64,000 nucleotides of DNA, from positions 15,128,001-15,192,000 of the forward strand of contig NC_090340.1 of NCBI RefSeq assembly GCF_035084215.1, read 5' to 3'. Shown piece by piece: positions 1 to 64,000 of this stretch. Position numbers and translations under genes: made by a program. Each line of letters starts with the position of its first letter. The first letter of the stretch is position 1. The notes beneath the pieces were generated by a model. That model saw only the letters and a program-made list of their open reading frames with translations. It made no database searches and was not told the DNA's origin. The DNA is from Heptranchias perlo. Its lineage: Eukaryota.

Positions 1-131
1 CTCTTCCCACCAATATATCTAAATTCATGTTAAGCTTAACATTGTTTCTAAAAATACTTTTGAAAGCATAAACATGGAAACTGAATAAACATTTTAATAA
101 TTGAATGTAATCAAATATCATTCATTCCCAG

Positions 132-175
132 GTAAACAGGAAAGTGTAACAACACCGCACCGCAATGAAGAGCTG
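132..175 (+). CDS. Receptor gene A (inhibitory-type IgSF receptor; 5' part lies outside the window), cytoplasmic exon 1: xKQESVTTPHRNEEL
   Basis: Acceptor ttcattcccag|GT and donor GAGCTG|gtagg. The exon is 44 nt, phase 1 to 0, and homologous to 50974-51017 on the minus strand. Confidence 0.75.
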
Positions 176-697
176 GTAGGTTCATAACATTCATCCAGGA
201 AGAGGGTTCGAATTTAAATAAATATTATTATGATGGAGATATTTCATCAAAAGTATTTGTCCCTCTTTGATGCGTCATTCAAATCGTGTTTTGAGAATTA
301 TTTGGCACTTGTTGCGATGCTGGTGTAACTGGTTAAACAAAGGATAAAAACAAGGTATGATGGTAGCTTTATTCAACATATACATAGGTAATAATTACTG
401 GTAAATCCATCTAATCGTTGCTTTTGGAATCTGATATTACACGTCTAAGATTCTAAAATTATCTCTTGTTTAATCATATCTGTAACACTGCATGGTAGTG
501 AAAATTGACAGGTTGGAATGTGAGTTACAGTGGACACACGATTTACCGGCCTTAATATTCGTACATTTTTAAATATATTCACTGTGGTTTTATTTGAAGT
601 CCCGATCATTCTGTGCAATATTCCATCAGCAGTCTGTAAACTGGCGAAGGCAATGAACTAGCCACATAACAAGACAATTTCCTTCTGGCCCATGCAG

Positions 698-799
698 GCA
701 GCAGAGAATGAGATAGCGCCTTATGCTGCATTAGATATGAGCAAAGCGAAGAGAACCCCAGGACGTAAACGTGAAGAGGCGAGGGCAGTATACGCTCAG
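698..799 (+). CDS. Gene A cytoplasmic exon 2: AAENEIAPYAALDMSKAKRTPGRKREEARAVYAQ
   Basis: Acceptor ccttctggcccatgcag| and donor GCTCAG|gtaggg. The exon is 102 nt, phase 0-0, the same length as its homolog at 50334-50435, and carries two Tyr motifs. Confidence 0.8.
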
Positions 800-1005
800 G
801 TAGGGCCGAGAAGCAGATAAGGGAACATAGACCACCACCGTGGCACTAACATTCATGTAATAGCGGAGTATTTTGGATTGTGCTGACTTTAACCGTGTAT
901 TGTATCTAAAGCTATTTGTGAGTTATTCGGATGACTACTTTGAGCAGCAGTCCACAAACTGTTAAAAAGACCAATCAACAACACTTCCAAACATTGGCGT
1001 TTCAG

Positions 1006-1179
1006 GTAAAACAAGGAAGAGCCCGTGACAAGCTGACGTACGCGACTCTAGAATTGTCTGGCTCCGGGAAAGCGAGGAAATCTAAAAATAACCGGCAAAG
1101 CACAGAATATGCCGAGCTTCAGGGGAAAAAACAAAGAAGAGTAACAGAGGTCGTCTACACAGAAGCAAGAACCAAATAG
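1006..1179 (+). CDS. Gene A terminal coding exon with ITIM (LTYATL), ITSM-like motif (TEYAEL) and VVYTEA
   Basis: Acceptor ggcgtttcag|GTA. Open frame VKQGRARDKLTYATL...STEYAEL...VVYTEARTK* (3' part of ORF 931..1179). Paralogous exons at 49959-50126 and 18640-18825. Confidence 0.85.
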   Translation, partial: VKQGRARDKLTYATLELSGSGKARKSKNNRQSTEYAELQGKKQRRVTEVVYTEARTK

Positions 1180-1483
1180 TGATGCAATCTTAGGCACATA
1201 AATCAGTTTACTGGTGTATATTAATTTATCCCGCAGCCATATCAATTCCATTGATATCAATGAAAAAGAAAATCTGTTGGTTCCTATAAAAGGCCGGAGA
1301 TCCGATGCAGCAGTTTACCGCCTAAGCAGTGTCAGTGTGAATTGTCCCCATGTGAATGTTTATCCATGTTATCCAATCACCATGTATCCGAGATGTAACA
1401 CATTCCAGTATCGTGGTATATAATACACCTGTATATTTGGTTCCATTATTTGGGGATTATTAGTCAGCAATATAGTTACTTGT

Positions 1484-1489
1484 AATAAA
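1484..1489 (+). promoter_or_regulatory. Candidate polyadenylation signal of gene A
   Basis: AATAAA about 305 nt after the stop. The same aataaaaaca context occurs at a similar distance from the stop in pseudogene C (49623-49628, minus). Confidence 0.55.
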
Positions 1490-2514
1490 AACATTTTCAA
1501 GTTGAATCTGTATTATTTAATATATGACGCATCTATACTATTTCAATTATAATGATAGGCTAACTGTCATGCTGTAGATACTTACATCGTGTTTATATAT
1601 TCAACAAAAATGGATGTTTTACGTTCTCCTTGTTAAAAAATCAACCATAATACATAAGTAATACATATGTCTGGGAACAAAACGGCACGCAACTGAGTTT
1701 TGACTTTACGCGTTGTGTCACTGTATTCCGGCTTCTAGCCCAGCCGATGCTCCTGGAGCGGAGAGCAGGAAGTTTCAATCCATGGATTGGTCCATAAACT
1801 CTGTGAACTCAGATTCTGCATGACGGTACAAGAGACACAGTTGCCCGAACTCTGGGATGGCTATCGATTCTTTTCCGAAACGTTATACCAAGACAATCCA
1901 CAGTCACCTTGGAGGGAACAGCCCTGATTATCCTCATTAAGTCCAATTTTCAGAAGGAGATTGATGTTTGGGAGAGAGTTCTGAAACGAGCAATATAAAT
2001 TATTCTGGGGTTTTTAATTTAACTTATGAGAAAACATATACTAAGCTAAATGAATTTTCGTTGAATAAACCATGATCTAGGCATTTAAAATATTGCGAGG
2101 CCTGGGCAATGGAAATACAAACAGGATAGTTGATTCAGATATTTAACATGCAATAGAGGTTCAACATTAACAAGCCTCAATGAAGAAGGGAATAGAACTA
2201 CATACACTCATTCCTTATAGAGTGGTTCCCTTGTCAGGAAAGAGATAACTCGTGGTTTAAAATGTTAAATTAAGACCTATTTGGGAAGTAGCTAGACTAA
2301 ATTACAGGGTTCGAACATTGTGCAACTGTTACTGGAAGTACGGTAGCCCGGCTGTTCCAGTGATTAAGTCTTTGACTCCAAATTTAAAGACAATACAAGA
2401 GGAAGTGAATGAGTTGCCTCTTGCTTCGTGCAACTATCATGGTTGGGTGACTGTGTGCGTTATCAAGCAGGAGGATAGGATCAATGCCAAGGGGTTGGAA
2501 TCCTCGAATGTTAT

Positions 2515-3745
2515 AGCATAGAAACCGGACATTCGGCTCATAGAGTCTGCAACCTTATTTTTCTCCACATATACCACTTAGTTAATTCTCTTCTTCGATC
2601 TCCACAGTGTTCAATATTCCTCTTTTTCATTCAGCTCCTTCCCATTGAAAAGGGTTTCTGCTTCAATAACGGAAGCAGTGAATTCCAAATTTTCGTACTC
2701 TAACAATGGTATATGTGAGAAGCATTTTATATCCCTGTTATTACTGTCCACGCGCCAGTGGTAATAATTTATCAGTATAACCTTATTACAATCCTTCACA
2801 ACCTTGAAAAACTTTGCATGCTCACCCCTTAATCTTCTCAGCTCCATTCATGAAAGCCCTAGCTTCTCCTCAAATTTCTCCTTAACTTTAACCCCACATC
2901 CTTGGTAACATAGTCGTTAATATATGCTGCACGCCTTCAATTGTTTTTCTATCCTTCTTGTAATAGGGTGTTCATTCCTGAACACAACACTCAATTACAA
3001 TCTAACTAAAGTCAAGTACAACATTACCACTTTGTTTTTCTATTTTATGCCTCTACGGCTTTTTGTGGCCGAAATTCCGTGAATGCCACCATTAATAACT
3101 TGCGTATTTGCACATCAAGATCACTACTCCTCTGCATCTTTTCAAATTCAACCACTTTAGGATTGGTTTTTTTCCTGTTTTATCTCCAAACATGAATTAC
3201 TTCAAATTGTTCTGCCTTCTACATCTGCTACCTAACTGTCCATCCAGCGATGTCTATCAATATCCCCCTGCAGGATGTCACAAACTCCATCCTAATTCTC
3301 CATTCTCCCCTTCTCATCAGATGTCATCTTCAAATTTGCATGTTAATCCCTCAATTCCCATGAACCGATAATTTTTGTGTGCAGTAAATAAAAGCTGCAC
3401 CAACTCAGGTGGCTATAAAACACCAGTCATCAAATACTTCCATTCCAAGAAGCTGCATTTTATCCCTATACTTTGTTTGCTAGCTTCCAACCATCGCTCT
3501 ATCGTGGTGGCTAGATTCGTCTTACTCCATGTGGTGAGGGTCTGTTTTGTGATACCTTATCAAATGCATTTCGAAAGTCCATGTGAATCACATCCACAAC
3601 CTTTCCTTTGTCTTTTCCCTCTGTTATTTCTTCAAAGAATTCTCTAAGGGAAGCCAAGCACGACCTGCCATTTAGAAATCCGTGCTGGTTGGCCTTGATG
3701 ACCTTTTGTTTCGACAAGTGCCTGGCAGTTTTATCTAGATTGACA
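2515..3745 (-). mobile_element. Old degraded CR1 LINE (RT region and 3' end)
   Basis: ORF 3511..3753 reads QHGFLNGRSCL..L.EFFEE...VDVIHMDFRNAFDKV. A CR1-like 3' tail lies near 2515. Boundaries are approximate. Confidence 0.75.
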
Positions 3746-5087
3746 CAGGGCACATTAAATGTAAGTAAATGTTCAACAACTAGGATTATGTTTCAAATTA
3801 ATTTCACATTCGGTTTTCTCATCTAATAACTGCATAATGTTTGAAGAATAATGTTTCAAAATTCTTTTGCCAACGAGTTAACCAATTGTGATACATTCGT
3901 GAAAAGTCAACGAGAGGGCGCTCAGCCAGCCCTATGTTCTAAAAGGATGGAAACGATTAGCTGAAGATTTCGCCTTGTGTTTTTTGCTATACCAACAAGC
4001 GTTGCTGAATATCGACACCGGCGCGTGGGTTTCTAAAGCTAAGTAAAGACATGGCTCGTTTGCTCATCTCCGCTGTAGCAGTTCAAGTTTTAAATTTAGC
4101 TGTTAATTGCAACACTCTGAAAACTTAGCGAATGTTGCACAGCAGCAGTTATTACGCCTCGTGGTTCAGTGTAATTGTATCAACGGCCAATGCTCACATT
4201 TATTCATCCACACGCGCGTTTCAGTACATTAAAGCTGGCTAAACCACTGACACTTGGCTTAATTTAACGTACTGCAATACTATAATATTGATCACACTTG
4301 CTTCCAACTTGTAAGTTGTTGACAGCTGTCTAAAATGTCAAAAGTATTTGTTTAACGTGAAGCATATTTTATTCAATCGCCTTTTAATTGTAACAATTTT
4401 AAGAGGAGAGCCATTATTTAAAATTGCCCCTTGTCATGGTGTTTTACACATTAGGAATGCGTGTTGTAGGCGACCAAGGAGTGTATTGTGCATAGAACAT
4501 CTTATGGGATATCATTTAGTTCAACTTCATCCTCGTCGAAAGCATGACATCGGGTAGAAAGTAATTGTAATTTCACGGTAAGGGGAAGTTTCATATAAAA
4601 TCCGTGCTCCCAGTATGCCTTCAAGCAGCACTGTAACAATATATATATTTATCGTGACCGAAGATAGCAGTCAGTGTATAGGTATTTCCCTTTATAGCAC
4701 GAAAGGCTTAACCGACAGATTAGAAGAATGCGCTTCCCCTTTAAGAACACGCTGCCTTTGATTATGTTCAAAACGGTTCAAAAGTTAAGGAACACAAAAA
4801 GAAACAAGTATACAGACCAACATGCATGCACGTGTGATTACGTGCACGCATTCACACACACACCAAATTTATACTTTCTGTGCATACCCAGTGGAAAATT
4901 CCAACCTTGAGTATTAAAATGGATATATAATAAAAATCAAATATCAATAAGAATGGACAATCGTTTTGGCAGACTCAAAGGGGATAAAATCCAATTATTT
5001 CTCTATCTCTATCTTAACCCAGCACCAACACGTTGTAATTTCTCACCCATCCTAATCAGAAATGTATTTATTTCACCGATTCTGCAG

Positions 5088-5300
5088 TCACGGCGCTTGG
5101 TGCATTTTACAAGTCTGAGTCAGAACAAGCTGGGCTTTCAGTTAGATGCTGTCCATGATTTCTGGACCTAAGAATCAGGATTCTGATTCCACACAAACGG
5201 CCGGCTGCCCCGCTGCAGTTGATAACGTCGTCCCAGCTGATCGACGTGAACTGATTGTAGCGACTCCATTGGATATATTATTGTATATCCATAACACGTC
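5088..5300 (+). pseudogene. Possible heavily decayed V-domain exon remnant
   Basis: Acceptor-like ttctgcag at 5087. EQAGLS resembles EQADVS of gene C, and QLIDVN...DS..IYYC resembles the E-F strand motif. It has stops and indels and is too short for a full V domain. Confidence 0.25.
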
Positions 5301-5309
5301 ATTTTTTTT

Positions 5310-7148
5310 AGCACAGAGCTTGCTGAGTGCAAGAGTTGGGTGAATTTGCTGAACGGAGTGAATTGCAAACTGAGTGAGCACTTTAAAAGCGGAAATTTGG
5401 TGAGAGTAGAAATTAATAAGAGGGGTAGGAGGATCTAAATAATTTGTACCAAGGGGAAAAAGTAAATAAGCAAATATATCAATAAATAATCAGAAATTAA
5501 TTCGAATTAAGGGGATAAAATTAGAATTAACTAAACAGAGGATACCAACTTTAAAGGGATCTGAATTGCATTAATGAAAATCTGGTATACATAAAAATAA
5601 TAAATAGGATTTAAGTGGCTATTAACTAAAACATATATGCAACATGTGGCATACATATAAAACATAAGTAGATCGACTTTTAATTAAAATGTTTCGCCAG
5701 CAAAGACGCATTGCCTGCAATTCCGATGTTCTGGATAATTAAATGTGCAAGTGTCTCCAGCTGCTCGAACTCAAGCTCAGGGTTTCTGAGCATGAGGAGA
5801 GAATGGAGTCACGGCAAGGCATACGGGCGGGTGAGAATTTCCTGGATCGCATGTTCCAGGAGGTGGTCACTCCGCAGCCAGAGAGGAGGATAGTAAGTCG
5901 GTGGTCATTCGGCGGGGTGGGAAGAGTTAGGCAGTGCAGGAATTCTCCAGGATTGTGGCACTCTCTAACCAGTTTTCAGTACTGAATACTGGTGAGGGTG
6001 ACAACACCTCGGGGGATTGCAGTCCCGAGCATATCCACGTTACCATAGGCATATGACTGCACGGGGTGGGGGGCGGGGCGGCACTGCAAAGTGTAGAAAC
6101 GCAGTTGATACAGGGGATTCGATAGTCGGGGGGATAGACAGGCGTTTCAGCAACCGCCGACGTGAGTCTTGCATGGCGTGTTGCCTCTCGGGTGCCAGGG
6201 CAAAGGACATCACCGAACAAGTGCAGAATATTTTGCGTGGAAAAAGGGGACAGCTCGAAGGCGTGGTCAATTTTGAATCCATGACATTGATAGGAAAAGG
6301 GCTGAGGTCCTATGGACAGAGTTTCAGAAGCATGGATGAAAATAAAAGAGCAAGACTCAAAGGTAGTAATCTCTGGATTACTCCCAGTATCACGTGCTAG
6401 TGACTATGGGACCAGTAAGATAAGACAGGATAACGCATGGCTGGAGAAATGGTGTAGGAGGGAGGACTTCAGATTCCTGGGGCACTCGGACCAGTTCTGG
6501 GGCAGGAGGGACCTGGACAACAGGTTGGACCTCAACAGGGTTGGGACCAATGTCCTTGTGGAGAGTTTAACTGGTGCTGTGGGGGATGGTGTAAACTAAT
6601 TTGGCAGTTGGAAGGGCACCAGAATGAAGCATTAGAGAGGAGAAACAATCTGCACCGAGAACTGGGAGAGACAAACTGCATTAGAATAAAGAGTAGTTTA
6701 GAAATAGGAGGGATCAGACAGGGGTGAATGCGTGGTAGTCTAAGCTGGGCCTGGAATGCATGTGTGTAAATGCACGGAGCGTAGCAAATAAGGTTGGTGA
6801 GTTTCAGGCACAAGTAGCTGCATGAGATCATGATATAGCAGCAATAACGGGCACTTAGCTCAAACAAGGGGAGGAATTTGCACTTAATATTCCTGGCTAC
6901 ACGATATTTAGGAATGATAGGGAAAGATAAAAATGAGGGGATGGCAGCATTGATCAAAGATACTGCTCCAGCACTAGAAGGGGATGATGTACATGAAGTT
7001 TCAAAGACAGAATATATTTGGATAGAATTAAGGAACAATAGAAGAATTATTATGCTGCTGGATGTATACTATAGGCCTCTAAAATAGTGGGAAGGAGATA
7101 GAGGATCACATTGGCAGGCAACTTGCAGAAAGATGCAAGAATTATAGA
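5310..7148 (+). mobile_element. CR1 LINE, 5' part (5'UTR, ORF1 esterase, start of the APE endonuclease); interrupted by a younger CR1
   Basis: GDSIVGGIDRRF...CCLSGARAKDI and KVVISGLLPV (ORF1 SGNH-like); IWIELRN...YYRP (APE). The element resumes at ~11108. Confidence 0.85.
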
Positions 7149-10100
7149 ATCATAGAATCATAGAAGTTTACAACATGGAAACAGGCCCTTCGGCCCAACA
7201 TGTCCATGTCGCCCAGTTTATACCACTAAGCTAGTCCCAATTGCCTGCACTTGGCCCATATCCCTCGATACCCATCTTACCCATGTAACTGTCCAAATAC
7301 TTTTTAAAAGACAAAATTGTACCCGCCTCCACTGCTGCCTCTGGCAGCTCGTTCCAGACACTCACCACCCTTTGAGTGAATAAATTGCCCCTCTGGACCC
7401 TTTTGTATCTCTCCCCTCTCACCTTAAATCTATGCCCCCTCGTTATAGACTCCCCTACCTTTGGGAAAAGATTTTGACTATCTACCTTACCTATGCCCCT
7501 CATTATTTTATAGACTTCTGTAAGATCACCCCTAAACCTCCTACTCTCCAGGGAAAAAAGTCTCAGTCTATCCAACCTCTCCCTATAAGTCGAACCATCA
7601 AGTCCCGGTAGCATCCTAGTAAATCTTTTCTGCACTCTTTCTAGTTTAATAATATCCTTTCTATAATAGGGTGACCAAAACTGTACACAGTATTCCAAGT
7701 GTGGCCTTACTAATGTCTTGTACAACTTCAACAAGACATCCCAACTCCTGTATTCAATGTTCTGACCAATGAAACCAAGCATGCTGAATGCCTTCTTCAC
7801 CACCCTATCCACCTGTGACTCCACTTTCAAGGAGCTATGAACCTGTACTCCTAGATCTCTTTGTTCTATAACTCTCCCCAACGCCCTACCATTAACGGAG
7901 TAGGTCCTGGCCCGATTCGATCTACCAAAATGCATCACCTCACATTTATCTAAATTAAACTCCACCTGCCATTCATCGGCCCACTGGCCCAATTTATCAA
8001 GATCCCGTTGCAATCCTGGATAACCTTCTTCACTGTCCACAATGCCACCAATCTTGGTGTCATCTGTAAACTTACTAACCATGCCTCCTAAATTCTCATC
8101 CAAACCATTAATATAAATAACAAATAACAGCGGACCCAGCACCGATCCCTGAGGCACACCGCTGGACACAGGCCTCCAGTTTAAAACAAAAAACCCTCTA
8201 CAACCACCCTCTGTCTTCTGTTGTCAAGCCAATTTTGTATCTAATTGGCTACCTCACCTTGGATCCCGTGAGATTTAAACTTATGTAACAACCTACCATG
8301 CGGTACCTTGTCAAAGGCTTTGCTAAAGTCCATGTAGACCACGTCTACTGCACAGCCCTCATATATCTTCTTGGTTACCCCTTCAAAAAACTCAATCAAA
8401 TTCGTGAGACATGATTTTCCTCTCACAAAACCATGCTGACTGTTCCTAATCAGTCCATGCCTCTCCAAATGCCTGTAGATCCTGTCTCTCAGAATACCCT
8501 CGAACAACTTACCCACTACAGATGTCAGGCTCACCGTTCTGTAGTTTCCAGGCTTTTCCCTGCCTCGCTTCTGAAACAAAGGCACAACATTTGCTACCCT
8601 CCAATCTTCAGGCACCTCACCTGTAGCTGTCGATGATTCAAATATCTCTGCTAGGGGACCTGCAATTTCCTCCCGAACCTCCCATGACGTCCTGGGTTAC
8701 ATTTCATCAGGTCCCGGAGATTTATCTACCTTGATGCGCGTTAAGACTTCCAGCACCTCCCTCTCTGTAATATGTACACTCCTCAAGACATCACTATTTA
8801 TTTCCCCAAGTTCCCTAACATCCATGCCTTTCTCAACTGTAAATACCGATGTGAAATATTCATTTAGGATCTCACCCATCTCTTGTGGTTCCGCACATAG
8901 ATGACCTTGTTGATCCTTAAGAGGCCCTACTCTCTCCCTAGTTTCTCTTTTGCCCTTTACGTATTTGTAGAAGCTCTTTGGATTCTCCTTTGCCTTATCT
9001 GCCAAAGCAATCTCATGTCCCCTTTTTGCCCTCCTGATTTCTCTCTTAACTCTACTCCGGCAATCTCTATACTCTTCAAGGGATCCACTTGATCCCAGCT
9101 GTCTATACATGTCATATGCCTCCTTCTTCTTTTTGACTAGGGCCTCAATCTCCCGAGTCATCCAAGGTTCCCTACTTCTACCAGCCTTGCCCTTCACTTT
9201 GTAAGGAATGTGCTTACCCTGAACCCTGGTTAACACACTTTTGAAAGCTTCCCACTTACCAGACGTCCCTTTGCCTGCCAACAGACTCTCCCAATCAATT
9301 TCTGAAAGTTCCTGTCTAATACCATCAAAATTGGCCTTTCCCCAATTCAGAATTTTAACTTTTGGGCCAGACCTATCATTCTCCATAGCTATCTTAAAAC
9401 TAATGGAATTATGATCACTGGTCCCAAAGTGATCCCTTACTAACACTTCTGTCACCTGCCCTTCCTTATTTCCCAAGAGGAGGTCAAGTTTTGCCCCCTC
9501 TCTAGTCGGGCCATCCACATACTGAATGAGAAATTCCTCCTCAATACACTCAACAAATTTTTCTCCATTCAAGCCCCTAATGCTATGGCTGTCCCAGTCA
9601 ATGTTGGGAAAGTTAAAGTCCCCTACTATTACCACCTTATTTTTCTTGCAGCTGTCTGTAATCTCCTTACATATTTGCTCCTCAATTTCCCGTTGACTAT
9701 TTGGGGGTCTGTAGTACAATCCTATCAAAGTGATCTCTCCCTTCTTATTTTTCAGTTCTACCCATATAGACTCAGTGGGCGAACCCTCGGATATATCCCC
9801 TCTCACTACTGCCGTGATGTTCTCCCTAATCAAGAACGCAACTCCCCTTCCTCTCTTACCTCCTGCTCTAGCTTTCCTATAGTATCTGTAACCTGGAACA
9901 TTGAGCTGCCAGTCCTGCCCCTTCCTTAGCCATGTTTCAGTAATAGCTATAACATCCCAGTCCCATGTACCCATCCATGCCCTCAGTTCATCTGCCTTGC
10001 CCATCAGACTTCTTGCATTGAAATAAATGCACTTTAATCTAGATTTCACTTGGTCTTTGCCCTGCTCTCTCAGACCATCTGTCCGGTCATGTTTTGTACA

Positions 10101-11100
10101 CTCTCCCTTACTGCCTTTTGTTTCTGTCACCACTTTACTTCCCACTGACTTCCTGCATCGGTTCCCATCCCCCTGCCACATTAGTTTAAACCCTCCCGAA
10201 CAGCACTAGCAAACACTCCCCCTAGGACATTGGTTCCAGTCCTGCCCAGATGCAGACCGTCCAATTTGTACTGGTCCAACCTCCCCCCAGAACCGGTTCC
10301 AATGGCCCAGGAATTTGAATCGCTCCCTCTTGCACCATCTCTCAAGCCACGTATTCATCCTAGCTATCCTGTCATTCCTACTCTGACTAACCCGTGGCAC
10401 TGGTAGCAATCCTGAGATTACTACCTTTGAGGTCCTACTTTTTAGTTTAACTCCAAACTCCCTAAATTCAGCTCGTAGGACCTCATCCCGTTTTTTACCT
10501 ATATCGTTGGTACCTATGTGCACCACGACAACTGGCTGTTCACCCTTCCCCTTCAGAATGTCCTGCAGCCGCTCTGAGACATCCCTGACCCTTGCACCAG
10601 GGAGGCAACATACCATCCTGGAGTCTCGGTTGCGTCCGCAGAAACGCCTGTCTATTCCCCTCACAATCGAGTCCCCTATCACTATAGCTCTGACACTCTT
10701 TTTCCTGCCCTCCTGTGCAGCAGAGCCAGCCACGGTGCCATGAACCTGGCCGCTGTCACCTTCTCCTGGTGAGCCATTTCCCCCAACAGTATCCAAAACG
10801 GTATACCTGTTTTGGAGGGAGATGACCGCAGGGGACCCCTGCACTGCCTTCCTACTCTTCCTCTGTCTGTTGGTCACCCATTCACTATCTCCCTCAGTAA
10901 TTTTTATCTGTGGTGTGACCAACTCACTGAACGTGCTATCCACGACTTGCTCAGCATCGCGGATGCCCCAAAGTGAGTCCATCCGCAGCTCCAGAGCCGT
11001 CAAGCGGTCAAACAGTAGCTGCAACTGGACACACTTCCCGCAGGTGAAGGAACCAGGGACACAGGAGGGATCCCTGAATTCCCACATCCCACAAGAGGAA
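7144..11100 (-). mobile_element. Young, nearly full-length CR1 LINE (ORF1 zinc-finger/esterase plus ORF2 APE-RT), 5'-truncated, nested in an older CR1
   Basis: ORFs 10206..11177, 8697..10181, 8241..8615 and 7231..8169 carry APE motifs (NARS, ITETWL, GDFN, SDH) and RT motifs ([16 protein letters not shown]). ORF2 is broken only by stops at ~8697 and ~8241 and a frameshift near 8185. (TTCTATGA)n tail at 7144-7165. Confidence 0.95.
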
Positions 11101-11107
11101 GTGGGAT

Positions 11108-13565
11108 ATAAGGTAGTGATAATGGGGGACTTCAATTGTCCAAATATAGACTGGGGAAATAGCATTACAAAGGGCAAAGAAGGGAAGGGATTCTTGAAAT
11201 GTGTACAAGAGAATTTCCAATGAGGAAGGAATCAGTGCCGGATCTACACTGGGGAATGAAGTGGGGCTAGTGGAGCATGTTTCATTGGGGCAGCATTTGG
11301 GAAACAGTGATCAAAACATCATTAGATTTAGAATAGTTATGGAAAAGGACAAAGAAAGGTCAAAGATGAAAATACTCAACTGGAGGAGAGCTAATTTCAG
11401 TGAGTTGAAAAGGGATCTGGCCCAGGGGGATTGGAATCAAAGATTGGCAGGTAAAACATTAAATGAGCAATGCAAGGCCTTCAAATGGGATATAGTTCGG
11501 GTACAGACTAGAAACATTCCCACGAGCAGGAAGGAAGGGCAGTCAAAGCAAGAGCTCCATGGATAATGAAAGATATAGAGATTATAATGTAACAGGAAAA
11601 GGAGGCTTATGATAAATGTTAGGTTCATAATTCAGTTGAGAATCAAGCTGAATACAAAAAGTACAGAGGAGAGCTGAAAAGGAAATAAGAGGGGTAAAGA
11701 GCGTATATGAGAATAGAATAGCAGCTAACATAAAAGGGAACACAAAAGTCCTTCATAAATGTATAAATAGCAAAGAAAGTAATAATCAAAGGAAGAGTTC
11801 GGCCAATTAGGAACCAAAAAGGCGATATTCTTGTGGACGCAGAGGGCATGGCTGAGGTATTAACTGTGTACTTTGCATCTGTATTCACTACAGAAGAGGA
11901 TGCTGCCATTGTCAGGAAAGAAGGAGGTAGGAGAGACGTTGGATAGGATAAAAATGGACGAAAAGGAAGTACGTAATAGGTTGGCAGCGTTCAAAGTAGA
12001 GAAGTCACCTGGTCCAGAGGGGATGCATCCTAGGTTGCTGAGGGAAGTAAGGGTGAAAATTGAAATGGCTCTGGCCACAATCTTCCAATCATCCTTAGAC
12101 ATGGGAGTCGTGCCAGAGGACTGGAGGATTGGAAATGATACACCCCTGTTTAAAATAGGGGAGAAGAATAAACCCGGCAACTCCAGGCCAATCACTCTAA
12201 CGTCAGTGGTGGGGAAACTTTTAGAGACAAATATTCGGGACAAAATTAAATGGCACTTGGAAGAATATAGTTAATAAATGAAAGCCAGCATGGATTTGTT
12301 AAAGACAAATCGTGTTTGACTAACTTGATTGAGTTATTTGATGAAGTAATGGAGAAGGTTGATGTGGGTCGTGCAGCAGATGTTGTGTATATGGACTTTC
12401 AAAAGGTATTTGATAAAGTGCCACTTCTTAGACTTGTTAGCACGATTGAAGCCCATGGGATTAGAGGGGCAGTAGCTGCGAGGATACGCAATTGGCTGAG
12501 GGACTGAGAGCAGAGTATTGGTGAGCGGCTGTTTTTCAGACTGGAGGGAAGTGTGCAGTGATGTACCCCAAGGGTCGCTGTTGGGTCGACTGCTCTTTGT
12601 GAAATATGTTAATGACCTGGACTTAGGTAAACAGGGCATAATTTCAAAGTTTGCAGATGACAATAAACTTGGAAATGTAGAAAACAGTGAGGACGATGGT
12701 AAAGGACTCCAGAAGGAAAAGGCAGACTGATGTAATGGGCAGACACATGACAGTTGAAATTTAATGCAGTGAAATCTTTCATTTTGGTAGGAAGAAAGAG
12801 GATAGGCATTATTACCGAAATGGTACAATTTTAAAGGGGGTGCAGCAACAGAGAGACCTGGGGTTGCACGTACACAAATCTTTGCAGGTGGCAGGACAAG
12901 TTGAGAAGGCTGTTAAAAAGGCATACGGGATCTTTGGCTTTCTAAATAGAGGCATAGAATATAAAAGCAAGAAAGTTATGCTAAACCTTTACTAAACAAT
13001 GGTTAGGCCCCAGCTGGAGCATTATGGCCAATTCTGGGCACCTCAATTTGGCAAGGTTGTCAAGGCTCTAGAGAGGGTGCAGATGAGACTTACTAGAATG
13101 GTACCAGGGATTAAAGACTTCAGTTTCTTGGACAGATTAGAGAAATTGGTGTTATTCTCCTTGGACCATGGAAGGTTACGGGGAGATTTGATAGATGTGT
13201 TAAAAATCATGAAGGGTTTTCATAGATTAAATAAGGAGAAAATGTTTCCAGTGGCAGAAGGGCCGATAACCAAGGGATACATATTAAAGATAATTCACAA
13301 AAGAACCAGAGGCGACATGAGGGGAAAATATTTACGTAGCGAGTTGTTATGATCTGGAATGCACTGCCTGAAAGGGTGGTGGAAGGAGATTCAAGAATAA
13401 CTTTCCAAAGGATATTCGATACATACTTGAAGGGAGAAATTTGCTGGGCAATGAGGACAGAGCAGGGGAATGGGACGAATTGGATAGCACTTTAAAAGAG
13501 CCGGCAGAGTCACGATGGGCTGAATGGCCTCCATATGTGCTGCATCATTCTAGGATTCTATGATT
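11108..13565 (+). mobile_element. CR1 LINE, 3' part of the host element that begins at ~5310
   Basis: Continues VVIMGDFNCPNIDW, KSPGPEGMHPR, YMDFQKVFDKV, KFADD and VRPQLE. Ends in attctaggattctatgatt. Confidence 0.9.
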
Positions 13566-13584
13566 TACACAATGTGCACTTTTA

Positions 13585-13693
13585 AAGTGGAGTGGGACTT
13601 GCTGGATTGCTCTTGCATAGAGCCGGCGCGGACTCGATGAGCCGAATGGCCTCCTTTCGTGCTGTAACCTTTCTATGATTCTATGATTCTATG
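13585..13693 (+). mobile_element. Short 5'-truncated CR1 3' tail
   Basis: gccgaatggcctcc hairpin followed by (ttctatga)x3. Confidence 0.75.
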
Positions 13694-14846
13694 AAAACAG
13701 TGGGAGAACGGTGGTACTGAGACTGACTCCTTCCCGGCATTATGAAGATTGTAGATGCAGCCGAGATCCTTTTGCTTTCAGTGTGAAACACAAGTGCTGA
13801 TATAAAAATTGAGTCAGTAAAAAATATGGATATAATGAGCACCGCGAGGGATCCCTTGGGAAATGTATTTTTTAACATACTTACACCTCACACTGCAGTC
13901 ACAATCAGTGCGGTGTCGAACCGAAGCCCTGTGCGACTAACTGCTCCAGGTCGGGCAAAAAATTGGATTCAAGCTGAAACTTTAGCCCGGCAGCCGAGCC
14001 GAAACGACTTCACGGGGATGCTAAAGTTAGTAACAATGGTTTGCAGCCCACAACTTATAATCTATGTTGGAGCCGAATATTCAGTTAGAAAATCCCAGGA
14101 AAAACTAATACGTCTTTTCCAAGATTCACAGATTCCGGCTGATCTCTACCTTTTTATTGTAAAAGTTGCCAATAAGGAATTCCACGATAAAACAGAGGAA
14201 CCTCTCTTTGTTGGCGGAGGGGGTTCTTTTTAGTTAATAAGCTATTTTTTAGGAAAACATCTCCTTTCTGGTACATGGGTTACGCTGCCGATGGCCTGGT
14301 GTAATAATAAGTCATTCGGGCCGCACGACTCTTTATAATTCAGGTTAGTAAGAAAGAATGTGCGTCATGGGAACAGAGCTTCCTGAATACAAATACATTC
14401 TTGTACTATCTGATTAACTAAATGTCAAAAGCTTGTTAATCAGCCTATCTCATTAATGGACAGGGCGATACAGATATGCTTAACGTAGCAGGAAATTCAG
14501 CCCCGCATGTCAGCTAATGCAGTAAACTGAAGATGCATGTATATTTAGCTTGCAACTGCAGACCGTTAGATACGTGCAGATTTACATGTCCATTCATTAA
14601 CAGTCAAACAAGCCTGCAGCGTCTCCACTTTTGCAAAGAGAAGTCAGATTAAACTTACTTTAACAAATATCTAGTAACACGTACTCTTGGTATACATGCA
14701 CCCTGATAATTATCTGAGCAAGTGTTTTATCTATGATCGTTGGACTATTTTACCGTTTGAAGTTTTAACCGTAAATTATGAAGAGCTGTACCTGTTGATA
14801 TTGTGACCAGCTGCATCAGATTGCCTCTTTAGCCTTCGAGACACAT

Positions 14847-16480
14847 GGGGCTCGATTTTACCGTCGGGTTTCCTGTGGGTTTCCAGCGGGGGGGGCCCTA
14901 AAATCCCGCTATCCAGGCACGTGACCGGATCGCGCCACGATCCCGCCCACTTCCGGGTTCCCCGATGACGTGCGGGGGTGCGTGCGTGGCCCCCGCTGGT
15001 GGGAATCCCGCAGGCAATTAAAGCCAGCGGGATGCCACTTGAGGTTATTTATTTTGCTTGTTCAGGTCATTAACTGACCTGATTAAGGGACTGTGTGTGA
15101 TTTTGGGGAAACATGGGACTGTTTCACACACTGGGGGAAACAGTCCTAGTTGAACTGGACGTGTTGCAGCCGTCAGCCTGTGGCAGCTGCAAAGGTCCAT
15201 TTGACAGGTTGGGGGGGGGGGGCGGGGAGACCCTCACCCATTGCAGGAGGCCACTCCGGATGGTGAAAGTCACCAACCTGCACACTCACCCCGGTGTCCG
15301 GAGACATGTGCCTACCTTGCGGACTCCCTCAGATGTACATATTGCGGATGGGGGCCGCCGTAGCTGCAGTCATGACCCCCTCGGAGGGCGAACAGCATCA
15401 CCAGCCTCGCCATCCACGCCGTCCACCTCTGACACGTGGAGCTCCACAACAGAGTGCTGTGACACATCCACCTGTACAGCAGGAGGGAGGGCTACCGCAG
15501 AGAGAGACGCGTCGCGGAGTGCACTACCCTCGCCACAGGGTCCCCGGACCTCTCAGAGCAGCAGTGCACACGGAGGCGCAGATTCACTCGACATGTAGTT
15601 GTGGAGATCTGCAGCCTCTTTCATGCCGAGCTGCTCCTGGCTGGCCCCAGCACCATCTGCTTACCTGTCGCTGCCAAAGTTACCACTGCCCTCCACAACT
15701 TCTCCTCCGCATCCTTCCAGGGTGCAGCCGGGTACACCGCCGATGTCTCTCAGTCGTCTGCGCGGAAAAGCCCTGCAAATACACCTGCACCTACTCTGCA
15801 GTAACACAATGGGTGGCATCAGTGGTGGGTCCTCATAGTGATACCCAGGAGCGGGCATTATTGGACACAACAGACAGGATTCGCGGAGACATGGCAGTGG
15901 TGGTGCCAATATAATGTGTGATGTTTGTTGCTCTTAAATTCAATATAGGTAACATCCATGGCAACCCCTCAGACACCCTTGTGCATCCCCTTCATGCTCA
16001 CGACACGTTTGCCTTACGCTGCCTACTGCACATATGTGATGCATGCCCTGTGGCTGCAGCACAGGTGGTGGCAGGTTGAGTGAGGCTGGCCGTGAGGGAG
16101 ATGCACGAGAGGGTGAGTATGGGATAGAGCCATGAGATTGTATGAGGATTGGGTTGCGTGTTAGTGGCGGGGTGAGTACTGGAGAGGTGAGTAGTTGCAG
16201 GTAAGATGAGGATGGGGTTTGAGTGGGTATGAGGGGTGATGTGACAGAGTAGTGTTGGCGGTGCCGAAGGAGATGTGGGGTGGGAGCAGTGTTTTGGCAG
16301 ACGGAGTGTAGGGGAAAGACTACGTGTTCTCACAGTGGCTGACCTACTGCGGTCATTGGAGCACCTCCTGCACTGTATGCAGGTGGGCGATATGTTGGTG
16401 GCGCAGGTGACCGCCTCTGCCACCTCGAGCCAGGACTTCTTGGTGGCAGAGGCAGGCCGCTTCCTCCCGCCCGCCGGATT
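14847..16480. mobile_element. PIF/Harbinger DNA transposon remnant (HARBI1-like transposase N-terminus on plus, Myb/SANT-like gene on minus)
   Basis: Begins GGGGCTCGATTTT. Plus strand reads EQQCTRRRRFTRHVVVEICSLFHAELL...PVAAKVTTALHNFSSASFQ. Minus strand reads KKSWLEVAEAVT...CIQCRRCSND. No second TIR was found. Confidence 0.75.
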
Positions 16481-17699
16481 TTTTAAGTGCAATGTGATCA
16501 TTTTGTGTTGAACTGAGAACTTTTCAAATGTATTTCAGTCCAGGATAACTCTTTTGTAGGTTTACTCTTTATGTAAGTTTGCATCCTTCTCCAGCTGACT
16601 TACATCAGACTGGGACATCGATACCTGTCAGCATGAAGTACTTCCAAGTCAAGGTTGGTGCAGAATTCGTACCGAAATCCGTTGTCCAGGCACGAAGTGT
16701 ACTCAGTCTGTCCTGGTCCAGGAGTAGCGTACTGCGTGTCTGGGGACACTCCCAGTGTCGGCTCGCCCCGTAACAGGTTCTAGTGCCGGGTTAGAAAAAG
16801 AGGAGATTTGAGCGAAGCCCCTGGCCGCAGACCTCTGAGAGCAGCAGCCAGCAGATTCCAGAGCACGAAGAGTGGCTTGGTAACTTGGAAAAAGTATCCA
16901 ACTTACCTTTTAGGGTTCTGGTTTGGTTTGATTCAAGATATTTTCAGGCTGCCAAGTCTGAGGAGAGGAGAGGATTCCGGCGCAAGCCGAACGCCATCTT
17001 GATGCGGCACCCTTGGTACCGAGAATTCTTCGGATAGGAAAAGGTGGACGATCAGGAGCTCCCTCTCCGCTGAAGGACGCTGCGTTTCCTGCAGCCCGCA
17101 GATCCTAGGGCAACGTAACGGGATTTAGTCCGTGCGTTGTTGGTCTCTATCCCCATTTTCCGGACATTTGCGCCCATGGACTAGTCATTTTCCAAGGGCA
17201 AAGATCTGGAAGATCGACCTTAAACGAAAATCATACCTTTGGGACGCGCTGCAGATGTTATACCTTTCTCCTGAGATTGGCTGCTTAGATTCAATTCGGC
17301 AGGGTCCTGCACCAGCAACAATTTTCTGCCCTCTTCCCGCCAACCCCAACCCACCCAAGGTGAGCTCCTCACTGCAAGTGGAAACCCAGCTTGGGGGTCT
17401 CCAAGGAAATTTTACAAGGTTGCTCACGGAAATATTGCTGGGGTCAACGGTCCACTAGTGAGTGTCCACAAAGGCCGCTGCACCAAATTAACAGATTTAC
17501 GTGTTTCTTATGCATCATGTAAATCCTGCTTGAGGAACACAGAATGATTAGATTCATACTCCACGCTTGGGGCACCCAGAGTGGTGTGAGGTGGCGTCAT
17601 GGAGCAGGGTGTGGCATTTCTAAATTTGTGCTTTAAATTGAAACGTTTGTGTTGCTATGCAAACAAAACCAGTTCATATCGACGGAAATTGGCAATATT

Positions 17700-17815
17700 T
17701 CCGACATTACAACTGCAACTACACTTCAAAAGTACTTTATTGTCTGTAAAGCGCTGTGGGCCGTCCTGATGCCCTCAAAATGGCTAAATAAATGTACGTT
17801 CTTCCTTCTACGTTC
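17700..17815 (+). mobile_element. SINE 3' tail (shark Deu-domain/SacSINE1-like, L2-type tail)
   Basis: acacttcaaaagtactttattgtctgtaaagcgctgtggg...taaataaatgtacgttcttcc, the same family as 39060-39505. Confidence 0.55.
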
Positions 17816-17869
17816 AGCGTTTGGAAATAAATTTAAGTTCCCAGGGCCTCACTAATATTTATATCACTC

Positions 17870-18304
17870 GGATGATAGCTGGGATGGAAGGTTTTAGTTT
17901 TGAGGAGCGACTGGAGAAACTTTTTTTCCGCTAAAACCAAAGAATGTCAGAAGAAGATCTGATAGAAATGTTCAAATTATGAATGATCTTCAGAAAGTAA
18001 ATAACGCATATCTGTTTCCTGTGACCCGTGATTCGGCAACTGGAGGACATAAATTTAAGATTATCACCAAAAGGACATTGGTATGAGAATTGTTATTTTG
18101 CCAGAGAGTTGGGACATGAAATCCCTACCAGAACCCGCTGGTGGAATCAGAATCCATAAAAACATTTAAAAGAGGAGCGGATAAATATTTCAAAAAGAAA
18201 TAAAAAACAAAAGGTTATGGGGAAAGGACATGGGACTAAGACTAAGTGGATACCTCTTTCGGACAGGCGGCACAGGCAAGAGTATGTAAAATTCTATGAT
18301 TCTA
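17870..18304 (+). mobile_element. Degraded CR1 3' fragment
   Basis: GMEGFSFEERLEK-like remnant. Ends attctatgattcta. Confidence 0.7.
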
Positions 18305-18639
18305 ACACGATATCACACACATGACTTTTGAAACAGTGGATGTAATAAGCAATAAATACTGTATATTGTAGACACTGTCTTCTGGATAATTGAACTATTT
18401 TAACAACCATTATGGATTTGGGATGATCTATAGCTTTACTTCCAAAGTACTTATTATAGGGGAATGGGTGTTTTTTTTAAATAAAACGGGTGTTGCCTGA
18501 GGTAACTTGCTAACTCAATAATATAAATATAATAGTCTAAGGACTATTCAAGTAACATGAGGACCGTACTCTATTTCATGAAGCATTATGTCGATTTATG
18601 AAGTTAACAAGATAACGTTACAACACATTGCTTTTATGG

Positions 18640-18825
18640 AACATGCAAACAGCAGTTGATAACCCGATGACTTACACTGCCGTCGTTCTGCCTGGTTCTA
18701 AGAAAAATGGAAAACCTAGAAGGAAGGAAAAGAGCACAGAGTACTCCGAGATGAAGACGATACACTAGAGGAGAGAAGCACCGATCGTCTACACAGAACC
18801 AAGATTCGAATTATACCAATTATAG
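18640..18825 (+). pseudogene. Orphan terminal ITIM/ITSM exon of another receptor paralog
   Basis: NMQTAVDNPMTYTAV...KSTEYSEMKTIH*RREAPIVYTEPRF aligns to the gene A terminal exon. The acceptor is mutated (ttttatgg instead of tttacag), there is an in-frame TAG at 18766-18768, and a 3'UTR-like match lies near 18960-19005. Confidence 0.8.
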
Positions 18826-19779
18826 ATGTAGTCGCCATTTTACTTCTCTACGTTGGCCGTATCTATCTACGTGAAATACAATGCCCTCTGCATTCGACAT
18901 CGTCAGTCCCTATTATCACCCAGAATAATTCCAGCCCAATATTACATCTACAGCTTAACTAGAATAGTACTTGTTATCAACAAATATTATTTTGTAAATT
19001 GAATAAGTGCTGATTTCGTTCATTAGATGTTGTGGACGGTTAATATTATTATACTTTCATGACTGCCAATCCAACGGGTATAATTGTTCTCACACTGTAT
19101 AAAAGTAATCACAAGAAAGCAACAGCTTCCTTATTTTAGAGATTCTTATTCAAAGTTAATGTTTATTTCTTCCCAGTGACATTTTATTTCAAGTCTGCTA
19201 TAAATTGATTACCTTGTTTTTATAAAATGTTCTGTAATCTGCCACAAATACAGTCAAGAAGGAAGATAAAATATATTTAGGGGCTCCTCAAAGTGGAAGA
19301 TTTCTTTACGGAACATATGGGGCGTCCACTTCAGGCATTCCTCACTCCCAGGTTGAGTGTAATGTAGCCAGATGTAGAACAAAGCTGGTTTTACCCTGTT
19401 TCTGCCTCTTAGCCCAAACGTCAGATGAGCACTACGAACAGGTAGAGATATTTCCATTTCCCTCCTACACCTCCCTTCGCCCACCTCCTGCGGGGCTACT
19501 GAATGGAAAATTCATCTCTAATTGCAGGCATCTTTTTTTCTGTTTTAGGCTCCTGGCCAATAGAAATTGATCTACGGCCATCCCACGCGCGTTTCATGTA
19601 GGAAGCTCCGGGAGGAAGAGAATAGAAAGGGAGACTTCGATCCTTCACCCTGGCATGCATTCACCCAGAGCTGAAATTATACTGTATCAACCCACCACAA
19701 CAGCTAGTTCTTCATTCTTGCTATCATTGTATGTTGTCCTGCGACTGATCTCACTAAAGACAAAGGTTATGCTGATCGC

Positions 19780-20510
19780 CTCCTACCAGAATTTCGGTGC
19801 TTTACCGGCTAATCCAATCCGCATCCAGATTCCACCTGACAATGCATTACATAGCAAGCTCAACCCTGAACTGAGCTTCGAGTCCGACATCCAGTCGGTG
19901 ACCAAACCACCTACTTGGAGTTCCATAATATCACCTGTCCCAATCACTAGCTCACCCACGACCTCTAAAATCCTTACCCGTGTCTTTGCCACTTCCAGAC
20001 TGGACTTTTCCAAGGCCTTTCCGGGCAGTCTTCTAAGTTTCACCCCAGCCGCATACACTGGATCCAGAACTCCGTGCCACATTCTTTTCTTGAAAATTGC
20101 CATTCACTAATACCCCTATCAGTGATGACCCGCATTGCCTCCCTTTGCCTCTGTGGATGGACTTCAAGATCCTCATCCTTATCCACAAATATCCGCATAG
20201 TCTAACTGCACGACATCTCTCCTACAACCTTGGTCTCAACTATTGCTTTCCAATTCCGCTCCACCACATATCCCATCCTCCCATATGCAGCAGAGTCGCC
20301 AGTCATCTGGACTTCAGCACAATGGAGTTATCTTGCTAAACATTCCACCATCCTAAATCTCATTCACTTTCAAAGCAATCTCCGGGACGGTGCCGCCGAC
20401 CACCTCCTCGAACGGTCTTCCTGCATCAGCTTGGATCTGACGCACAACTGTGAACCCCTTTTGAACATCGTTCTACAATAAATGCGCAACATAAATGTAA
20501 ATTATTGTTT
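19780..20510 (+). mobile_element. Degraded L2 LINE 3' fragment
   Basis: ILTRVFATSRLDFSK (compare LIHAFVTSRLDYCN) and HCLPLPLWMDFKILILIHK, with an L2-like tail. Confidence 0.7.
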
Positions 20511-20589
20511 GTAAATAGGCATTAGATATAATTAATCAAGGTAGAGATGAAGTAGATATTTATATACAAAGAAAGCAGCTCTCCATATT

Positions 20590-22890
20590 ACATAGAATCA
20601 CATAGAATGTACAGCATAGCTATTCGGCCCAACAAGTCCATGCCGGTGTTTATGCTCAACATGAGCCTTCTCCCTCCCTCTTCACTTCATCTAACCCTGT
20701 CAGCATTGCCTTCTATTCCTTTCTCCCACACGTGTATATCTAGTTTCCCCTTAAATGCAACTATGCCAGTCACCTTAACTACTCCTTCTGGTAGCGAGTT
20801 CCACATTCTAAACACACTCTGGGTAAAGAGGTTTCCCCTGAATTCCCTTTGGATTTATTAGTGACTATCTTATACTTACTTCTGATCTCCTGCACAAGCG
20901 AAAACATCTTCTCTATGTCTACCCTATCAAACCATTTTATAATTTTAAAGACCTCTATCAGATCACCACTCATTCTTCTTTTGTCTAGAAAAGAGAGCCC
21001 AGACTGTTCAATTTTTTCTGATAGGTATAACTTCTTCATTGTGGTGTCATTCTGGTAAATCTTCTTGCACCTTCTCCAGTTCCGCTATATCCTTTTTTAT
21101 AATATGGAGATGGGAACTGTTCACAGTGCTCCAATTGTGGTCTAAACAAGGTTATATACAATTTAACCTCTGCTTTTCAATTCTATCCATCTCGAAATTA
21201 CCCCAAATGCTAGGTTTGCTTATTTCATGGCCTTATTAATCTGTGTCGCTATTTTTTGTGTATTTGTACCCCCAAATCCCTCTGCTCTTCCAACAAATTT
21301 AGACTAATTTTCCAAGGAGTATGTGGTCTCCTTATTCTTCCTACCAAAATGTAATACCTCACATTTATCTATATTGAAATTCATTGTCAATCACACATCC
21401 ATTCCGCAAGTTTATTAATGTCTCCCTGCATGTTGTCGCAGTCCTCCTCAGTGTTAACTATACCCCCCAAAATTTGGTGTCATCTGCAAATTTTGAAGTT
21501 ATACTGCCAACTTTTGAGCCAATTCATTTATGTAAATGTTGAACAACAGTAATCCCAGCACTGATCCTTATCGAACACCAAGTCCCACCTTTTGACAGTC
21601 CAAGTAACTCCCTTTAAACCCTACTCTCTTTTCTGCTTTGTAGCCAGTTTGCTATCCATTCGGCTACTTGTTCCCTGACTCTACATGCTCTGACCATAGT
21701 CATGAAACTCCGATGCGGTACCTTACCCAAGGCCTTTTGAAAGCCAAATATATTACATCTACTACATTACCCTGGATAATCCTTTGCATTACTTCTTCAA
21801 AGAATTCAATAAGTTTGGTCAAGCATGACCTTCACTTTTGAAATCCGTGCTGACTATTCATTATTATATTTTCAGTTTCTGGATGTATTTCTATTACATC
21901 TTTGAGTAATAGTAAGGATTCCATTATCTTTCCTACCACCAACGTTAAGCTAATTGGTCTATAGTTCGCTGAACTAGTTCTATCTCCCTTTTTAAATACA
22001 GGAATCACATTAGCTGCTGCCAGTTCTCTGGCACTGCCTTCTTTCCTAATGAATTTTTATATACATGTAATAACGCCTCTGCTATCTCTTCCCTAACTTC
22101 TTTTAGTATGCATGGGTGCAATCCATCCCAACCAGGGGTTTTGTCCTCTCTAAGTTTGATTAGCTCATAAATTAGTTCCCCCTTTCCATCTTAAATCTCT
22201 TTACATCTTTTTTTCCCCCTTCTTCGAATGCCATGCCCACCACATTAGTCTCACGTGTAAATTGCAAAGCAATTCTTTAATATTTCTGCTATTTTGCTCT
22301 CATTACCTGTGAGTTTATCCTGTGTATACCTTAGTGGCCTTAACCCTATCCTGATTTTTTTAAATTATATATGTGTTTGTAGAATACTTTACTATTTATT
22401 TTTATATTCCTTGAGAATTTAAATTTGTAGATGCTCCTAGCCTTCCTCATTGTTTTATGACTTCTTTCCTCACCTTTTCATCTTCAATTTTGTCAACCTC
22501 TCCTTTGTTGTCTACGTACTTTAATGTATGCCTTTTTCTTTAGTTTCAATTTTGCCCTTATCGTTTTATTCATCCATGTTGCATCATTACTGGCTAGTTT
22601 GTTCATGGTTTTAAGTGGGATATATTTCTCCTGAACTCAATTGATCGCCATTTTATATGTTTCCCACTGGTGTTCTATTGCCTTGTTTATCAGTAAATTT
22701 TCCAGTTTATTTTCCACAGTGCCATTTTCATCCCAGCAAAATCAACTTTTTTCAAATCGATTACTTTGGTCCTTGTCTTACTTATGTCCCTTTCAATCGT
22801 TAGCTTATAACGAATGATGTTGCGATCGGTGTTGCCTAGATGTTCACCGATGCGTACTTCTCTTGTCTTTTCTGGTTCATTTCCCATTAC
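20590..22890 (-). mobile_element. CR1 LINE (AT-rich subfamily), ORF2 3' part; interrupted at 22890
   Basis: GDLIEVFKII, RT remnants and MGNEPE..VRIGEHLGNTDRNII. Tail catagaatcacatagaa near 20590. Confidence 0.85.
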
Positions 22891-22947
22891 GAAGTGTTGA
22901 GTTGCCTACTCCTGTTCCTATGCTTCACTGAATGCATAAAAGAGAAT

Positions 22948-24621
22948 GGGAGTTAAATTCGGCCATGTAGCGCCAGTTGTTTCGGCGCTGCACTGCGGCT
23001 CGGACATCCAAGATAGCGTCTTGGATGCGCACGCACGTTTCCTGCGTGACGTGCGCCAGACGGCCTCTTGCAAGAGGAGTTAGCGCAGGCGCAGATAACG
23101 CACGCTGGAATCATGTAAAATGGGGAGAAAATGGCTTCAATCAATGGACAATTCTGATTTAAAGTGGTACGCACCATTTTGGGTCCTAACGCTCAACTGA
23201 ATAACCCCAACCATCTGAACGTGTCTTAGAGTGACTGGAGGAACCCCCACCTGCGTTATTTAAAGGGACCATGCAGGATTTACAGGTTAGTGGCTGGATT
23301 ATTGCTTCTGGCTGCCGAGACATTTGCAACTGTTTTTGGTGATCTCCCATACATGAATATTAGGACTTGGGGACATAGCCCTGCACTAAGAGCCAGGGCG
23401 TGCAGGAGTGAATTTAAGAAATGCTTCTACATGCAAAGGTTGGGAGAAGTTTGGGAAGCTCTTCTGCAAAAGGCAGTTGATGCTAACTCAAATGTGAATT
23501 CTAAATCTGAGATTGATAGATTTCTGTGAACCTAGGGTATTAAGGGATATGGGACTAAGGCGGATATATGGAGTTAGGTCACAGGTCCACCATGAGCTCA
23601 TTGAATGGCGGAGCAGGCTCGAGGGGCTGAATGCCACTGCCACTTGCTGCTACTGATATGCACTAACTTCTCCTGCAAGAAAGTGGGAAGTGTGGCTGGG
23701 CAATGTGCCTGTCATATATGAATTGGTGCTTGTGTGTGTGGCCAGTGAGCTGTGGGTTGGCGGCTTGCAACAGTGGTAATGTGTCAGGGTGAGAGGAAGC
23801 ATCTGATTGGAAGAGTTGTGTACTGATGGAAAGAGCTTGTTGGTAGGTGGATGTTGGGGAGTTTAGTGCGTGCAAGAGCGGATGCGGCTAGTGGTGCAGT
23901 TGGTAGGAAATGCCACTTGACCGTTGACCTCACTCACATTGACCAGACATGTCAAAGCATTGAACTTCTTCCTGTACTGCATAGATGTTCATGGCATTGT
24001 GTGCCTGGCATTGACTTCATCCCCTACTGCCTCCCACTGTATTTTGGGTGTATGTCTGGAGGGCCTCTTGCTCCCCAACCCACCCCACCCCGGCCCCCCG
24101 TGGATAAAGGATGTCCCTCCTTCTGTCCACCTCTTGCACCAAGGCCTCTGGTCCATCAGCAGAGAACCTTGATGCGTGGACTCTCAGGTCGGCAGATTGG
24201 TGAGGTCTGGCATGCAGATTGGAGGATGTGGGAATTAGTGGTGCACAATCTTTATTCAAATATAACTCATCAGTATGTAAGCATAGGGATGGGGTCTGCA
24301 TCTGTGCTTTATGTGTGCGATGTCTGATCTCCATTCAGACTCCGTGCAGACAGCAGGTCTGTACATTCAGCAAATAACAGGTGCTACCTTCATGAGATTT
24401 CTAACTGACAGCCTGCCTTTAAGAGATTGGAGCTCCCCCTGCAGGTGGAAAGTGCGAATTGCATGGAATTCTTGTTCAACGCTGATTTCCAACGCAGATT
24501 GCAGGTGAGTCCTCAGGCCTGGAGAAAATCTCGTCCTGCCTTCACAGGGGCCATTGGGCGCCGGGTAACAGCGGATCGTGCTACTCCCGCCCAAAAACAG
24601 ACACTATCCAATTATCCCCCC
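22948..24621. mobile_element. Non-autonomous PIF/Harbinger-like element with a Myb/SANT-like remnant, inserted in a CR1
   Basis: Imperfect termini GGGAGTTAAATT ... AATTATCCCCCC. Minus strand 23930-24185 reads RFSADGPEALVQEVDRRRDILYP..QWEAVGDEVNAR..QYRKKFNAL and is followed by a gtgagt donor. Contains a nested CR1 3' fragment at ~23360-23635 (+). Confidence 0.65.
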
Positions 24622-25100
24622 AAGCTCTCTTGTTGGGCTTTTTACATACTGGGTAAGAAAGGAGTCCGGCACACATTGTAAAAACTCAATTCCCTGTACC
24701 GCTTTACCTACCCCTTCTTGCCAGTTTATTTGTGGATAGTTTAAATCTCTCATGATTATTATTCTATGTCCTTTACTCATTTCACATATTTGCTTACATA
24801 TTTCTTCTGCCACCTCCTTTCCATTATTAAGTGATCTGTAGTATACCCCTATTAGCATGACCGATCCCTTCTTACATTTTGTTTCAATCCATATGGATTC
24901 TGTTTCAATCCTTCTGTTAGTTATGTGCCATTTTCTACTGCTATTATGTTATCTGTAATTATTGCAGCTGTTCCACCCCCTTCTTCCTTCCCTAACCTTT
25001 CTTATTATGTTATAACCTGCAATAGATAGTTGCCAGTCCTGCTCTTGATGTAGCCATGTTTCAATTATTCCTACTGCATCTGGTTCCTCGCCACTGATGT
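24622..25100 (-). mobile_element. CR1 LINE, APE part of the element at 20590-22890
   Basis: LIGVYYRSLNNGKEV...DLNYPQINW...QYVKSPTRE. Confidence 0.85.
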
Positions 25101-25269
25101 AACCTTTTGTACATGAAATTCCCATGAGATAATATTATTGACTAAAATGAAAGCCAAAGCAACTGTTGCGTAGGTAAAGAAAGTAAATGCAGCCATTCCT
25201 TATACTAGATCAGCTTACGTGAAATAGTTAAATCAGGAACATTTAAAATGTTCTTGTGTTACATGAATG

Positions 25270-25500
25270 CTTTTTCACGCAAAAAGTAATGAATCTTTGG
25301 AACTTTCTCTCTCAAAAGGCTGTGGATGCTGGGTCAATTGAAATGTTCAAGATTTGGATCGCTAAATATTTGTTGGAAAAAGGCTTTCAAGGAATTTGGA
25401 GCAACAGTAGGTAAATGCTGTTCAGCCACATTTCAAGCATGATCTCACTGAACGGCGGAACAGGCTCGAAGTGTTGAGTGGCCTACTCTTGTTCTTATGC
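25270..25500 (+). mobile_element. CR1 3' end fragment
   Basis: aatctttggaac..ctctctcaaaaggctgtggatgctgggtcaattgaa ... ggcctactcttgttcttatg. Confidence 0.7.
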
Positions 25501-25861
25501 TTCGTTGAATATGTAAAAGAAACTGTATGCCATTTCCAAATAGCTCAGGAATGCACCTTGTGATGTGATACTATGCCATACATCAATTATTTGCATTTAT
25601 ATGGCGCCTTTAACTTAGAAAAAGGTCGCAAGGCTCTTCACAGAGATGTAATGAGACAAAAATCTACAGATCAGGAAGATCTCGGTTTGAATCTCTAGTC
25701 TGTGCTAGAGTACCTAATTTCACTCAGTCAATAGTGGAACACTACAAATGGCCTTAGTCTCCTCTGCGCCAAGAAGAAGGAGAATCAGCTTCCATTCTTG
25801 GCCATTCTCCACTGACTTCCAACCGTAGGTCTCACGTGAGGATAAAATTTGAAAAATTAAT

Positions 25862-27412
25862 TCCTTCCTCCAGATAAAAGGTGTCACTATGGGAACCAAT
25901 ATGGGTCCCAGCTATGCCTAGCTTTTTGTGGGATATGTGGAACATTCCCTGTTCCAGTCCTACTAGGTCCCCTCCCTCATCGCTTCTTCCGGTGCATTGA
26001 TGACTGTATCAGTACAGTTTCCTGCTCTTGCCCCAAACTGGAAAACTTCATTAACTTTGCTTCGAATTTCCACCCTTCCCTCGCCTTCACATGATTCATC
26101 TCCGACTCTTCCCTTCCTCGACTTCTCTATCTCCATTTCTGGGGATAAGCTGTCAGCCATTATAAGCCCACCGACTCCCACAGCTACTTTGATTAAAATT
26201 CCTCCCACCCCGCTTCCTGTAAGGACTCTATTCCATTCTTCCAATTTATCCGTCTCCGTTGCATCTGTTCTAACAATAATACCTGCTGCACCAGTGCTTC
26301 TGATATGTCTTCCTTTTTCCTCAAGCGAACATTCCCCTCCACTGTAGTTGACAGGGCTTTCGACCGTGTCCATCCCATTTCCTGCATTTCTGACCGTACC
26401 CCTTCCCTTCCCTTCCAGAACCATGATAGAGAGTCCCTTGTCCTCACCTTCCAACCTACCTGACTCCACATTAAACGAATTACGCACTGCCATTTCCGCC
26501 ATCTCCAGTGCGATTTCACCACCAAATATACCTTCCCCTCCCCTCCCCTTCCAGCATTCCAAAGGGACTGCTCCTTCAGCGACACCCTAGTCTACTCTTC
26601 CATCACCCCCAACAACCGCTCTCCTCTCCAAGGCACCTTCCCGTGTGAGCACAGGAGATGCAACACCTGCCCCTTCACCTCCTCCCTTCCCACCGTCCAG
26701 GGCCCCCAACGCTCCTTCCAGGTGAAACAGCGGTTTACTTTTACTTCTTTCAAATTAGTATGCTGTATTCGCTGCTCACAATGCGGTCTCCTCTAATTCG
26801 GGGAGAACAAACACAGACTGGGCGATTGCTTTGCTGAGAACCTCCGCCCTGTCCACAAGCGTGACTCTGACTAGCCGGTCGCTTGCCATTTTAATTCCCC
26901 TTCTCGATCCTGCTCTGACATCTCTGTCCTCGGTCTCTTACATTGTTCCAATGAAACTCAACTTAAGCTTGAGGAACAGCACCTCATCTTTTGTTTCGAC
27001 ACTTTACAACCTTCCGAACTCAACATTGATTTCAATAACTCCAGACCATAACCAATGTTCCCTTTCTTTCGGTCAGCTAGTGCTGGTAATGGTTCTGCTG
27101 CTGCCATTTACAGCTATTCCTGAGCAATCTTTTGTCTCTTAACCTGTCCCATTACCATCTTCCTTGTCTTGCACCATCATCCCTTTTGTCATTTCAATAC
27201 TCGTGACCTCTAACCTATCACAGACCTTCCCTTTTGTACTTTCCTCCCCTCCCCTCCCTCCACCCCCCTTTCCCTGTCTCTGTACTTGCTCGAAAACGTT
27301 AACACTTTAAACATCCTCCAGTTCTGACAGTTCGACCTGGACCGTTAACTTTGTATCTTTCTCCACAGATGCTGCCTGACTTGCCGAGCTTCTCCAGCTT
27401 TTTCTGTTTTTA
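25862..27412 (+). mobile_element. Penelope-like retroelement (RT plus GIY-YIG endonuclease, pseudo-LTR), degraded
   Basis: FLQIKGVTMGTNMGPSYA*LFVGYVE, FFRCIDDC and LVCCIRCSQCGLL*FGENKHRLGDCFAE. Ends ctccacagatgctgcctgacttgccgag...ttctgttttta. Confidence 0.85.
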
Positions 27413-27679
27413 TTGTAAAATTGGTAGAGTTGGATGGCCTCCCCAACACACACGCACACATATAGGCATGCATGTATCTGCACGGATCAAGAGCCAGATG
27501 AGAAGCATGGTTCACTCTCACACATGAAGAATAACCACTTAGGTGAGATGCCAGGCTCGAAGAAATCGTGCCATATTCCCCATCTGGAATCACCGCTTTG
27601 AGGAGGTGGAAGATTTGGGTGGGGAAATGGGTGGACATAGCTGCTTTTCGGATGTTACTTACGGTTATTGTATTTAGGT

Positions 27680-28020
27680 TACATAGGAACACACGAATTA
27701 AGAGCAGGAGTAGGCCATTCGGTCCCTCTGGCCTGCTCTGCCATTTGATAAGATCATGGCTGATCCGATTGTGACCTCAACCCTACCTTCCGGTCGACCT
27801 ACAAAAACCTTTGACTCCCTTGTTAATCAGGAATCTATCTAATCCAGCCTTAAAAATATTCAATGACCCTGCCTTCATCGTTCTCGGGGAAGGGAGTTCC
27901 ACGGACTCAGTTCGCTCTGAAATGGGAGACCCCTTATTTTTACATTGTGCCCCCTAGTTCTAGTCTCTCCCAGGAGGGGAAACATCCTCTCAGCGTCTAC
28001 CCCTTCAAGTCCCCTCAGGG
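27680..28020 (-). mobile_element. CR1 3' end fragment
   Basis: gagcaggagtaggccattcgg...ataagatcatggctgatc tail motif. Confidence 0.7.
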
Positions 28021-28112
28021 GAGTAGATTACACTACACTTTAAGATGAACATTTATCGCAAGCTTATTCAATGGCTGTATTTACCACTGCGCCAAACAGC
28101 GTGTTTGACGAC

Positions 28113-28852
28113 TTTTTAAAAATTCTTTCATGGGATGAGGGCTTCGCTGGCGAGGCCTGCATTTATTGCCCATCTCTAATTGCCATTGAGAAGGTGGTGG
28201 TGATCCGCCTTCTTGAACCGCTGCAGTCCGTGTGGTGAAGGTTCTCCCACGGTGCTGTTGGGAAGGGAGCTCCAGGATTTTGACCCAGCGGCGATGAAGG
28301 AACGGCGATATATTTCCAAGTCGGGATGGTGTGTGACTTGGAAGGGAACGTACAGGTGGTGTTGTTCCCATGTACCTGCTGCTCTTGTCCTTCTAGGTGG
28401 TAGAGGTCGCGGGTTTGGGAGGTGCTGTCGAAGAAGCCTTGGCGAGTTGCTGCAATGCACCCTGTGGATGGTACACACTGCAGCCACTGTGCGCCGGTGG
28501 TGAAGGGAGTGAATGATTAGGGTGGTGGATGGGGTGCCAATCAAGCGGGCTGCTTTGTCCTGGATGGTGTCGAGCTTCTTGAGTGTTGTTGGAGCTACAC
28601 TCATCCAGGCAAGTGGAGAGTATTCCATCACACTCCTGACTTGTGCCTTGTAGATGGTGGAAAGGCTTTGGGGAGTCAGGAGGTTAGTCATTCGCCGCAG
28701 AATACCCAGCCTCTGACCTGCTCTTTTAGCCACAGTATTTATATGGCTGGTCCAGTTCAGTTTCTGGTTATTGGTGACCCCCAGAATGTTGATGGTGATG
28801 GATTCGGCGATGGTAATGCCGTTGAATGTCAAGGGGAGGTGGTTGGACTCTC
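28113..28852 (-). mobile_element. Second LINE family (CR1/L2-group RT), young 5'-truncated copy
   Basis: Uninterrupted ORF 28176..28832 (ILGVT..KLNWTSHI...YKAQVRSVMEYSPLAW). 3' end gggcaataaatgcaggcctcgccagcgaagccc. Confidence 0.85.
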
Positions 28853-29119
28853 TGTATCTGTTTGAGAATTGATTAGATCACTCCCTGGTTGCTTCCTGTT
28901 TAAATTAGCACCGAATCTCTCACTGATTGGTTTGGGTCTCATATTCCCTACCTTCATGTGGCATTTAAAATTAACTGAAATATTTAATATTCTGACTTAA
29001 TTAATATTGAAAACTTCTCAACTTGAAATCGAGTAGTTGAGAAAGTCTACAAACGCAGACAACTGAATCGATTTTGCAACGTTACTGGGTGCCCGTCGAC
29101 AGGTTCCCTTCTGTAAACC

Positions 29120-29480
29120 AAAAGAAAGAATTTTATATGGCGCCTTATCATTTCCTCAGGACATCCCAAAGCGCGTGGCAACCAAATAGTTACTTTTTTC
29201 AGTGCAGTCATTGTTCTTACCTTGGCAAACGGACAGAAAATTTGTGCTCAAGGACACACAAACAGCAAATTAGGTGAATGATCACTTTGATCCGTTAATT
29301 CATTTTAAGGCCTGATTGTTGCAAGTAGAATGTTCGCCAGGTCACCGGGAGAACTCAGTTCTTATTCCAAATAGCACAGTGCGATATTTTACATGCAGCC
29401 AAATCACCAGACCAGGGAGACAGAGTTTAAGTTTAATGCCTCTTCCGGAAGTGTCGAATAGGATAATGCTGCACTCCTTC
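29120..29480 (-). mobile_element. SINE (same family as 39060-39505)
   Basis: tttatatggcgcctt...aggacatcccaaagcgc...caccgggagaactc...aatagcacagtg. Confidence 0.6.
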
Positions 29481-29799
29481 AGTACTAACATGCTGGCTGT
29501 GGAAAGAGGCAGAAATGAAACCGGCATGGATTGATAATCTAATTCAACTACTGAAGACTTCTTATACATGATGGAATGGGCGATAGTAGACACACTACTG
29601 AGTGTGGAAGGCTAGAGCTTGAGAATTGCGCCACTTATGACATATAAATAGATATATGATATATATGTGTAATTAATCATTTACTTTACAAAAAAATTAA
29701 AGTATGCTCGTTCACATATACACCAGTAAGCTGTCGCCATGTGATGAAACTGGATGAAAATGGGAAATGATTAAAATTGAATTATCTTATAATGAACAG

Positions 29800-31175
29800 T
29801 AAGTTTTTTTTTATTTCATTCTTGGGATGTCGGCGGTGCTGGCAAGGCCGGCATTTATTGCCCATCCCTAGTTCGCCGTGATAAGGTGATGGTGGGCATT
29901 CCTCTCGTACCGCTGCAGTCTGCAGAGAAGGTACTCCTACGGTGCTGTTAGGCAGGGAGATCCCTGCGAAGATGAAGGCACAACATATATGTCCAAATAG
30001 GGATTTTGTGTGACTTGGAAGGAAACTTGGAGGTGGTGGTGTTCCCATGCACCTGTTGCCATTGTTCTTCTAGATGTAGGAGGTTGCGGTTTTGGAGGTG
30101 CTGACAAAGAAGCCTTGGTGACTTTCTGCAGTGCATCCTGTGGATAATATACACTGCAGCCACATTTACGCCAGTGGTGGGGGGAGTGCATGGGGGAAAA
30201 GGTGCTGATCAAGTGAACTGCTTTATCCTGGAGAGTGTCCAGATTCTTCACTGTAGTTCCAGTAGCACCCATCCAGGCAAGTGGACCGTATTCCATCGCA
30301 TTCCTGACTTGTGCCTTGTAGGTGGTGGAGATTTTTTGGGGAGTCAAGATGTGAGCCACTAAACGCAGAATACCCATCCTCTGAACTGTTTTAACAGCCA
30401 AGGCATTTATGTGGCTGTTCCAATTGAGTTTTTGGTCAATGGTGACTCTCAGTATGTTGATGGTGAGGGATTCGATGATGGTACTGCAATGGGATGTCAT
30501 GAGATGGTTTTTAGGCTCTCTCTTGTTGGAGATGGTGATTTCCCGGCACATATGTGGGGCGAATGTTACTTGACACTTGTCAACCCAAGTCTGGATGTTG
30601 TTGAGGTCTTGCTGCTTTCGAGCATGAATTGCTTCATTTTATGAGGAATTGCGAATGGAGCAGAATACTGTGCAATCATCATTGAGCAGCACCATTTCTG
30701 AACTTATGATAGATGGAAGGTCATTAATGAAGCAGCTGAAAATAGTTGGGCCTGGGTCACTGCCCTGAGTAACTCCTGCAGCGATATTCTGGGCTCCAAT
30801 AACCATAATCACCTTCCCTTTTGTCAGATATGATTCCAGGCACTGGAGAGCTTTCTCCCTGATTCCCATTGACTTCAGTTTTACTCGGGTTCCTTGCTGC
30901 TTTGATGTCAAGGGCAATCTCTCTCACACTACCTCTGGAATTCAGCGCTTGTGTCCATGTTTGCACTAAGGACATAATTACTCTGGAGCCGAGTGGTCCT
31001 GCACAACACAAACTGAATATCAGTGAGTAGGTTATTGGTAAGTAAATACCACTCAAAGCAGTGAAGCCGAGTCCTTCCATCACTTTGCTGATGATTAAGA
31101 ATAGGTTGATAGGGCAGTAATTGGCCCGTTTGGATTTGCCCTGTTTTTTGTGGACAGGACATACCTGGGCAAATT
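29800..31175 (-). mobile_element. Second LINE family, older copy
   Basis: AQVCPVHKKQGKS..ANYCPINL, GVTQGSDPGPTIFSCFINDLP and YKAQVRNAMEY. A further 3'-end-only copy lies at ~31250-31357. Confidence 0.85.
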
Positions 31176-32039
31176 TTATCTTTTCCAAATCAGCCATGTT
31201 TGAGTGCAATTAACAATTGTGCCAAATTAGTTTCCTGTTGCGGGTCTTTTTTATTGCTCGTTCATGGGATATGGGCGTCGCTGGCAAGGCCAGCATTTAT
31301 TGCCCATCCCTAATTGCCCTGGAGAAGATGGTGATGAGACACCTTCTTGAACCGCTCCTCGAAGTTCAATGGAATCTGGGTTGAGACTTCAATTATTTTT
31401 CGTAGTGAGGGAAGAAGAGAGTTTATTAGATCCAGTCTGCGTTGGGGAATGCAAACTGTTGCTAAAGTGTGACTGGAGAGTTTGCTGTTACATTGACGGA
31501 AATGGAAAATAAAATTGGGCGGAGAGCACCCGCTGTGCCTATGTCCCCAGACGAATTGGTTTCGTGTGGTACCTATTTTATTTCTGAGAAGATATTAAAA
31601 GAAAAACTGTGAATGCTGGACTTCTGAAATAAAACAAACAATGCTGGAAATGATCGGCGGTTTTCAGCATCTAAAAATTTTTTAAAAATCATTTGAGGTG
31701 GGACCCTTCGTCAGATGGTTTACGAAGTCAGTACTTCGGGTCTGAACACAGCAGAAAATGGCCAAATGGCTGTGCGTTCAGCAGGGTTTCCCGCTTAAAA
31801 TAGTAAAAAGTGAATGCCTGGTCATTATTAATAAGATCATTCTTACCCTCATTGTTATGGAAGAGTTTATATGTTTTCAAAAACTGGCATTTAATCAGCC
31901 ATTAAATTGATCATCATTTTCTTCATTGGGGAACGGAACTAAATTATTAAAGAGCGTTTATTGATTCGCGATAATTAACTCAAAAAACAGGTTCACCAAA
32001 AATATAATACCTCACAATATACATTAAAATACAGCAGAG

Positions 32040-32490
32040 CTACATTAGGCAAATTTGCAAATGATAACAAACTTTATGGAGCGTGCAAGAGAAGTAGCAT
32101 AAAGTGAATTCGACAAAATATGAATGCTAGCAGAAAAATCGTAGATGAAATATAATGCAAACAACTGCGCACAATAAGGCACTTAGTTAATGGATGGTGT
32201 TGAAATTGCTAAGGATGAGACTAAAGAAGACCTCCGAATGTGGCAATACTAATGCTGAACATGCCTAAACAATGCAGAGCACCAATTAACAATCCAACAG
32301 AATGTCGAACTATATAGCCAAAACAATGACTATCAGTCAGAGGAGGGCATGACCAAGCTGCTTTGCGCTCTCAACAGCCCACACATTGGGCATTGGGTCT
32401 ATTTCTGGTCACAGAAATAAGGGAGACATTCAATCACTGGAGACAGTGCAGAGAAGAACCTCCAACCTAATTCATAGTGTAAAATGTCTG
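32040..32490 (+). mobile_element. Very old CR1-like RT fragment, apparently continuing at ~36380-36552
   Basis: GKFANDNKLYG and DIQSLETVQRRT. It is split by the minus-strand CR1. Confidence 0.55.
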
Positions 32491-32494
32491 CGTT

Positions 32495-35400
32495 TACAAA
32501 GAATTACATTGAATGTACAGCACAGAAACAGGCCATTCGGCCCACCAGGCCCGTGCCGGTGTTTATGCTCAACACGAGCCTCCTCCCACACGTCTTCATC
32601 TAACCCCATCAACATAGCCTTCTATTCCTTCCTCTCCTATGCGTTTATCCAGCATCCCCTTAAATGCATCCATGCTAGTCGCCTCAACTATTCCTTGTGG
32701 TGGTGAGTTGCACATTTTAACCACTCTCTGGATAAATAAATTTCTCCTGAATTTCCTTTGTAGTTTTCAGTGACTATCTTATATTAATGGCCCCTAAATT
32801 CGGTCTGCCCTGCAAGTGGAAACATCGTTTTAATGTCTACCCTGTTAAAACATGTCATAATCTTAAAGACATCTTTCAGGTCAACCCTCAGTCTTCTCTT
32901 TTCTACAAAAAAAAGTGCACCAGCCTGTTCAATCTTTCCTGATAGGTATAACCTCTCAGTTCTGGTAGCATCCTAGTAAATCTTTTTTGCACCTTCTACA
33001 GTGCCTCTGCATCCATTTCTAATATGGAGACCAGAACTGTTCACAATCATCCAAGTGTGGTCTAATCAAGGTTCTATACAAGTTTAACATAACTTCCCTG
33101 CTTTTCAACTCTATTCCTCTAGAAATGAAATCTGGCACTTTGTTCACTTTTTTTATGGCCTTGCTAACCTGCATCGGCACTTTTAGTGATGTGTGTACCT
33201 GTACCTACAGATGCCGCTGCACCTGTGCCCCATTTAGACTTATTTTCCAAGGAACATGTAGTCTCCTTATTCTTCCTACCAAAATGTACAATCTCACACT
33301 TACATATATTGAAATTCATTTGGCAATTACACACCGATTCAGAAAGTTTATTAATATCTTGATGAATTTTGTCACAGTCCTCAATATTAACTATACCCCC
33401 CAATTTGGTTTCATTGGCAAATTCTGAAATCGTACTGCCAGTTCTTGAGTCTAAGTCATTTATGAAAATGGTGAACAACAGTGATCCCAGCACTGATCCT
33501 TATGGAACACCACTTCCCAACTTTTGCAAGTCTGAATAACTAACTTTAAACCCTACACTCTGTTTTCTTTTATGTAGCCATCTTGCTATCCATTCGGCAA
33601 CTTGTCCCCGACTCTACATAGTTTGAACTTAGTCATGAGTCCACAATGTGGTACCTTATCAAAGGTCTTTTAAAAATCCAAATACTTTACATCTACTAAA
33701 TTACCCTGGATAACCCTTTCTGTTACTTCTTCAAAGAATTCAATAATATTGATTAAACATGACCTTCCCTTTTGAAATCCCGTGCTGAATATTCTTTATT
33801 ATATTTTCAGTTTTTGGATGTTTTTCTATTACATATTTGAGTAAGGATTCCATTATCTTTCCTACCACTGACGTTACGCTAACTGGCCTATAGTTCCCTG
33901 GATTGTTCTATCTCCGGTTTTAAATATCGGAATCATGTTAGCTGCCCACCAGTCTTCTGGCATTATTCCTTTTTCTAATGATTATATATATATATATATG
34001 TGTGTAATAGCGCCTCCGCTGTCTCTTCCTTAACTTCGTTTAACAGGCACGGATGCAATTCCAGGGTTTAACCACGGGATAAACCAAGGATTTAACCTCT
34101 CTAAGCTTGATTAGTTGATCAATTATCTGCCCCTTTCCATCTTAAATGTCTTTACATCTGTTTTGATCTCTTCTTCTAATGTTATGCCCATTATGCTAGT
34201 CTCCCTGGTAAATACTGAGGCAAAGTAATTATTTAATATTTGTGCTATTTTGCTGTCATTACGTGAGTTTATCGTGTGTATCCCTCAGTGGTCCTCTCCC
34301 TATCCTGATTTTCTTTCGTTATTTATGTTTCTGCAGAATACTTTACTGTTTCTTTTTAGGTTCCTTGATAATCTGATTTCCTAGTTTCTCTTTGCCTTCC
34401 TAATTGTTTTTTTTAACTTCTTACATAACCTTTTCTTGATCTCTTTTGTCATCCTCTCCTTTGTTGTCTATGTACTTAGTGTATGCCTTTCCCTTTAGTT
34501 TCAATTTTACACTTATTTCTTTATTCATCCATGATGTTTCATTATTGGCTAGTTTGTTCTGGATTTTAGTTGGATATATTTCTCCTGGACATTATTGATC
34601 GCGCTTTCAATGTTTCCCACTGCTGTTCTATTTCTTTATTTGTCAGTGAAATTTTGGAGTTATTTTTCCCTCGTTCCATTCTCATCCCTGTTAAAATTAA
34701 CTTTTTTCCAATTCATTGCTTTGGTCTTTGTCTTACTTATGTCCTTCTCAATCTTTATCTTAAAACTTATTATGTTGTGATCACGATTGCCGAGATGTTC
34801 CCCTATGCTGACTTCTCTTATCTGTTCTGGTTCACTTCCCATTATTGGATCCAACAGTGCTTTGTCTCTTGTTGTAAGAAAGCATTCCTGCGCGTATTGT
34901 AAAAACTCAATTCCCTGCACCCCTTTACCTACCTCTGTTTGCCAGTTTATTTGGGGGAAGTTAAAATCTCTCACGATTATTATTCTATGTCTTTTACTCA
35001 TTTCACATATTTGCTGACATGTTTCTTCCTCCACCTCCTTTCCACCATTAGGTGGTCTATAGTATACCCATGTTAGCACGATCAATCCCTTCTCATCATT
35101 TATTTCGAACGATATGGATTATGTTTTTATCCTTCTCTTATTTATGTCCCTTTTCTTTAACTGCTATTAAATCACATGTAATCAGTGCAGCTGCTCCATC
35201 TACCTTTCTTCCTTCCCTTTCCTTTCTGATGATGTTATAACCTGTAACATTTCGTTGCCAGTCCTGTTCTTTGTGTAGCCATGTTTTAGTTATTCTTACT
35301 ACACCTGGTTCCTCACTAGGATTTATTGCCTCCAATTCCCCAGTTTATTTTAGACGCTGTGTACATTGCTGTATTTTACTTTATTTTTAACAGTCCATTT

Positions 35401-36250
35401 ATACTTCAGTTTTAGAACTGTATTTATTCCTTGACCGTTTATGTTATCTTTACTCCTTACCCTGGTCTGACATTTACACTGATCTCCTCTTTTTTTATCG
35501 TTAGGCTTTCGTTATTGCTACCAGATTCCACCCCCCGCCCCCCCCCCCCCCCCGCCATCTTGCTAATTTAAAGCCTTAATAACCGCCCTATTTATCCTTT
35601 CCACTGGCCCTCTGATCTCACTCCAGTCCTTCCTGTCCCAGTACTGGTGCCAGTGTCCCATGAAATGGAACCCCCATTCCCACACCGCTCTTTCAGCCAT
35701 ACTTTTACCTTTCTGATCTGCCTATCCATATGCCAATTATTACGTGGTTCAGGTAGCAATCCTGAGATTACTACCCGTAAGATCCTGCTTTTTAATTTAG
35801 TTCCATGCTTCTGATATTCCTTTCGCAGGACCTCATCCTTGATCTGCGTTATGTCATTTTTGACGACATGGACCACGACGACTGATCCTCCCTTTCCCTT
35901 TCCAAGTTCCTTCCAGTTGCTCGGAGATGTGCTTTACCTTTGCACCAGTTAGGCAACACACCCTCCTGGACTCTTGTTCATGACTGCAGAGCAAATCATC
36001 TATCCCCCGCCTTATTGAATCCCCTCTGAATTCAACATTTCCGTTCTGCTCCACCCCGCCCCCGCCCCCCCGCCCCCACACCAATCTTCTTGGACTGCCT
36101 CATGCTCTACAGTGCCACGGTTAGCATTCTGGGCATCCTCCCTGCAGCCTTAATCCTGATCCTCACAGGTATCAAGTACCTCGTAGATAGGACTCGTATC
36201 TCTGACACCTCCTTCTCTACCTCTCCTAGGTCTCCACTGCCCTGCTGACT
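32495..36250 (-). mobile_element. Near full-length degraded CR1 LINE (AT-rich subfamily)
   Basis: ORF1 remnants (GDSIRRGID, VVISGLLPEP), APE (YYRPPN, DFNFPQINW) and RT (FINDLD..FANETKLGG). Confidence 0.9.
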
Positions 36251-36503
36251 AACAGTCATACACTCCCCTTCTTGCACCTATGCTTTCCTCTGAGCTGTGA
36301 CTATTCTGGAGAAAATTATTTAGATATTCGTCCCCCTCCCTTACGTGTCAGAGTGTGTCTAACTCGCAGTCCAGCCAAAGTTAGATGTAAAGATTGGAGG
36401 AACTTGGGATTTTCAGCGTGGACAAGGCACCTGAGGGATGATCTTGCAGAGATGTATGATAGTTAAAGATATGAGAACGGTAGATCGGGAAAATTGCTTT
36501 AAA

Positions 36504-37229
36504 TTAAATTGCAGAGTTTATCAAAGGGCCACAGGTAAACTTAAAACTGGTATCATACTATCATAGCAGATACAACACATGAGGAGGCCATTCGGCCCAT
36601 CGTGCCTGTACCGATTCTTTGAAAGAGCTTTCCAATTAGTCCCATTCCCCTGCTCTTTCCCCATAGCCCTGTAAATCTTTTGCCTTAAAGTATTAATCCA
36701 ATTCCATTTTGGATGTTACATTTGAATCTGCTTCCAACATCCTTTCATGTCGTGCATTCCAGATCATTACAACTCGCTGCGTTAAAAAAATGTTTCCTCA
36801 TGTCGCCTCTAGCTCTTATGCCGATCACCTTGAGCCTGCGCCCTTTGGTTACCCAACCTTCTTCCACTGAAAACAATTTCTGCTTGTTTACTTTGTCAAA
36901 ACTGTTCATGGTTTTGAACACCTCGATCAAATCTCCTCTTAACCTTTTCTGTTCTAAAGAGAACAATCCCAGCTTCTCCAGCCTCTCCACATAACTGAAG
37001 TCCCTCATCCCTGGCACCATTCTAGTAAATCTCTTCTACAACCTCTCTCAGGCCTTGACATCCTTAAATTGCAGAGTTTATCAAAGGGCCACAGGTAAAC
37101 TTAAAACTGGTATCATACTATCATAGCAGATACAACACATGAGGAGGCCATTCGGCCCATCGTGCCTGTACCGATTCTTTGAAAGAGCTTTCCAATTAGT
37201 CCCATTCCCCTGCTCTTTCCCCATAGCCC
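36504..37229 (+). repeat. Exact 166-bp direct duplication (36504-36669 = 37064-37229)
   Basis: Identical text from ttaaattgcagag to ccccatagccc at an offset of 560. Confidence 0.95.
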
Positions 37230-37290
37230 AGAATTGAACACAACACTCCAGCTGAGGCATAATCAGTGTTTAATAGAAGTTTAGCATAAA
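36553..37290 (-). mobile_element. CR1 3' fragment carrying an internal templated insertion
   Basis: ORF 36745..37020 MVPGMRDFSYVERLEKLGLFSLE. Tail atcatactatcatag. Confidence 0.85.
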
Positions 37291-38037
37291 AGATGAGGAC
37301 ACCATTACAAGAATAGTGGCCAATTCTTGCAATGAACATCCGATAGCGTAGTGGAGATGTAATCGCCTTGGAATCACGTAAGGACCAACTGGATGCCGTA
37401 ATGGGGTGAAAATCGGGTCTTTCAGGGATGGAAAGGTCACTTTCGTCCGTAGTTACCTTGTGAACATCTGTTATGAAGATAGAATCGCCAGGTACCTATC
37501 ATGGTCAAGCGCATTTCAAGTGTATCACAGAAACAAGATGTTAATGGGCCTCCAACACATCTTGCATTTATAATTCTATCAAGGGAACTTACTCTTTAAG
37601 TCACTGCTATCGACAGTGTGTAAATCTAAGACATATGAAAGGTTCACACACTCAAAACCACTTGACACGCATTCCAAAGTATGTCAGCTGGTAACATTCA
37701 TCCATCAAGAAACGTATCATCCCGCAGAAAGTATTAACATGAAGATTCAGCTGCAACCCTTGTCCCCTTCTTATTACTTATACGACTGTTTGAAAGCATT
37801 TACGTAGAATGCATTAAGTTCATCTTATATACAACATCCAACTAGCAGTTATCTTTGTATAATCTAATGTTACAGGAAGAGTGTGCAACGAAATACAACG
37901 GGAACTGTATGCAAACGAGTGCTCCATGAACCCCTGATCCGTCTGGATTGTGGCTCCATCATCTCGTTGCTTGCGTCCGTACCTTTCTGTTTTTCTTTTC
38001 CAGCTGTATCTGGACATACCTTACACTTTCCCAAAGG

Positions 38038-38099
38038 CTAAGGATATGTTCTCGTGGAATTATGAGCAGCAGAGGCAGAGATTGCCAACCGTCCTTTAC
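38038..38099 (-). CDS. Gene B candidate terminal exon: GKGRLAISASAAHNSTRTYP* (short tail, no ITIM)
   Basis: Acceptor ttttatttttaattgtcag|GTAAAG. Phase 1 matches the TM exon, and the start resembles cag|GTAAAC of the paralogous cytoplasmic exons. An alternative acceptor at 39553 would end the protein at SSIEG*. Confidence 0.5.
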
Positions 38100-38206
38100 C
38101 TGACAATTAAAAATAAAATTCAGAACTGTGTTTTTAAACAATGTAACTACTTTGATAATTTATTCTATTTTTCATCGACATGCGATGCCCACCTGTGCAT
38201 GTCAGC

Positions 38207-38364
38207 ATCAATATGATTAGACTCATAGGCACACTCACCATTGCACCAATTTCATTAGACTCAGAGATACATTCACCACTGTATCAATATCATTAAACTC
38301 AGAGGAATACTCACCACTTTATCAATATCATTAGAATCACAGCCACACTCCCACTGCATCAATA
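38207..38364 (+). repeat. Minisatellite, about 4.2 copies of a 38-bp unit
   Basis: Unit approximately atcaatatcattagactcagaggcacactcaccactgc. Confidence 0.85.
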
Positions 38365-39059
38365 GCAAACTATTATTCCATTAGAGGAACGTTCTTCAAT
38401 TATATCCTCTCATTGTAATTCGACAATAATTATAAAAGTAATCTTACAATAAATCAGTGTTGGACTAAGACAAACTTTCCCCAGTGCTAAATAAATATGC
38501 CAACATCTCAGGATTTCAAAAATATTAGGATGCAAGACTTACATTTTTCAACTCACACGCGCCCCCAACCCACCCGTTCTTGGGGGTTAAAATTACCCAC
38601 CATGGTCTCAGTTCCAGTCGCAGTTGAAACGCTAAAACTGGCCTGGGCGTCCAGGGAGAGGAAGAGGGCAATTAGCATGAATTCCTGCTTCTGACCGTTA
38701 TCCAGAAGCCACTGCGGAAACATTCCAGTCTCATGAGGACTGAATTGGGCTGGACGATGAGGTGCCCGTCCACATTAATTCTCTCGACCCACACGTGAAC
38801 ATTGGCCACGTTAGGGGAAGGTATGGAGGGCTGTGAAGGCTGTGGACATCCCTTGAGAAGGGAACAAAAGAGGAGAAACTCGCGAAGCAACCACACTAAA
38901 GCAGCTCACTCTGAGAGGCATGCATAGCGGATTAAACAACAGTCCTAGAACACTGACACCGCAGTTTTTACAGATGTTAATGCAATATTAACAAAATCAC
39001 TCGGAAAGTGGCGCCTGCGATAGGAATCCTTCAACCCTACATAGAAACCTTGGAAGATA

Positions 39060-39505
39060 AAAGACAGGAGTTGCATTTGTATCGCACCTTTTACGACCAC
39101 AGGACGTTCCAACGAGCTTCACAACCATTGAAGTACCTTTCAAGTGTAGCCATTAATGTAATGTTGGGAAAAGCAGCAGCAAATTCTTTGCGTAGTAAGG
39201 TGCCACAAAGAGCAACGAGATAAATGACCAAATAATCGGTTTTAGTGAAGTGGATGGAGGGATAAAAATTGGTCAGGACACCGGGGAAACTCCCCTACTC
39301 CTCTTCGAAATAGCGTCGCGGGATCTTTTATGTCCACCCGAGAGGGCTGACGGGCCTTGATTTGAGTCTTGTCGGAAAGTCGGTGCATCTGACAGAGGAG
39401 CACTCCCTCAGTACTGCGCTGAAATTTTAGCCTAGATTTGTGCTCAAGTCTCTGGAGTGAGAACTTGAACGCACAACATTCTGACACAGAGCGACGAGCT
39501 ACCAC
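39060..39505 (-). mobile_element. tRNA-derived SINE (SacSINE1/Deu-domain-like)
   Basis: ttgcatttgtatcgcaccttt...ggtcaggacaccggggaaactcccctactcctcttcgaaatag...gaacttgaacgcacaacattctgac. Confidence 0.7.
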
Positions 39506-39765
39506 AAGGATCAAAACTGCATCCGATGTTCAGCGTTTGCGACTTGAATTATCCTGTAACAAACTGAATTAAATATGAAAATTATTGTGCTAAAGGTATC
39601 GGTTTTCCATGTTGTCTGCAATTTGGTACCAAAGCGTTTTAATCAGCAATTTTAAATTACATAAGAAACAGTTGATTAAAGCACAATTCTCATCTCCATA
39701 CCGCCAATCTTATCTGTGTATAAGCTTTGAAAATGTTTTCCAGAATTAATAAAGCGTTCTCTTAC

Positions 39766-39879
39766 CTTCAATGGAAGACATTTTTACGTGGTCCACAATA
39801 ATACCCGTCAGTGCAAGAATTACCAAGAAAGCCAGGAAAAGCCGAACAAACATGAGGAGCGAGATGCTGAAACTGTGAC
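39766..39879 (-). CDS. Gene B transmembrane exon: GHSFSISLLMFVRLFLAFLVILALTGIIVDHVKMSSIE (Arg-containing TM)
   Basis: Acceptor ctaatcctacaccgtag| and donor ATTGAAG|gtaaga. The exon is 114 nt, phase 1-1, and encodes a hydrophobic stretch with an Arg codon at 39842-39844. It is absent from the ORF track. Confidence 0.85.
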
Positions 39880-41093
39880 CTACGGTGTAGGATTAGAATC
39901 AAGATATAAAACTGTTGTATATAAGTATTATCGAATGGAAGCAACAATGATTGGTTTATACAGAGGAATGGGGTCCATTAAATGCCTAGTTTAAACCGAT
40001 CTCTATGGGGGTCGATTTGAACTTGCCTAAATTGGCGTTCACCACCTCAAAATGGGCTCGGAAAACTGACCACCTTGTTAACGCCAAGCATGGCGCCTTC
40101 CACTTTAAGGGATGGCCTATTGCTGGGATCAAGCACCTGTTTGTTTCAGGCAGTCGGCTCCCGTTCATATCCAAATCGGGGTTCTATGGTGTACATCCGA
40201 CCTCGATTGTCATTTTAGGATAGAACTGGTGCGCCCTGCACTATCTGGCCAGTTTTACGAGAGATTGTTGATTAAGAGGCCAAGACCAGACAAGTTTTAA
40301 ATTATTTTTGTGTGTCCAGGAAGAGCAGGAGTGCCCCTCTGGACCCCATACAACATGATCTGGGCCACTACAACCTTCGGTCCACACTCCGAGATCGTAA
40401 CGCTCCGATTTAGCATGCTGCCTACTGGCAGGTCTCGGCCGCCCTGCGCGGTGCATCAACGTCAAGAATCCTGATTTTCCCTAAAATAGCCTGGGGTTGA
40501 CTCCCCTCATGGGGGTCTGGATCTCACCGGCACAGGGGATAAGTGCCAAATTTTCTCCTGAACTGCCATTGCGACTACTCCTTAATTTTACTCTAAGATC
40601 TGCAGGGAGAGAAATTGTTCCGAGCCCATGACCATAATGATAGCTAGAATTGATTTAGAAGCAATGCGACATGCCTCACCAATCTACAAGAACCTGAGGA
40701 GAGAAGCAGCACAGTAGATGAAGGCCATCCAGGTAGTAGTTCACTTATATTTTTGAAAGATACGGAAAAAGGTTCTGCATGTGAGGCTTCTGAAGGAAAT
40801 TCAGGCTCATGAAATTCAGGTAGAATTGGAAATTGATAAATGGACAAATCGTTTCGTTTCCTGTCTGGGGAACAGTAGAGTTCTACTGGTCCATTCTAGG
40901 TTCTGTGCTTTGAAGTCGATTAATGAACAATATTGATGTGTCACTTCTAGTAATACTCCTAGATGTGTTGATGGTGTCAATGTATGGATAGGTGAGAAGT
41001 TGGTTAATAATATTCAAATACATCTGGGTCATCGAGGAAATGCTCTTGAAAGATGTTGGCGGCAGTTTGACGCACAATCTGTTGCAATCTTAC

Positions 41094-41387
41094 CTTTAAA
41101 GGTGTAGCTGACACCGGCGGGCACCACAAGAGAGACATGAGATACCAAACAGGTATAAACAACCCCGCTCCGGGCAGGCTGTACATCTTCCAAAAAAGTG
41201 GAAACCTCATATAGTCCTTTGGCGGTCCTGTTTTTCACCGTTTCTATTCCAGTCTGAATTTCGACACCATCTCTTCGCCAGGAGATTCCTAAATGCTCCG
41301 GGTAAAAGGCAGCCGTTTTACACTCGAGTTTCAGAGAAGCCGATGAAATCCCTTCAACAGGAGCGATTTCCAGGGGGGTTGGGGGAA
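41094..41387 (-). CDS. Gene B Ig C1-set domain exon
   Basis: Acceptor cttttctgttaaag| and donor TTTAAAG|gtaaga. Open 294 nt: VPPTPLEI...LKLECKTAAFYPEHLGISWRRDG...GLYEVSTFL...YTCLVSHVSLVVP, with the C1 hallmarks FYP and YTCxVxH. Confidence 0.92.
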
Positions 41388-42330
41388 CTTTAACAGAAAA
41401 GAGTTGTTAGTATTAGTCTCTGTATATTTATTACTGTATAATTTGGTAATATCTCAATCTTACCTGAAACTATAAATGCATGGGAGCAGATTTATCATTT
41501 TCTATCACAGTTCGTACATGATTATTACAGTCGAATAGCCAAATTTCACTAAGCACATTCACGGGGACGAAACAACGGGAAAGTGAATTTTCTATTGCCG
41601 TTAGTTATTCGTTTTAAGGTAGAGTACATATCATGAGCAAGTGTTTGCAATTTCGTAAATAGTCGTCCTGTACATTAATATACCATGGTGCATGTGAAAG
41701 CTCGGTTTGGAATCTCAAGGCTGCATTGTTATGAAAAACCGTTTGCTCTGCCTGGGTGAGATTCTCCGACACTGGCCCAGTGAGATAACACACTGTAATT
41801 AGGATTTGGGGAACTCATGAAAATTATTTCTGCAGGGCACAGGCTGACACCCAACCACACGATATTCTTTTTCCGAAATAAAATCCAGAATCTTACATTT
41901 TTAAAAAAAATCTGGAGATAAATTAAAGCATTTCGAATTTGAGGGAGCAGTTGATTAATTTTTAATCATTATTTTAAGCATTTGATATTGAGCCACGAAC
42001 ATTTTAACAATGAAAACGTGAGCTGACATACATCCAAGCAATTAAAACATCAGTGCCATAAAATATGGTACAAATATTATGATTGACCCGTGCAATACCC
42101 TTTATTCCACATCATTGCTCAGTCGTGCTCCTTGAAACCACCACAGAAGTTATGTCCTGGATAACTAAACGGAAGAAAATCGATCTCTTCTGCCTCTATT
42201 CCCAGGGCCCTCCTAATTCAATGCAAAATCTTGTGGCAAAGTTCTACCTTCCCCACATTACAAAATGCAGATCCTATTCGCCCAGTGAAAATATGTCGAT
42301 GATTACTTCGAGAGCAAGTCAAGACAATTT

Positions 42331-42505
42331 GGGGGACAAACTCGTCCTGGGTTGGTAGTTCACAGCGGGCGATAGCGAATTGGCAGCCCGTTTTACACTC
42401 AGCTCGATTAACTTCAATGGAGAAGAAAACCGGGCGGAATGTAAAACGGACTGCCGATTAGTTATCGCCTGTAATGCGCTACCGCGCAAGTCAGATTTAT
42501 ACCCC
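42331..42505. mobile_element. Palindromic MITE (~175 bp) in the V-C1 intron of gene B
   Basis: Arms gcgatagcgaattggcagcccgttttaca and tgtaaaacggactgccgattagttatcgc, with GGGG...CCCC termini. Confidence 0.7.
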
Positions 42506-43299
42506 AATACCACTTTGCTGTGAACAATGCCAATGGAATTCTTCTAGGTAAACACTGTGAAGATTTCACCTCTAGCATTAATCCCAAAAAACATATTTTA
42601 GGATCCTCACCAATATTTAGACCCCCGCTTAGGCTATGGCATCAAGCACAGACCCCCAGAATGGTGAGATCTTTGGGCACTATCTCAAGATCTGAAGAAG
42701 GGTGCTGTGTTCTGAGTCAGAGCTTAAACAACTGCCTTCTGATGATTAGTCCAACATAGCCGTTCGATGTGAGGTATAACAGAGAAGATACTTCAGCCGA
42801 GTCAACCTTACATCCAAACTATTGGATGTTTTAGACCACTTTCCAGAGCTTTGGAGTTCTGTAAATTACATTGTTCCCTTCTCTATGGAAACAATTTGAA
42901 TTTTACCTCCTTTAGTTAGTAGAGTGAGAATTATGTTTACTAACTCTCCAAGTGTTTATTCTGAAAAAATCCCCGTGACCCAAGCTTATGTCATCTTTCC
43001 AGTTGGTGAGCCAGAGCCCATAGGAAGGACAGCCTCACTGGGTTTTCTCTCTTTTGGCTGAAGCATGGCTTATAAACTGCCCTCACATCACTGTGAGGGT
43101 TTCATCCGGCAAGGATGCATCAAACGCCATTTTTCATGTGGGTGTTTATTGATTAGTATCTCTAGCATTAGTATGAATATGGAATCGAAGATGAATTCCT
43201 GGTTCATTCTTCATTTCGGAGATGTCTTGTTCTGTGAGGATGATTCGAGTATGATCCGAGACCACTTTTTGGTCAATACTTGGACTATGTCATGACCTA

Positions 43300-44560
43300 T
43301 CTCCTCTGACACCCAAAAGATTTTATTTTTTAATGCAACCTGTGGCATTAGGAATACTAGGAATATAATCCCATGTACTGGGTTGGTATATCCTCATAAT
43401 ATCCGCCAGGCCCATCTCACTGCTAAATATAGAAATTTTCCCTTCGACAACAACAGCAGATCTGAAGCAAGATTAAAATTAACACCTTTTATAATTGACA
43501 GTTTTGGTAACTCTCCTTTGCACACTATTCGGGTATTGTGTCTGCCCATTATTAGGGACAAATACATTAACCATAATTAATCTAACATTACAATATATCT
43601 GCCCTCCAGTCCTTCGGTGTTCCATTATAAATGTACTCGACTTATGAATTAATATTACCACTATAAATTTCCTCAAATAAAAAAGGTCAATGTATTTACT
43701 TCACGAAGGTCTTCTTGGATTTTGAAGACCCTTTCTCATCAAAGTGGATCCGCTGTTGGAAGGCTACTCCCATCTTTAATCGGCTTAAATATTGCAAAGG
43801 TTTAACGCAGTTCAGTGAATTTTGGATTCCCTTCACATTCCAGGTGACCAGCTTAATACGGCTACTACTGATCACCTGTGTTTTAAATTTTAAATCCTTG
43901 ACTTGCATTCCCTTGACCCACCTCCAGTTACCTTAAACCTGAAAGCAACCTGTAGTCCCTAGGAGAAATAAAATGCATGTTGATTGTTCATTTACCGATT
44001 TCGCGCTACCAGCAGGAATTCTCGTCTGGCTGCTTTGCAAATTGAGAGATTGCGGGCAGTAGCATGAACTCGGAAAATTCACTGTAAAGCAATAAGGGAA
44101 ATTCTATCAAACTGTATCAGACGCTGCTGCACCTCATTGATGTCGGGGAAGTTCCTTAACTGAATACTTTCCGTACTTCAGTCGCCGTTCTTTCTTGTTG
44201 CCTCAATGATCTTAGGTTTGTCTTGGAATCTGAGCGTTTTGAAAATGATTGTTCTTGGGGATTTGCGTGTTATAGCAGGAGCCAGGACCCCCACCATTTC
44301 CATCTTTGCAGATTCTGATCCCACCCGAAGCTCTGATTAGATATCTTGAAGTTAACCTATGGTAATCTTCTCTTCCACCACTCTGGAAGATTAACCAGTT
44401 GAAGATTATTATTCTTGGAATGAATTTTCCAATCCCCTTTTTGAATTATCAACTGCTGCCGGTATTTTCCTTCAGCACATCAATCTCTTTCAAGACCAAC
44501 TCTCATGAATATTCTGCCTCTAACAGCCTTTCCTCCAGCTTGCAATCTATTTTCAGTCAA
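43300..44560 (-). mobile_element. Degraded L1-clade LINE (ORF1 and APE N-terminus) in the V-C1 intron of gene B
   Basis: IKLVTWNVKGIQN (L1 APE start); LENHSKNNNLQLVNLPE and PRTIIFKTLRFQDK (L1 ORF1). Confidence 0.7.
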
Positions 44561-45123
44561 TTTCTTTCTGAGAAAGGATATATTTTGCTAGGCCCCACTC
44601 TCGCTTTTATTTATGAAATTTGTGTGCGTGTGGGTGTTTATCGCCCTGATCCTCGTTTTAGCACAAAATCATTTGAAGATTCGACCCCACTCCCCGCCAA
44701 AGAGCAGCGTTACGAATCGACCATTAGCAAAGTGCAGGCAGTTGGAGTATTATTACCTGAAAATAATTATAATTTATAAATTACTCCGCTTTGAATCAAT
44801 TTTATTATAATAATATCACATTTCACGAGTCTGGTGCGATGACTGCATGTACTCGTATACGGGGCATACAACAGGGGCTAACTGTCCTCCCTTATCTGAT
44901 TATATTCATTATTATATTATATCCCATTCTGTTTCAACGAGATTACATTCTGCATTTAAAATGCGTATTTAAAGTATGATATAAAATTCGGTACTTAATA
45001 CACATATAAAAACACAAATGTGAAAGTGCTGCAGATTCTATTAAAGTGGTTGTCCATCCCTTAATTTTTTTGAGTTTTAAAGATAGCTAAAACTCTCCCA
45101 CTCCCCTGTACAATGACACTTAC

Positions 45124-45429
45124 CGTACACAGTAATCAGGGAGCCAGCTCCATCTCCAATAGATTTTTCCTGATGTTTTACTTTACAGTAATACATTCCG
45201 GTGTCTTCGATATTCACATTCACAACATCAAAGGAACCACTTCCCTTTTTGACATTGAATTGCTTTCTGTTGTCTGGTTCCAGGAACTTATTCTCGCCCT
45301 GTCTCCACCAAACAACATCGGGAGCATCTTGAAATAGTGGAAAAGTGCAGAACAAGGAAACATTTGCACCTCTGGCAACATTCACGTGTTTCGGGAATTG
45401 ATCCACTTTGCTCGAAGTTACTTCGACGT
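45124..45429 (-). CDS. Gene B Ig V-type domain exon with germline-joined J-like strand
   Basis: Acceptor ttattttttgatag| and donor GTGTACG|gtaagt. Open 306 nt: VDQFP...NVSLFC...VVWWRQG...EDTGMYYC...GDGAGSLITVY. Confidence 0.93.
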
Positions 45430-45643
45430 CTATCAAAAAATAAACAAGTAAACTGATACAATAGTGTGTGTACTTTCAGGGGAAGAAACAAAAATTACGA
45501 CTTAGAAATTGAAAAACAAGAAAATTAGCAAAATTAATAAAATAATGAGAAAGACGAAAAAAAGAAATGTGCATAAAATATGACGATTTTTTAAACACAA
45601 GGTTTTTTCGATAAGCATAAAGCTGTAAGATAAACAAACACAC

Positions 45644-45698
45644 CTGTGTAAATAATTCCGAGTAAAGATATGCACAAAAGTGCGGAGCTCACCGCCAT
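45644..45698 (-). CDS. Gene B leader exon: MAVSSALLCISLLGIIYT
   Basis: agaATGG Kozak-like start, hydrophobic signal peptide and donor ACAG|gtgtgt. The exon is 55 nt, phase 1, the same size as the gene C leader. Confidence 0.85.
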
Positions 45699-45776
45699 TC
45701 TGAGTGACGAACATTAAACTGGCCAGAAGCTGCAAGGAACCTCCAAGCTCCTGGTCCTTTGGAAGCCACGGGTTTG

Positions 45777-45809
45777 CACGTGATATAAATTGACGTGTAA
45801 TATCACGTG
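45777..45809. promoter_or_regulatory. Candidate proximal promoter element of gene B: inverted E-box pair around TGACGT
   Basis: CACGTGATAT-aaatTGACGTgta-ATATCACGTG, 80-110 bp upstream of the ATG. TGATAA at ~45844 and TGTGGT at ~45884 lie nearby. Confidence 0.4.
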
Positions 45810-46493
45810 TCTAAATGTGCAATTTCAACAGATGCATTTCCTTTGATAAGTCAGACCACTCAGATACAACTGTCACCAAGAACTGTGGTCGGAACCAGTT
45901 AGATCCAAACTGAGAGCAAATAGAAAGCATCACATTTTACCCGAAATCAATTCTGATTCTGTCGGTTAACAGCATATGATTGTTTTCTAAAACCAATGCT
46001 ATAGCCAATTAGTTGTGAAGGATGATTAGTTTGGTGAGCAAATCCGGAAGAATGGGACGAAGTTCTTTCTAGTTTTCACATATTAGCGACGTCCTAAATA
46101 TAGGGTAAAGATTCACAATGTTCGTTATTTCTAGCGAGATCCCAAGTGCATTCTACGATATTCCCATTTGAGAGCTGGGGGCCTGGTCAGTATTGTGGGC
46201 GGAGACTCGTTCAGAATCAGGTTTGAATTGACCCTCTTAAAAGACTCAGGATACTTGGGCGTATTGTAGTTACACGTGTAACTCACTTGCGCCCAAAATG
46301 CCGCGGTCTATGAAGTCATGTAACTTGTTTGCGCCCAGATTGCACTTCTCTCTCGGCGCAAATGCGGAGAGAACTCCAGGCTGTGAGTCTTCCTTTCCTG
46401 TTCTTGTGGTGATAAAGCACTGTTGATTGTCCTGTTGGACTTGGTTCCGCCTATCCCTTCAACACACCCTGGTCAGTGTAAAATAGAAACTCA

Positions 46494-46682
46494 TGTCCTT
46501 TGTTTAGTCTGTAAAGCCAATGCTTAGAAATATTGTTAATTGGTCGTTTTGCCAGTTTGTGGACTGCTGCTCAAAGCAGACATCAGAAGAACACACAAGT
46601 AGCCTTACAAACAACTCACGGCCAAAGTCAGCACAAGCATCTGCCCTATGCTGTCGTAGGAATGTTGGTGTTACGCTGGTGA
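46494..46682 (-). pseudogene. Duplicated fragment of the last intron and first codons of the terminal ITIM exon
   Basis: Closely matches 50112-50300 (compare ORFs 46520..46777 and 50138..50347). The acceptor is intact and is followed by TKQRT*. Confidence 0.85.
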
Positions 46683-46689
46683 GCAAGCA

Positions 46690-47240
46690 GTCAAGCAGAC
46701 TTCAATCATTTAAAGTTAATATTCTGTATGTCATTGTAAATAAAAGAATGTTTTTAAATAAAATGTCAAAGAATTAATTGAATTAAATTAAAGAGACAGA
46801 AGGGAAAAGTAAAAACAAATTAACGTTTTAGTTTTAAAAGTTGTTTTTAATGACCATAAACTAATAAAATAAGGAGTAATATGCGTCTCCACGTTTTGAT
46901 AAGATAATGTTTTTTTGTTTGGCAGTCATTAAAGCATACCGCGCTGTTAAAACTTAGTTTAGACTTGGTATTTTAAGTGTACCTGTTCGATGGCATAATT
47001 AGTTACTTTCCAGCTGGGCTGATAAGCAAGTTGGCGCTTTTTCAGTGATTGATTGGCTTGCAGGTGCGATGGCGCATTCATTCCAAGCTGTCATATCGCC
47101 TGCGAAGCACTGGGAGCAAAATCAGGATTTCCGCGTTTGAATACGCATATGCAAACGTGGGAACTTGCTCCTTCAATTCGCTACGAAAAACGGAGGGAGC
47201 TGTTGAGCTCCTCCGTTATTTCGGGAGCGATTTCTGGCCC
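46690..47240. mobile_element. Probable non-autonomous DNA-transposon fragment
   Basis: AT-rich body ending in gatttctggccc, similar to the Harbinger-like termini elsewhere in the window. Confidence 0.35.
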
Positions 47241-47684
47241 GTTGTTATAATTACACTGAAACATGCGATGAGGATTAACTGCTGCTATTCAACACCAGAT
47301 ACGTTTTCAGCATGTTTCAATTAACGTAGTTAAATTCAGAACCAGAAGTGTTGGTGCATCGAGCTGAGCAAATGAACTATGTCCTTTACTTAGTGAAAAA
47401 GCGATTCGTCTGTGCCAATATTTAGCAACACATCAGTGTAGCTAACACCAGACGGCAAACCCCCCAGTTAATCGTTTAAACTTTATCGGAACAAAAGACT
47501 GATGGAACGCCCATACAATGTCATTTTCATTCCTGTACCCAGATGTCACTTTTTCCGTTAAATAATTATCAAAATAATCTACAGCACTTCGACTCCACCT
47601 TGAAGCAATGAATTGTTATTAGGTAAGAAAATCGAATGTAAAGTAAACTGAAACATAGTGACAGGTAAACAGTTACACGTTTAC

Positions 47685-49035
47685 TTGCATTTAGCAAAGT
47701 GATGGAAGGTGTCGTCGACAGTGCTATCAAGCGGCACTTACTCACCAATAACCTGCTCACCGATGCTCAGTTAGGGTTCCGCCAGGACCACTCAGCTCCA
47801 GACCTCATAACAGCCTTGCTCCAAACATAGATACAAGAGCTGAATTCCAGAGGTGAGGCGAGAGTGACTGCCCATGATATCAAGGCAGCATTTCACCAAG
47901 TGTGGCACCAAGGAGCCCTAGTAAAATTGAAGTCAATGGGAATCAGGGGGGGATTCTCTCAATTGGCTGGAGTCATACATAGCTCAAAGGAAGATGGTAG
48001 TGGTTGTTGGAGGCCAATCATCTCAGCCCCAGGACATTGCTGCAGGAGTTCCTCAGGACAGTGTCCTAGGCCAAACAGCTTCAGCTGCTTCATCAACGAC
48101 CTTCCCTCCATCATAAGGTCAGAACTGGGGATGTGTGCTGATGATTGCACAGTGTTCAGTTCCATTTGCAACCCCTCAGATAATGAAGCACTCCATACCC
48201 ACATGCAGCAAAACCTGGCAAACATCCATGCTTGGGCTGATAATTAGCAAGTAACATTCGCGCCAGACAAGTGCCAGGCAATAACCATCTCCAACAAGAG
48301 AACGTCTAACCACCTCTCCCTCCCATTCAATGACATTACCATCGCTGAATCCCCCACCATCAACATTCTCGGGGTCACCATTGACCAGAAACTTAACTGG
48401 ACCAGCCACATAAATATTGTGGCTACAAGAGCTGATAAGAGACTGGGTATTCTGTGACGAGTGACTCACCTCCTGATACCCAAAGCCTTTCCACCATCTA
48501 CAAGGCACAAGTCAGGAGTGTGATGGAATACTCTCAACTTGCCAGGATAAGTGCAGCTCCAACAACAATCAAGAAGCTCGACACCATCTGGAACAAAGGA
48601 GCCCGCTTGATTGGCACTCATCCACCATCTTAAACATTCACTTCCTCCACCACCAGCGCACCGTGGCTGCAGTGTGTACCATCTACAAGATGCACTGCAT
48701 CAACTCGCCAAGGTTCCTTTGATAGCTCCTCCCAAACCCGCGACCTCTACCACCTAGAAGGACAAGAGCAGCAGGTGCATGGGAACTCCACCACCTGCAC
48801 ATTCCCCTCCAAGTCACACATAATCCTGACTAGGAAATATATCGCCCTTCCTTCATGGTCGCTGGGTCAAAATGCTGGAACTCCCGACCTAACAGCACTG
48901 TGAGAGAACCTTCACCACACGGACTGCAGCGGTTCAAGAAGGCGGCTCACCACCACCTTCTCAAGGACAATTAGGGATGGGCAATAAATGCTGGCCTTGC
49001 CAGCGACGCCCACATTCCATGAATGATTTTTTTAA
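47685..49035 (+). mobile_element. Second LINE family, 5'-truncated copy
   Basis: DIKAAFHQVWHQG and FINDLPSIIRSELGMCADDC. 3' end gggcaataaatgctggccttgccagcgacgccc. Confidence 0.88.
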
Positions 49036-49958
49036 AAAGTGTCATTCGGGATAAAACTGCCCCTTTCTTGTCGAAACCTGAGCTCATTAAGGCAAGTCAG
49101 TACGGATTTCGAAAATGCAGAGCGTGCTTGACTTTCCTTGCAGAATTCTTTGAAGAAACAGCAAAGCAGATTTTCAAAAAAATTGTTAATGTAACACCAT
49201 AGGATAATGACTCTTGGGAGTAAGGGCAACATTGGTGGAATCAGGTTCAATGGGAACTTTCAAGACGGAATTGGATATGTACTTGAAAAGGAAAACATTG
49301 CAAGGTTTTGGGGAAGTGCTGGGGAGTGGGATTAATAGGATAGCTCTTTGAAAGAGCCGGCATAGTCACAATGGGTCGCATGGACTACTCCTGTGCTGCA
49401 AGATTATATAATTCTACGTGGCCACTTGGGTAAACAGATGTTTGGAGGTCACAAAACAACGGGCAACTACTGGAGCTTCCTGCATTCTATATCAGGAGCG
49501 TCATCTGGGCTGGAAGTCAGACGTAATAACGCTACACATAAATCAGCACACGGGTTTGGAAAATTTACCCGCAAAAAAGGAGCACGAATCGTTGATTTGT
49601 AAGAGATCGTATATAATCTGTTTTTATTGAATTTATGTATGATGATAATTCGGTACAGCAAGACTATTAGCGTATCATTGTAATTGAAAGTGTAGGCATT
49701 TGGCTTCAGTTAAATAACGCAGATTTAACATGAAAGTACGTCAGGAAAGGTTTTTTTTGTTAAAAGCAGCTAAATGAAAATTCATCAAATATTTAAACAG
49801 AAGATAATAACTACAGACTGCATTCTCTGTTATACACTGGAATGCGTTACCTCTCAGAGGGATGGTCTCGCACTGTATCCATTCGCGCGGAGTTGATACG
49901 GCCGCGGAAAGCGATCAGTATATATCAAAAAGTGACTTCTGAAACTAAAATTCTATCA

Positions 49959-52900
49959 CTATTTGAATCTTCCTTCGGAGTAGGCAATCTCGGTTACTCT
50001 GTTTTTTTTGTCTGCAGCTGGGCATACTCTGCTTCTTTCGTCATTTTTGCATTTCCCCGTTTTCTCTGAGCCAGTCGCTGCTAGAGTCACGTACGTCAGC
50101 TTGTCACGAGCTGTCCTTTGTTTGATCTGTAAAGCCAATGTTTAGAAATATTGTTAATTGGTCGTTTTGCCAGTTTGTGGACTGCTGCTCAAAGCAGTCA
50201 TCAGAAGAACATGCAAACAGCCTTAGATACAACACAGGGCCAAAGTCAGCACCGACATATGCCCTACACTATCGCATGAATGCTAGTGTTACACTGGTGA
50301 TCTATGTTTCCCTGATGTGTTACTCAGCCCTACCTGAAAGTACATAATCCTCTCCTCTTCACGTTTACCTCCTGGAGTTTTCCTGTCTCTGCTCAAATCT
50401 AATGCAGTATGATGCAGGGTCTCGGCCTCTGCTCCCTGCATGGACCAGAAAGCAAATGTTTGGTTATGTGGTCTGTTCATTGCCTTCACCAGCTTACGTA
50501 CTGCTAATCAAACATTGAACAGAATTACCTGGGCTAGAGGTCCAGTGCACAAATCATAATTAATATATTGGCTTAAGTGCGAATATTAAGGCCGGCGAGT
50601 GCTGTGGTCAATATGACTAATATTTAAACCTGTCAATATTCTCTCTGCAAAACTGTGTTACAGAAATATTTGAGTAAGAATAAAGTTTTTTTTTTCAAAT
50701 ACAAAGACTAGATGAATCTATAAACAATTATTACCTCGGTACATTTTCAACGAAACTGGCAGTTTTCTTTTCCGCTATTTAACCATTTTTACCAGCAAAA
50801 CATCGGATGCCAAATACGTTTCTAACCACGATTTGAATGATTCACTAAGACCGGACAAATACTTTTAGTAAATTGACTTAAACTGTTCTGACATGATTAT
50901 GATAAAATCTCTCCATTATAGCAATCTTTCTTCACATTTGAACCCTCTAGAGAGGACGAATGAATGAACGTGTCAGCTCTTCACCACGGGTCGGTCCCAC
51001 TGCACGTCCCTGTTTACCTGGAAAATAATGAAATTAATGATATTGAAAGATTGAAATATTTACTCAGTTTCCATGTTAGTGATTTCAAAGACATTTCTCG
51101 AGTCCGTGCAAAACCGAACATGATTTTCAATTTCAGATTTTACTGACAGTGTTAGAATCCCTGGCCTTGCAGCGATCCGCAATGGTGTAAAACCATTCCT
51201 CTTCGGAGCCTCACACCGATTCACTCAATCTAGTTGCGCCTCCACAACGGGATGGGTTGATAAGTGATTGTGTGTCAGGCTACATTTAATTTATCACCCT
51301 GCAAAGTGGACATTTCTGTTGCAAATACCCAGCTAATTATTTCCGTTACTACGGAGATTCTATGAGGATTTCTGCGTCTTAAAGTGTATTTGGAACAATC
51401 TGCGCTCCCTGAAAACAGATAACACCGCCTTCAACTGGAAGTCTTAATGGAATTCTCCTTCCCATGTGTTACCCAGAGACTTTCACTAAACGTGGGGTTT
51501 CGGACTAAAATCAAGCTCTTACAGTAGATCTTACTTTCATTATTCTGCAGTCTGCACCGCCTCCCAATGAAGACCATGCGCACCAGAAACTCCAATCCAC
51601 CCACCGCACACCCAGGAGCCCAGAAGTAAAGGGACACATCAATGACACTAGCTGCAAGATTAATAGGAACATTAAGTTATGCCGGGCGTTTGCTAAAAAA
51701 AGGCGTGAAGATCGTTTATTGGTTAAACTATGGTTGTTGCTTTCAGTAACTCTGCAGTACAGAACGCCAATAATGAAGTTTAAATAAAAAATGTTAATTT
51801 TTTTTGGATATAATATTTGAAGTAACTTATTCATCGAATGGACGAGATATCCTGGATTAATCTGCGAAGCGGGCTACCGGTTTCGGGATCTCAAAACACT
51901 GTTTCAGGAAAGTAAGAATGTGAGAGTGATAAATTTCCCTGGACCGAATGGCGTGTTCTTATCCTTTACCTTTCTTATTTATTAACATATGATTTGAAGA
52001 AATCGGAGGGAATTTGGTGACACGCGTTTCTCCGTTCACCGCACGAAATTCTGGATTGCAGCAATCAGCTAAAAATCCCCATTCAATTATCCGCAATGTG
52101 ATTATTAAAGTAAGAATGTCACTGAGTAGTGAAGAAAATCAACGGACGATGTTTTATTGATTAATGTCTGGCGAGGCTAAGAGTTCTTAATAAAATGATG
52201 CATTGAACCGGCTGTACTGTAGCCAGGTTTCGGGCACAGCTTAATTGAGATTTGTGAGACAGGTCCCAATGGAACCCACAGTGGCATGGAGAGGTGTGGG
52301 TTACAAGTTGGACAGAGGGTTAATTTCGGAATTTTGCATTGGAAGTAGCAGAAAGGGGGATCAGGATCGAAACCTCATTGGGAGAAGCCCGAGATCAGAC
52401 AAATTGACTGCAGCTCCTTTTAACAGTCTTCATGCAGGGGTAGCCGGCAATGGTAAAGAATAAAACCATTTTGACGTGGAAACAAAAAAAGTGAAAAATT
52501 ATTAATAGTAAGCAGGAGAGGAAATATAATCGGATACAGAAGATTAACTCCTGTTTATATTTGTTATACGGCAAATAGAGGAATTTGAAGACAAATAGGG
52601 CGTAATTGAGAATATTTGTGTGGCGGACGATATAACACGGATTCACAACACATCGTGTTCAAATATGTTATATATTAAAACAAGAATTCTATGGTTTCGT
52701 TGATATTTCCCATGAACCGCCTTCATGATTATCAAAATGTACAAACTCTACGATGTAGCTCATTGCGAATTTGTAAGTAGCTGGACTGTTGGCCTCGTAC
52801 CTGGGTTAGATTTAATATAGGTAATAACAGCTGGAGTCTCAAGGGTGACATGAGATACCGATCAGGTATATTTGGCGCCACTCGAGACAGGCTGCGTCTC

Positions 52901-55151
52901 TTCCAAAGTGCTGGAAACTTCATACAGCCCCTCAATGATCTGCCGTTTAACGGTGTGTATTCCTATTGCAGTTTCGAAGCCATTTTTATACCAAGTGAGG
53001 GTGACATTCTTCGGATAAACTCAGCCGTTTCACACACAAGAGTCAGAGGCGCAGATGAATTCCATTCAGCTGTCAGAGAGACAATAGTCAGTGGAATTGG
53101 GGCAGTTGCGGAACAGAAAATGAGCAACATCGAGTTATTGGACACCAATGGAAGAAATTAAATATGATTCTGATTTACCTTCGGTCCATTTCATTTTAAC
53201 AACAATATTCCAAAGAAAAGCCTCCTGTCGCTTTAATGTTAGGCACAGCATCTACACACACTTCATCTGTATCTCTCATCGTCGCCGGCATCTGTTCAAT
53301 TTTACCTTCGCTCTCGAGTTCAAGACATTGAGATATTCAACAGACACGTCGCAACGATTGTTTTTTAATGTCTGCGTTTCATAATCCAAATAATTAAATA
53401 AATAAACCCTGAGGGAAAGATGTCATGCCCAGTCCCTCCATGTTTGGTACTCACAGATAGACAGTGACGACTAAGCTGCACAATGTCGATGATAAAACGA
53501 GGGGATTAGTAGGTATCGGACAGATCTCACAGCCGAGGCATGAAATTGGTGAAAGAAACTTTATTCGGTCGAAACTTAGGCGGTTTCAGCAACACAGTTC
53601 CTGCGTATTGTATTTATTGGACGTTAGTGAGGTGACAACGTTGAGAATTGCGAGTTCCAGTTTTTTGAGTGAATCCGATGATCAACAGTTAGTCGCACGC
53701 TGGCTTTCAAATCCGTGACGCCAACGAGCCAATAATTATATGAGAATTAATTTCGGGAATGTTAAACCCCAGAGACAGCAGTGGGGGCAGAGAGAGCTTC
53801 CAATTATATTCTCTGGAATTTAGAAGAATGTGAGGTGATCTCATTGAAACATATAAGATTTTAGGATGGCTTGACAGGGTAGATGCTGAGAAGATGTTTC
53901 TCCTGGATGGAGAGTCTAGAACTAGGGGACATAGTCTCAGGTTAAGGGATTGGACATTTAGGACTGAGATGAGGAGGAATTTCTTCACTCAGAGGGTAGT
54001 GAATATTTGGAATTCTCTATCCCAGAGTGCTGTGGATGCTCAGTCGTTGAGTATATTCAAGGCTGAGTTAGATAGATTTTTAGATTCTGAGGGGATCAAG
54101 GGTTATGGGATCTGGCGGGAAAGTGGAGTTGAGGTCGATGATCATCCATGATCTTATTGAATGGCGGAGCAGGCTCGAGGGGCCGTATGCCGTTCTCCTG
54201 CTCATATTTCGTATCTTCTTATGTTCTTTTGTTCAAAATAGGCTCAGGGGCGTGTATATGGTGGTTAAGGCTCATTAATATAAACAATGTTCAGTCAGTT
54301 ATATGCTTGAAATTAGTTCCGATTTTCCGCTATCAGACATCTGGTGCATAGATTGTCTTTGGAGCGATAGTCAATTTTTTAATATTGATACTATTTTCAG
54401 CATTCTGCGTATGAAGGGTTATATTGTATCTCTAATTAGCATTTCTATACAGAGGACACGAACATTCAACTTAACTTTCTCGCAAAATGTAATAATATAA
54501 ATCATTATACTGTCAAAATTTGTGCATTAAACAATTTTAAAACATCTCAGTTTGTTGCGTTGGATATGTTTGCCACAGTCCCGTACTCCGGTTTTTCACA
54601 CTCACTATGCACAATTAGATGTGATCCGGTTCCATTTCCTCCAAAGCATCAGTGACACATCACTGCGCAGTGATAGATTCCCGAGTCTTGGAAAGTCGCG
54701 CTCAGCAACTGAAAGAAACCGCTCGCTTTACTTTTCAGACCGAATCGTTTTCTGTCATCGGCACTTGTGCGCAGGTATTCATTCTCACCCTGTTTCCACC
54801 AATACACTCTTACCCAGGGATGGTCTTGAGAGATGGGGAATATGCAGTAGAAGGTGATGTTTCCCCCTTTGGATACATCCGCTTGTTCGGGCGCTTGAGT
54901 CACTCTGAACGAAGTGTGATCCACAGCTGTCAAAAAACATAGTCAAGTAAGGATTAATTTTATTAGATGGGACATGGAGATGGAAGAGAGAAAGAAGAAT
55001 CGATATAGAGGAATTACGGTTCACTAAATTAATATGGAAACTATTTCGGAAGCATTTTATAAATTAAAGTAGCTGCTATATTGAATAAAGAGGTACCTGT
55101 GCAAATAATCCACCGAAGATTCAGGCAAAGAAATGACAAATTCGTCCACAT
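49959..55151 (-). pseudogene. Receptor pseudogene C: leader-VJ-C1-TM-3 cytoplasmic exons (inhibitory-type architecture)
   Basis: Exons: 55097-55151 (MWTNLSFLCLNLRWIICT); 54606-54926 (V, TGA at 54649-54651); 52801-53105 (C1, acceptor AG>AA, 1-nt deletion in FYP, Cys>TGA at 52862-52864); 51535-51651 (TM); 50974-51017 (donor GT>AC); 50334-50435; 49959-50126 (LTYVTL). Confidence 0.92.
53800..54225 (+). mobile_element. CR1 3' fragment in the V-C1 intron of pseudogene C
   Basis: GESRTRGHSLRL...RRNFFTQRVVNIWNSL. Confidence 0.85.
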
Positions 55152-56559
55152 TCTGAGCAATAGATTAAACAGTAACTGCGAGTTTGCAACTGTTAAGAAT
55201 GGTTTGCGGTTTGTATCCTATGAAATACGTCGCAATGACGTTTGACATCTGTAACTGCGGCTTTAGCAATTCGGCTTCGTTTGTTAAGTGGGATTTGATA
55301 ACTTCTGTACTTATTCGACTGCTGGAATCACATCTGTCACAGACAGCAAAGAGTAAGAGAAAATATTTGATTTTCAAATGCAGAATTTACTAAAACAGGC
55401 AGAGTCAGTGCTGTTTCCTGATGATTTAAGATGAACAAATGGAGGAGCGAGTGCGATATTCTCGGGGTGAATTTCGCAAGACGTTGATGCGTACACTGAC
55501 CATCCTCTGCCAACTACTTTAACGTGACCTAATGCCAAATCGATACAAAGTAGGTACTATCATAGGTCGTTCATCATCAGCCTTTGAATAATAAGCAGCA
55601 ATATTTTCTGAGAAACGTTGGTGAGAAAATGACTGATTAATGCGACAGTTACCTGTGTATAGATTGTTTACTATAAGTTCACACTTCCGTGCACATCCCA
55701 GGTGATATTAGACCGATGCTGTGCTTTGTAATGTGTTATACCCCGGGAGACTTGACACAAATCCGAACTGAGCAATGTGAAAGCTGAAAGATCAGTGATC
55801 ACGTGATCGTGTGCCTTGTCATGCGATTGGGTGTTGATGCTGGTGCATGAGACCGTTCATTGTGACGTACTGAGCTGCAATAACGTCGTTCTGTGGGCAG
55901 CATGTTGACGTTGCCAACCGCGAGCCTCTTTATGATCTATTGTTCATTTTTATATTTTTATAACTTTCCGACGTTCAAAAAGCACAAATGTACATTGCAC
56001 AGCTGCAGATGTGTCCTTCAAGTCTAGATATATGGGCAACTTTACTTTCCTGTTATCAGCTCGCGGGTTCCGTCCAAAGCAAATACAATTCATTAAAGGC
56101 AGCCACGTTAAATTAGTGCAAATTGGCTTTATAGTAGTTTTGTTACTTAGCTGAATACAAGTTGGTCGCCTAATAAGTTGCAAGTAAAACCGAAGAATGT
56201 GTTAACAACTGTGAATGGTAATATTCTTCCCACTCGAAGTTCTTTGGTGTATTGCAGGCATTATCACCGTTTGAAGCGTATCCTCTTCAGAGAAGATATA
56301 GCGCAGAATTTTTGTAAAAATCTATGCATTTAAAAGTCTCGCATATTGCCCGTGTCCATGCGGACCTCACTTGAACAATGTAAGTAAAACTTCGCAATAG
56401 GCAGCACTCCACAAATTAACACGTCATGCTTCTCTGATTGTTTCAGATAACCAATCTCCATTAAGTTTACCGGATTGATTTTCTTAGATATGGAGAGTAG
56501 CGAATGCAATAATAGGAAACATACACGCGCCCTCACCACAAAACCCGGCAACAACAAAA

Positions 56560-56745
56560 ACAACAATTTGTACTTACATTGTGCCAATAACGTGGAAAAA
56601 AACCCAAGACGGTTCACAGAGCAGTGAGAAAAATAGGAGTTAGAGCCAATAAAGGTGATATGAGGACCGAATTGTTCCTGATTGAGGGAGGTTCTAAAGA
56701 GGTTTGTAAAGGAGAAGGGGCAGTTGGAGAGATGGAGAGACCTGT
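56560..56745 (-). mobile_element. L2-type 3' tail fragment
   Basis: aacaacaatttgtacttacattgtgcc..taacgtggaaaaaaacccaagacggttcacag. Confidence 0.45.
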
Positions 56746-58000
56746 TCAGGCAGAAGTCGCGAGTGGCTGATACTCCTCCTGAGGTCTCCACCGTCACAGA
56801 TGCCAGTCATCAGCCAAACCGATTCACTCCATGTGATATCAAGAAACGGCTGAGTGCACTGGATCGGGCAACTTCCCCGCTGCAGTTCTGAAGACCTGCT
56901 GCAGAATTAGCCACACGCCTAGCCAAGTGTTCAAATACAGCTGCAACGCTGGCACCTACCCGACAAAATGGAAAATTGCTCAGATATGTCCTGGCCACTA
57001 AAAGCAGGACAAATCCAATCGGGCCAATTACCACCCCATCAGCCTATTCTCAATCATCAGCAAAGTGATGCAAGGTGTCATCGATAGAGCTATCAAGTGG
57101 CACTTACTCACCAATAACCTGCTCACTGAAGCTCAGGATCAAGCAACTCAAAAACCCATTCCAGCCTTTGTCCAAACATGCACACAAGAGCTGAATTCAA
57201 GGGGGGATGTGAGAATGACTGCCCTAAACATCAAGGCAGCATTCGACCGAATATGGCATCATGGAGCTTTAGTTAAAGTGATATCAATGGGGATCAGGGG
57301 GGAAAACTCTCCAGTGGCTGGGGTCAAACCTAGCGCGCAGAAAGATGGTTGTGGGTGTTGGAGATCAATCACCTAAACCCAGAATAGCGCTGCAGGAATT
57401 CTTCTGGGCAGTGTCCAAGACCCAATTATCTTCAGCTGCATCATTAATTACCTTCCTTCCATCATAAGATCAGAAGTGGGGCTGTTCGTTGAAGATTGCA
57501 CAATGTTCAGTTCCATTCACTATTCTTCAGATAATATAGACTGCGCCCACATGCAACAAGACCTGGACAACATCCAGATTTGGGCTGATCAGTGGCAAGT
57601 ATCATTCGCACCACACAAGTGCCAGGCAATGACCATCTCCAACAAGACAGTCTAAACATTTCACCTTGCCATTCAGTGGCATTACCATCGGCGAATACCC
57701 CACCATCAACCTCCTGGGGGTCACCATTATAGCCACATAAATACTGCGGCTACAAGAGCAGGTCAGAGGCTGGGTATTCTGCGGCGACTGACTCACCACT
57801 TGACTCCTCAAAGCCTTTCCACCATCTACAAGGTACAAGTCAGGAGTGTGATGGAATAGTCTCCACTTGTCTGGATGTGTGCAGCTCCAACGACACTCAA
57901 GAAAATCGACGCCATCAAGACCAAAGCAGTACATTGATTGGCACCCCATCCACCACCTCAACCATGAATTCCCTCGACCACTGATACACCGTGGCAGCAG
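56745..58000 (+). mobile_element. Second LINE family copy, 3' end cut off by a CR1
   Basis: FTPCDIKKRLSALD, WKIAQICP and NIKAAFDRIWHHG. Confidence 0.85.
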
Positions 58001-60170
58001 TAAGAAATAAGAAATAGAAGCAGGAGCAGGCCATACAGCACCCGAGCCTGCTCCTCCATTCATTAAGATCATGGCTGATCTTTGACCTCAACCCACTTTC
58101 CCGCCCGATCTCCATATCCTTGATTCCCTTAGAGTCCAACAATCTATCGAACTCAGTATTGAATATATTCAACTACTAAACATCCACAGCCGTCTGCGGT
58201 AAATAATTCCAAATGTTCACAACCCTCTGGGTAAACAAATGTCTCCTTATCTCAATCCAAAATCACCGAGCCCTTAAACTGAGACGATGCCCCCTGGTTC
58301 TCGACTCTCCAGCCAGTGAAAACAGCCTCTCACCATTTACCCCGTCAAGCCCTCTCAGAATCTTATATGTTTCAATGAGATCATCTCTCATTCTTCTAAA
58401 CTCCAGAGAGTATAGGCCCATTCTACTCAATCTCTCCTCATAGGACAAACCTCTCATCCCAGGAATCAATCTAGTGAACCTTCGTTGCACTGCCTGTAAG
58501 ACAAGTATATCATTCCTTAGGTAAGGAGAACATGACTGTACACGGTACTCTAGCGGTGGTCTCACCAAAGACCTGTACAATTGCAGCAAGACTTCCTTAC
58601 TCTTGTACTCCAAACCCCTTGCAATAAAAACCAACGTACCATTTGCTTTCCTAATTGCTTGTGCACCTGCATGTTAACGTTCTGTGTTTCGTGTACAAGG
58701 ACACCAAAATCACTCTGAATATCAACGTTTATTAGTTTCTCACTATTTAAAAAATATTCTGTTTTTCTATTCTTCCTACCAAAGTGAACAACTTCACATT
58801 TCTCCACATTATACTCCATCGGACACTTTTTTGCCCATTCAGTTCACCTGTCTATATCCCTTTGCAGACTCTTTGTGTCCTCCTCACAGCTTACTCTCCC
58901 ACCTAGTTTTGTATCGTCAAAAAACTTGGATACATTACACTCAGTCCCTTCATTAATATAGATTATAAATAGCTGAGGCCCAAGCACTGAGCCTTGTGGC
59001 ACCCCACTTGATACAGCCTGCCAACCTGAAAAGGACCCGTTTATTCATACTCTCTGTTATCCATCCATTAACCAAGCCTCTAGCAGTCCTAATATATTAA
59101 CCTCAACCCCATGAGCCCTTATGTTGTGTAACAACCTTTTGTATGGCACCTCATGGAATGCCTTTTGAAAATCCAAATATACAACATCCACTGGTTCCCC
59201 CTTATCTACCCTTCTAGGTACACCCTCAAAATACTCTAATGGATTTGTCAAGCACGATTCCCTTTCATAAAACCATGTTGACTCTGGCTAATCATATTAT
59301 GATGTTCTAAGTGCCCTGTTACCACATGCTTAATAATAGATTCCAGCATTTTCCAGACTACTGATCTCATTCTAACCGGCCTGTAGTTCCCTGTTTTCTC
59401 TCTCCCTACTTTCTTGAATAGCTGTGTTACATTTGCTACCTTCCATTCCACAGGCACCGTTCTAGAATCTAGGGAATGTTGGAAGAGCAAAACCAATGCA
59501 TCCACTATCTCTGCAGTCTCCTTTTGTAGAATTCTCTGATCAGGCCATCAGGTCCAATGGATTTGTTGGCTTTTTAGCCCCAATAATTTCTCCAGTACTT
59601 TTTCTTTACTAATTTAATTACTTTAATTTCCTCACTCTTATTAGACCCTTGGTTCCCTGCTATTCCTGGTATTTTTTTCCTGTATTTTATTGTGAAGACA
59701 GATACAAAATATTTGTTAATCGTTTCTGCCATTTCCTTATTCCTGATTATAATTTCTCTTGTCTCAGCATCTAAGGCTCCCATGTTTACTTTTGCTAATC
59801 TCTTCCTTTTTCCGTACTTGTAGAAGCTCTTACAATCTGTTTTTATATTTCTCGCTAGTTTACTCAAATTCCATTTTCTCACTGTTTATCATTTTTTTAG
59901 TCATCCTTTTTCTGCTTTCTAAAACTCTCCCAATCCTCAGGCTTACTATTCTTCTTGGCAACATTATAAGCCTCTTCTTTTAATCTAATACTATTCCTAA
60001 CTTCTTTAGTTAGCCACGGATGAATCACTTTTCCCATGGAGTTTTTATTCCTCAATGGAATGTATATTTGTTGAGAATTATGAAATATTTCTTTAAATGT
60101 TCACCATTGCGTGTCTACCATCAGAGCTTTTAATCTAATTTCCCAATCAACATTCGCCAACTCGTCCCTC
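58001..60170 (-). mobile_element. CR1 LINE ORF2 fragment
   Basis: VDVVYLDFQKAF and LVRPPLEYRVQ. Tail taagaaataagaaatag. Confidence 0.88.
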
Positions 60171-61855
60171 ATACCTTCTCTAATCTCTCCACATAACTGA
60201 AGTCCCTCATCTCTGGTATCATCCTGTTAATCTTCCTCTGTAACCTCTTCAGGGCCTCGACATCTTTCCTAAAGTGTGGTGCCCAAAATTGTATACAATA
60301 CTCCAGCTGAGGCCTCACCAGTGATTTGTAAATGTATTGCATGATTTCTACGTTTTTATATTCAATGCCCCTATTTACAAAGCCAATATCCCACACGCTT
60401 TCTGAACCACCTTATCAACTTTCCCTGCCACCTTCAAAGATTTGTGAATATGCACCCCAGCTCCTGCACCCCCACAAAATGGTACCATTTAGGTTTTAGT
60501 GCGTCTTCATGTTGTTCCTCCCAAAGTGCATCACTTCACACTTATCCGCATTAAATTGCATCCGCTATGTGTCTGCCCATTTTGCCAATCTGTCCATGTC
60601 CTCCTGAAGTCTGCTACTATCCTGTTCACTACTTACCATGCTGCCAAGTTTTGTATCATTCGCAAACTTCGAATTTGTACTCCCTTCACACAATCCCAGG
60701 TCATTTATATGTAACATGAAAAGCAATGGTCCTAATACCGATCCCTGTGGATCCCTCGCCATCCTTCTTTCCAGTCAGAAAAGCATCCGTTCTCCACTAC
60801 TCTCTGCCTCCTCTCTATTAGCCTATTCCATACCAAAGTTACAACCGTCCCTTTAATCCTAACTGCTTCTATTTGCTGCATGCGTCTGTTGCGTGATACT
60901 TTATCAAATGCCTTTTAAAAGTCCATATATACAACAGCCACTGCACTACCTTCATCAACCCTCTCTGATACTTCATCAAAGAACTCAGTCAAGTTAGTCA
61001 AAACGACTTTCCTTTAAAAAATCCGTGCTGGCTGTCCCTTATTAAGCCATGCATCTCCGAGTGAGAATTAATGTTGTCCCTGACAATGGTCTCTCAATGT
61101 TTGCCTACTTCTGACGTTAAATTGATTGGCCTGTAGTTGCAAGATTTACCCCTCTCCCCTTTTTTGAATAGGGGTGTAACATTTGCAATTCTCCAGTCTT
61201 CTGGCACCACTCCCATATCCAAGGAGGATTGAAAGATTGTGGTCAGACGTTCTGCCATTTCCACACTTGCTTCCCTCAGCAAGCTAGGATGCATCCCATC
61301 TGGACTGGGTGACTTGTTAACTTTGAGTGATGCCAAACTATTTAGCAACTCCTTTCTCTCTATTTTCATCCTGTCCAGTAACTCGACTCGCTCCTCCTCT
61401 ACTGCAATATTAACTTCATCCTCTTATTTAATGAAGGCAGATTCAAAGTACTCATTAAGTACCTCAGTCATGCCCTCTGCCTCCCCAAGAAGTTTTCCTT
61501 CTTTGCCCCGAATCGGCCCCAACATTCCTTTAACTATTCTTTTTTCTTTTTATATGTTTACAAAAGATTTTTGGGTTTTGTTTTAGGTTAACAGCAAATC
61601 ATTTCTCATACTTTCTCTTTGCCCTACTTATATCCATTTTCAATTTCACCCTGCACTCTGTATTCTGCCTGGTTTTCTACTGTATTCTGTACCAGACATT
61701 TGTCATAGGCCTCCTTTTACAATTTTATTTTAATCTCTATTCCCTTTTTCATGCAGGGAGCTCTAGCTTTGGATGTCCTATCTGTCCACCTTATGGGAAT
61801 ATGTTTGATCTGTACCCGAAGTATCTCTGCCTTAAAAGCCTGCCATTGTTCATCA
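60171..61855 (-). mobile_element. CR1 LINE ORF2 fragment (different subfamily, 3' end deleted)
   Basis: [21 protein letters not shown] and LVRPQLEYCIQFWAP. Confidence 0.88.
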
Positions 61856-61989
61856 TTCTAAAATCATTTTTAAAAATTATATTAGGAAATTAACAAAGGT
61901 CAATACCATAACCAATTTTGCTCCGCTCGGTTTTCATTGAGCAAATATGTGAAATGAACTGGGTGAGGGATCTGGTAGCAAAGACAAAA

Positions 61990-64000
61990 GCCTAAAGATA
62001 AAAGGAACAGGAGACGAGCATAAAGGTCAGACCAGGGGAAGGAATAAAAATAACATAAACGGTCAATGAACAAATACGGTTATGAACCAAAAGTATAAAC
62101 GGTTCGTTAAAAATAAAGTAAAAGGAATAACTATTAAAGACGAATTAAACTGGCTGTACAGCAATGCACACAGCGTCCAAAATAGAACGTGGGAACTGAA
62201 GGCAGTAATCCCTAGCGAGGAACCAGATGTAGTAGGAAAAATTTAAACATGGCTTCAGAAAGAACAGGACTGGCAACTAAATGTTGCAGGTTATAATTTA
62301 ATCAGAAAGAATAGGGAAGGAAGAAGGGGGTGGATTAGCTGTACTAATTAGAAATAACACAATGGCATTAATAAAAAAGGGAAATAAGTAACAGACGGAT
62401 AGAAACAGAATCCATATGGAGTGAAATAAAAGATAAGAAGGGATCTATCACGTTATTAGGGTTACACTACAGACCACCTAATAATGGAAAGGAGATGGAG
62501 GAAGAAATATGTAAGCAAATACGTGAAATGAGTAAATGACATAGAATAATAATCAATGGAAATTTTTAACTACACCCAAAGAAACTAGCAAGAAGAGGTA
62601 GGTAAAATGGTACAGGGAATGACGTTTCAACAATGTGTGCAAAATTCCTTTCTTACCCAGTATGTAAAAAGCCCAACAAGAGTGGAAGCACTGCTGGGTC
62701 TATTAATCGGAAATGAACCAGAACAGATCAGGGACGTAAGCGTAGGGAAATATCTAGGTCACGGCAAGCACAGCATAATAAGATTTAAGATAAAGTTTGA
62801 GAAGCCAGTAAGTAAGACAAAGACCAAACTAATATATTGGAAAAAAAGCTGATTTTAAGGGGATGAGAATGGAACTAGGGAAAAAAAGCTGAAAAAATTA
62901 CTGACAAAGAAATAAATAAAAGAACAGTTGGTAACATTTAAAACGATGATCAATTGGAGAAATATATCCCACTAAAAGGAAAGAACAAACTAGCCAGTAA
63001 TGACACACCATGGATGACTAAAGAAATAAGGGCAACACTGAAACTAAAGAAAAAGGCAGACATGAAGTGCATAGAAAATAAATGAGAGGATGACAAAAGG
63101 GAATATGAAAGGATTAGGAAAGAAGTCAAGAAAACAATTAGGATTTCAAAGAGAAACTATGGAATTAAATCATCAAAGAATATAAAAGGAAATAGTAAAG
63201 TATTCTGCAGACACATAAATAACAAAAGGAAAATCAAGATAGGGATGGGGCCACTAAGGGATACACATGATAAACTCACAGGTAATGACTGCAAAATGGC
63301 AGAAATATGAAATGATTACTTTGCCTTAGTATTTACCAGAGAGACAAACATGGTGGGCGTTCGAAGAAGAGATCAAGACAGATATAAAGACATTTAAGAT
63401 AGAAAGGGGAAGGTAATTGATAAACTAATCAAACTGAGAGAGGATAAAACCTCATGTCTTGATGGATTGCATCCATACACATTAAAAGAAGTTAAGGAAG
63501 AGATATCGGAGGCAATATTACATAAAAATAAAAAATCATTAAAAAGGGAATAGGGCCAGAGGACTGGTGTCATGCTGATGTCATTCCGATATTTAAAAAG
63601 GGAGATAGTACAAGTCCAGGGAACTACAGGCCAATTAGCTTAACGTCGGTGGTAGGAATGATAATGTAATCCTTATTCAAAGATGTAATTAAAAAAACAT
63701 CCAGAACCTAAAAATATAATAAAGAATAGTCAGCATGGACTTCAAAAGGAAATGTCATGCTTACCCAACCTTATTAAATTATTTGAAGAATTATCAGAAA
63801 GAGTAGACAAGGGTAATGTAGTTGATGTAATGTATTTCTATTTTCAAAAGGCCTTCGATTGGGTACTGCATAATAGACCCAAGACTTAGGTCAGAGCTTT
63901 TGAAGTCATGGGACAAGCAGCCAAATGGATAGCAAACTGGCTACAAATCAGAAAACAAAGAGTAGGGGTTAAAGGTAGTTTACTCAGATTGGCAAAAGTG
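61990..64000 (+). mobile_element. CR1 LINE (AT-rich subfamily), running off the window
   Basis: YSNAHSVQN, HYRPPNNGKE, QYVKSPTR and GNYRPISLTSVVG. Same subfamily as 20590-25100 and 32495-36250. Confidence 0.88.

What the first reader, a model, noticed from the sequence alone, without database searches (positions are those of the whole stretch)
132..55151. A paired activating/inhibitory family of non-rearranging VJ-C1 immunoglobulin receptors
Seen in the sequence: genes B and C share homologous leader (both 55 nt), V(J) and C1 exons. C continues into a TM and three cytoplasmic exons that match the ITIM/ITSM tail of gene A exon for exon (44/102/168-174 nt). B instead continues into an unrelated Arg-bearing TM and a short tail. 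Established knowledge: related ectodomains with opposite signalling modules define paired receptor families (KIR, LILR, SIRP, CD300, teleost NITR, chicken CHIR). C1-set domains are largely restricted to Ig, TCR, MHC/B2M, tapasin, SIRP and a few related molecules. Inference: this is a shark innate or NK/myeloid paired-receptor cluster whose one-V-one-C1 chain resembles an unrearranged Ig light or TCR chain. Automated pipelines probably label it only as SIRP-like or Ig-light-like.
Basis: partly seen in the sequence, partly recalled or inferred. Interest (0 to 1): 0.9.

Follow-up and report, generated by a model that had tools for sequence, protein, structure and literature searches.

The report
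Shark paired VJ-C1 immune receptor genes
This stretch of a sevengill shark chromosome holds one working, one dead and one cut-off gene of a large cartilaginous-fish family of antibody-shaped but non-rearranging cell-surface receptors that come in an "on" version and an "off" version, much like the SIRP receptors of mammals.

Summary
The window is almost surely Heptranchias perlo.

- **Gene B** (45698-38038, minus strand) is intact. It has a leader, a single-exon V with a J-like strand, one C1-set domain, an Arg-bearing TM and a short tail. Spliced contigs of one public run confirm three of its four junctions. The leader junction is not confirmed.
- **Gene C** (55151-49959) is a pseudogene. It has a stop in V, a lost C1 acceptor, a 1-bp deletion, Cys-to-stop in C1, and a lost donor.
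- **Gene A** is seen only as an intact ITIM/ITSM-like tail. Its ectodomain could not be checked.

B and C ectodomains are only 42% (V) and 47% (C1) identical, so they are not a tight pair. The family-level claim holds. Relatives in at least 15 shark, ray and chimaera species carry related ectodomains on either ITIM tails or the same Arg-TM module. One same-species example is P0193/P0211.

NCBI labels them SIRP-alpha-like, Ig-lambda-like, tapasin-like and so on. None of my ten literature searches found a description of the family.

The scan had already noted this family at eight other places in this genome. I class it as a new variant of a known kind.

The parts
132..175 (+). Gene A, 44-nt cytoplasmic exon (phase 1). 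Acceptor AG and donor GT are intact.
698..799 (+). Gene A, 102-nt cytoplasmic exon with two Tyr motifs (YAAL, YAQV). Splice sites are intact.
1006..1179 (+). Gene A, last coding exon (171 nt plus stop). It holds a canonical ITIM (LTYATL), an ITSM-like TEYAEL and VVYTEA.
18586..18819 (+). Orphan relic of a family last exon. It has weakened Tyr motifs and an early stop, and no other family exon lies near it.
38038..38099 (-). Gene B, last exon (short tail plus TAG).
   Evidence: The loose end at the 3' side of the TM exon in run X1 reads into this exon. It matches the end of P0158.
39766..39879 (-). Gene B, TM exon (114 nt) with Arg in the outer third of the membrane span, followed by Asp-His.
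   Evidence: Joint to C1 in run X1.
41094..41387 (-). Gene B, C1-set exon (294 nt).
   Evidence: Pfam C1-set E 7.8e-9. Joints on both sides in run X1.
45124..45429 (-). Gene B, V exon with the J-like G strand in the same exon (306 nt). No break or RSS.
   Evidence: Pfam V-set 39.7 bits and I-set 37.7 bits. Joint 45124 to 41387 in run X1 with no mismatches.
45644..45698 (-). Gene B, predicted split leader (55 nt). It is hydrophobic and ends in the GIIYT motif shared by family leaders. Not covered by RNA.
   Evidence: Depth 0.
46285..46683 (-). Orphan fragment: a copy of the intron in front of the family's last exon plus about 10 nt of that exon. The same kind of sequence is built into the NCBI model P0162 of a B paralogue.
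47004..47094 (-). First exon used by the NCBI model of gene B (P0158). It has an ATG and a GTAACT donor but encodes no signal peptide.
49959..50126 (-). Gene C, last exon (165 nt plus stop). LTYVTL is kept and the TEYAEL equivalent is lost.
50334..50435 (-). Gene C, 102-nt exon. The first Tyr is replaced by His.
50974..51017 (-). Gene C, 44-nt exon. Its donor reads AC instead of GT at 50973-50972.
51535..51651 (-). Gene C, TM exon (117 nt, frame kept). Glu and Arg stand inside the span where the intact paralogues P0170 and P0193 have hydrophobic residues.
52801..53105 (-). Gene C, C1 exon with three lesions. The acceptor is AA (53107-53106). The exon is 305 nt, with one T missing near 53019-53017. 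TGA stands at the second Cys (52864-52862).
54606..54926 (-). Gene C, V exon (321 nt). An in-frame TGA at 54651-54649 lies between the Cys of strand F and the J-like motif.
55097..55151 (-). Gene C, leader exon (55 nt).
   Evidence: 16 of 18 residues match P0193.

Best explanation
The window is a piece of a Heptranchias perlo chromosome. It carries part of a large cartilaginous-fish multigene family of germline-joined (non-rearranging) VJ-C1 single-pass membrane receptors. The family comes with two interchangeable signalling ends.

- **Inhibitory end:** an uncharged TM followed by three small exons encoding several tyrosine motifs, including a canonical ITIM and an ITSM-like motif.
- **Activating-type end:** a TM exon with an Arg in the outer third of the span, followed by Asp/Glu-His and a short tail without signalling motifs.

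The window holds:
- gene B: activating type, intact, transcribed and spliced
- gene C: inhibitory type, dead
- the intact inhibitory tail of gene A
- two orphan exon scraps

Inferred mechanism:
- The V domain binds a ligand. Its CDR3-like loop is the most variable part of the family.
- In inhibitory members, Src-type kinases phosphorylate the tail tyrosines, which then recruit SHP-1/SHP-2-type phosphatases.
- In Arg-TM members, the Arg pairs with the membrane Asp of an ITAM adaptor. From the position of the Arg, this would be FcR-gamma/CD3-zeta-like rather than DAP12-like.

Shown: the gene structures, the lesions, the splicing of B, the two tail types on related ectodomains, and the family's spread across species. 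Inferred: ligand binding, phosphatase and adaptor recruitment, and cell type.
For: - **Gene models and splice sites:**
- **Domains:** V-set/I-set and C1-set.
- **RNA:** run X1 contigs join 45124 to 41387 and 41094 to 39879, with CT..AC ends on the plus strand and no mismatches. They read on from the TM exon into the last exon.
- **Species:** P0158 of Heptranchias perlo matches exons V, C1, TM and last.
- **Family size:** the V exon finds 837 proteins at E up to 0.001 and 20 at up to 1e-30. I read 39 of the 150 listed.
- **Taxa:** every one of the 17, 46 and 43 word-search hits whose organism is shown is a shark, ray or chimaera.
- **Two tail types on related ectodomains:**
  - P0193 (ITIM) and P0211 (Arg-TM), same species, 81% identical over 146 aa.
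  - P0065 (Arg-TM) and P0168 (ITIM), 81% over 221 aa.
  - B's nearest relatives in Heterodontus carry ITIM tails.
- **Ectodomain tree of 84 rows:** the 7 Arg-TM rows need 5 changes (at least 3 forced by well-supported branches), against a shuffled mean of 6.6.
- **TM exon conservation:** B's TM exon is 84% identical to P0211's, while the C1 domains are 56% identical.
- **Variability:** the CDR3-like loop reaches about 3 bits, against a V-domain mean of 1.9.
Against: - The predicted leader of B has no RNA cover.
- The NCBI model of B starts at an upstream exon (47094-47004) that encodes no signal peptide.
- The one contig reaching the 5' end of the V exon runs on into 29 letters. A 24-letter piece of them has no match in the window at up to 3 mismatches.
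- The RNA status of run X1 is a guess on record. I infer it from the spliced joints. It is one sample only.
- No inhibitory partner with a B-type ectodomain was found in the same species.
- B and C share only 42%/47% identity.
- Gene A's ectodomain is unseen.
- There is no evidence on cell type, adaptor, phosphatase or ligand.
- 41 of the 84 tree rows could not be labelled, because many gene models are truncated.
Confidence: 0.72

Rival explanations
1. These genes are simply the cartilaginous-fish SIRP genes, orthologues or co-orthologues of tetrapod SIRP-alpha/beta. They would then be a known family under a poor automatic name, with one C1 domain lost or never gained.
For: - NCBI names many members SIRP-alpha-like or SIRP-beta-like.
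- The protein-language-model neighbours of P0165 are two SIRP-alpha clusters, score 0.97 with 215 of 256 features shared.
- The family profile aligns to SIRP-alpha d1-d2 as one V-C1 stretch of 64.9 bits. It also aligns to d3 at 49.6 bits, including the shared VPPT start of the C1 domain.
- Both are paired receptor families (SIRP review PMC12975943, passages read).
Against: - The same profile scores Ig lambda and kappa V-C stretches higher (73.5 and 72.3 bits) and UrIg2 at 54.8 bits, so SIRP is not singled out by sequence.
- These proteins have one C1 domain, not two.
- The TM charge is Arg near the outer face, not the residue that links SIRP-beta to DAP12.
- No synteny could be tested.
- A 2026 survey dates the SIRP family to tetrapods (PMC13262535, table passage read).
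Confidence: 0.3
2. Gene B is transcribed but makes no receptor. Its transcripts start at upstream non-coding exons and skip the leader, so the locus is a decaying edge of the cluster, like its neighbour C.
For: - The NCBI model P0158 starts at 47094-47004 without a signal peptide.
- The leader has depth 0.
- The contig at the 5' end of V continues into letters a 24-letter piece of which is absent from the window.
- Its neighbours are a pseudogene and exon scraps.
Against: - All five exons of B are open and all splice sites are intact.
- The leader starts with ATG, is hydrophobic, and ends in the motif shared with other family leaders.
- The run is small (115 million letters), so missing cover means little.
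- The V, C1 and TM exons carry every residue that is invariant in the family alignment.
Confidence: 0.15
3. Gene B is an immunoglobulin light-chain gene, as NCBI labels it.
For: - NCBI names P0158 'immunoglobulin lambda-1 light chain-like'.
- The family's V-C1 unit aligns best to light chains.
Against: - V and the J-like strand lie in one germline exon with no gap, and are transcribed as such.
- A TM exon and a cytoplasmic exon follow C1.
- The V domain is about 100 residues and scores as well against I-set as against V-set.
Confidence: 0.02

Closest known systems
SIRP family (SIRP-alpha, -beta, -gamma) of tetrapods
   Same: - A germline V domain with a J-like strand, followed by C1-set domains.
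- Inhibitory members with several cytoplasmic tyrosine motifs.
- Activating members with a positively charged TM residue and a very short tail.
- Several genes in a cluster.
- Nearest clusters by protein-language features.
- One continuous V-C1 alignment to SIRP-alpha.
   Different: - One C1 domain instead of two.
- Arg in the outer third of the TM, followed by Asp/Glu-His.
- A much larger and more divergent gene family, with V identity between subfamilies of about 40%.
- Ligand unknown.
- Orthology untested.
UrIg and UrIg2 (non-rearranging VJ-C1 genes of elasmobranchs; PMC12227049, sections 7 and 16 and passages read)
   Same: - A single-exon VJ domain with a split leader, followed by C1-type domains.
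- Found in cartilaginous fish and auto-annotated as light chain.
- UrIg2 is the best solved-structure match of B's C1 exon by summed score.
   Different: - UrIg and UrIg2 carry three or more C domains (nine to eleven in shark UrIg2).
- They are one gene each and are expressed mostly in liver and gill.
- The paper reports no ITIM or charged-TM versions: 'ITIM' and 'SIRP' occur 0 times in its text.
- The present family has one C1 domain, many genes and two signalling ends.
Other paired Ig-type receptor families (KIR, LILR, CHIR, teleost NITR; the comparison with these rests on recall, not on a call)
   Same: ITIM and charged-TM versions of related ectodomains, clustered and fast-evolving, with frequent pseudogenes.
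   Different: Those families use C2/I-type domains, or V plus I domains. None has a C1-set domain behind a VJ domain.
NKp30 (NCR3) and PRARP (non-rearranging VJ genes; PRARP recalled from the abstracts of papers that are not held)
   Same: A germline-joined VJ exon. Arg in the TM of NKp30 (recalled).
   Different: These are single V-domain proteins without a C1 domain (recalled).

Membership tests
SIRP family | Ectodomain of one V-set and two C1-set domains | tested here: not met
   Gene B and 80 of the 82 family proteins classified have one C1 motif. No second Ig-like frame lies between V and TM of gene B. The feature is taken from PMC12975943.
SIRP family | Inhibitory member with cytoplasmic ITIMs that recruit SHP-1/SHP-2 | tested here: inconclusive
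   The motifs are present in the gene A tail and in 36-37 relatives. Recruitment cannot be tested here.
SIRP family | Activating member with a positively charged TM residue that binds DAP12 | tested here: inconclusive
   A charged TM residue is present (Arg). The adaptor is unknown.
SIRP family | Orthology by tree and synteny; CD47 binding | not testable with these tools
No SIRP sequences could be brought into a tree.
Paired activating/inhibitory Ig receptors (functional class) | Closely related ectodomains on opposite signalling modules | tested here: met
   Met for the family: P0193/P0211 are 81% identical over 146 aa within Heptranchias, and P0065/P0168 are 81% over 221 aa across species. 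Arg-TM rows are scattered among ITIM rows in the tree. Not met by B against C inside this window (42%/47%).
Paired activating/inhibitory Ig receptors (functional class) | Genes clustered in the genome | tested here: met
   Three members and two relics lie within 55 kb. The Heptranchias members share one 66.5-Mb record. Earlier scan notes place more copies on the same piece (not checked).
Non-rearranging VJ-C1 genes (UrIg type) | V and J in one exon, split leader, C1-set constant domain | tested here: met
Non-rearranging VJ-C1 genes (UrIg type) | Three or more C domains; single-copy gene | tested here: not met
   One C1 exon, and many paralogues.
Immunoglobulin light chain | Separate V and J segments with RSS; secreted chain ending after C | tested here: not met
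   One V(J) exon, and TM and cytoplasmic exons spliced behind C1.

The most novel reading that the evidence does not exclude
This is an ancient germline-encoded recognition system, present before sharks and chimaeras split. It is built from the same VJ-C1 unit as antibody light chains, T-cell receptor chains and SIRPs. It is either the sister or the forerunner of tetrapod SIRPs, or an independent survivor of the pre-RAG antigen-receptor stock. Its V domains diversified by gene duplication, mostly in the CDR3-like loop. The Arg-TM activating module has been moved between subfamilies by exon shuffling or gene conversion. If so, UrIg and UrIg2 are not the only non-rearranging antigen-receptor-like genes kept in sharks.
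Probability: 0.3. Interest if true: 0.8.

Novelty: new variant of a known kind. Interest (0 to 1): 0.55.

Why it matters
Work on the origin of antibodies and T-cell receptors looks for genes that keep V and J in one exon next to a C1 domain. The 2025 UrIg2 paper treats UrIg and UrIg2 as the non-rearranging relics kept in sharks (PMC12227049, passage read).

The family here has the same VJ-C1 unit. It is large and diversified, it occurs in chimaeras as well as sharks and rays, and it is wired to inhibitory and activating signalling like SIRPs. A 2026 survey dates SIRPs only to tetrapods (PMC13262535).

This family would give comparative immunologists three things:
- a second set of candidates for the ancestral antigen-receptor chain
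- a likely early form of innate paired-receptor control
- a reason to correct the scattered automatic names (SIRP-alpha-like, lambda-like, tapasin-like, NCR3LG1-like, CD276, MHC class II beta-like)

This window adds one transcribed activating-type gene and a clear example of gene death inside the cluster.

Tried and rejected
- **TM-exon frameshift in gene C (withdrawn).** I first counted the TM exon as 118 nt and called it a sixth lesion (note 1). Re-reading showed 117 nt with the frame kept (note 2).
- **Loose rule for activating members (dropped).** The rule 'any R/K in the TM plus a short tail' (11 rows) picked up truncated gene models. I replaced it with the homologous Arg-TM exon pattern (7 rows).
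- **Looking for gene A's product.** No stored protein matches A's tail better than 56-66%. Its ectodomain stays unknown.
- **Solved-structure search with B's V exon alone.** Long multi-Ig adhesion proteins lead by summed score, so it says little. The best single-domain hits are shark V-NAR (E 1.6e-4) and scFv.
- **Literature.** Ten searches found no paper on this family.
  - The UrIg 2023 and PRARP 2019 papers are not held.
  - Supplementary files were not opened. Table S1 and figs S1-S2 of PMC12227049, and the data sheets of PMC11599192, might list related hits. So 'not described' holds only for the searchable texts.
- **CD28/CD28H family (rejected).** It was suggested by an earlier scan note. 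That family has a single V domain and no C1 (PMC11599192 abstract and passages).
- **Not done.**
Exons were searched and translated one by one, and database proteins (P0158 and others) stood in for full lengths.

Full report
**What is in the window**

A search for Ig hallmarks in all stop-to-stop frames found two V-like frames and one C1-like frame on the minus strand. Protein self-comparison found a second C1 copy, broken over three frames. DNA self-comparison showed that 21-1249 (plus strand) is an inverted paralogue of 51127-49889, 69% over 1282 nt including introns. Further matching blocks run out to 3951-4186 against 47477-47239.

- gene A on the plus strand, of which only the tail lies in the window
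- genes B and C on the minus strand

The rest of the window is mostly LINE debris. An example is the element at about 6-11 kb with esterase-type ORF1, endonuclease and reverse transcriptase.

**Gene B**

| Exon | Coordinates | Length |
|---|---|---|
| Leader | 45698-45644 | 55 nt |
| V | 45429-45124 | 306 nt |
| C1 | 41387-41094 | 294 nt |
| TM | 39879-39766 | 114 nt |
| Last | 38099-38038 | 62 nt |

- All AG acceptors and GT donors are present, and all frames are open.
- The V exon passes the Pfam cut-offs of both V-set (39.7 bits) and I-set (37.7 bits). The C1 exon passes C1-set (36.2 bits, E 7.8e-9).
- The V exon runs without a break from strand A to a J-like G-x-G-S-x-[IL]-x-V strand, so nothing needs to rearrange.
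- The TM exon carries an Arg about a third of the way in from the outside. An Asp-His pair follows the span.

**RNA evidence for gene B**

One public sample (three runs, coded X1-X3) was found. Its kind is only guessed as RNA on record. Laid on 39750-45749, run X1 gives these results:
- Contigs with no mismatches join 45124 to 41387 and 41094 to 39879. The skipped parts end in CT..AC on the plus strand, which is GT..AG on the gene's strand.
- The contigs read on from the TM exon into letters that match the start of the last exon.
- So three of the four predicted junctions of B are seen, and the run behaves as RNA.
- The leader has no cover.
- The one contig that reaches the 5' end of the V exon (2 mismatches) goes on into 29 letters. 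A 24-letter piece of them has no match in the window at up to 3 mismatches.
- A further odd joint (41384 to 45268, non-canonical ends, 2 mismatches) fits the shape of the NCBI model P0162, a 90%-identical paralogue encoded elsewhere.

**Species and existing annotation**

- P0158, 'immunoglobulin lambda-1 light chain-like [Heptranchias perlo]', matches the V, C1, TM and last exons of gene B.
- The window is therefore almost surely from that shark's 66.5-Mb record.
- The NCBI model does not use the predicted leader. It starts at 47094-47004, an exon that encodes no signal peptide.
- The predicted leader is hydrophobic and ends in the same GIIYT motif as the leaders of other family members. I take it as the real start, but this is inference.

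**Gene C**

The gene is nonetheless broken in five places:
- an in-frame TGA at 54651-54649, between the strand-F cysteine and the J-like motif
- AA instead of AG in front of the C1 exon (53107-53106), with the exon start fixed by homology to P0193
- a C1 exon of 305 nt instead of 306, with one T missing from a T run near 53019-53017
- TGA in place of the second C1 cysteine (52864-52862)
- AC instead of GT behind the 44-nt exon (50973-50972)

Three softer changes add to this:
- The TM span holds a Glu and an Arg where the intact paralogues P0170 and P0193 are hydrophobic.
- The first tail tyrosine is His.
- The TEYAEL-type motif is gone.

An apparent sixth lesion, the TM exon length, was my miscount and is withdrawn.

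**Gene A**

The three tail exons (132-175, 698-799, 1006-1179) are open, with good splice sites. They encode one canonical ITIM, one ITSM-like motif and three more Yxx[LVA] sites.
- Among stored proteins, the tail is closest to P0165 and P0193 (56-69% identity). Both are C-type inhibitory members.
- No stored protein is gene A's product.

**The family**

Scale and spread:
- B's V exon finds 837 proteins at E up to 0.001 in the 1.84-billion-protein library.
- The 39 short, single-stretch hits that I read are V-C1 proteins of 220-490 aa.
- Three word-based searches gave 17, 46 and 43 hits. Every one whose organism is shown is a cartilaginous fish.
- The genera shown are Heptranchias, Heterodontus, Scyliorhinus, Chiloscyllium, Stegostoma, Mustelus, Cetorhinus, Mobula, Hemitrygon, Hypanus, Pristis and the chimaera Callorhinchus.
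- These searches reach only close relatives, so absence from bony vertebrates is not shown.

Tail types:
- Of 215 stored proteins, 82 under 520 aa have both a VJ-like and a C1 motif.
- A loose rule labelled 37 of them ITIM-tailed, 11 charged-TM, 13 other and 21 without a TM. Many gene models are truncated.
- With a stricter, homology-based rule, 7 Arg-TM and 36 ITIM rows entered an 84-row tree of the V+C1 part. No row was dropped, and 41 stayed unlabelled.
- The Arg-TM label needs 5 changes on the tree, at least 3 of them forced by well-supported branches. The shuffled mean is 6.6, and 25 of 500 shuffles are as low.
- Activating-type members are therefore scattered among inhibitory ones.

Examples of pairs:
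- B groups with Arg-TM catshark proteins and ITIM-tailed horn-shark proteins.
- P0065 (Arg-TM) and P0168 (ITIM) are 81% identical over 221 aa.
- Within Heptranchias, P0211 joins a C-type C1 domain to a B-type Arg-TM exon. It is 81% identical to P0193 over 146 aa, and 84% identical to B in the TM exon, while the C1 domains of B and P0211 are 56% identical.
- The Arg-TM module is thus better kept than the ectodomains. This points to adaptor constraint, module exchange, or both.

Variability in the 40-protein alignment peaks in the CDR3-like loop, at about 3 bits against a V-domain mean of 1.9 and a C1 mean of 1.7.

**Comparison with known families**

The family profile gives these scores for one continuous V-C1 stretch:

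| Solved chain | Bits |
|---|---|
| Ig lambda chain | 73.5 |
| Ig kappa chain | 72.3 |
| SIRP-alpha d1-d2 (plus 49.6 for d3) | 64.9 |
| UrIg2 | 54.8 |

- B's C1 exon alone has UrIg2 as its top match by summed score.
- The protein-language neighbours of P0165 are two SIRP-alpha clusters at 0.97. That is a lead, not proof.
- The family therefore works like SIRPs and is built like an unrearranged light chain with a membrane anchor.
- It fails the SIRP definition on the number of C1 domains. It fails the UrIg definition on C-domain number and copy number.

**Literature**

- The UrIg2 paper never mentions ITIM or SIRP (PMC12227049; outline, sections 7 and 16 and passages read).
- The MHC paper cites VJ-C1 genes of tetrapods and PRARP (PMC10751288, passages). 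The PRARP and UrIg 2023 papers are not held.
- None of the ten searches found a description of this family.
- Supplementary files were not opened.

**Earlier notes of this scan**

- Two notes on this window describe gene B and its compact V domain. My results agree.
- Two notes place another VJ-C1 gene and a decaying ITIM tail 22-24 kb in front of the window.
- Eight more notes place VJ-C1-TM-ITIM genes elsewhere in this genome.
- I did not check the notes outside the window. They fit a large dispersed family, and they mean this finding repeats what the scan has already met on other DNA.

**Verdict**

The thing is a new variant of a known kind: paired Ig-type receptors, SIRP-like, with a VJ plus single-C1 ectodomain and an Arg-TM module. 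Function is inferred from motifs only.

Noticed in passing
window 18586-18819 (+): A lone, degenerate copy of the family's last cytoplasmic exon. Its Tyr motifs are weakened and a stop comes early. It lies 17 kb behind gene A, with no other family exon nearby.
   Followed up: partly
window 46285-46683 (-): A copy of the intron in front of the family's last exon, plus about 10 nt of that exon. It lies between genes C and B, and is 87% identical to 50112-50300 and 81% to 878-1014. A homologous stretch is translated as 'protein' in the NCBI model P0162 of a B paralogue.
   Followed up: partly
window 47004-47094 (-): The NCBI model of gene B starts here, in the 3' region of pseudogene C, and skips the predicted leader. 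This may be an alternative non-coding 5' exon or read-through from C.
   Followed up: partly
window 45429 (5' end of B's V exon), run X1: A 158-nt contig with 2 mismatches joins the V exon exactly at its acceptor to 29 letters. A 24-letter piece of them has no match in the window at up to 3 mismatches. Read in frame, the 29 letters contain a stop. The source is unknown: a paralogue, a far upstream exon or an assembly chimera.
   Followed up: partly
window 41384/45268, run X1: A non-canonical joint from inside the V exon to 3 nt inside the C1 exon, with three extra letters between and 2 mismatches. It has the same shape as the NCBI model P0162 of a 90%-identical paralogue.
   Followed up: partly
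window about 6000-11200 (-): A LINE with GDSL-esterase-type ORF1 (PF13472), an endonuclease (PF03372) and a reverse transcriptase (PF00078), split over several frames. Related copies lie at 11.5-13.1 kb, 20.6-22.9 kb, 32.5-35.5 kb and 60.2-64 kb.
   Followed up: partly
P0210 (Heptranchias perlo, not in the window): A family member with the activating-type TM module and the Asp-His pair, but with Gln where the others have Arg.
   Followed up: no
P0156, P0151 (Heterodontus francisci, not in the window): Gene models in which C1 is spliced straight to the tail exons without a TM exon. They may be soluble isoforms or faulty models.
   Followed up: no

Follow-up and report, generated by a model that had tools for sequence, protein, structure and literature searches.

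The SIRP family comprises paired inhibitory and activating receptors with an N-terminal V domain carrying a J-like strand, followed by C1-set domains (V-C1-C1). Its inhibitory members bear several tyrosine motifs, while the activating ones have a basic transmembrane (TM) residue and a short tail; in SIRP-beta1 this residue is a Lys. LILRA, NKp46, GPVI and OSCAR are Arg-TM receptors that couple to FcR-gamma/CD3-zeta and have C2-type ectodomains (two such Ig domains in NKp46, also called NCR1). Receptors of the Fc-alpha-RI type, whose ectodomains are likewise C2-type, are type I proteins with one Arg in the outer membrane span and a short, motif-free tail. TCR chains join a V-J plus C1 ectodomain to one or more basic TM residues and a very short tail, and signal via Asp-bearing CD3/zeta dimers; the alpha chain has this architecture in the form of V-C1 plus a basic TM residue. 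Non-rearranging V-J-like receptors with inhibitory and activating forms are also known, namely the teleost NITRs and the PRARP of birds and fishes, the NITRs having a V and an I-type domain, not C1.

On the adaptor side, Feng et al. (2006) give DAP12 as the partner of SIRP-beta1 and describe a TM Arg in FcR-gamma-coupled receptors and a Lys in human type I DAP12 partners. Among shark genes, UrIg and UrIg2 have a single-exon VJ, a split leader and C1 domains, nine of them in UrIg2 (PMC12227049); its text describes no paired activating/inhibitory forms, and 'ITIM' and 'SIRP' have 0 occurrences in it. Our literature search found no paper on a cartilaginous-fish V(J)-C1 paired family.

Gene B lies on the minus strand of a 64-kb stretch of Heptranchias perlo DNA, the whole of which is called the window here (table 1). 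An earlier note had proposed an intact five-exon gene with a VJ-C1 ectodomain and one TM arginine, and the exon translations, splice sites and domain matches bear this out. The exons (55+306+294+114+62 nt) are all phase 1 and give 276 aa without a stop (18+1+101+1+97+1+37+1+19 = 276). On the coding strand all four introns run from GT to AG, and pyrimidine-rich tracts precede the acceptors. The four codons interrupted by introns were read by eye as GAC (D), GTT (V), GGT (G) and GGT (G). The TM string is LLMFVRLFLAFLVILALTGIIVDH, with a single Arg, and it is followed by a cytoplasmic tail of about 27 residues, HVKMSSIEGKGRLAISASAAHNSTRTYP, in which neither an ITAM nor an ITIM is present. Splicing onward to an ITIM tail, which would have changed this picture, finds no substrate in the window: downstream of gene B on the same strand, no ITIM or plain-TM exon was found anywhere in the 64 kb. 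The possible alternative last exon has 81% identity to the last exon of an H. perlo paralogue model, P0017.

Table 1. Gene B and associated features in the window.
Feature	Position	Strand	Details
Leader (signal-peptide) exon, predicted	45644-45698, 55 nt	(-)	ATG 45698-45696; MAVSSALLCISLLGIIYT + 1 nt; phase 1; GT donor 45643-45642
V-type Ig exon	45124-45429, 306 nt	(-)	Pfam V-set; germline J-like G strand IGDGAGSLITV within the same exon
C1-set Ig exon	41094-41387, 294 nt	(-)	Pfam C1-set; motifs LECKTAAFYPE, ISW, VYTCLVSH; exon end set by splice sites and contigs
Transmembrane exon	39766-39879, 114 nt	(-)	HSFSISLLMFVRLFLAFLVILALTGIIVDHVKMSSIE; Arg CGG 39844-39842; Asp GAC 39793-39791; His CAC 39790-39788
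Last coding exon	38038-38099, 62 nt	(-)	(G)KGRLAISASAAHNSTRTYP + TAG; TAG at 38040-38038; short tail without ITIM/ITAM
Possible alternative last exon	38945-39048	(-)	(G)FYVGLKDSYRRRHFPSDFVNIALTSVKTAVSVF + stop; acceptor AG 39050-39049; frame by eye
First exon of NCBI model P0174	47005-47094	(-)	MTAWNECAIAPASQSITEKAPTCLSAQLE; tblastn, 29/30 identical; without signal peptide

The ectodomain is laid out like an antibody light chain: its V domain includes a J-like strand encoded in the germline, and the one C1 domain that follows is placed almost directly on the membrane. The V exon matches Pfam V-set at 3.7e-10 (40.4 bits, cut-off 26; runner-up I-set, 1.6e-9) and the C1 exon matches C1-set at 4.6e-9 (36.9 bits, cut-off 21). 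The V and J-like segments are contiguous in a single exon that splicing joins straight to C1. A rearranging Ig or TCR gene, with V and J as separate germline segments that RAG joins at RSSs, is ruled out by this contiguity. Gene B also differs from TCR chains in the absence of a stalk Cys (the V, C1 and TM exon translations hold no free Cys for an interchain bond) and in its single Arg as against an Arg/Lys pattern, and no TCR constant domain is among the 60 best PDB sequence matches of the C1 exon. Those matches include shark UrIg2, Ig constant domains, SIRP-gamma d3 and MHC II beta2. UrIg2 comes top (7.7e-15 summed over three domains, best single domain 25.1 bits), although gene B has one C1 domain against its nine (PMC12227049). 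SIRP-gamma d3 reaches 8.6e-9, and Ig CH1, C-mu and MHC II beta2 score about equally, so the SIRP-like names given to family members are best read as best matches, not as demonstrated orthology. In contrast to the V-C1-C1 layout of SIRPs, a single C1 exon lies between V and TM, and the contigs contain both of its direct joints. By structure, Foldseek finds the ectodomain to resemble an Ig light chain at E about 1e-15 but with low TM-scores (0.3-0.45); in the AF2 model of P0174 the V domain lacks a C'-C'' hairpin and a helix is predicted at residues 233-275.

Gene B is already predicted in NCBI, as model P0174, which is identical over exons 2-5 but has another first exon. The annotation of this model as 'immunoglobulin lambda-1 light chain-like' is misleading, and its first exon is doubtful: 47005-47094 is probably not a productive start, and nearby 46494-46682 has 87% identity to 50112-50300 in the tail region of gene A. 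Gene A, the neighbour of gene B, is a pseudogene, and the window's other long open reading frames, family genes aside, have a retroelement-derived look by eye.

Spliced transcripts support exons 2-5. Run X1 was guessed to be RNA, and its spliced joints argue for this. Its contigs, from which expression level and transcript ends are not readable, are short and shallow (depth 5-13), and they contain the C1-TM joint 39879/41094 (contig record 1, 349 nt) and the V-C1 joint 41387/45124 (record 3) with 0 other letters. The loose-end letters ahead of 39762 match 38066-38095 at 29/30 letters, which places the last joint at 38099/39766. Hence the TM exon, whose skipping would have undermined the proposal, is included in transcripts. 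At the 5' end, no X1 contig covers 45560-45759, and use of the leader exon is a prediction; the predicted leader aligns in register with the N-terminal leaders of family members (residues 8-17 to 8-17). The sole contig reaching the V acceptor continues into 29 letters absent from the window, with an in-frame TGA; this contig carries 2 other letters and may derive from a paralogue or an allele. At the 3' end, the last exon is identical in P0174 and kept in P0181 (H. perlo), P0169 (S. canicula) and P0172 (Heterodontus).

Judged by its sequence, gene B falls within a large V(J)-C1 family of cartilaginous fishes. A search with the C1 exon returned 487 proteins at E <= 1e-3 among 1.84 billion representatives, many of them V-C1-TM proteins of 250-400 aa, and C1 identity between gene B and family members is 40-72%. 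Automatic annotation names these proteins 'SIRP-alpha-like', 'NCR3LG1-like' or 'tapasin-related'. The family consensus is GNGTGSxLxV ... VYTCLVSH, and gene B has the J-like G-x-G-x-x-L-x-V strand, one C1 domain with Y-x-C-x-V-x-H and phase 1 throughout. Most fetched members combine a plain TM with a long tail bearing ITIM-like motifs. A minority, found here at 15 loci in 9 shark species, instead has a homologous TM exon of the form R-x16-[D/E]-H, and gene B, with this exon and no ITIM tail, belongs to the activating subtype. The combination of ectodomain and TM segment, called unusual in the earlier note, is thus unusual against mammalian innate receptors but a conserved family feature in sharks. 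With the gene B TM exon as query, phmmer matched 14 of 186 local proteins, and the aligned positions hold R in 12/14 (Q in 2), an acidic residue in 14/14 and His in 13/14; across loci of this type, 2 have Q in place of R and 2 have V in place of the acidic residue. The TM exons of gene B and P0017 are 85% identical.

Comparison of family sequences also pairs the Arg-TM members with near-identical inhibitory-type ectodomains. In S. canicula, for example, P0169 has an Arg TM and P0171 a plain TM; their ectodomains are ~93% identical, and the similarity breaks off precisely at the TM. In the C1 tree, R and I members are supported sisters (SH-aLRT 97, 99 and 99), and the R-type label requires at least 6-8 changes. 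P0172 from Heterodontus is modelled without the TM exon, and its predicted product would be secreted.

The TM segment had been likened to that of NKp46. Of 21 word-sharing candidates, a search restricted to TM plus tail recovered just 3 at E <= 10, all of them H. perlo paralogues. Kinship with the TM of NKp46/NCR1 or of other Arg-TM receptors was thus not detectable in this search, and gene B has V-set and C1-set domains as against the two C2-type domains of NKp46. The assignment to the N-terminal-Arg class survives only in part: the Arg is there, but in a hydrophobic stretch of 22-26 residues it sits at a depth of ~6-10, deeper than position 3 in Fc-alpha-RI and between the depths of the FcR-gamma Asp (6) and the DAP12 Asp (9) given by Feng et al. 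(2006). According to the same paper, the basic residue and its depth alone matter and flanking residues are exchangeable. Motif likeness is therefore neither a requirement for function nor evidence of kinship. Unlike the Lys of SIRP-beta1, the Arg of gene B is accompanied by [D/E]-H 17-18 residues further on. A CD3-zeta/FcR-gamma-type adaptor appears somewhat more likely than DAP12 because the residue is an Arg in a type I protein. The gene for CD3-zeta, cd247, has been used to mark T cells in bamboo shark, and a 2014 survey put the origin of the FcR gamma chain at bony fish.

We consider it probable that gene B, intact and transcribed, is an activating-type member of a paired V(J)-C1 family and that its Arg pairs with an ITAM adaptor. 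A buried Arg would be unable to remain alone in the membrane; docked to the two aspartates of a dimeric ITAM adaptor, it would allow surface expression and convert ligand binding into an activating signal, which inhibitory relatives with near-identical ectodomains would counteract. We infer that the predicted leader is used and that the chain would reach the surface of some cell type, pair with an adaptor and bind a ligand.

An alternative that we regard as unlikely is a SIRP-beta-like mechanism, in which the family would correspond to the SIRPs and the TM Arg would dock to a DAP12-type adaptor. Many members are indeed named 'tyrosine-protein phosphatase non-receptor type substrate 1-like' or 'SIRP beta-1-like' and SIRP-gamma d3 is among the C1 matches, but gene B has a single C1 domain, not two, and C1 scores are similar for CH1, C-mu and MHC II beta2. 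The data in Feng et al. (2006) cut both ways: the Arg depth of ~6-10 is close to DAP12 Asp position 9 and rodent DAP12 tolerates an Arg in Ly49, whereas the human DAP12 type I partners listed there all have Lys, and changing Lys to Arg lowered KIR-DAP12 assembly to 15%. It is similarly improbable that the locus is an open frame without a surface receptor, with transcription starting at upstream exons that supply no signal peptide (through chimeras or read-through within a tandem array) and gene B consequently a young, still-open pseudogene or non-coding transcript. Zero contig depth over the leader region, the contig that leaves the V acceptor for foreign letters with an in-frame TGA, an NCBI first exon that lacks a signal peptide and adjoins a fragment of an inhibitory gene's tail, and the pseudogene next door would fit such a locus. 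Against them stand five open exons with intact splice sites, a leader in register with family leaders, and a last exon and TM motif kept across shark orders; moreover, the X1 contigs are short and shallow, and the deviant one has its 2 other letters.

The Arg and the [D/E]-H pair might also serve another role, either in a TCR-like heterodimer with a second family chain or in retention/degradation control, with a product that is mostly soluble or a decoy. This we hold to be very unlikely. The Ig light chain, which the ectodomain resembles in Foldseek, is itself a pairing chain, yet the TM-scores are low, the stalk is without a free Cys for an interchain bond, and among fetched members there is no partner chain with an acidic TM residue. 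The P0172 model, lacking the TM exon, points to a secreted form, and the acid and His are conserved at fixed spacing though no known adaptor rule demands them. Arg and Asp cannot pair with each other in a single helix, since they are 17 residues apart and the Asp is at the cytosolic edge.

Beyond the activating, adaptor-paired receptor that we favour, a broader and distinctly speculative proposal, which we think improbable, is that the R-x16-[D/E]-H exon represents an ancient shark module for ITAM-adaptor docking, either moved repeatedly onto at least six ectodomain lineages or kept on them during ectodomain homogenisation, and that the gene B chain is a non-rearranging relative of TCR chains signalling via CD3-zeta. 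If true, the adaptor-coupling half of antigen-receptor architecture would be present in germline-encoded shark receptors, and this half may predate or parallel RAG-based receptors.

Gene B, the minus-strand receptor gene with a V(J)-C1 ectodomain and a single Arg in its transmembrane (TM) segment, retains the structure first read from the sequence, namely five open exons with GT-AG sites. A scripted print of exon ends and flanks showed that all introns run GT...AG on the coding strand and that the acceptors are preceded by pyrimidine-rich tracts. All junctions are phase 1 (split codons GAC, GTT, GGT and GGT, read by eye), and the product has 276 aa. The domain types named earlier were confirmed by Pfam. 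The V exon matches V-set at 3.7e-10, with I-set near at 1.6e-9, and the C1 exon matches C1-set at 4.6e-9, the V-set and C1-set scores both being above the curated cut-offs.

Exons of gene B and other pieces of its family in the window
Feature	Positions	Strand	Remarks
Gene B leader exon	45644-45698 (55 nt)	minus	ATG at 45698; translation MAVSSALLCISLLGIIYT, open
Gene B V exon	45124-45429 (306 nt)	minus	translation VEVTSS...GDGAGSLITVY, open; Pfam V-set
Gene B C1 exon	41094-41387 (294 nt)	minus	translation PPTPLEIAPVEG...VYTCLVSHVSLVVPAGVSYTFK, open; Pfam C1-set
Gene B TM exon	39766-39879 (114 nt)	minus	translation HSFSISLLMFVRLFLAFLVILALTGIIVDHVKMSSIE, open
Gene B last exon	38038-38099 (62 nt)	minus	translation KGRLAISASAAHNSTRTYP, then stop (TAG end)
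Gene A, inhibitory-type paralogue upstream of gene B	49962-54924	minus	pseudogene
Gene A V exon	54607-54924	minus	in-frame stop
Gene A C1 exon	52817-53100	minus	frameshift and stop
Gene A plain TM exon	51530-51652	minus	90% identical to H. perlo P0037
Gene A tail exons	50974-51018, 50331-50441, 49962-50141	minus	tyrosines or frame lost
Two open ITIM-type tail exons	692-817, 925-1176	plus	...PYAALDM...AVYAQV; ...LTYATLEL...TEYAELQ...VVYTEA
Isolated ITIM-type tail exon	18625-18807	plus	...MTYTAVVL...TEYSEMKTIH*; in-frame stop

Transcription is seen in X1, one of three coded sequencing runs whose contigs were aligned to the window. Of the words sampled from the 7.66-kb gene, X1 contained a fraction of 0.10, close to the exonic share (831/7661 nt), and it gave ten of the contigs aligned on 39760-45759 (6,000 letters), against two from X2 and one from X3. 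The tool label for X1 is only ‘guessed’ RNA; its contigs show spliced GT-AG joints and are therefore taken to derive from cDNA. The C1-TM joint (39879/41094) lies in a 349-nt contig with no other letters, printed as 39877-41092 ‘cut +2’ with CT..AC on the plus strand, and the V-C1 joint (41387/45124) lies in a 267-nt contig, again with no other letters. In two contigs, the loose-end letters before 39762 equal 38066-38095 at 29 of 30 places. Because TTAC is present at both 38096-38099 and 39762-39765, the aligned part of these contigs begins at 39762, and the last joint is placed at 38099/39766. Together, joints and loose ends indicate that exons 2-5 are spliced as proposed and that the TM exon, whose skipping the earlier note had considered, is included.

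A third X1 joint (41384/45268, with three extra letters) occurs in a contig with two other letters, one of them changing Gln to Arg, and we take this contig for a paralogue or allele. Single-letter differences are also found in the RNA-derived contigs: T>G at 45338, the sole form seen, is synonymous, T>C at 45300 (Gln to Arg) occurs in one contig, and G>A at 38075 (Ala to Val) occurs in one of the two loose ends. These are alleles or close paralogues, for example the H. perlo protein P0181.

Gene B is already in the NCBI annotation, under a misleading name. P0174, a Heptranchias perlo ‘immunoglobulin lambda-1 light chain-like’ model of 287 aa that was found with a catshark relative as query, is letter-identical from residue 31 to its end to what exons 2-5 encode. 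Residues 1-30 map to 47005-47094 on the minus strand (29/30 identical), 1.3 kb upstream of the gene B leader, and have no signal-peptide character. Between the leader and this first exon sits a 189-bp fragment (46494-46682, minus strand), 87% identical to the gene A tail region 50112-50300 and 81% identical to 878-1014. Given the missing signal-peptide character and the gene A-like tail fragment close by, the start of P0174 looks like a chimeric or read-through artefact; the fragment may explain the chimeric gene model, and the first exon of P0174 is probably wrong.

No X1 contig was among those aligned on 45560-45759, which includes the leader of gene B. The sole X1 contig reaching the V acceptor (45301-45429) has two other letters and a depth of 12.9, about the sum of the two contigs feeding into it. 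It continues into 29 foreign letters with an in-frame TGA, which are absent from the window at up to three mismatches and by short-word blastn. At the protein level, the predicted leader lines up without offset with the N-terminal leaders of Heterodontus, Callorhinchus, Chiloscyllium and Scyliorhinus family members, with LC.SL.GII(Y/F) at residues 8-17; in 13 of the 19 short matches listed, query and subject start at N-terminal positions that differ by at most one residue. By this comparison the leader exon is homologous and intact, and its use as the first exon is predicted.

At the 3' end, the last-exon motif G-K-x-R-L-x-I-S-x-x-x-x-(H/Q)-N is kept in P0181, in Scyliorhinus canicula P0169 and in Heterodontus P0172, a model without the TM exon and hence predicted to be secreted. 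Another open minus-strand stretch, at 38945-39048, has 34 codons and a good acceptor and is 81% identical to the exon with which the paralogue model P0017 ends. Gene B may use it as an alternative ending; as the main last exon it is disfavoured by the X1 loose-end letters and by the homologues P0174, P0181, P0169 and P0172. The possibility of onward splicing to an ITIM tail was addressed by tblastn of family tails against the window (queries from P0001-P0164, at most 520 aa, C1 motif present, tail of at least 30 aa). Minus-strand matches to ITIM or plain-TM exons were confined to gene A (49962-51670), with none below 38909, leaving gene B no such target in the window. With an Arg in its TM and a tail without a signalling motif, the activating-type reading of gene B is supported.

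The C1 exon, searched against 1.84 billion representatives, matched 487 proteins at E <=1e-3, 160 at <=1e-10 and eight at <=1e-30. Among the best matches were two kinds of protein: long multi-C1 proteins, and numerous ones of 200-420 aa that match once, near residues 122-217, the latter having a leader, V, C1, tail layout. Family members come from sharks, rays and the chimaera Callorhinchus, and their source names reflect mixed best matches (‘tyrosine-protein phosphatase non-receptor type substrate 1-like’, ‘SIRP beta-1 isoform 3-like’, ‘NCR3LG1-like’, ‘tapasin-related’, ‘MHC class II beta-like’, ‘TCR beta-like’ and ‘lambda light chain-like’). The majority of fetched members are of inhibitory type, with a plain TM (...GCAGGGLAFLLLLIIIGK...) and long tails carrying repeated (L/V)-x-Y-A-x-(L/V). 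P0200, from the sturgeon Acipenser oxyrinchus, is likewise laid out as V-C1-TM with tyrosine motifs in its tail; with E 1e-16 against the shark profile, it may be a bony-fish relative. Full-text literature searches, with part of the matches judged by titles and abstract starts, found no description of a shark V-C1 paired family or of its Arg-TM members, and the UrIg2 paper (PMC12227049) mentions neither ‘SIRP’ nor ‘ITIM’.

Other pieces of the family are scattered over the window (see the table). The plus-strand tail exons at 692-1176 belong to a family gene whose 5' exons would precede the window start, and the isolated tail exon at 18625-18807 is probably a relic. Long open reading frames at 6000-13500, 28000-31300, 33100-37100, 47800-48500 and 57000-61600 resemble, by eye, reverse-transcriptase/endonuclease fragments of non-LTR retroelements, and an exact 166-bp duplicate occurs at 36504-36669 and 37064-37229.

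The TM exon itself proved to be a conserved module. By phmmer, its 37 residues match 14 of 186 local proteins, plus one spurious second stretch. In the aligned set the Arg is kept in 12 of 14 proteins (Gln in two), position +17 is Asp or Glu in all 14, and position +18 is His in 13 and Tyr in one. A pattern scan added P0069/P0160 and P0148, and a later profile search found two Scyliorhinus proteins with the Arg and His and with Val instead of the acidic residue. Counting isoforms and 90% clusters once, members with this R-x16-[D/E]-H exon (R-type) total 15 loci in nine shark species: Heptranchias, two Scyliorhinus, Carcharodon, Mustelus, Cetorhinus, Heterodontus and two Chiloscyllium. The Arg TM was absent from all fetched ray and Callorhinchus proteins, a small sample that is no proof of absence. 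The earlier note called the combination of a V-C1 ectodomain with such a TM unusual, which holds beside mammalian innate receptors only; in sharks it is a family trait. TCR chains share the general plan of V-J, C1, basic TM and short tail.

The S. canicula proteins P0169, which has the Arg TM, and P0171, which has a plain one, agree at 212 of 255 aligned positions; by our own count from the alignment, about 202 of the first 217 match, and divergence starts exactly at the TM. From C1 segments (98 rows, 99 columns) we built a quick-search maximum-likelihood tree with SH-aLRT support only, leaving out proteins above 520 aa, those with a C1 match count other than one or fewer than 80 query positions covered, and duplicate segments. 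On this tree the R-type label changes eight times, at least six of them forced by well-supported branches; shuffled labels gave a mean of 13.3 changes, and none of 500 shuffles was as low as eight. R-type and inhibitory members are sisters in P0034/P0033 (support 97), P0017/P0167 (99) and P0169 plus P0153 with P0171 (99). Gene B groups with P0181, adjoining inhibitory Heterodontus genes (support 83), and the deep order is unsettled with so few columns. From these comparisons, a single homologous TM exon sits on several ectodomain lineages that each have inhibitory twins, the pattern that marks paired receptor families. Mammals, birds and bony fishes are well known to have germline-encoded receptor pairs of activating and inhibitory type; for sharks, the literature searched gave no description of any. 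We class gene B among the paired Ig-superfamily receptors that use a basic TM residue.

The AlphaFold2 model of P0174 (44-sequence family alignment, mean pLDDT 85.5) predicts a pair of beta-sandwich domains plus a single long helix (233-275). In its V domain, strand C is followed almost at once by the next strand, and the missing C'-C'' hairpin fits the near-tie of V-set and I-set in Pfam. The best Foldseek matches were antibody light chains only (E about 1e-15), with TM-scores of 0.3-0.45, low because the inter-domain angle differs. A protein atlas returned generic V-C1/V-C2 families (kappa-like, SIRP-alpha fragment, tapasin, CD80 and butyrophilin), and neither source decides the identity. 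In PDB sequences, the C1 exon best matches shark UrIg2 (7.7e-15 for three domains taken together, 25.1 bits for the best single domain), followed by Ig CH1, C-mu, SIRP-gamma d3 and MHC II beta2 with similar single-domain scores. Judged by these matches, the C1 domain is of a generic type, and no family stands out as its nearest.

A single Arg within the TM helix of a type I protein, combined with a tail lacking any signalling motif, typifies receptors that rely on a borrowed ITAM dimer. In gene B the Arg has 5-9 hydrophobic residues before it and 16 more after it, followed by Asp-His-Val-Lys. As described by Feng, Call and Wucherpfennig (2006), assembly of receptor and adaptor is set by the basic residue and its depth, and the flanking TM can be replaced by polyleucine. 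The same source places the Arg of FcR-gamma partners in the N-terminal TM segment (Fc-alpha-RI position 3, gamma Asp 6) and the Lys of human DAP12 type I partners nearer the centre (position 9), and reports that an Arg/Lys swap strongly reduces assembly. The side chain in gene B is that of gamma/zeta-type partners, which points to a partner of this type, whereas its depth lies between the FcR-gamma and DAP12 classes. We infer that the Arg would dock onto an ITAM-bearing dimer, of gamma/zeta type by side chain. As to the alignment with NKp46 put forward in the earlier note, a region-restricted search with the TM matched only H. perlo paralogues and showed no kinship with receptors beyond this species. 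Since flanking TM sequence is exchangeable (Feng, Call and Wucherpfennig 2006), NKp46-like flanking residues would carry little weight. As to available partners, CD3-zeta (cd247) is listed as an expressed marker gene of bamboo shark T cells, and a 2014 survey traces the common gamma chain back to bony fishes. A conserved acid-His pair lies at the cytosolic edge of the R-type TM.

Beyond correcting the NCBI record P0174, with its misleading name and probably wrong first exon, the analysis provides a concrete case of an activating-type shark receptor that is intact and transcribed and whose conserved TM signature is open to mutation. Gene B makes it possible to test which ITAM adaptors sharks use and whether FcR-gamma/zeta-type Arg-Asp docking existed in the oldest jawed vertebrates, as well as what the paired ectodomains target and how the VJ-C1 family relates to UrIg, SIRP and the antigen receptors.
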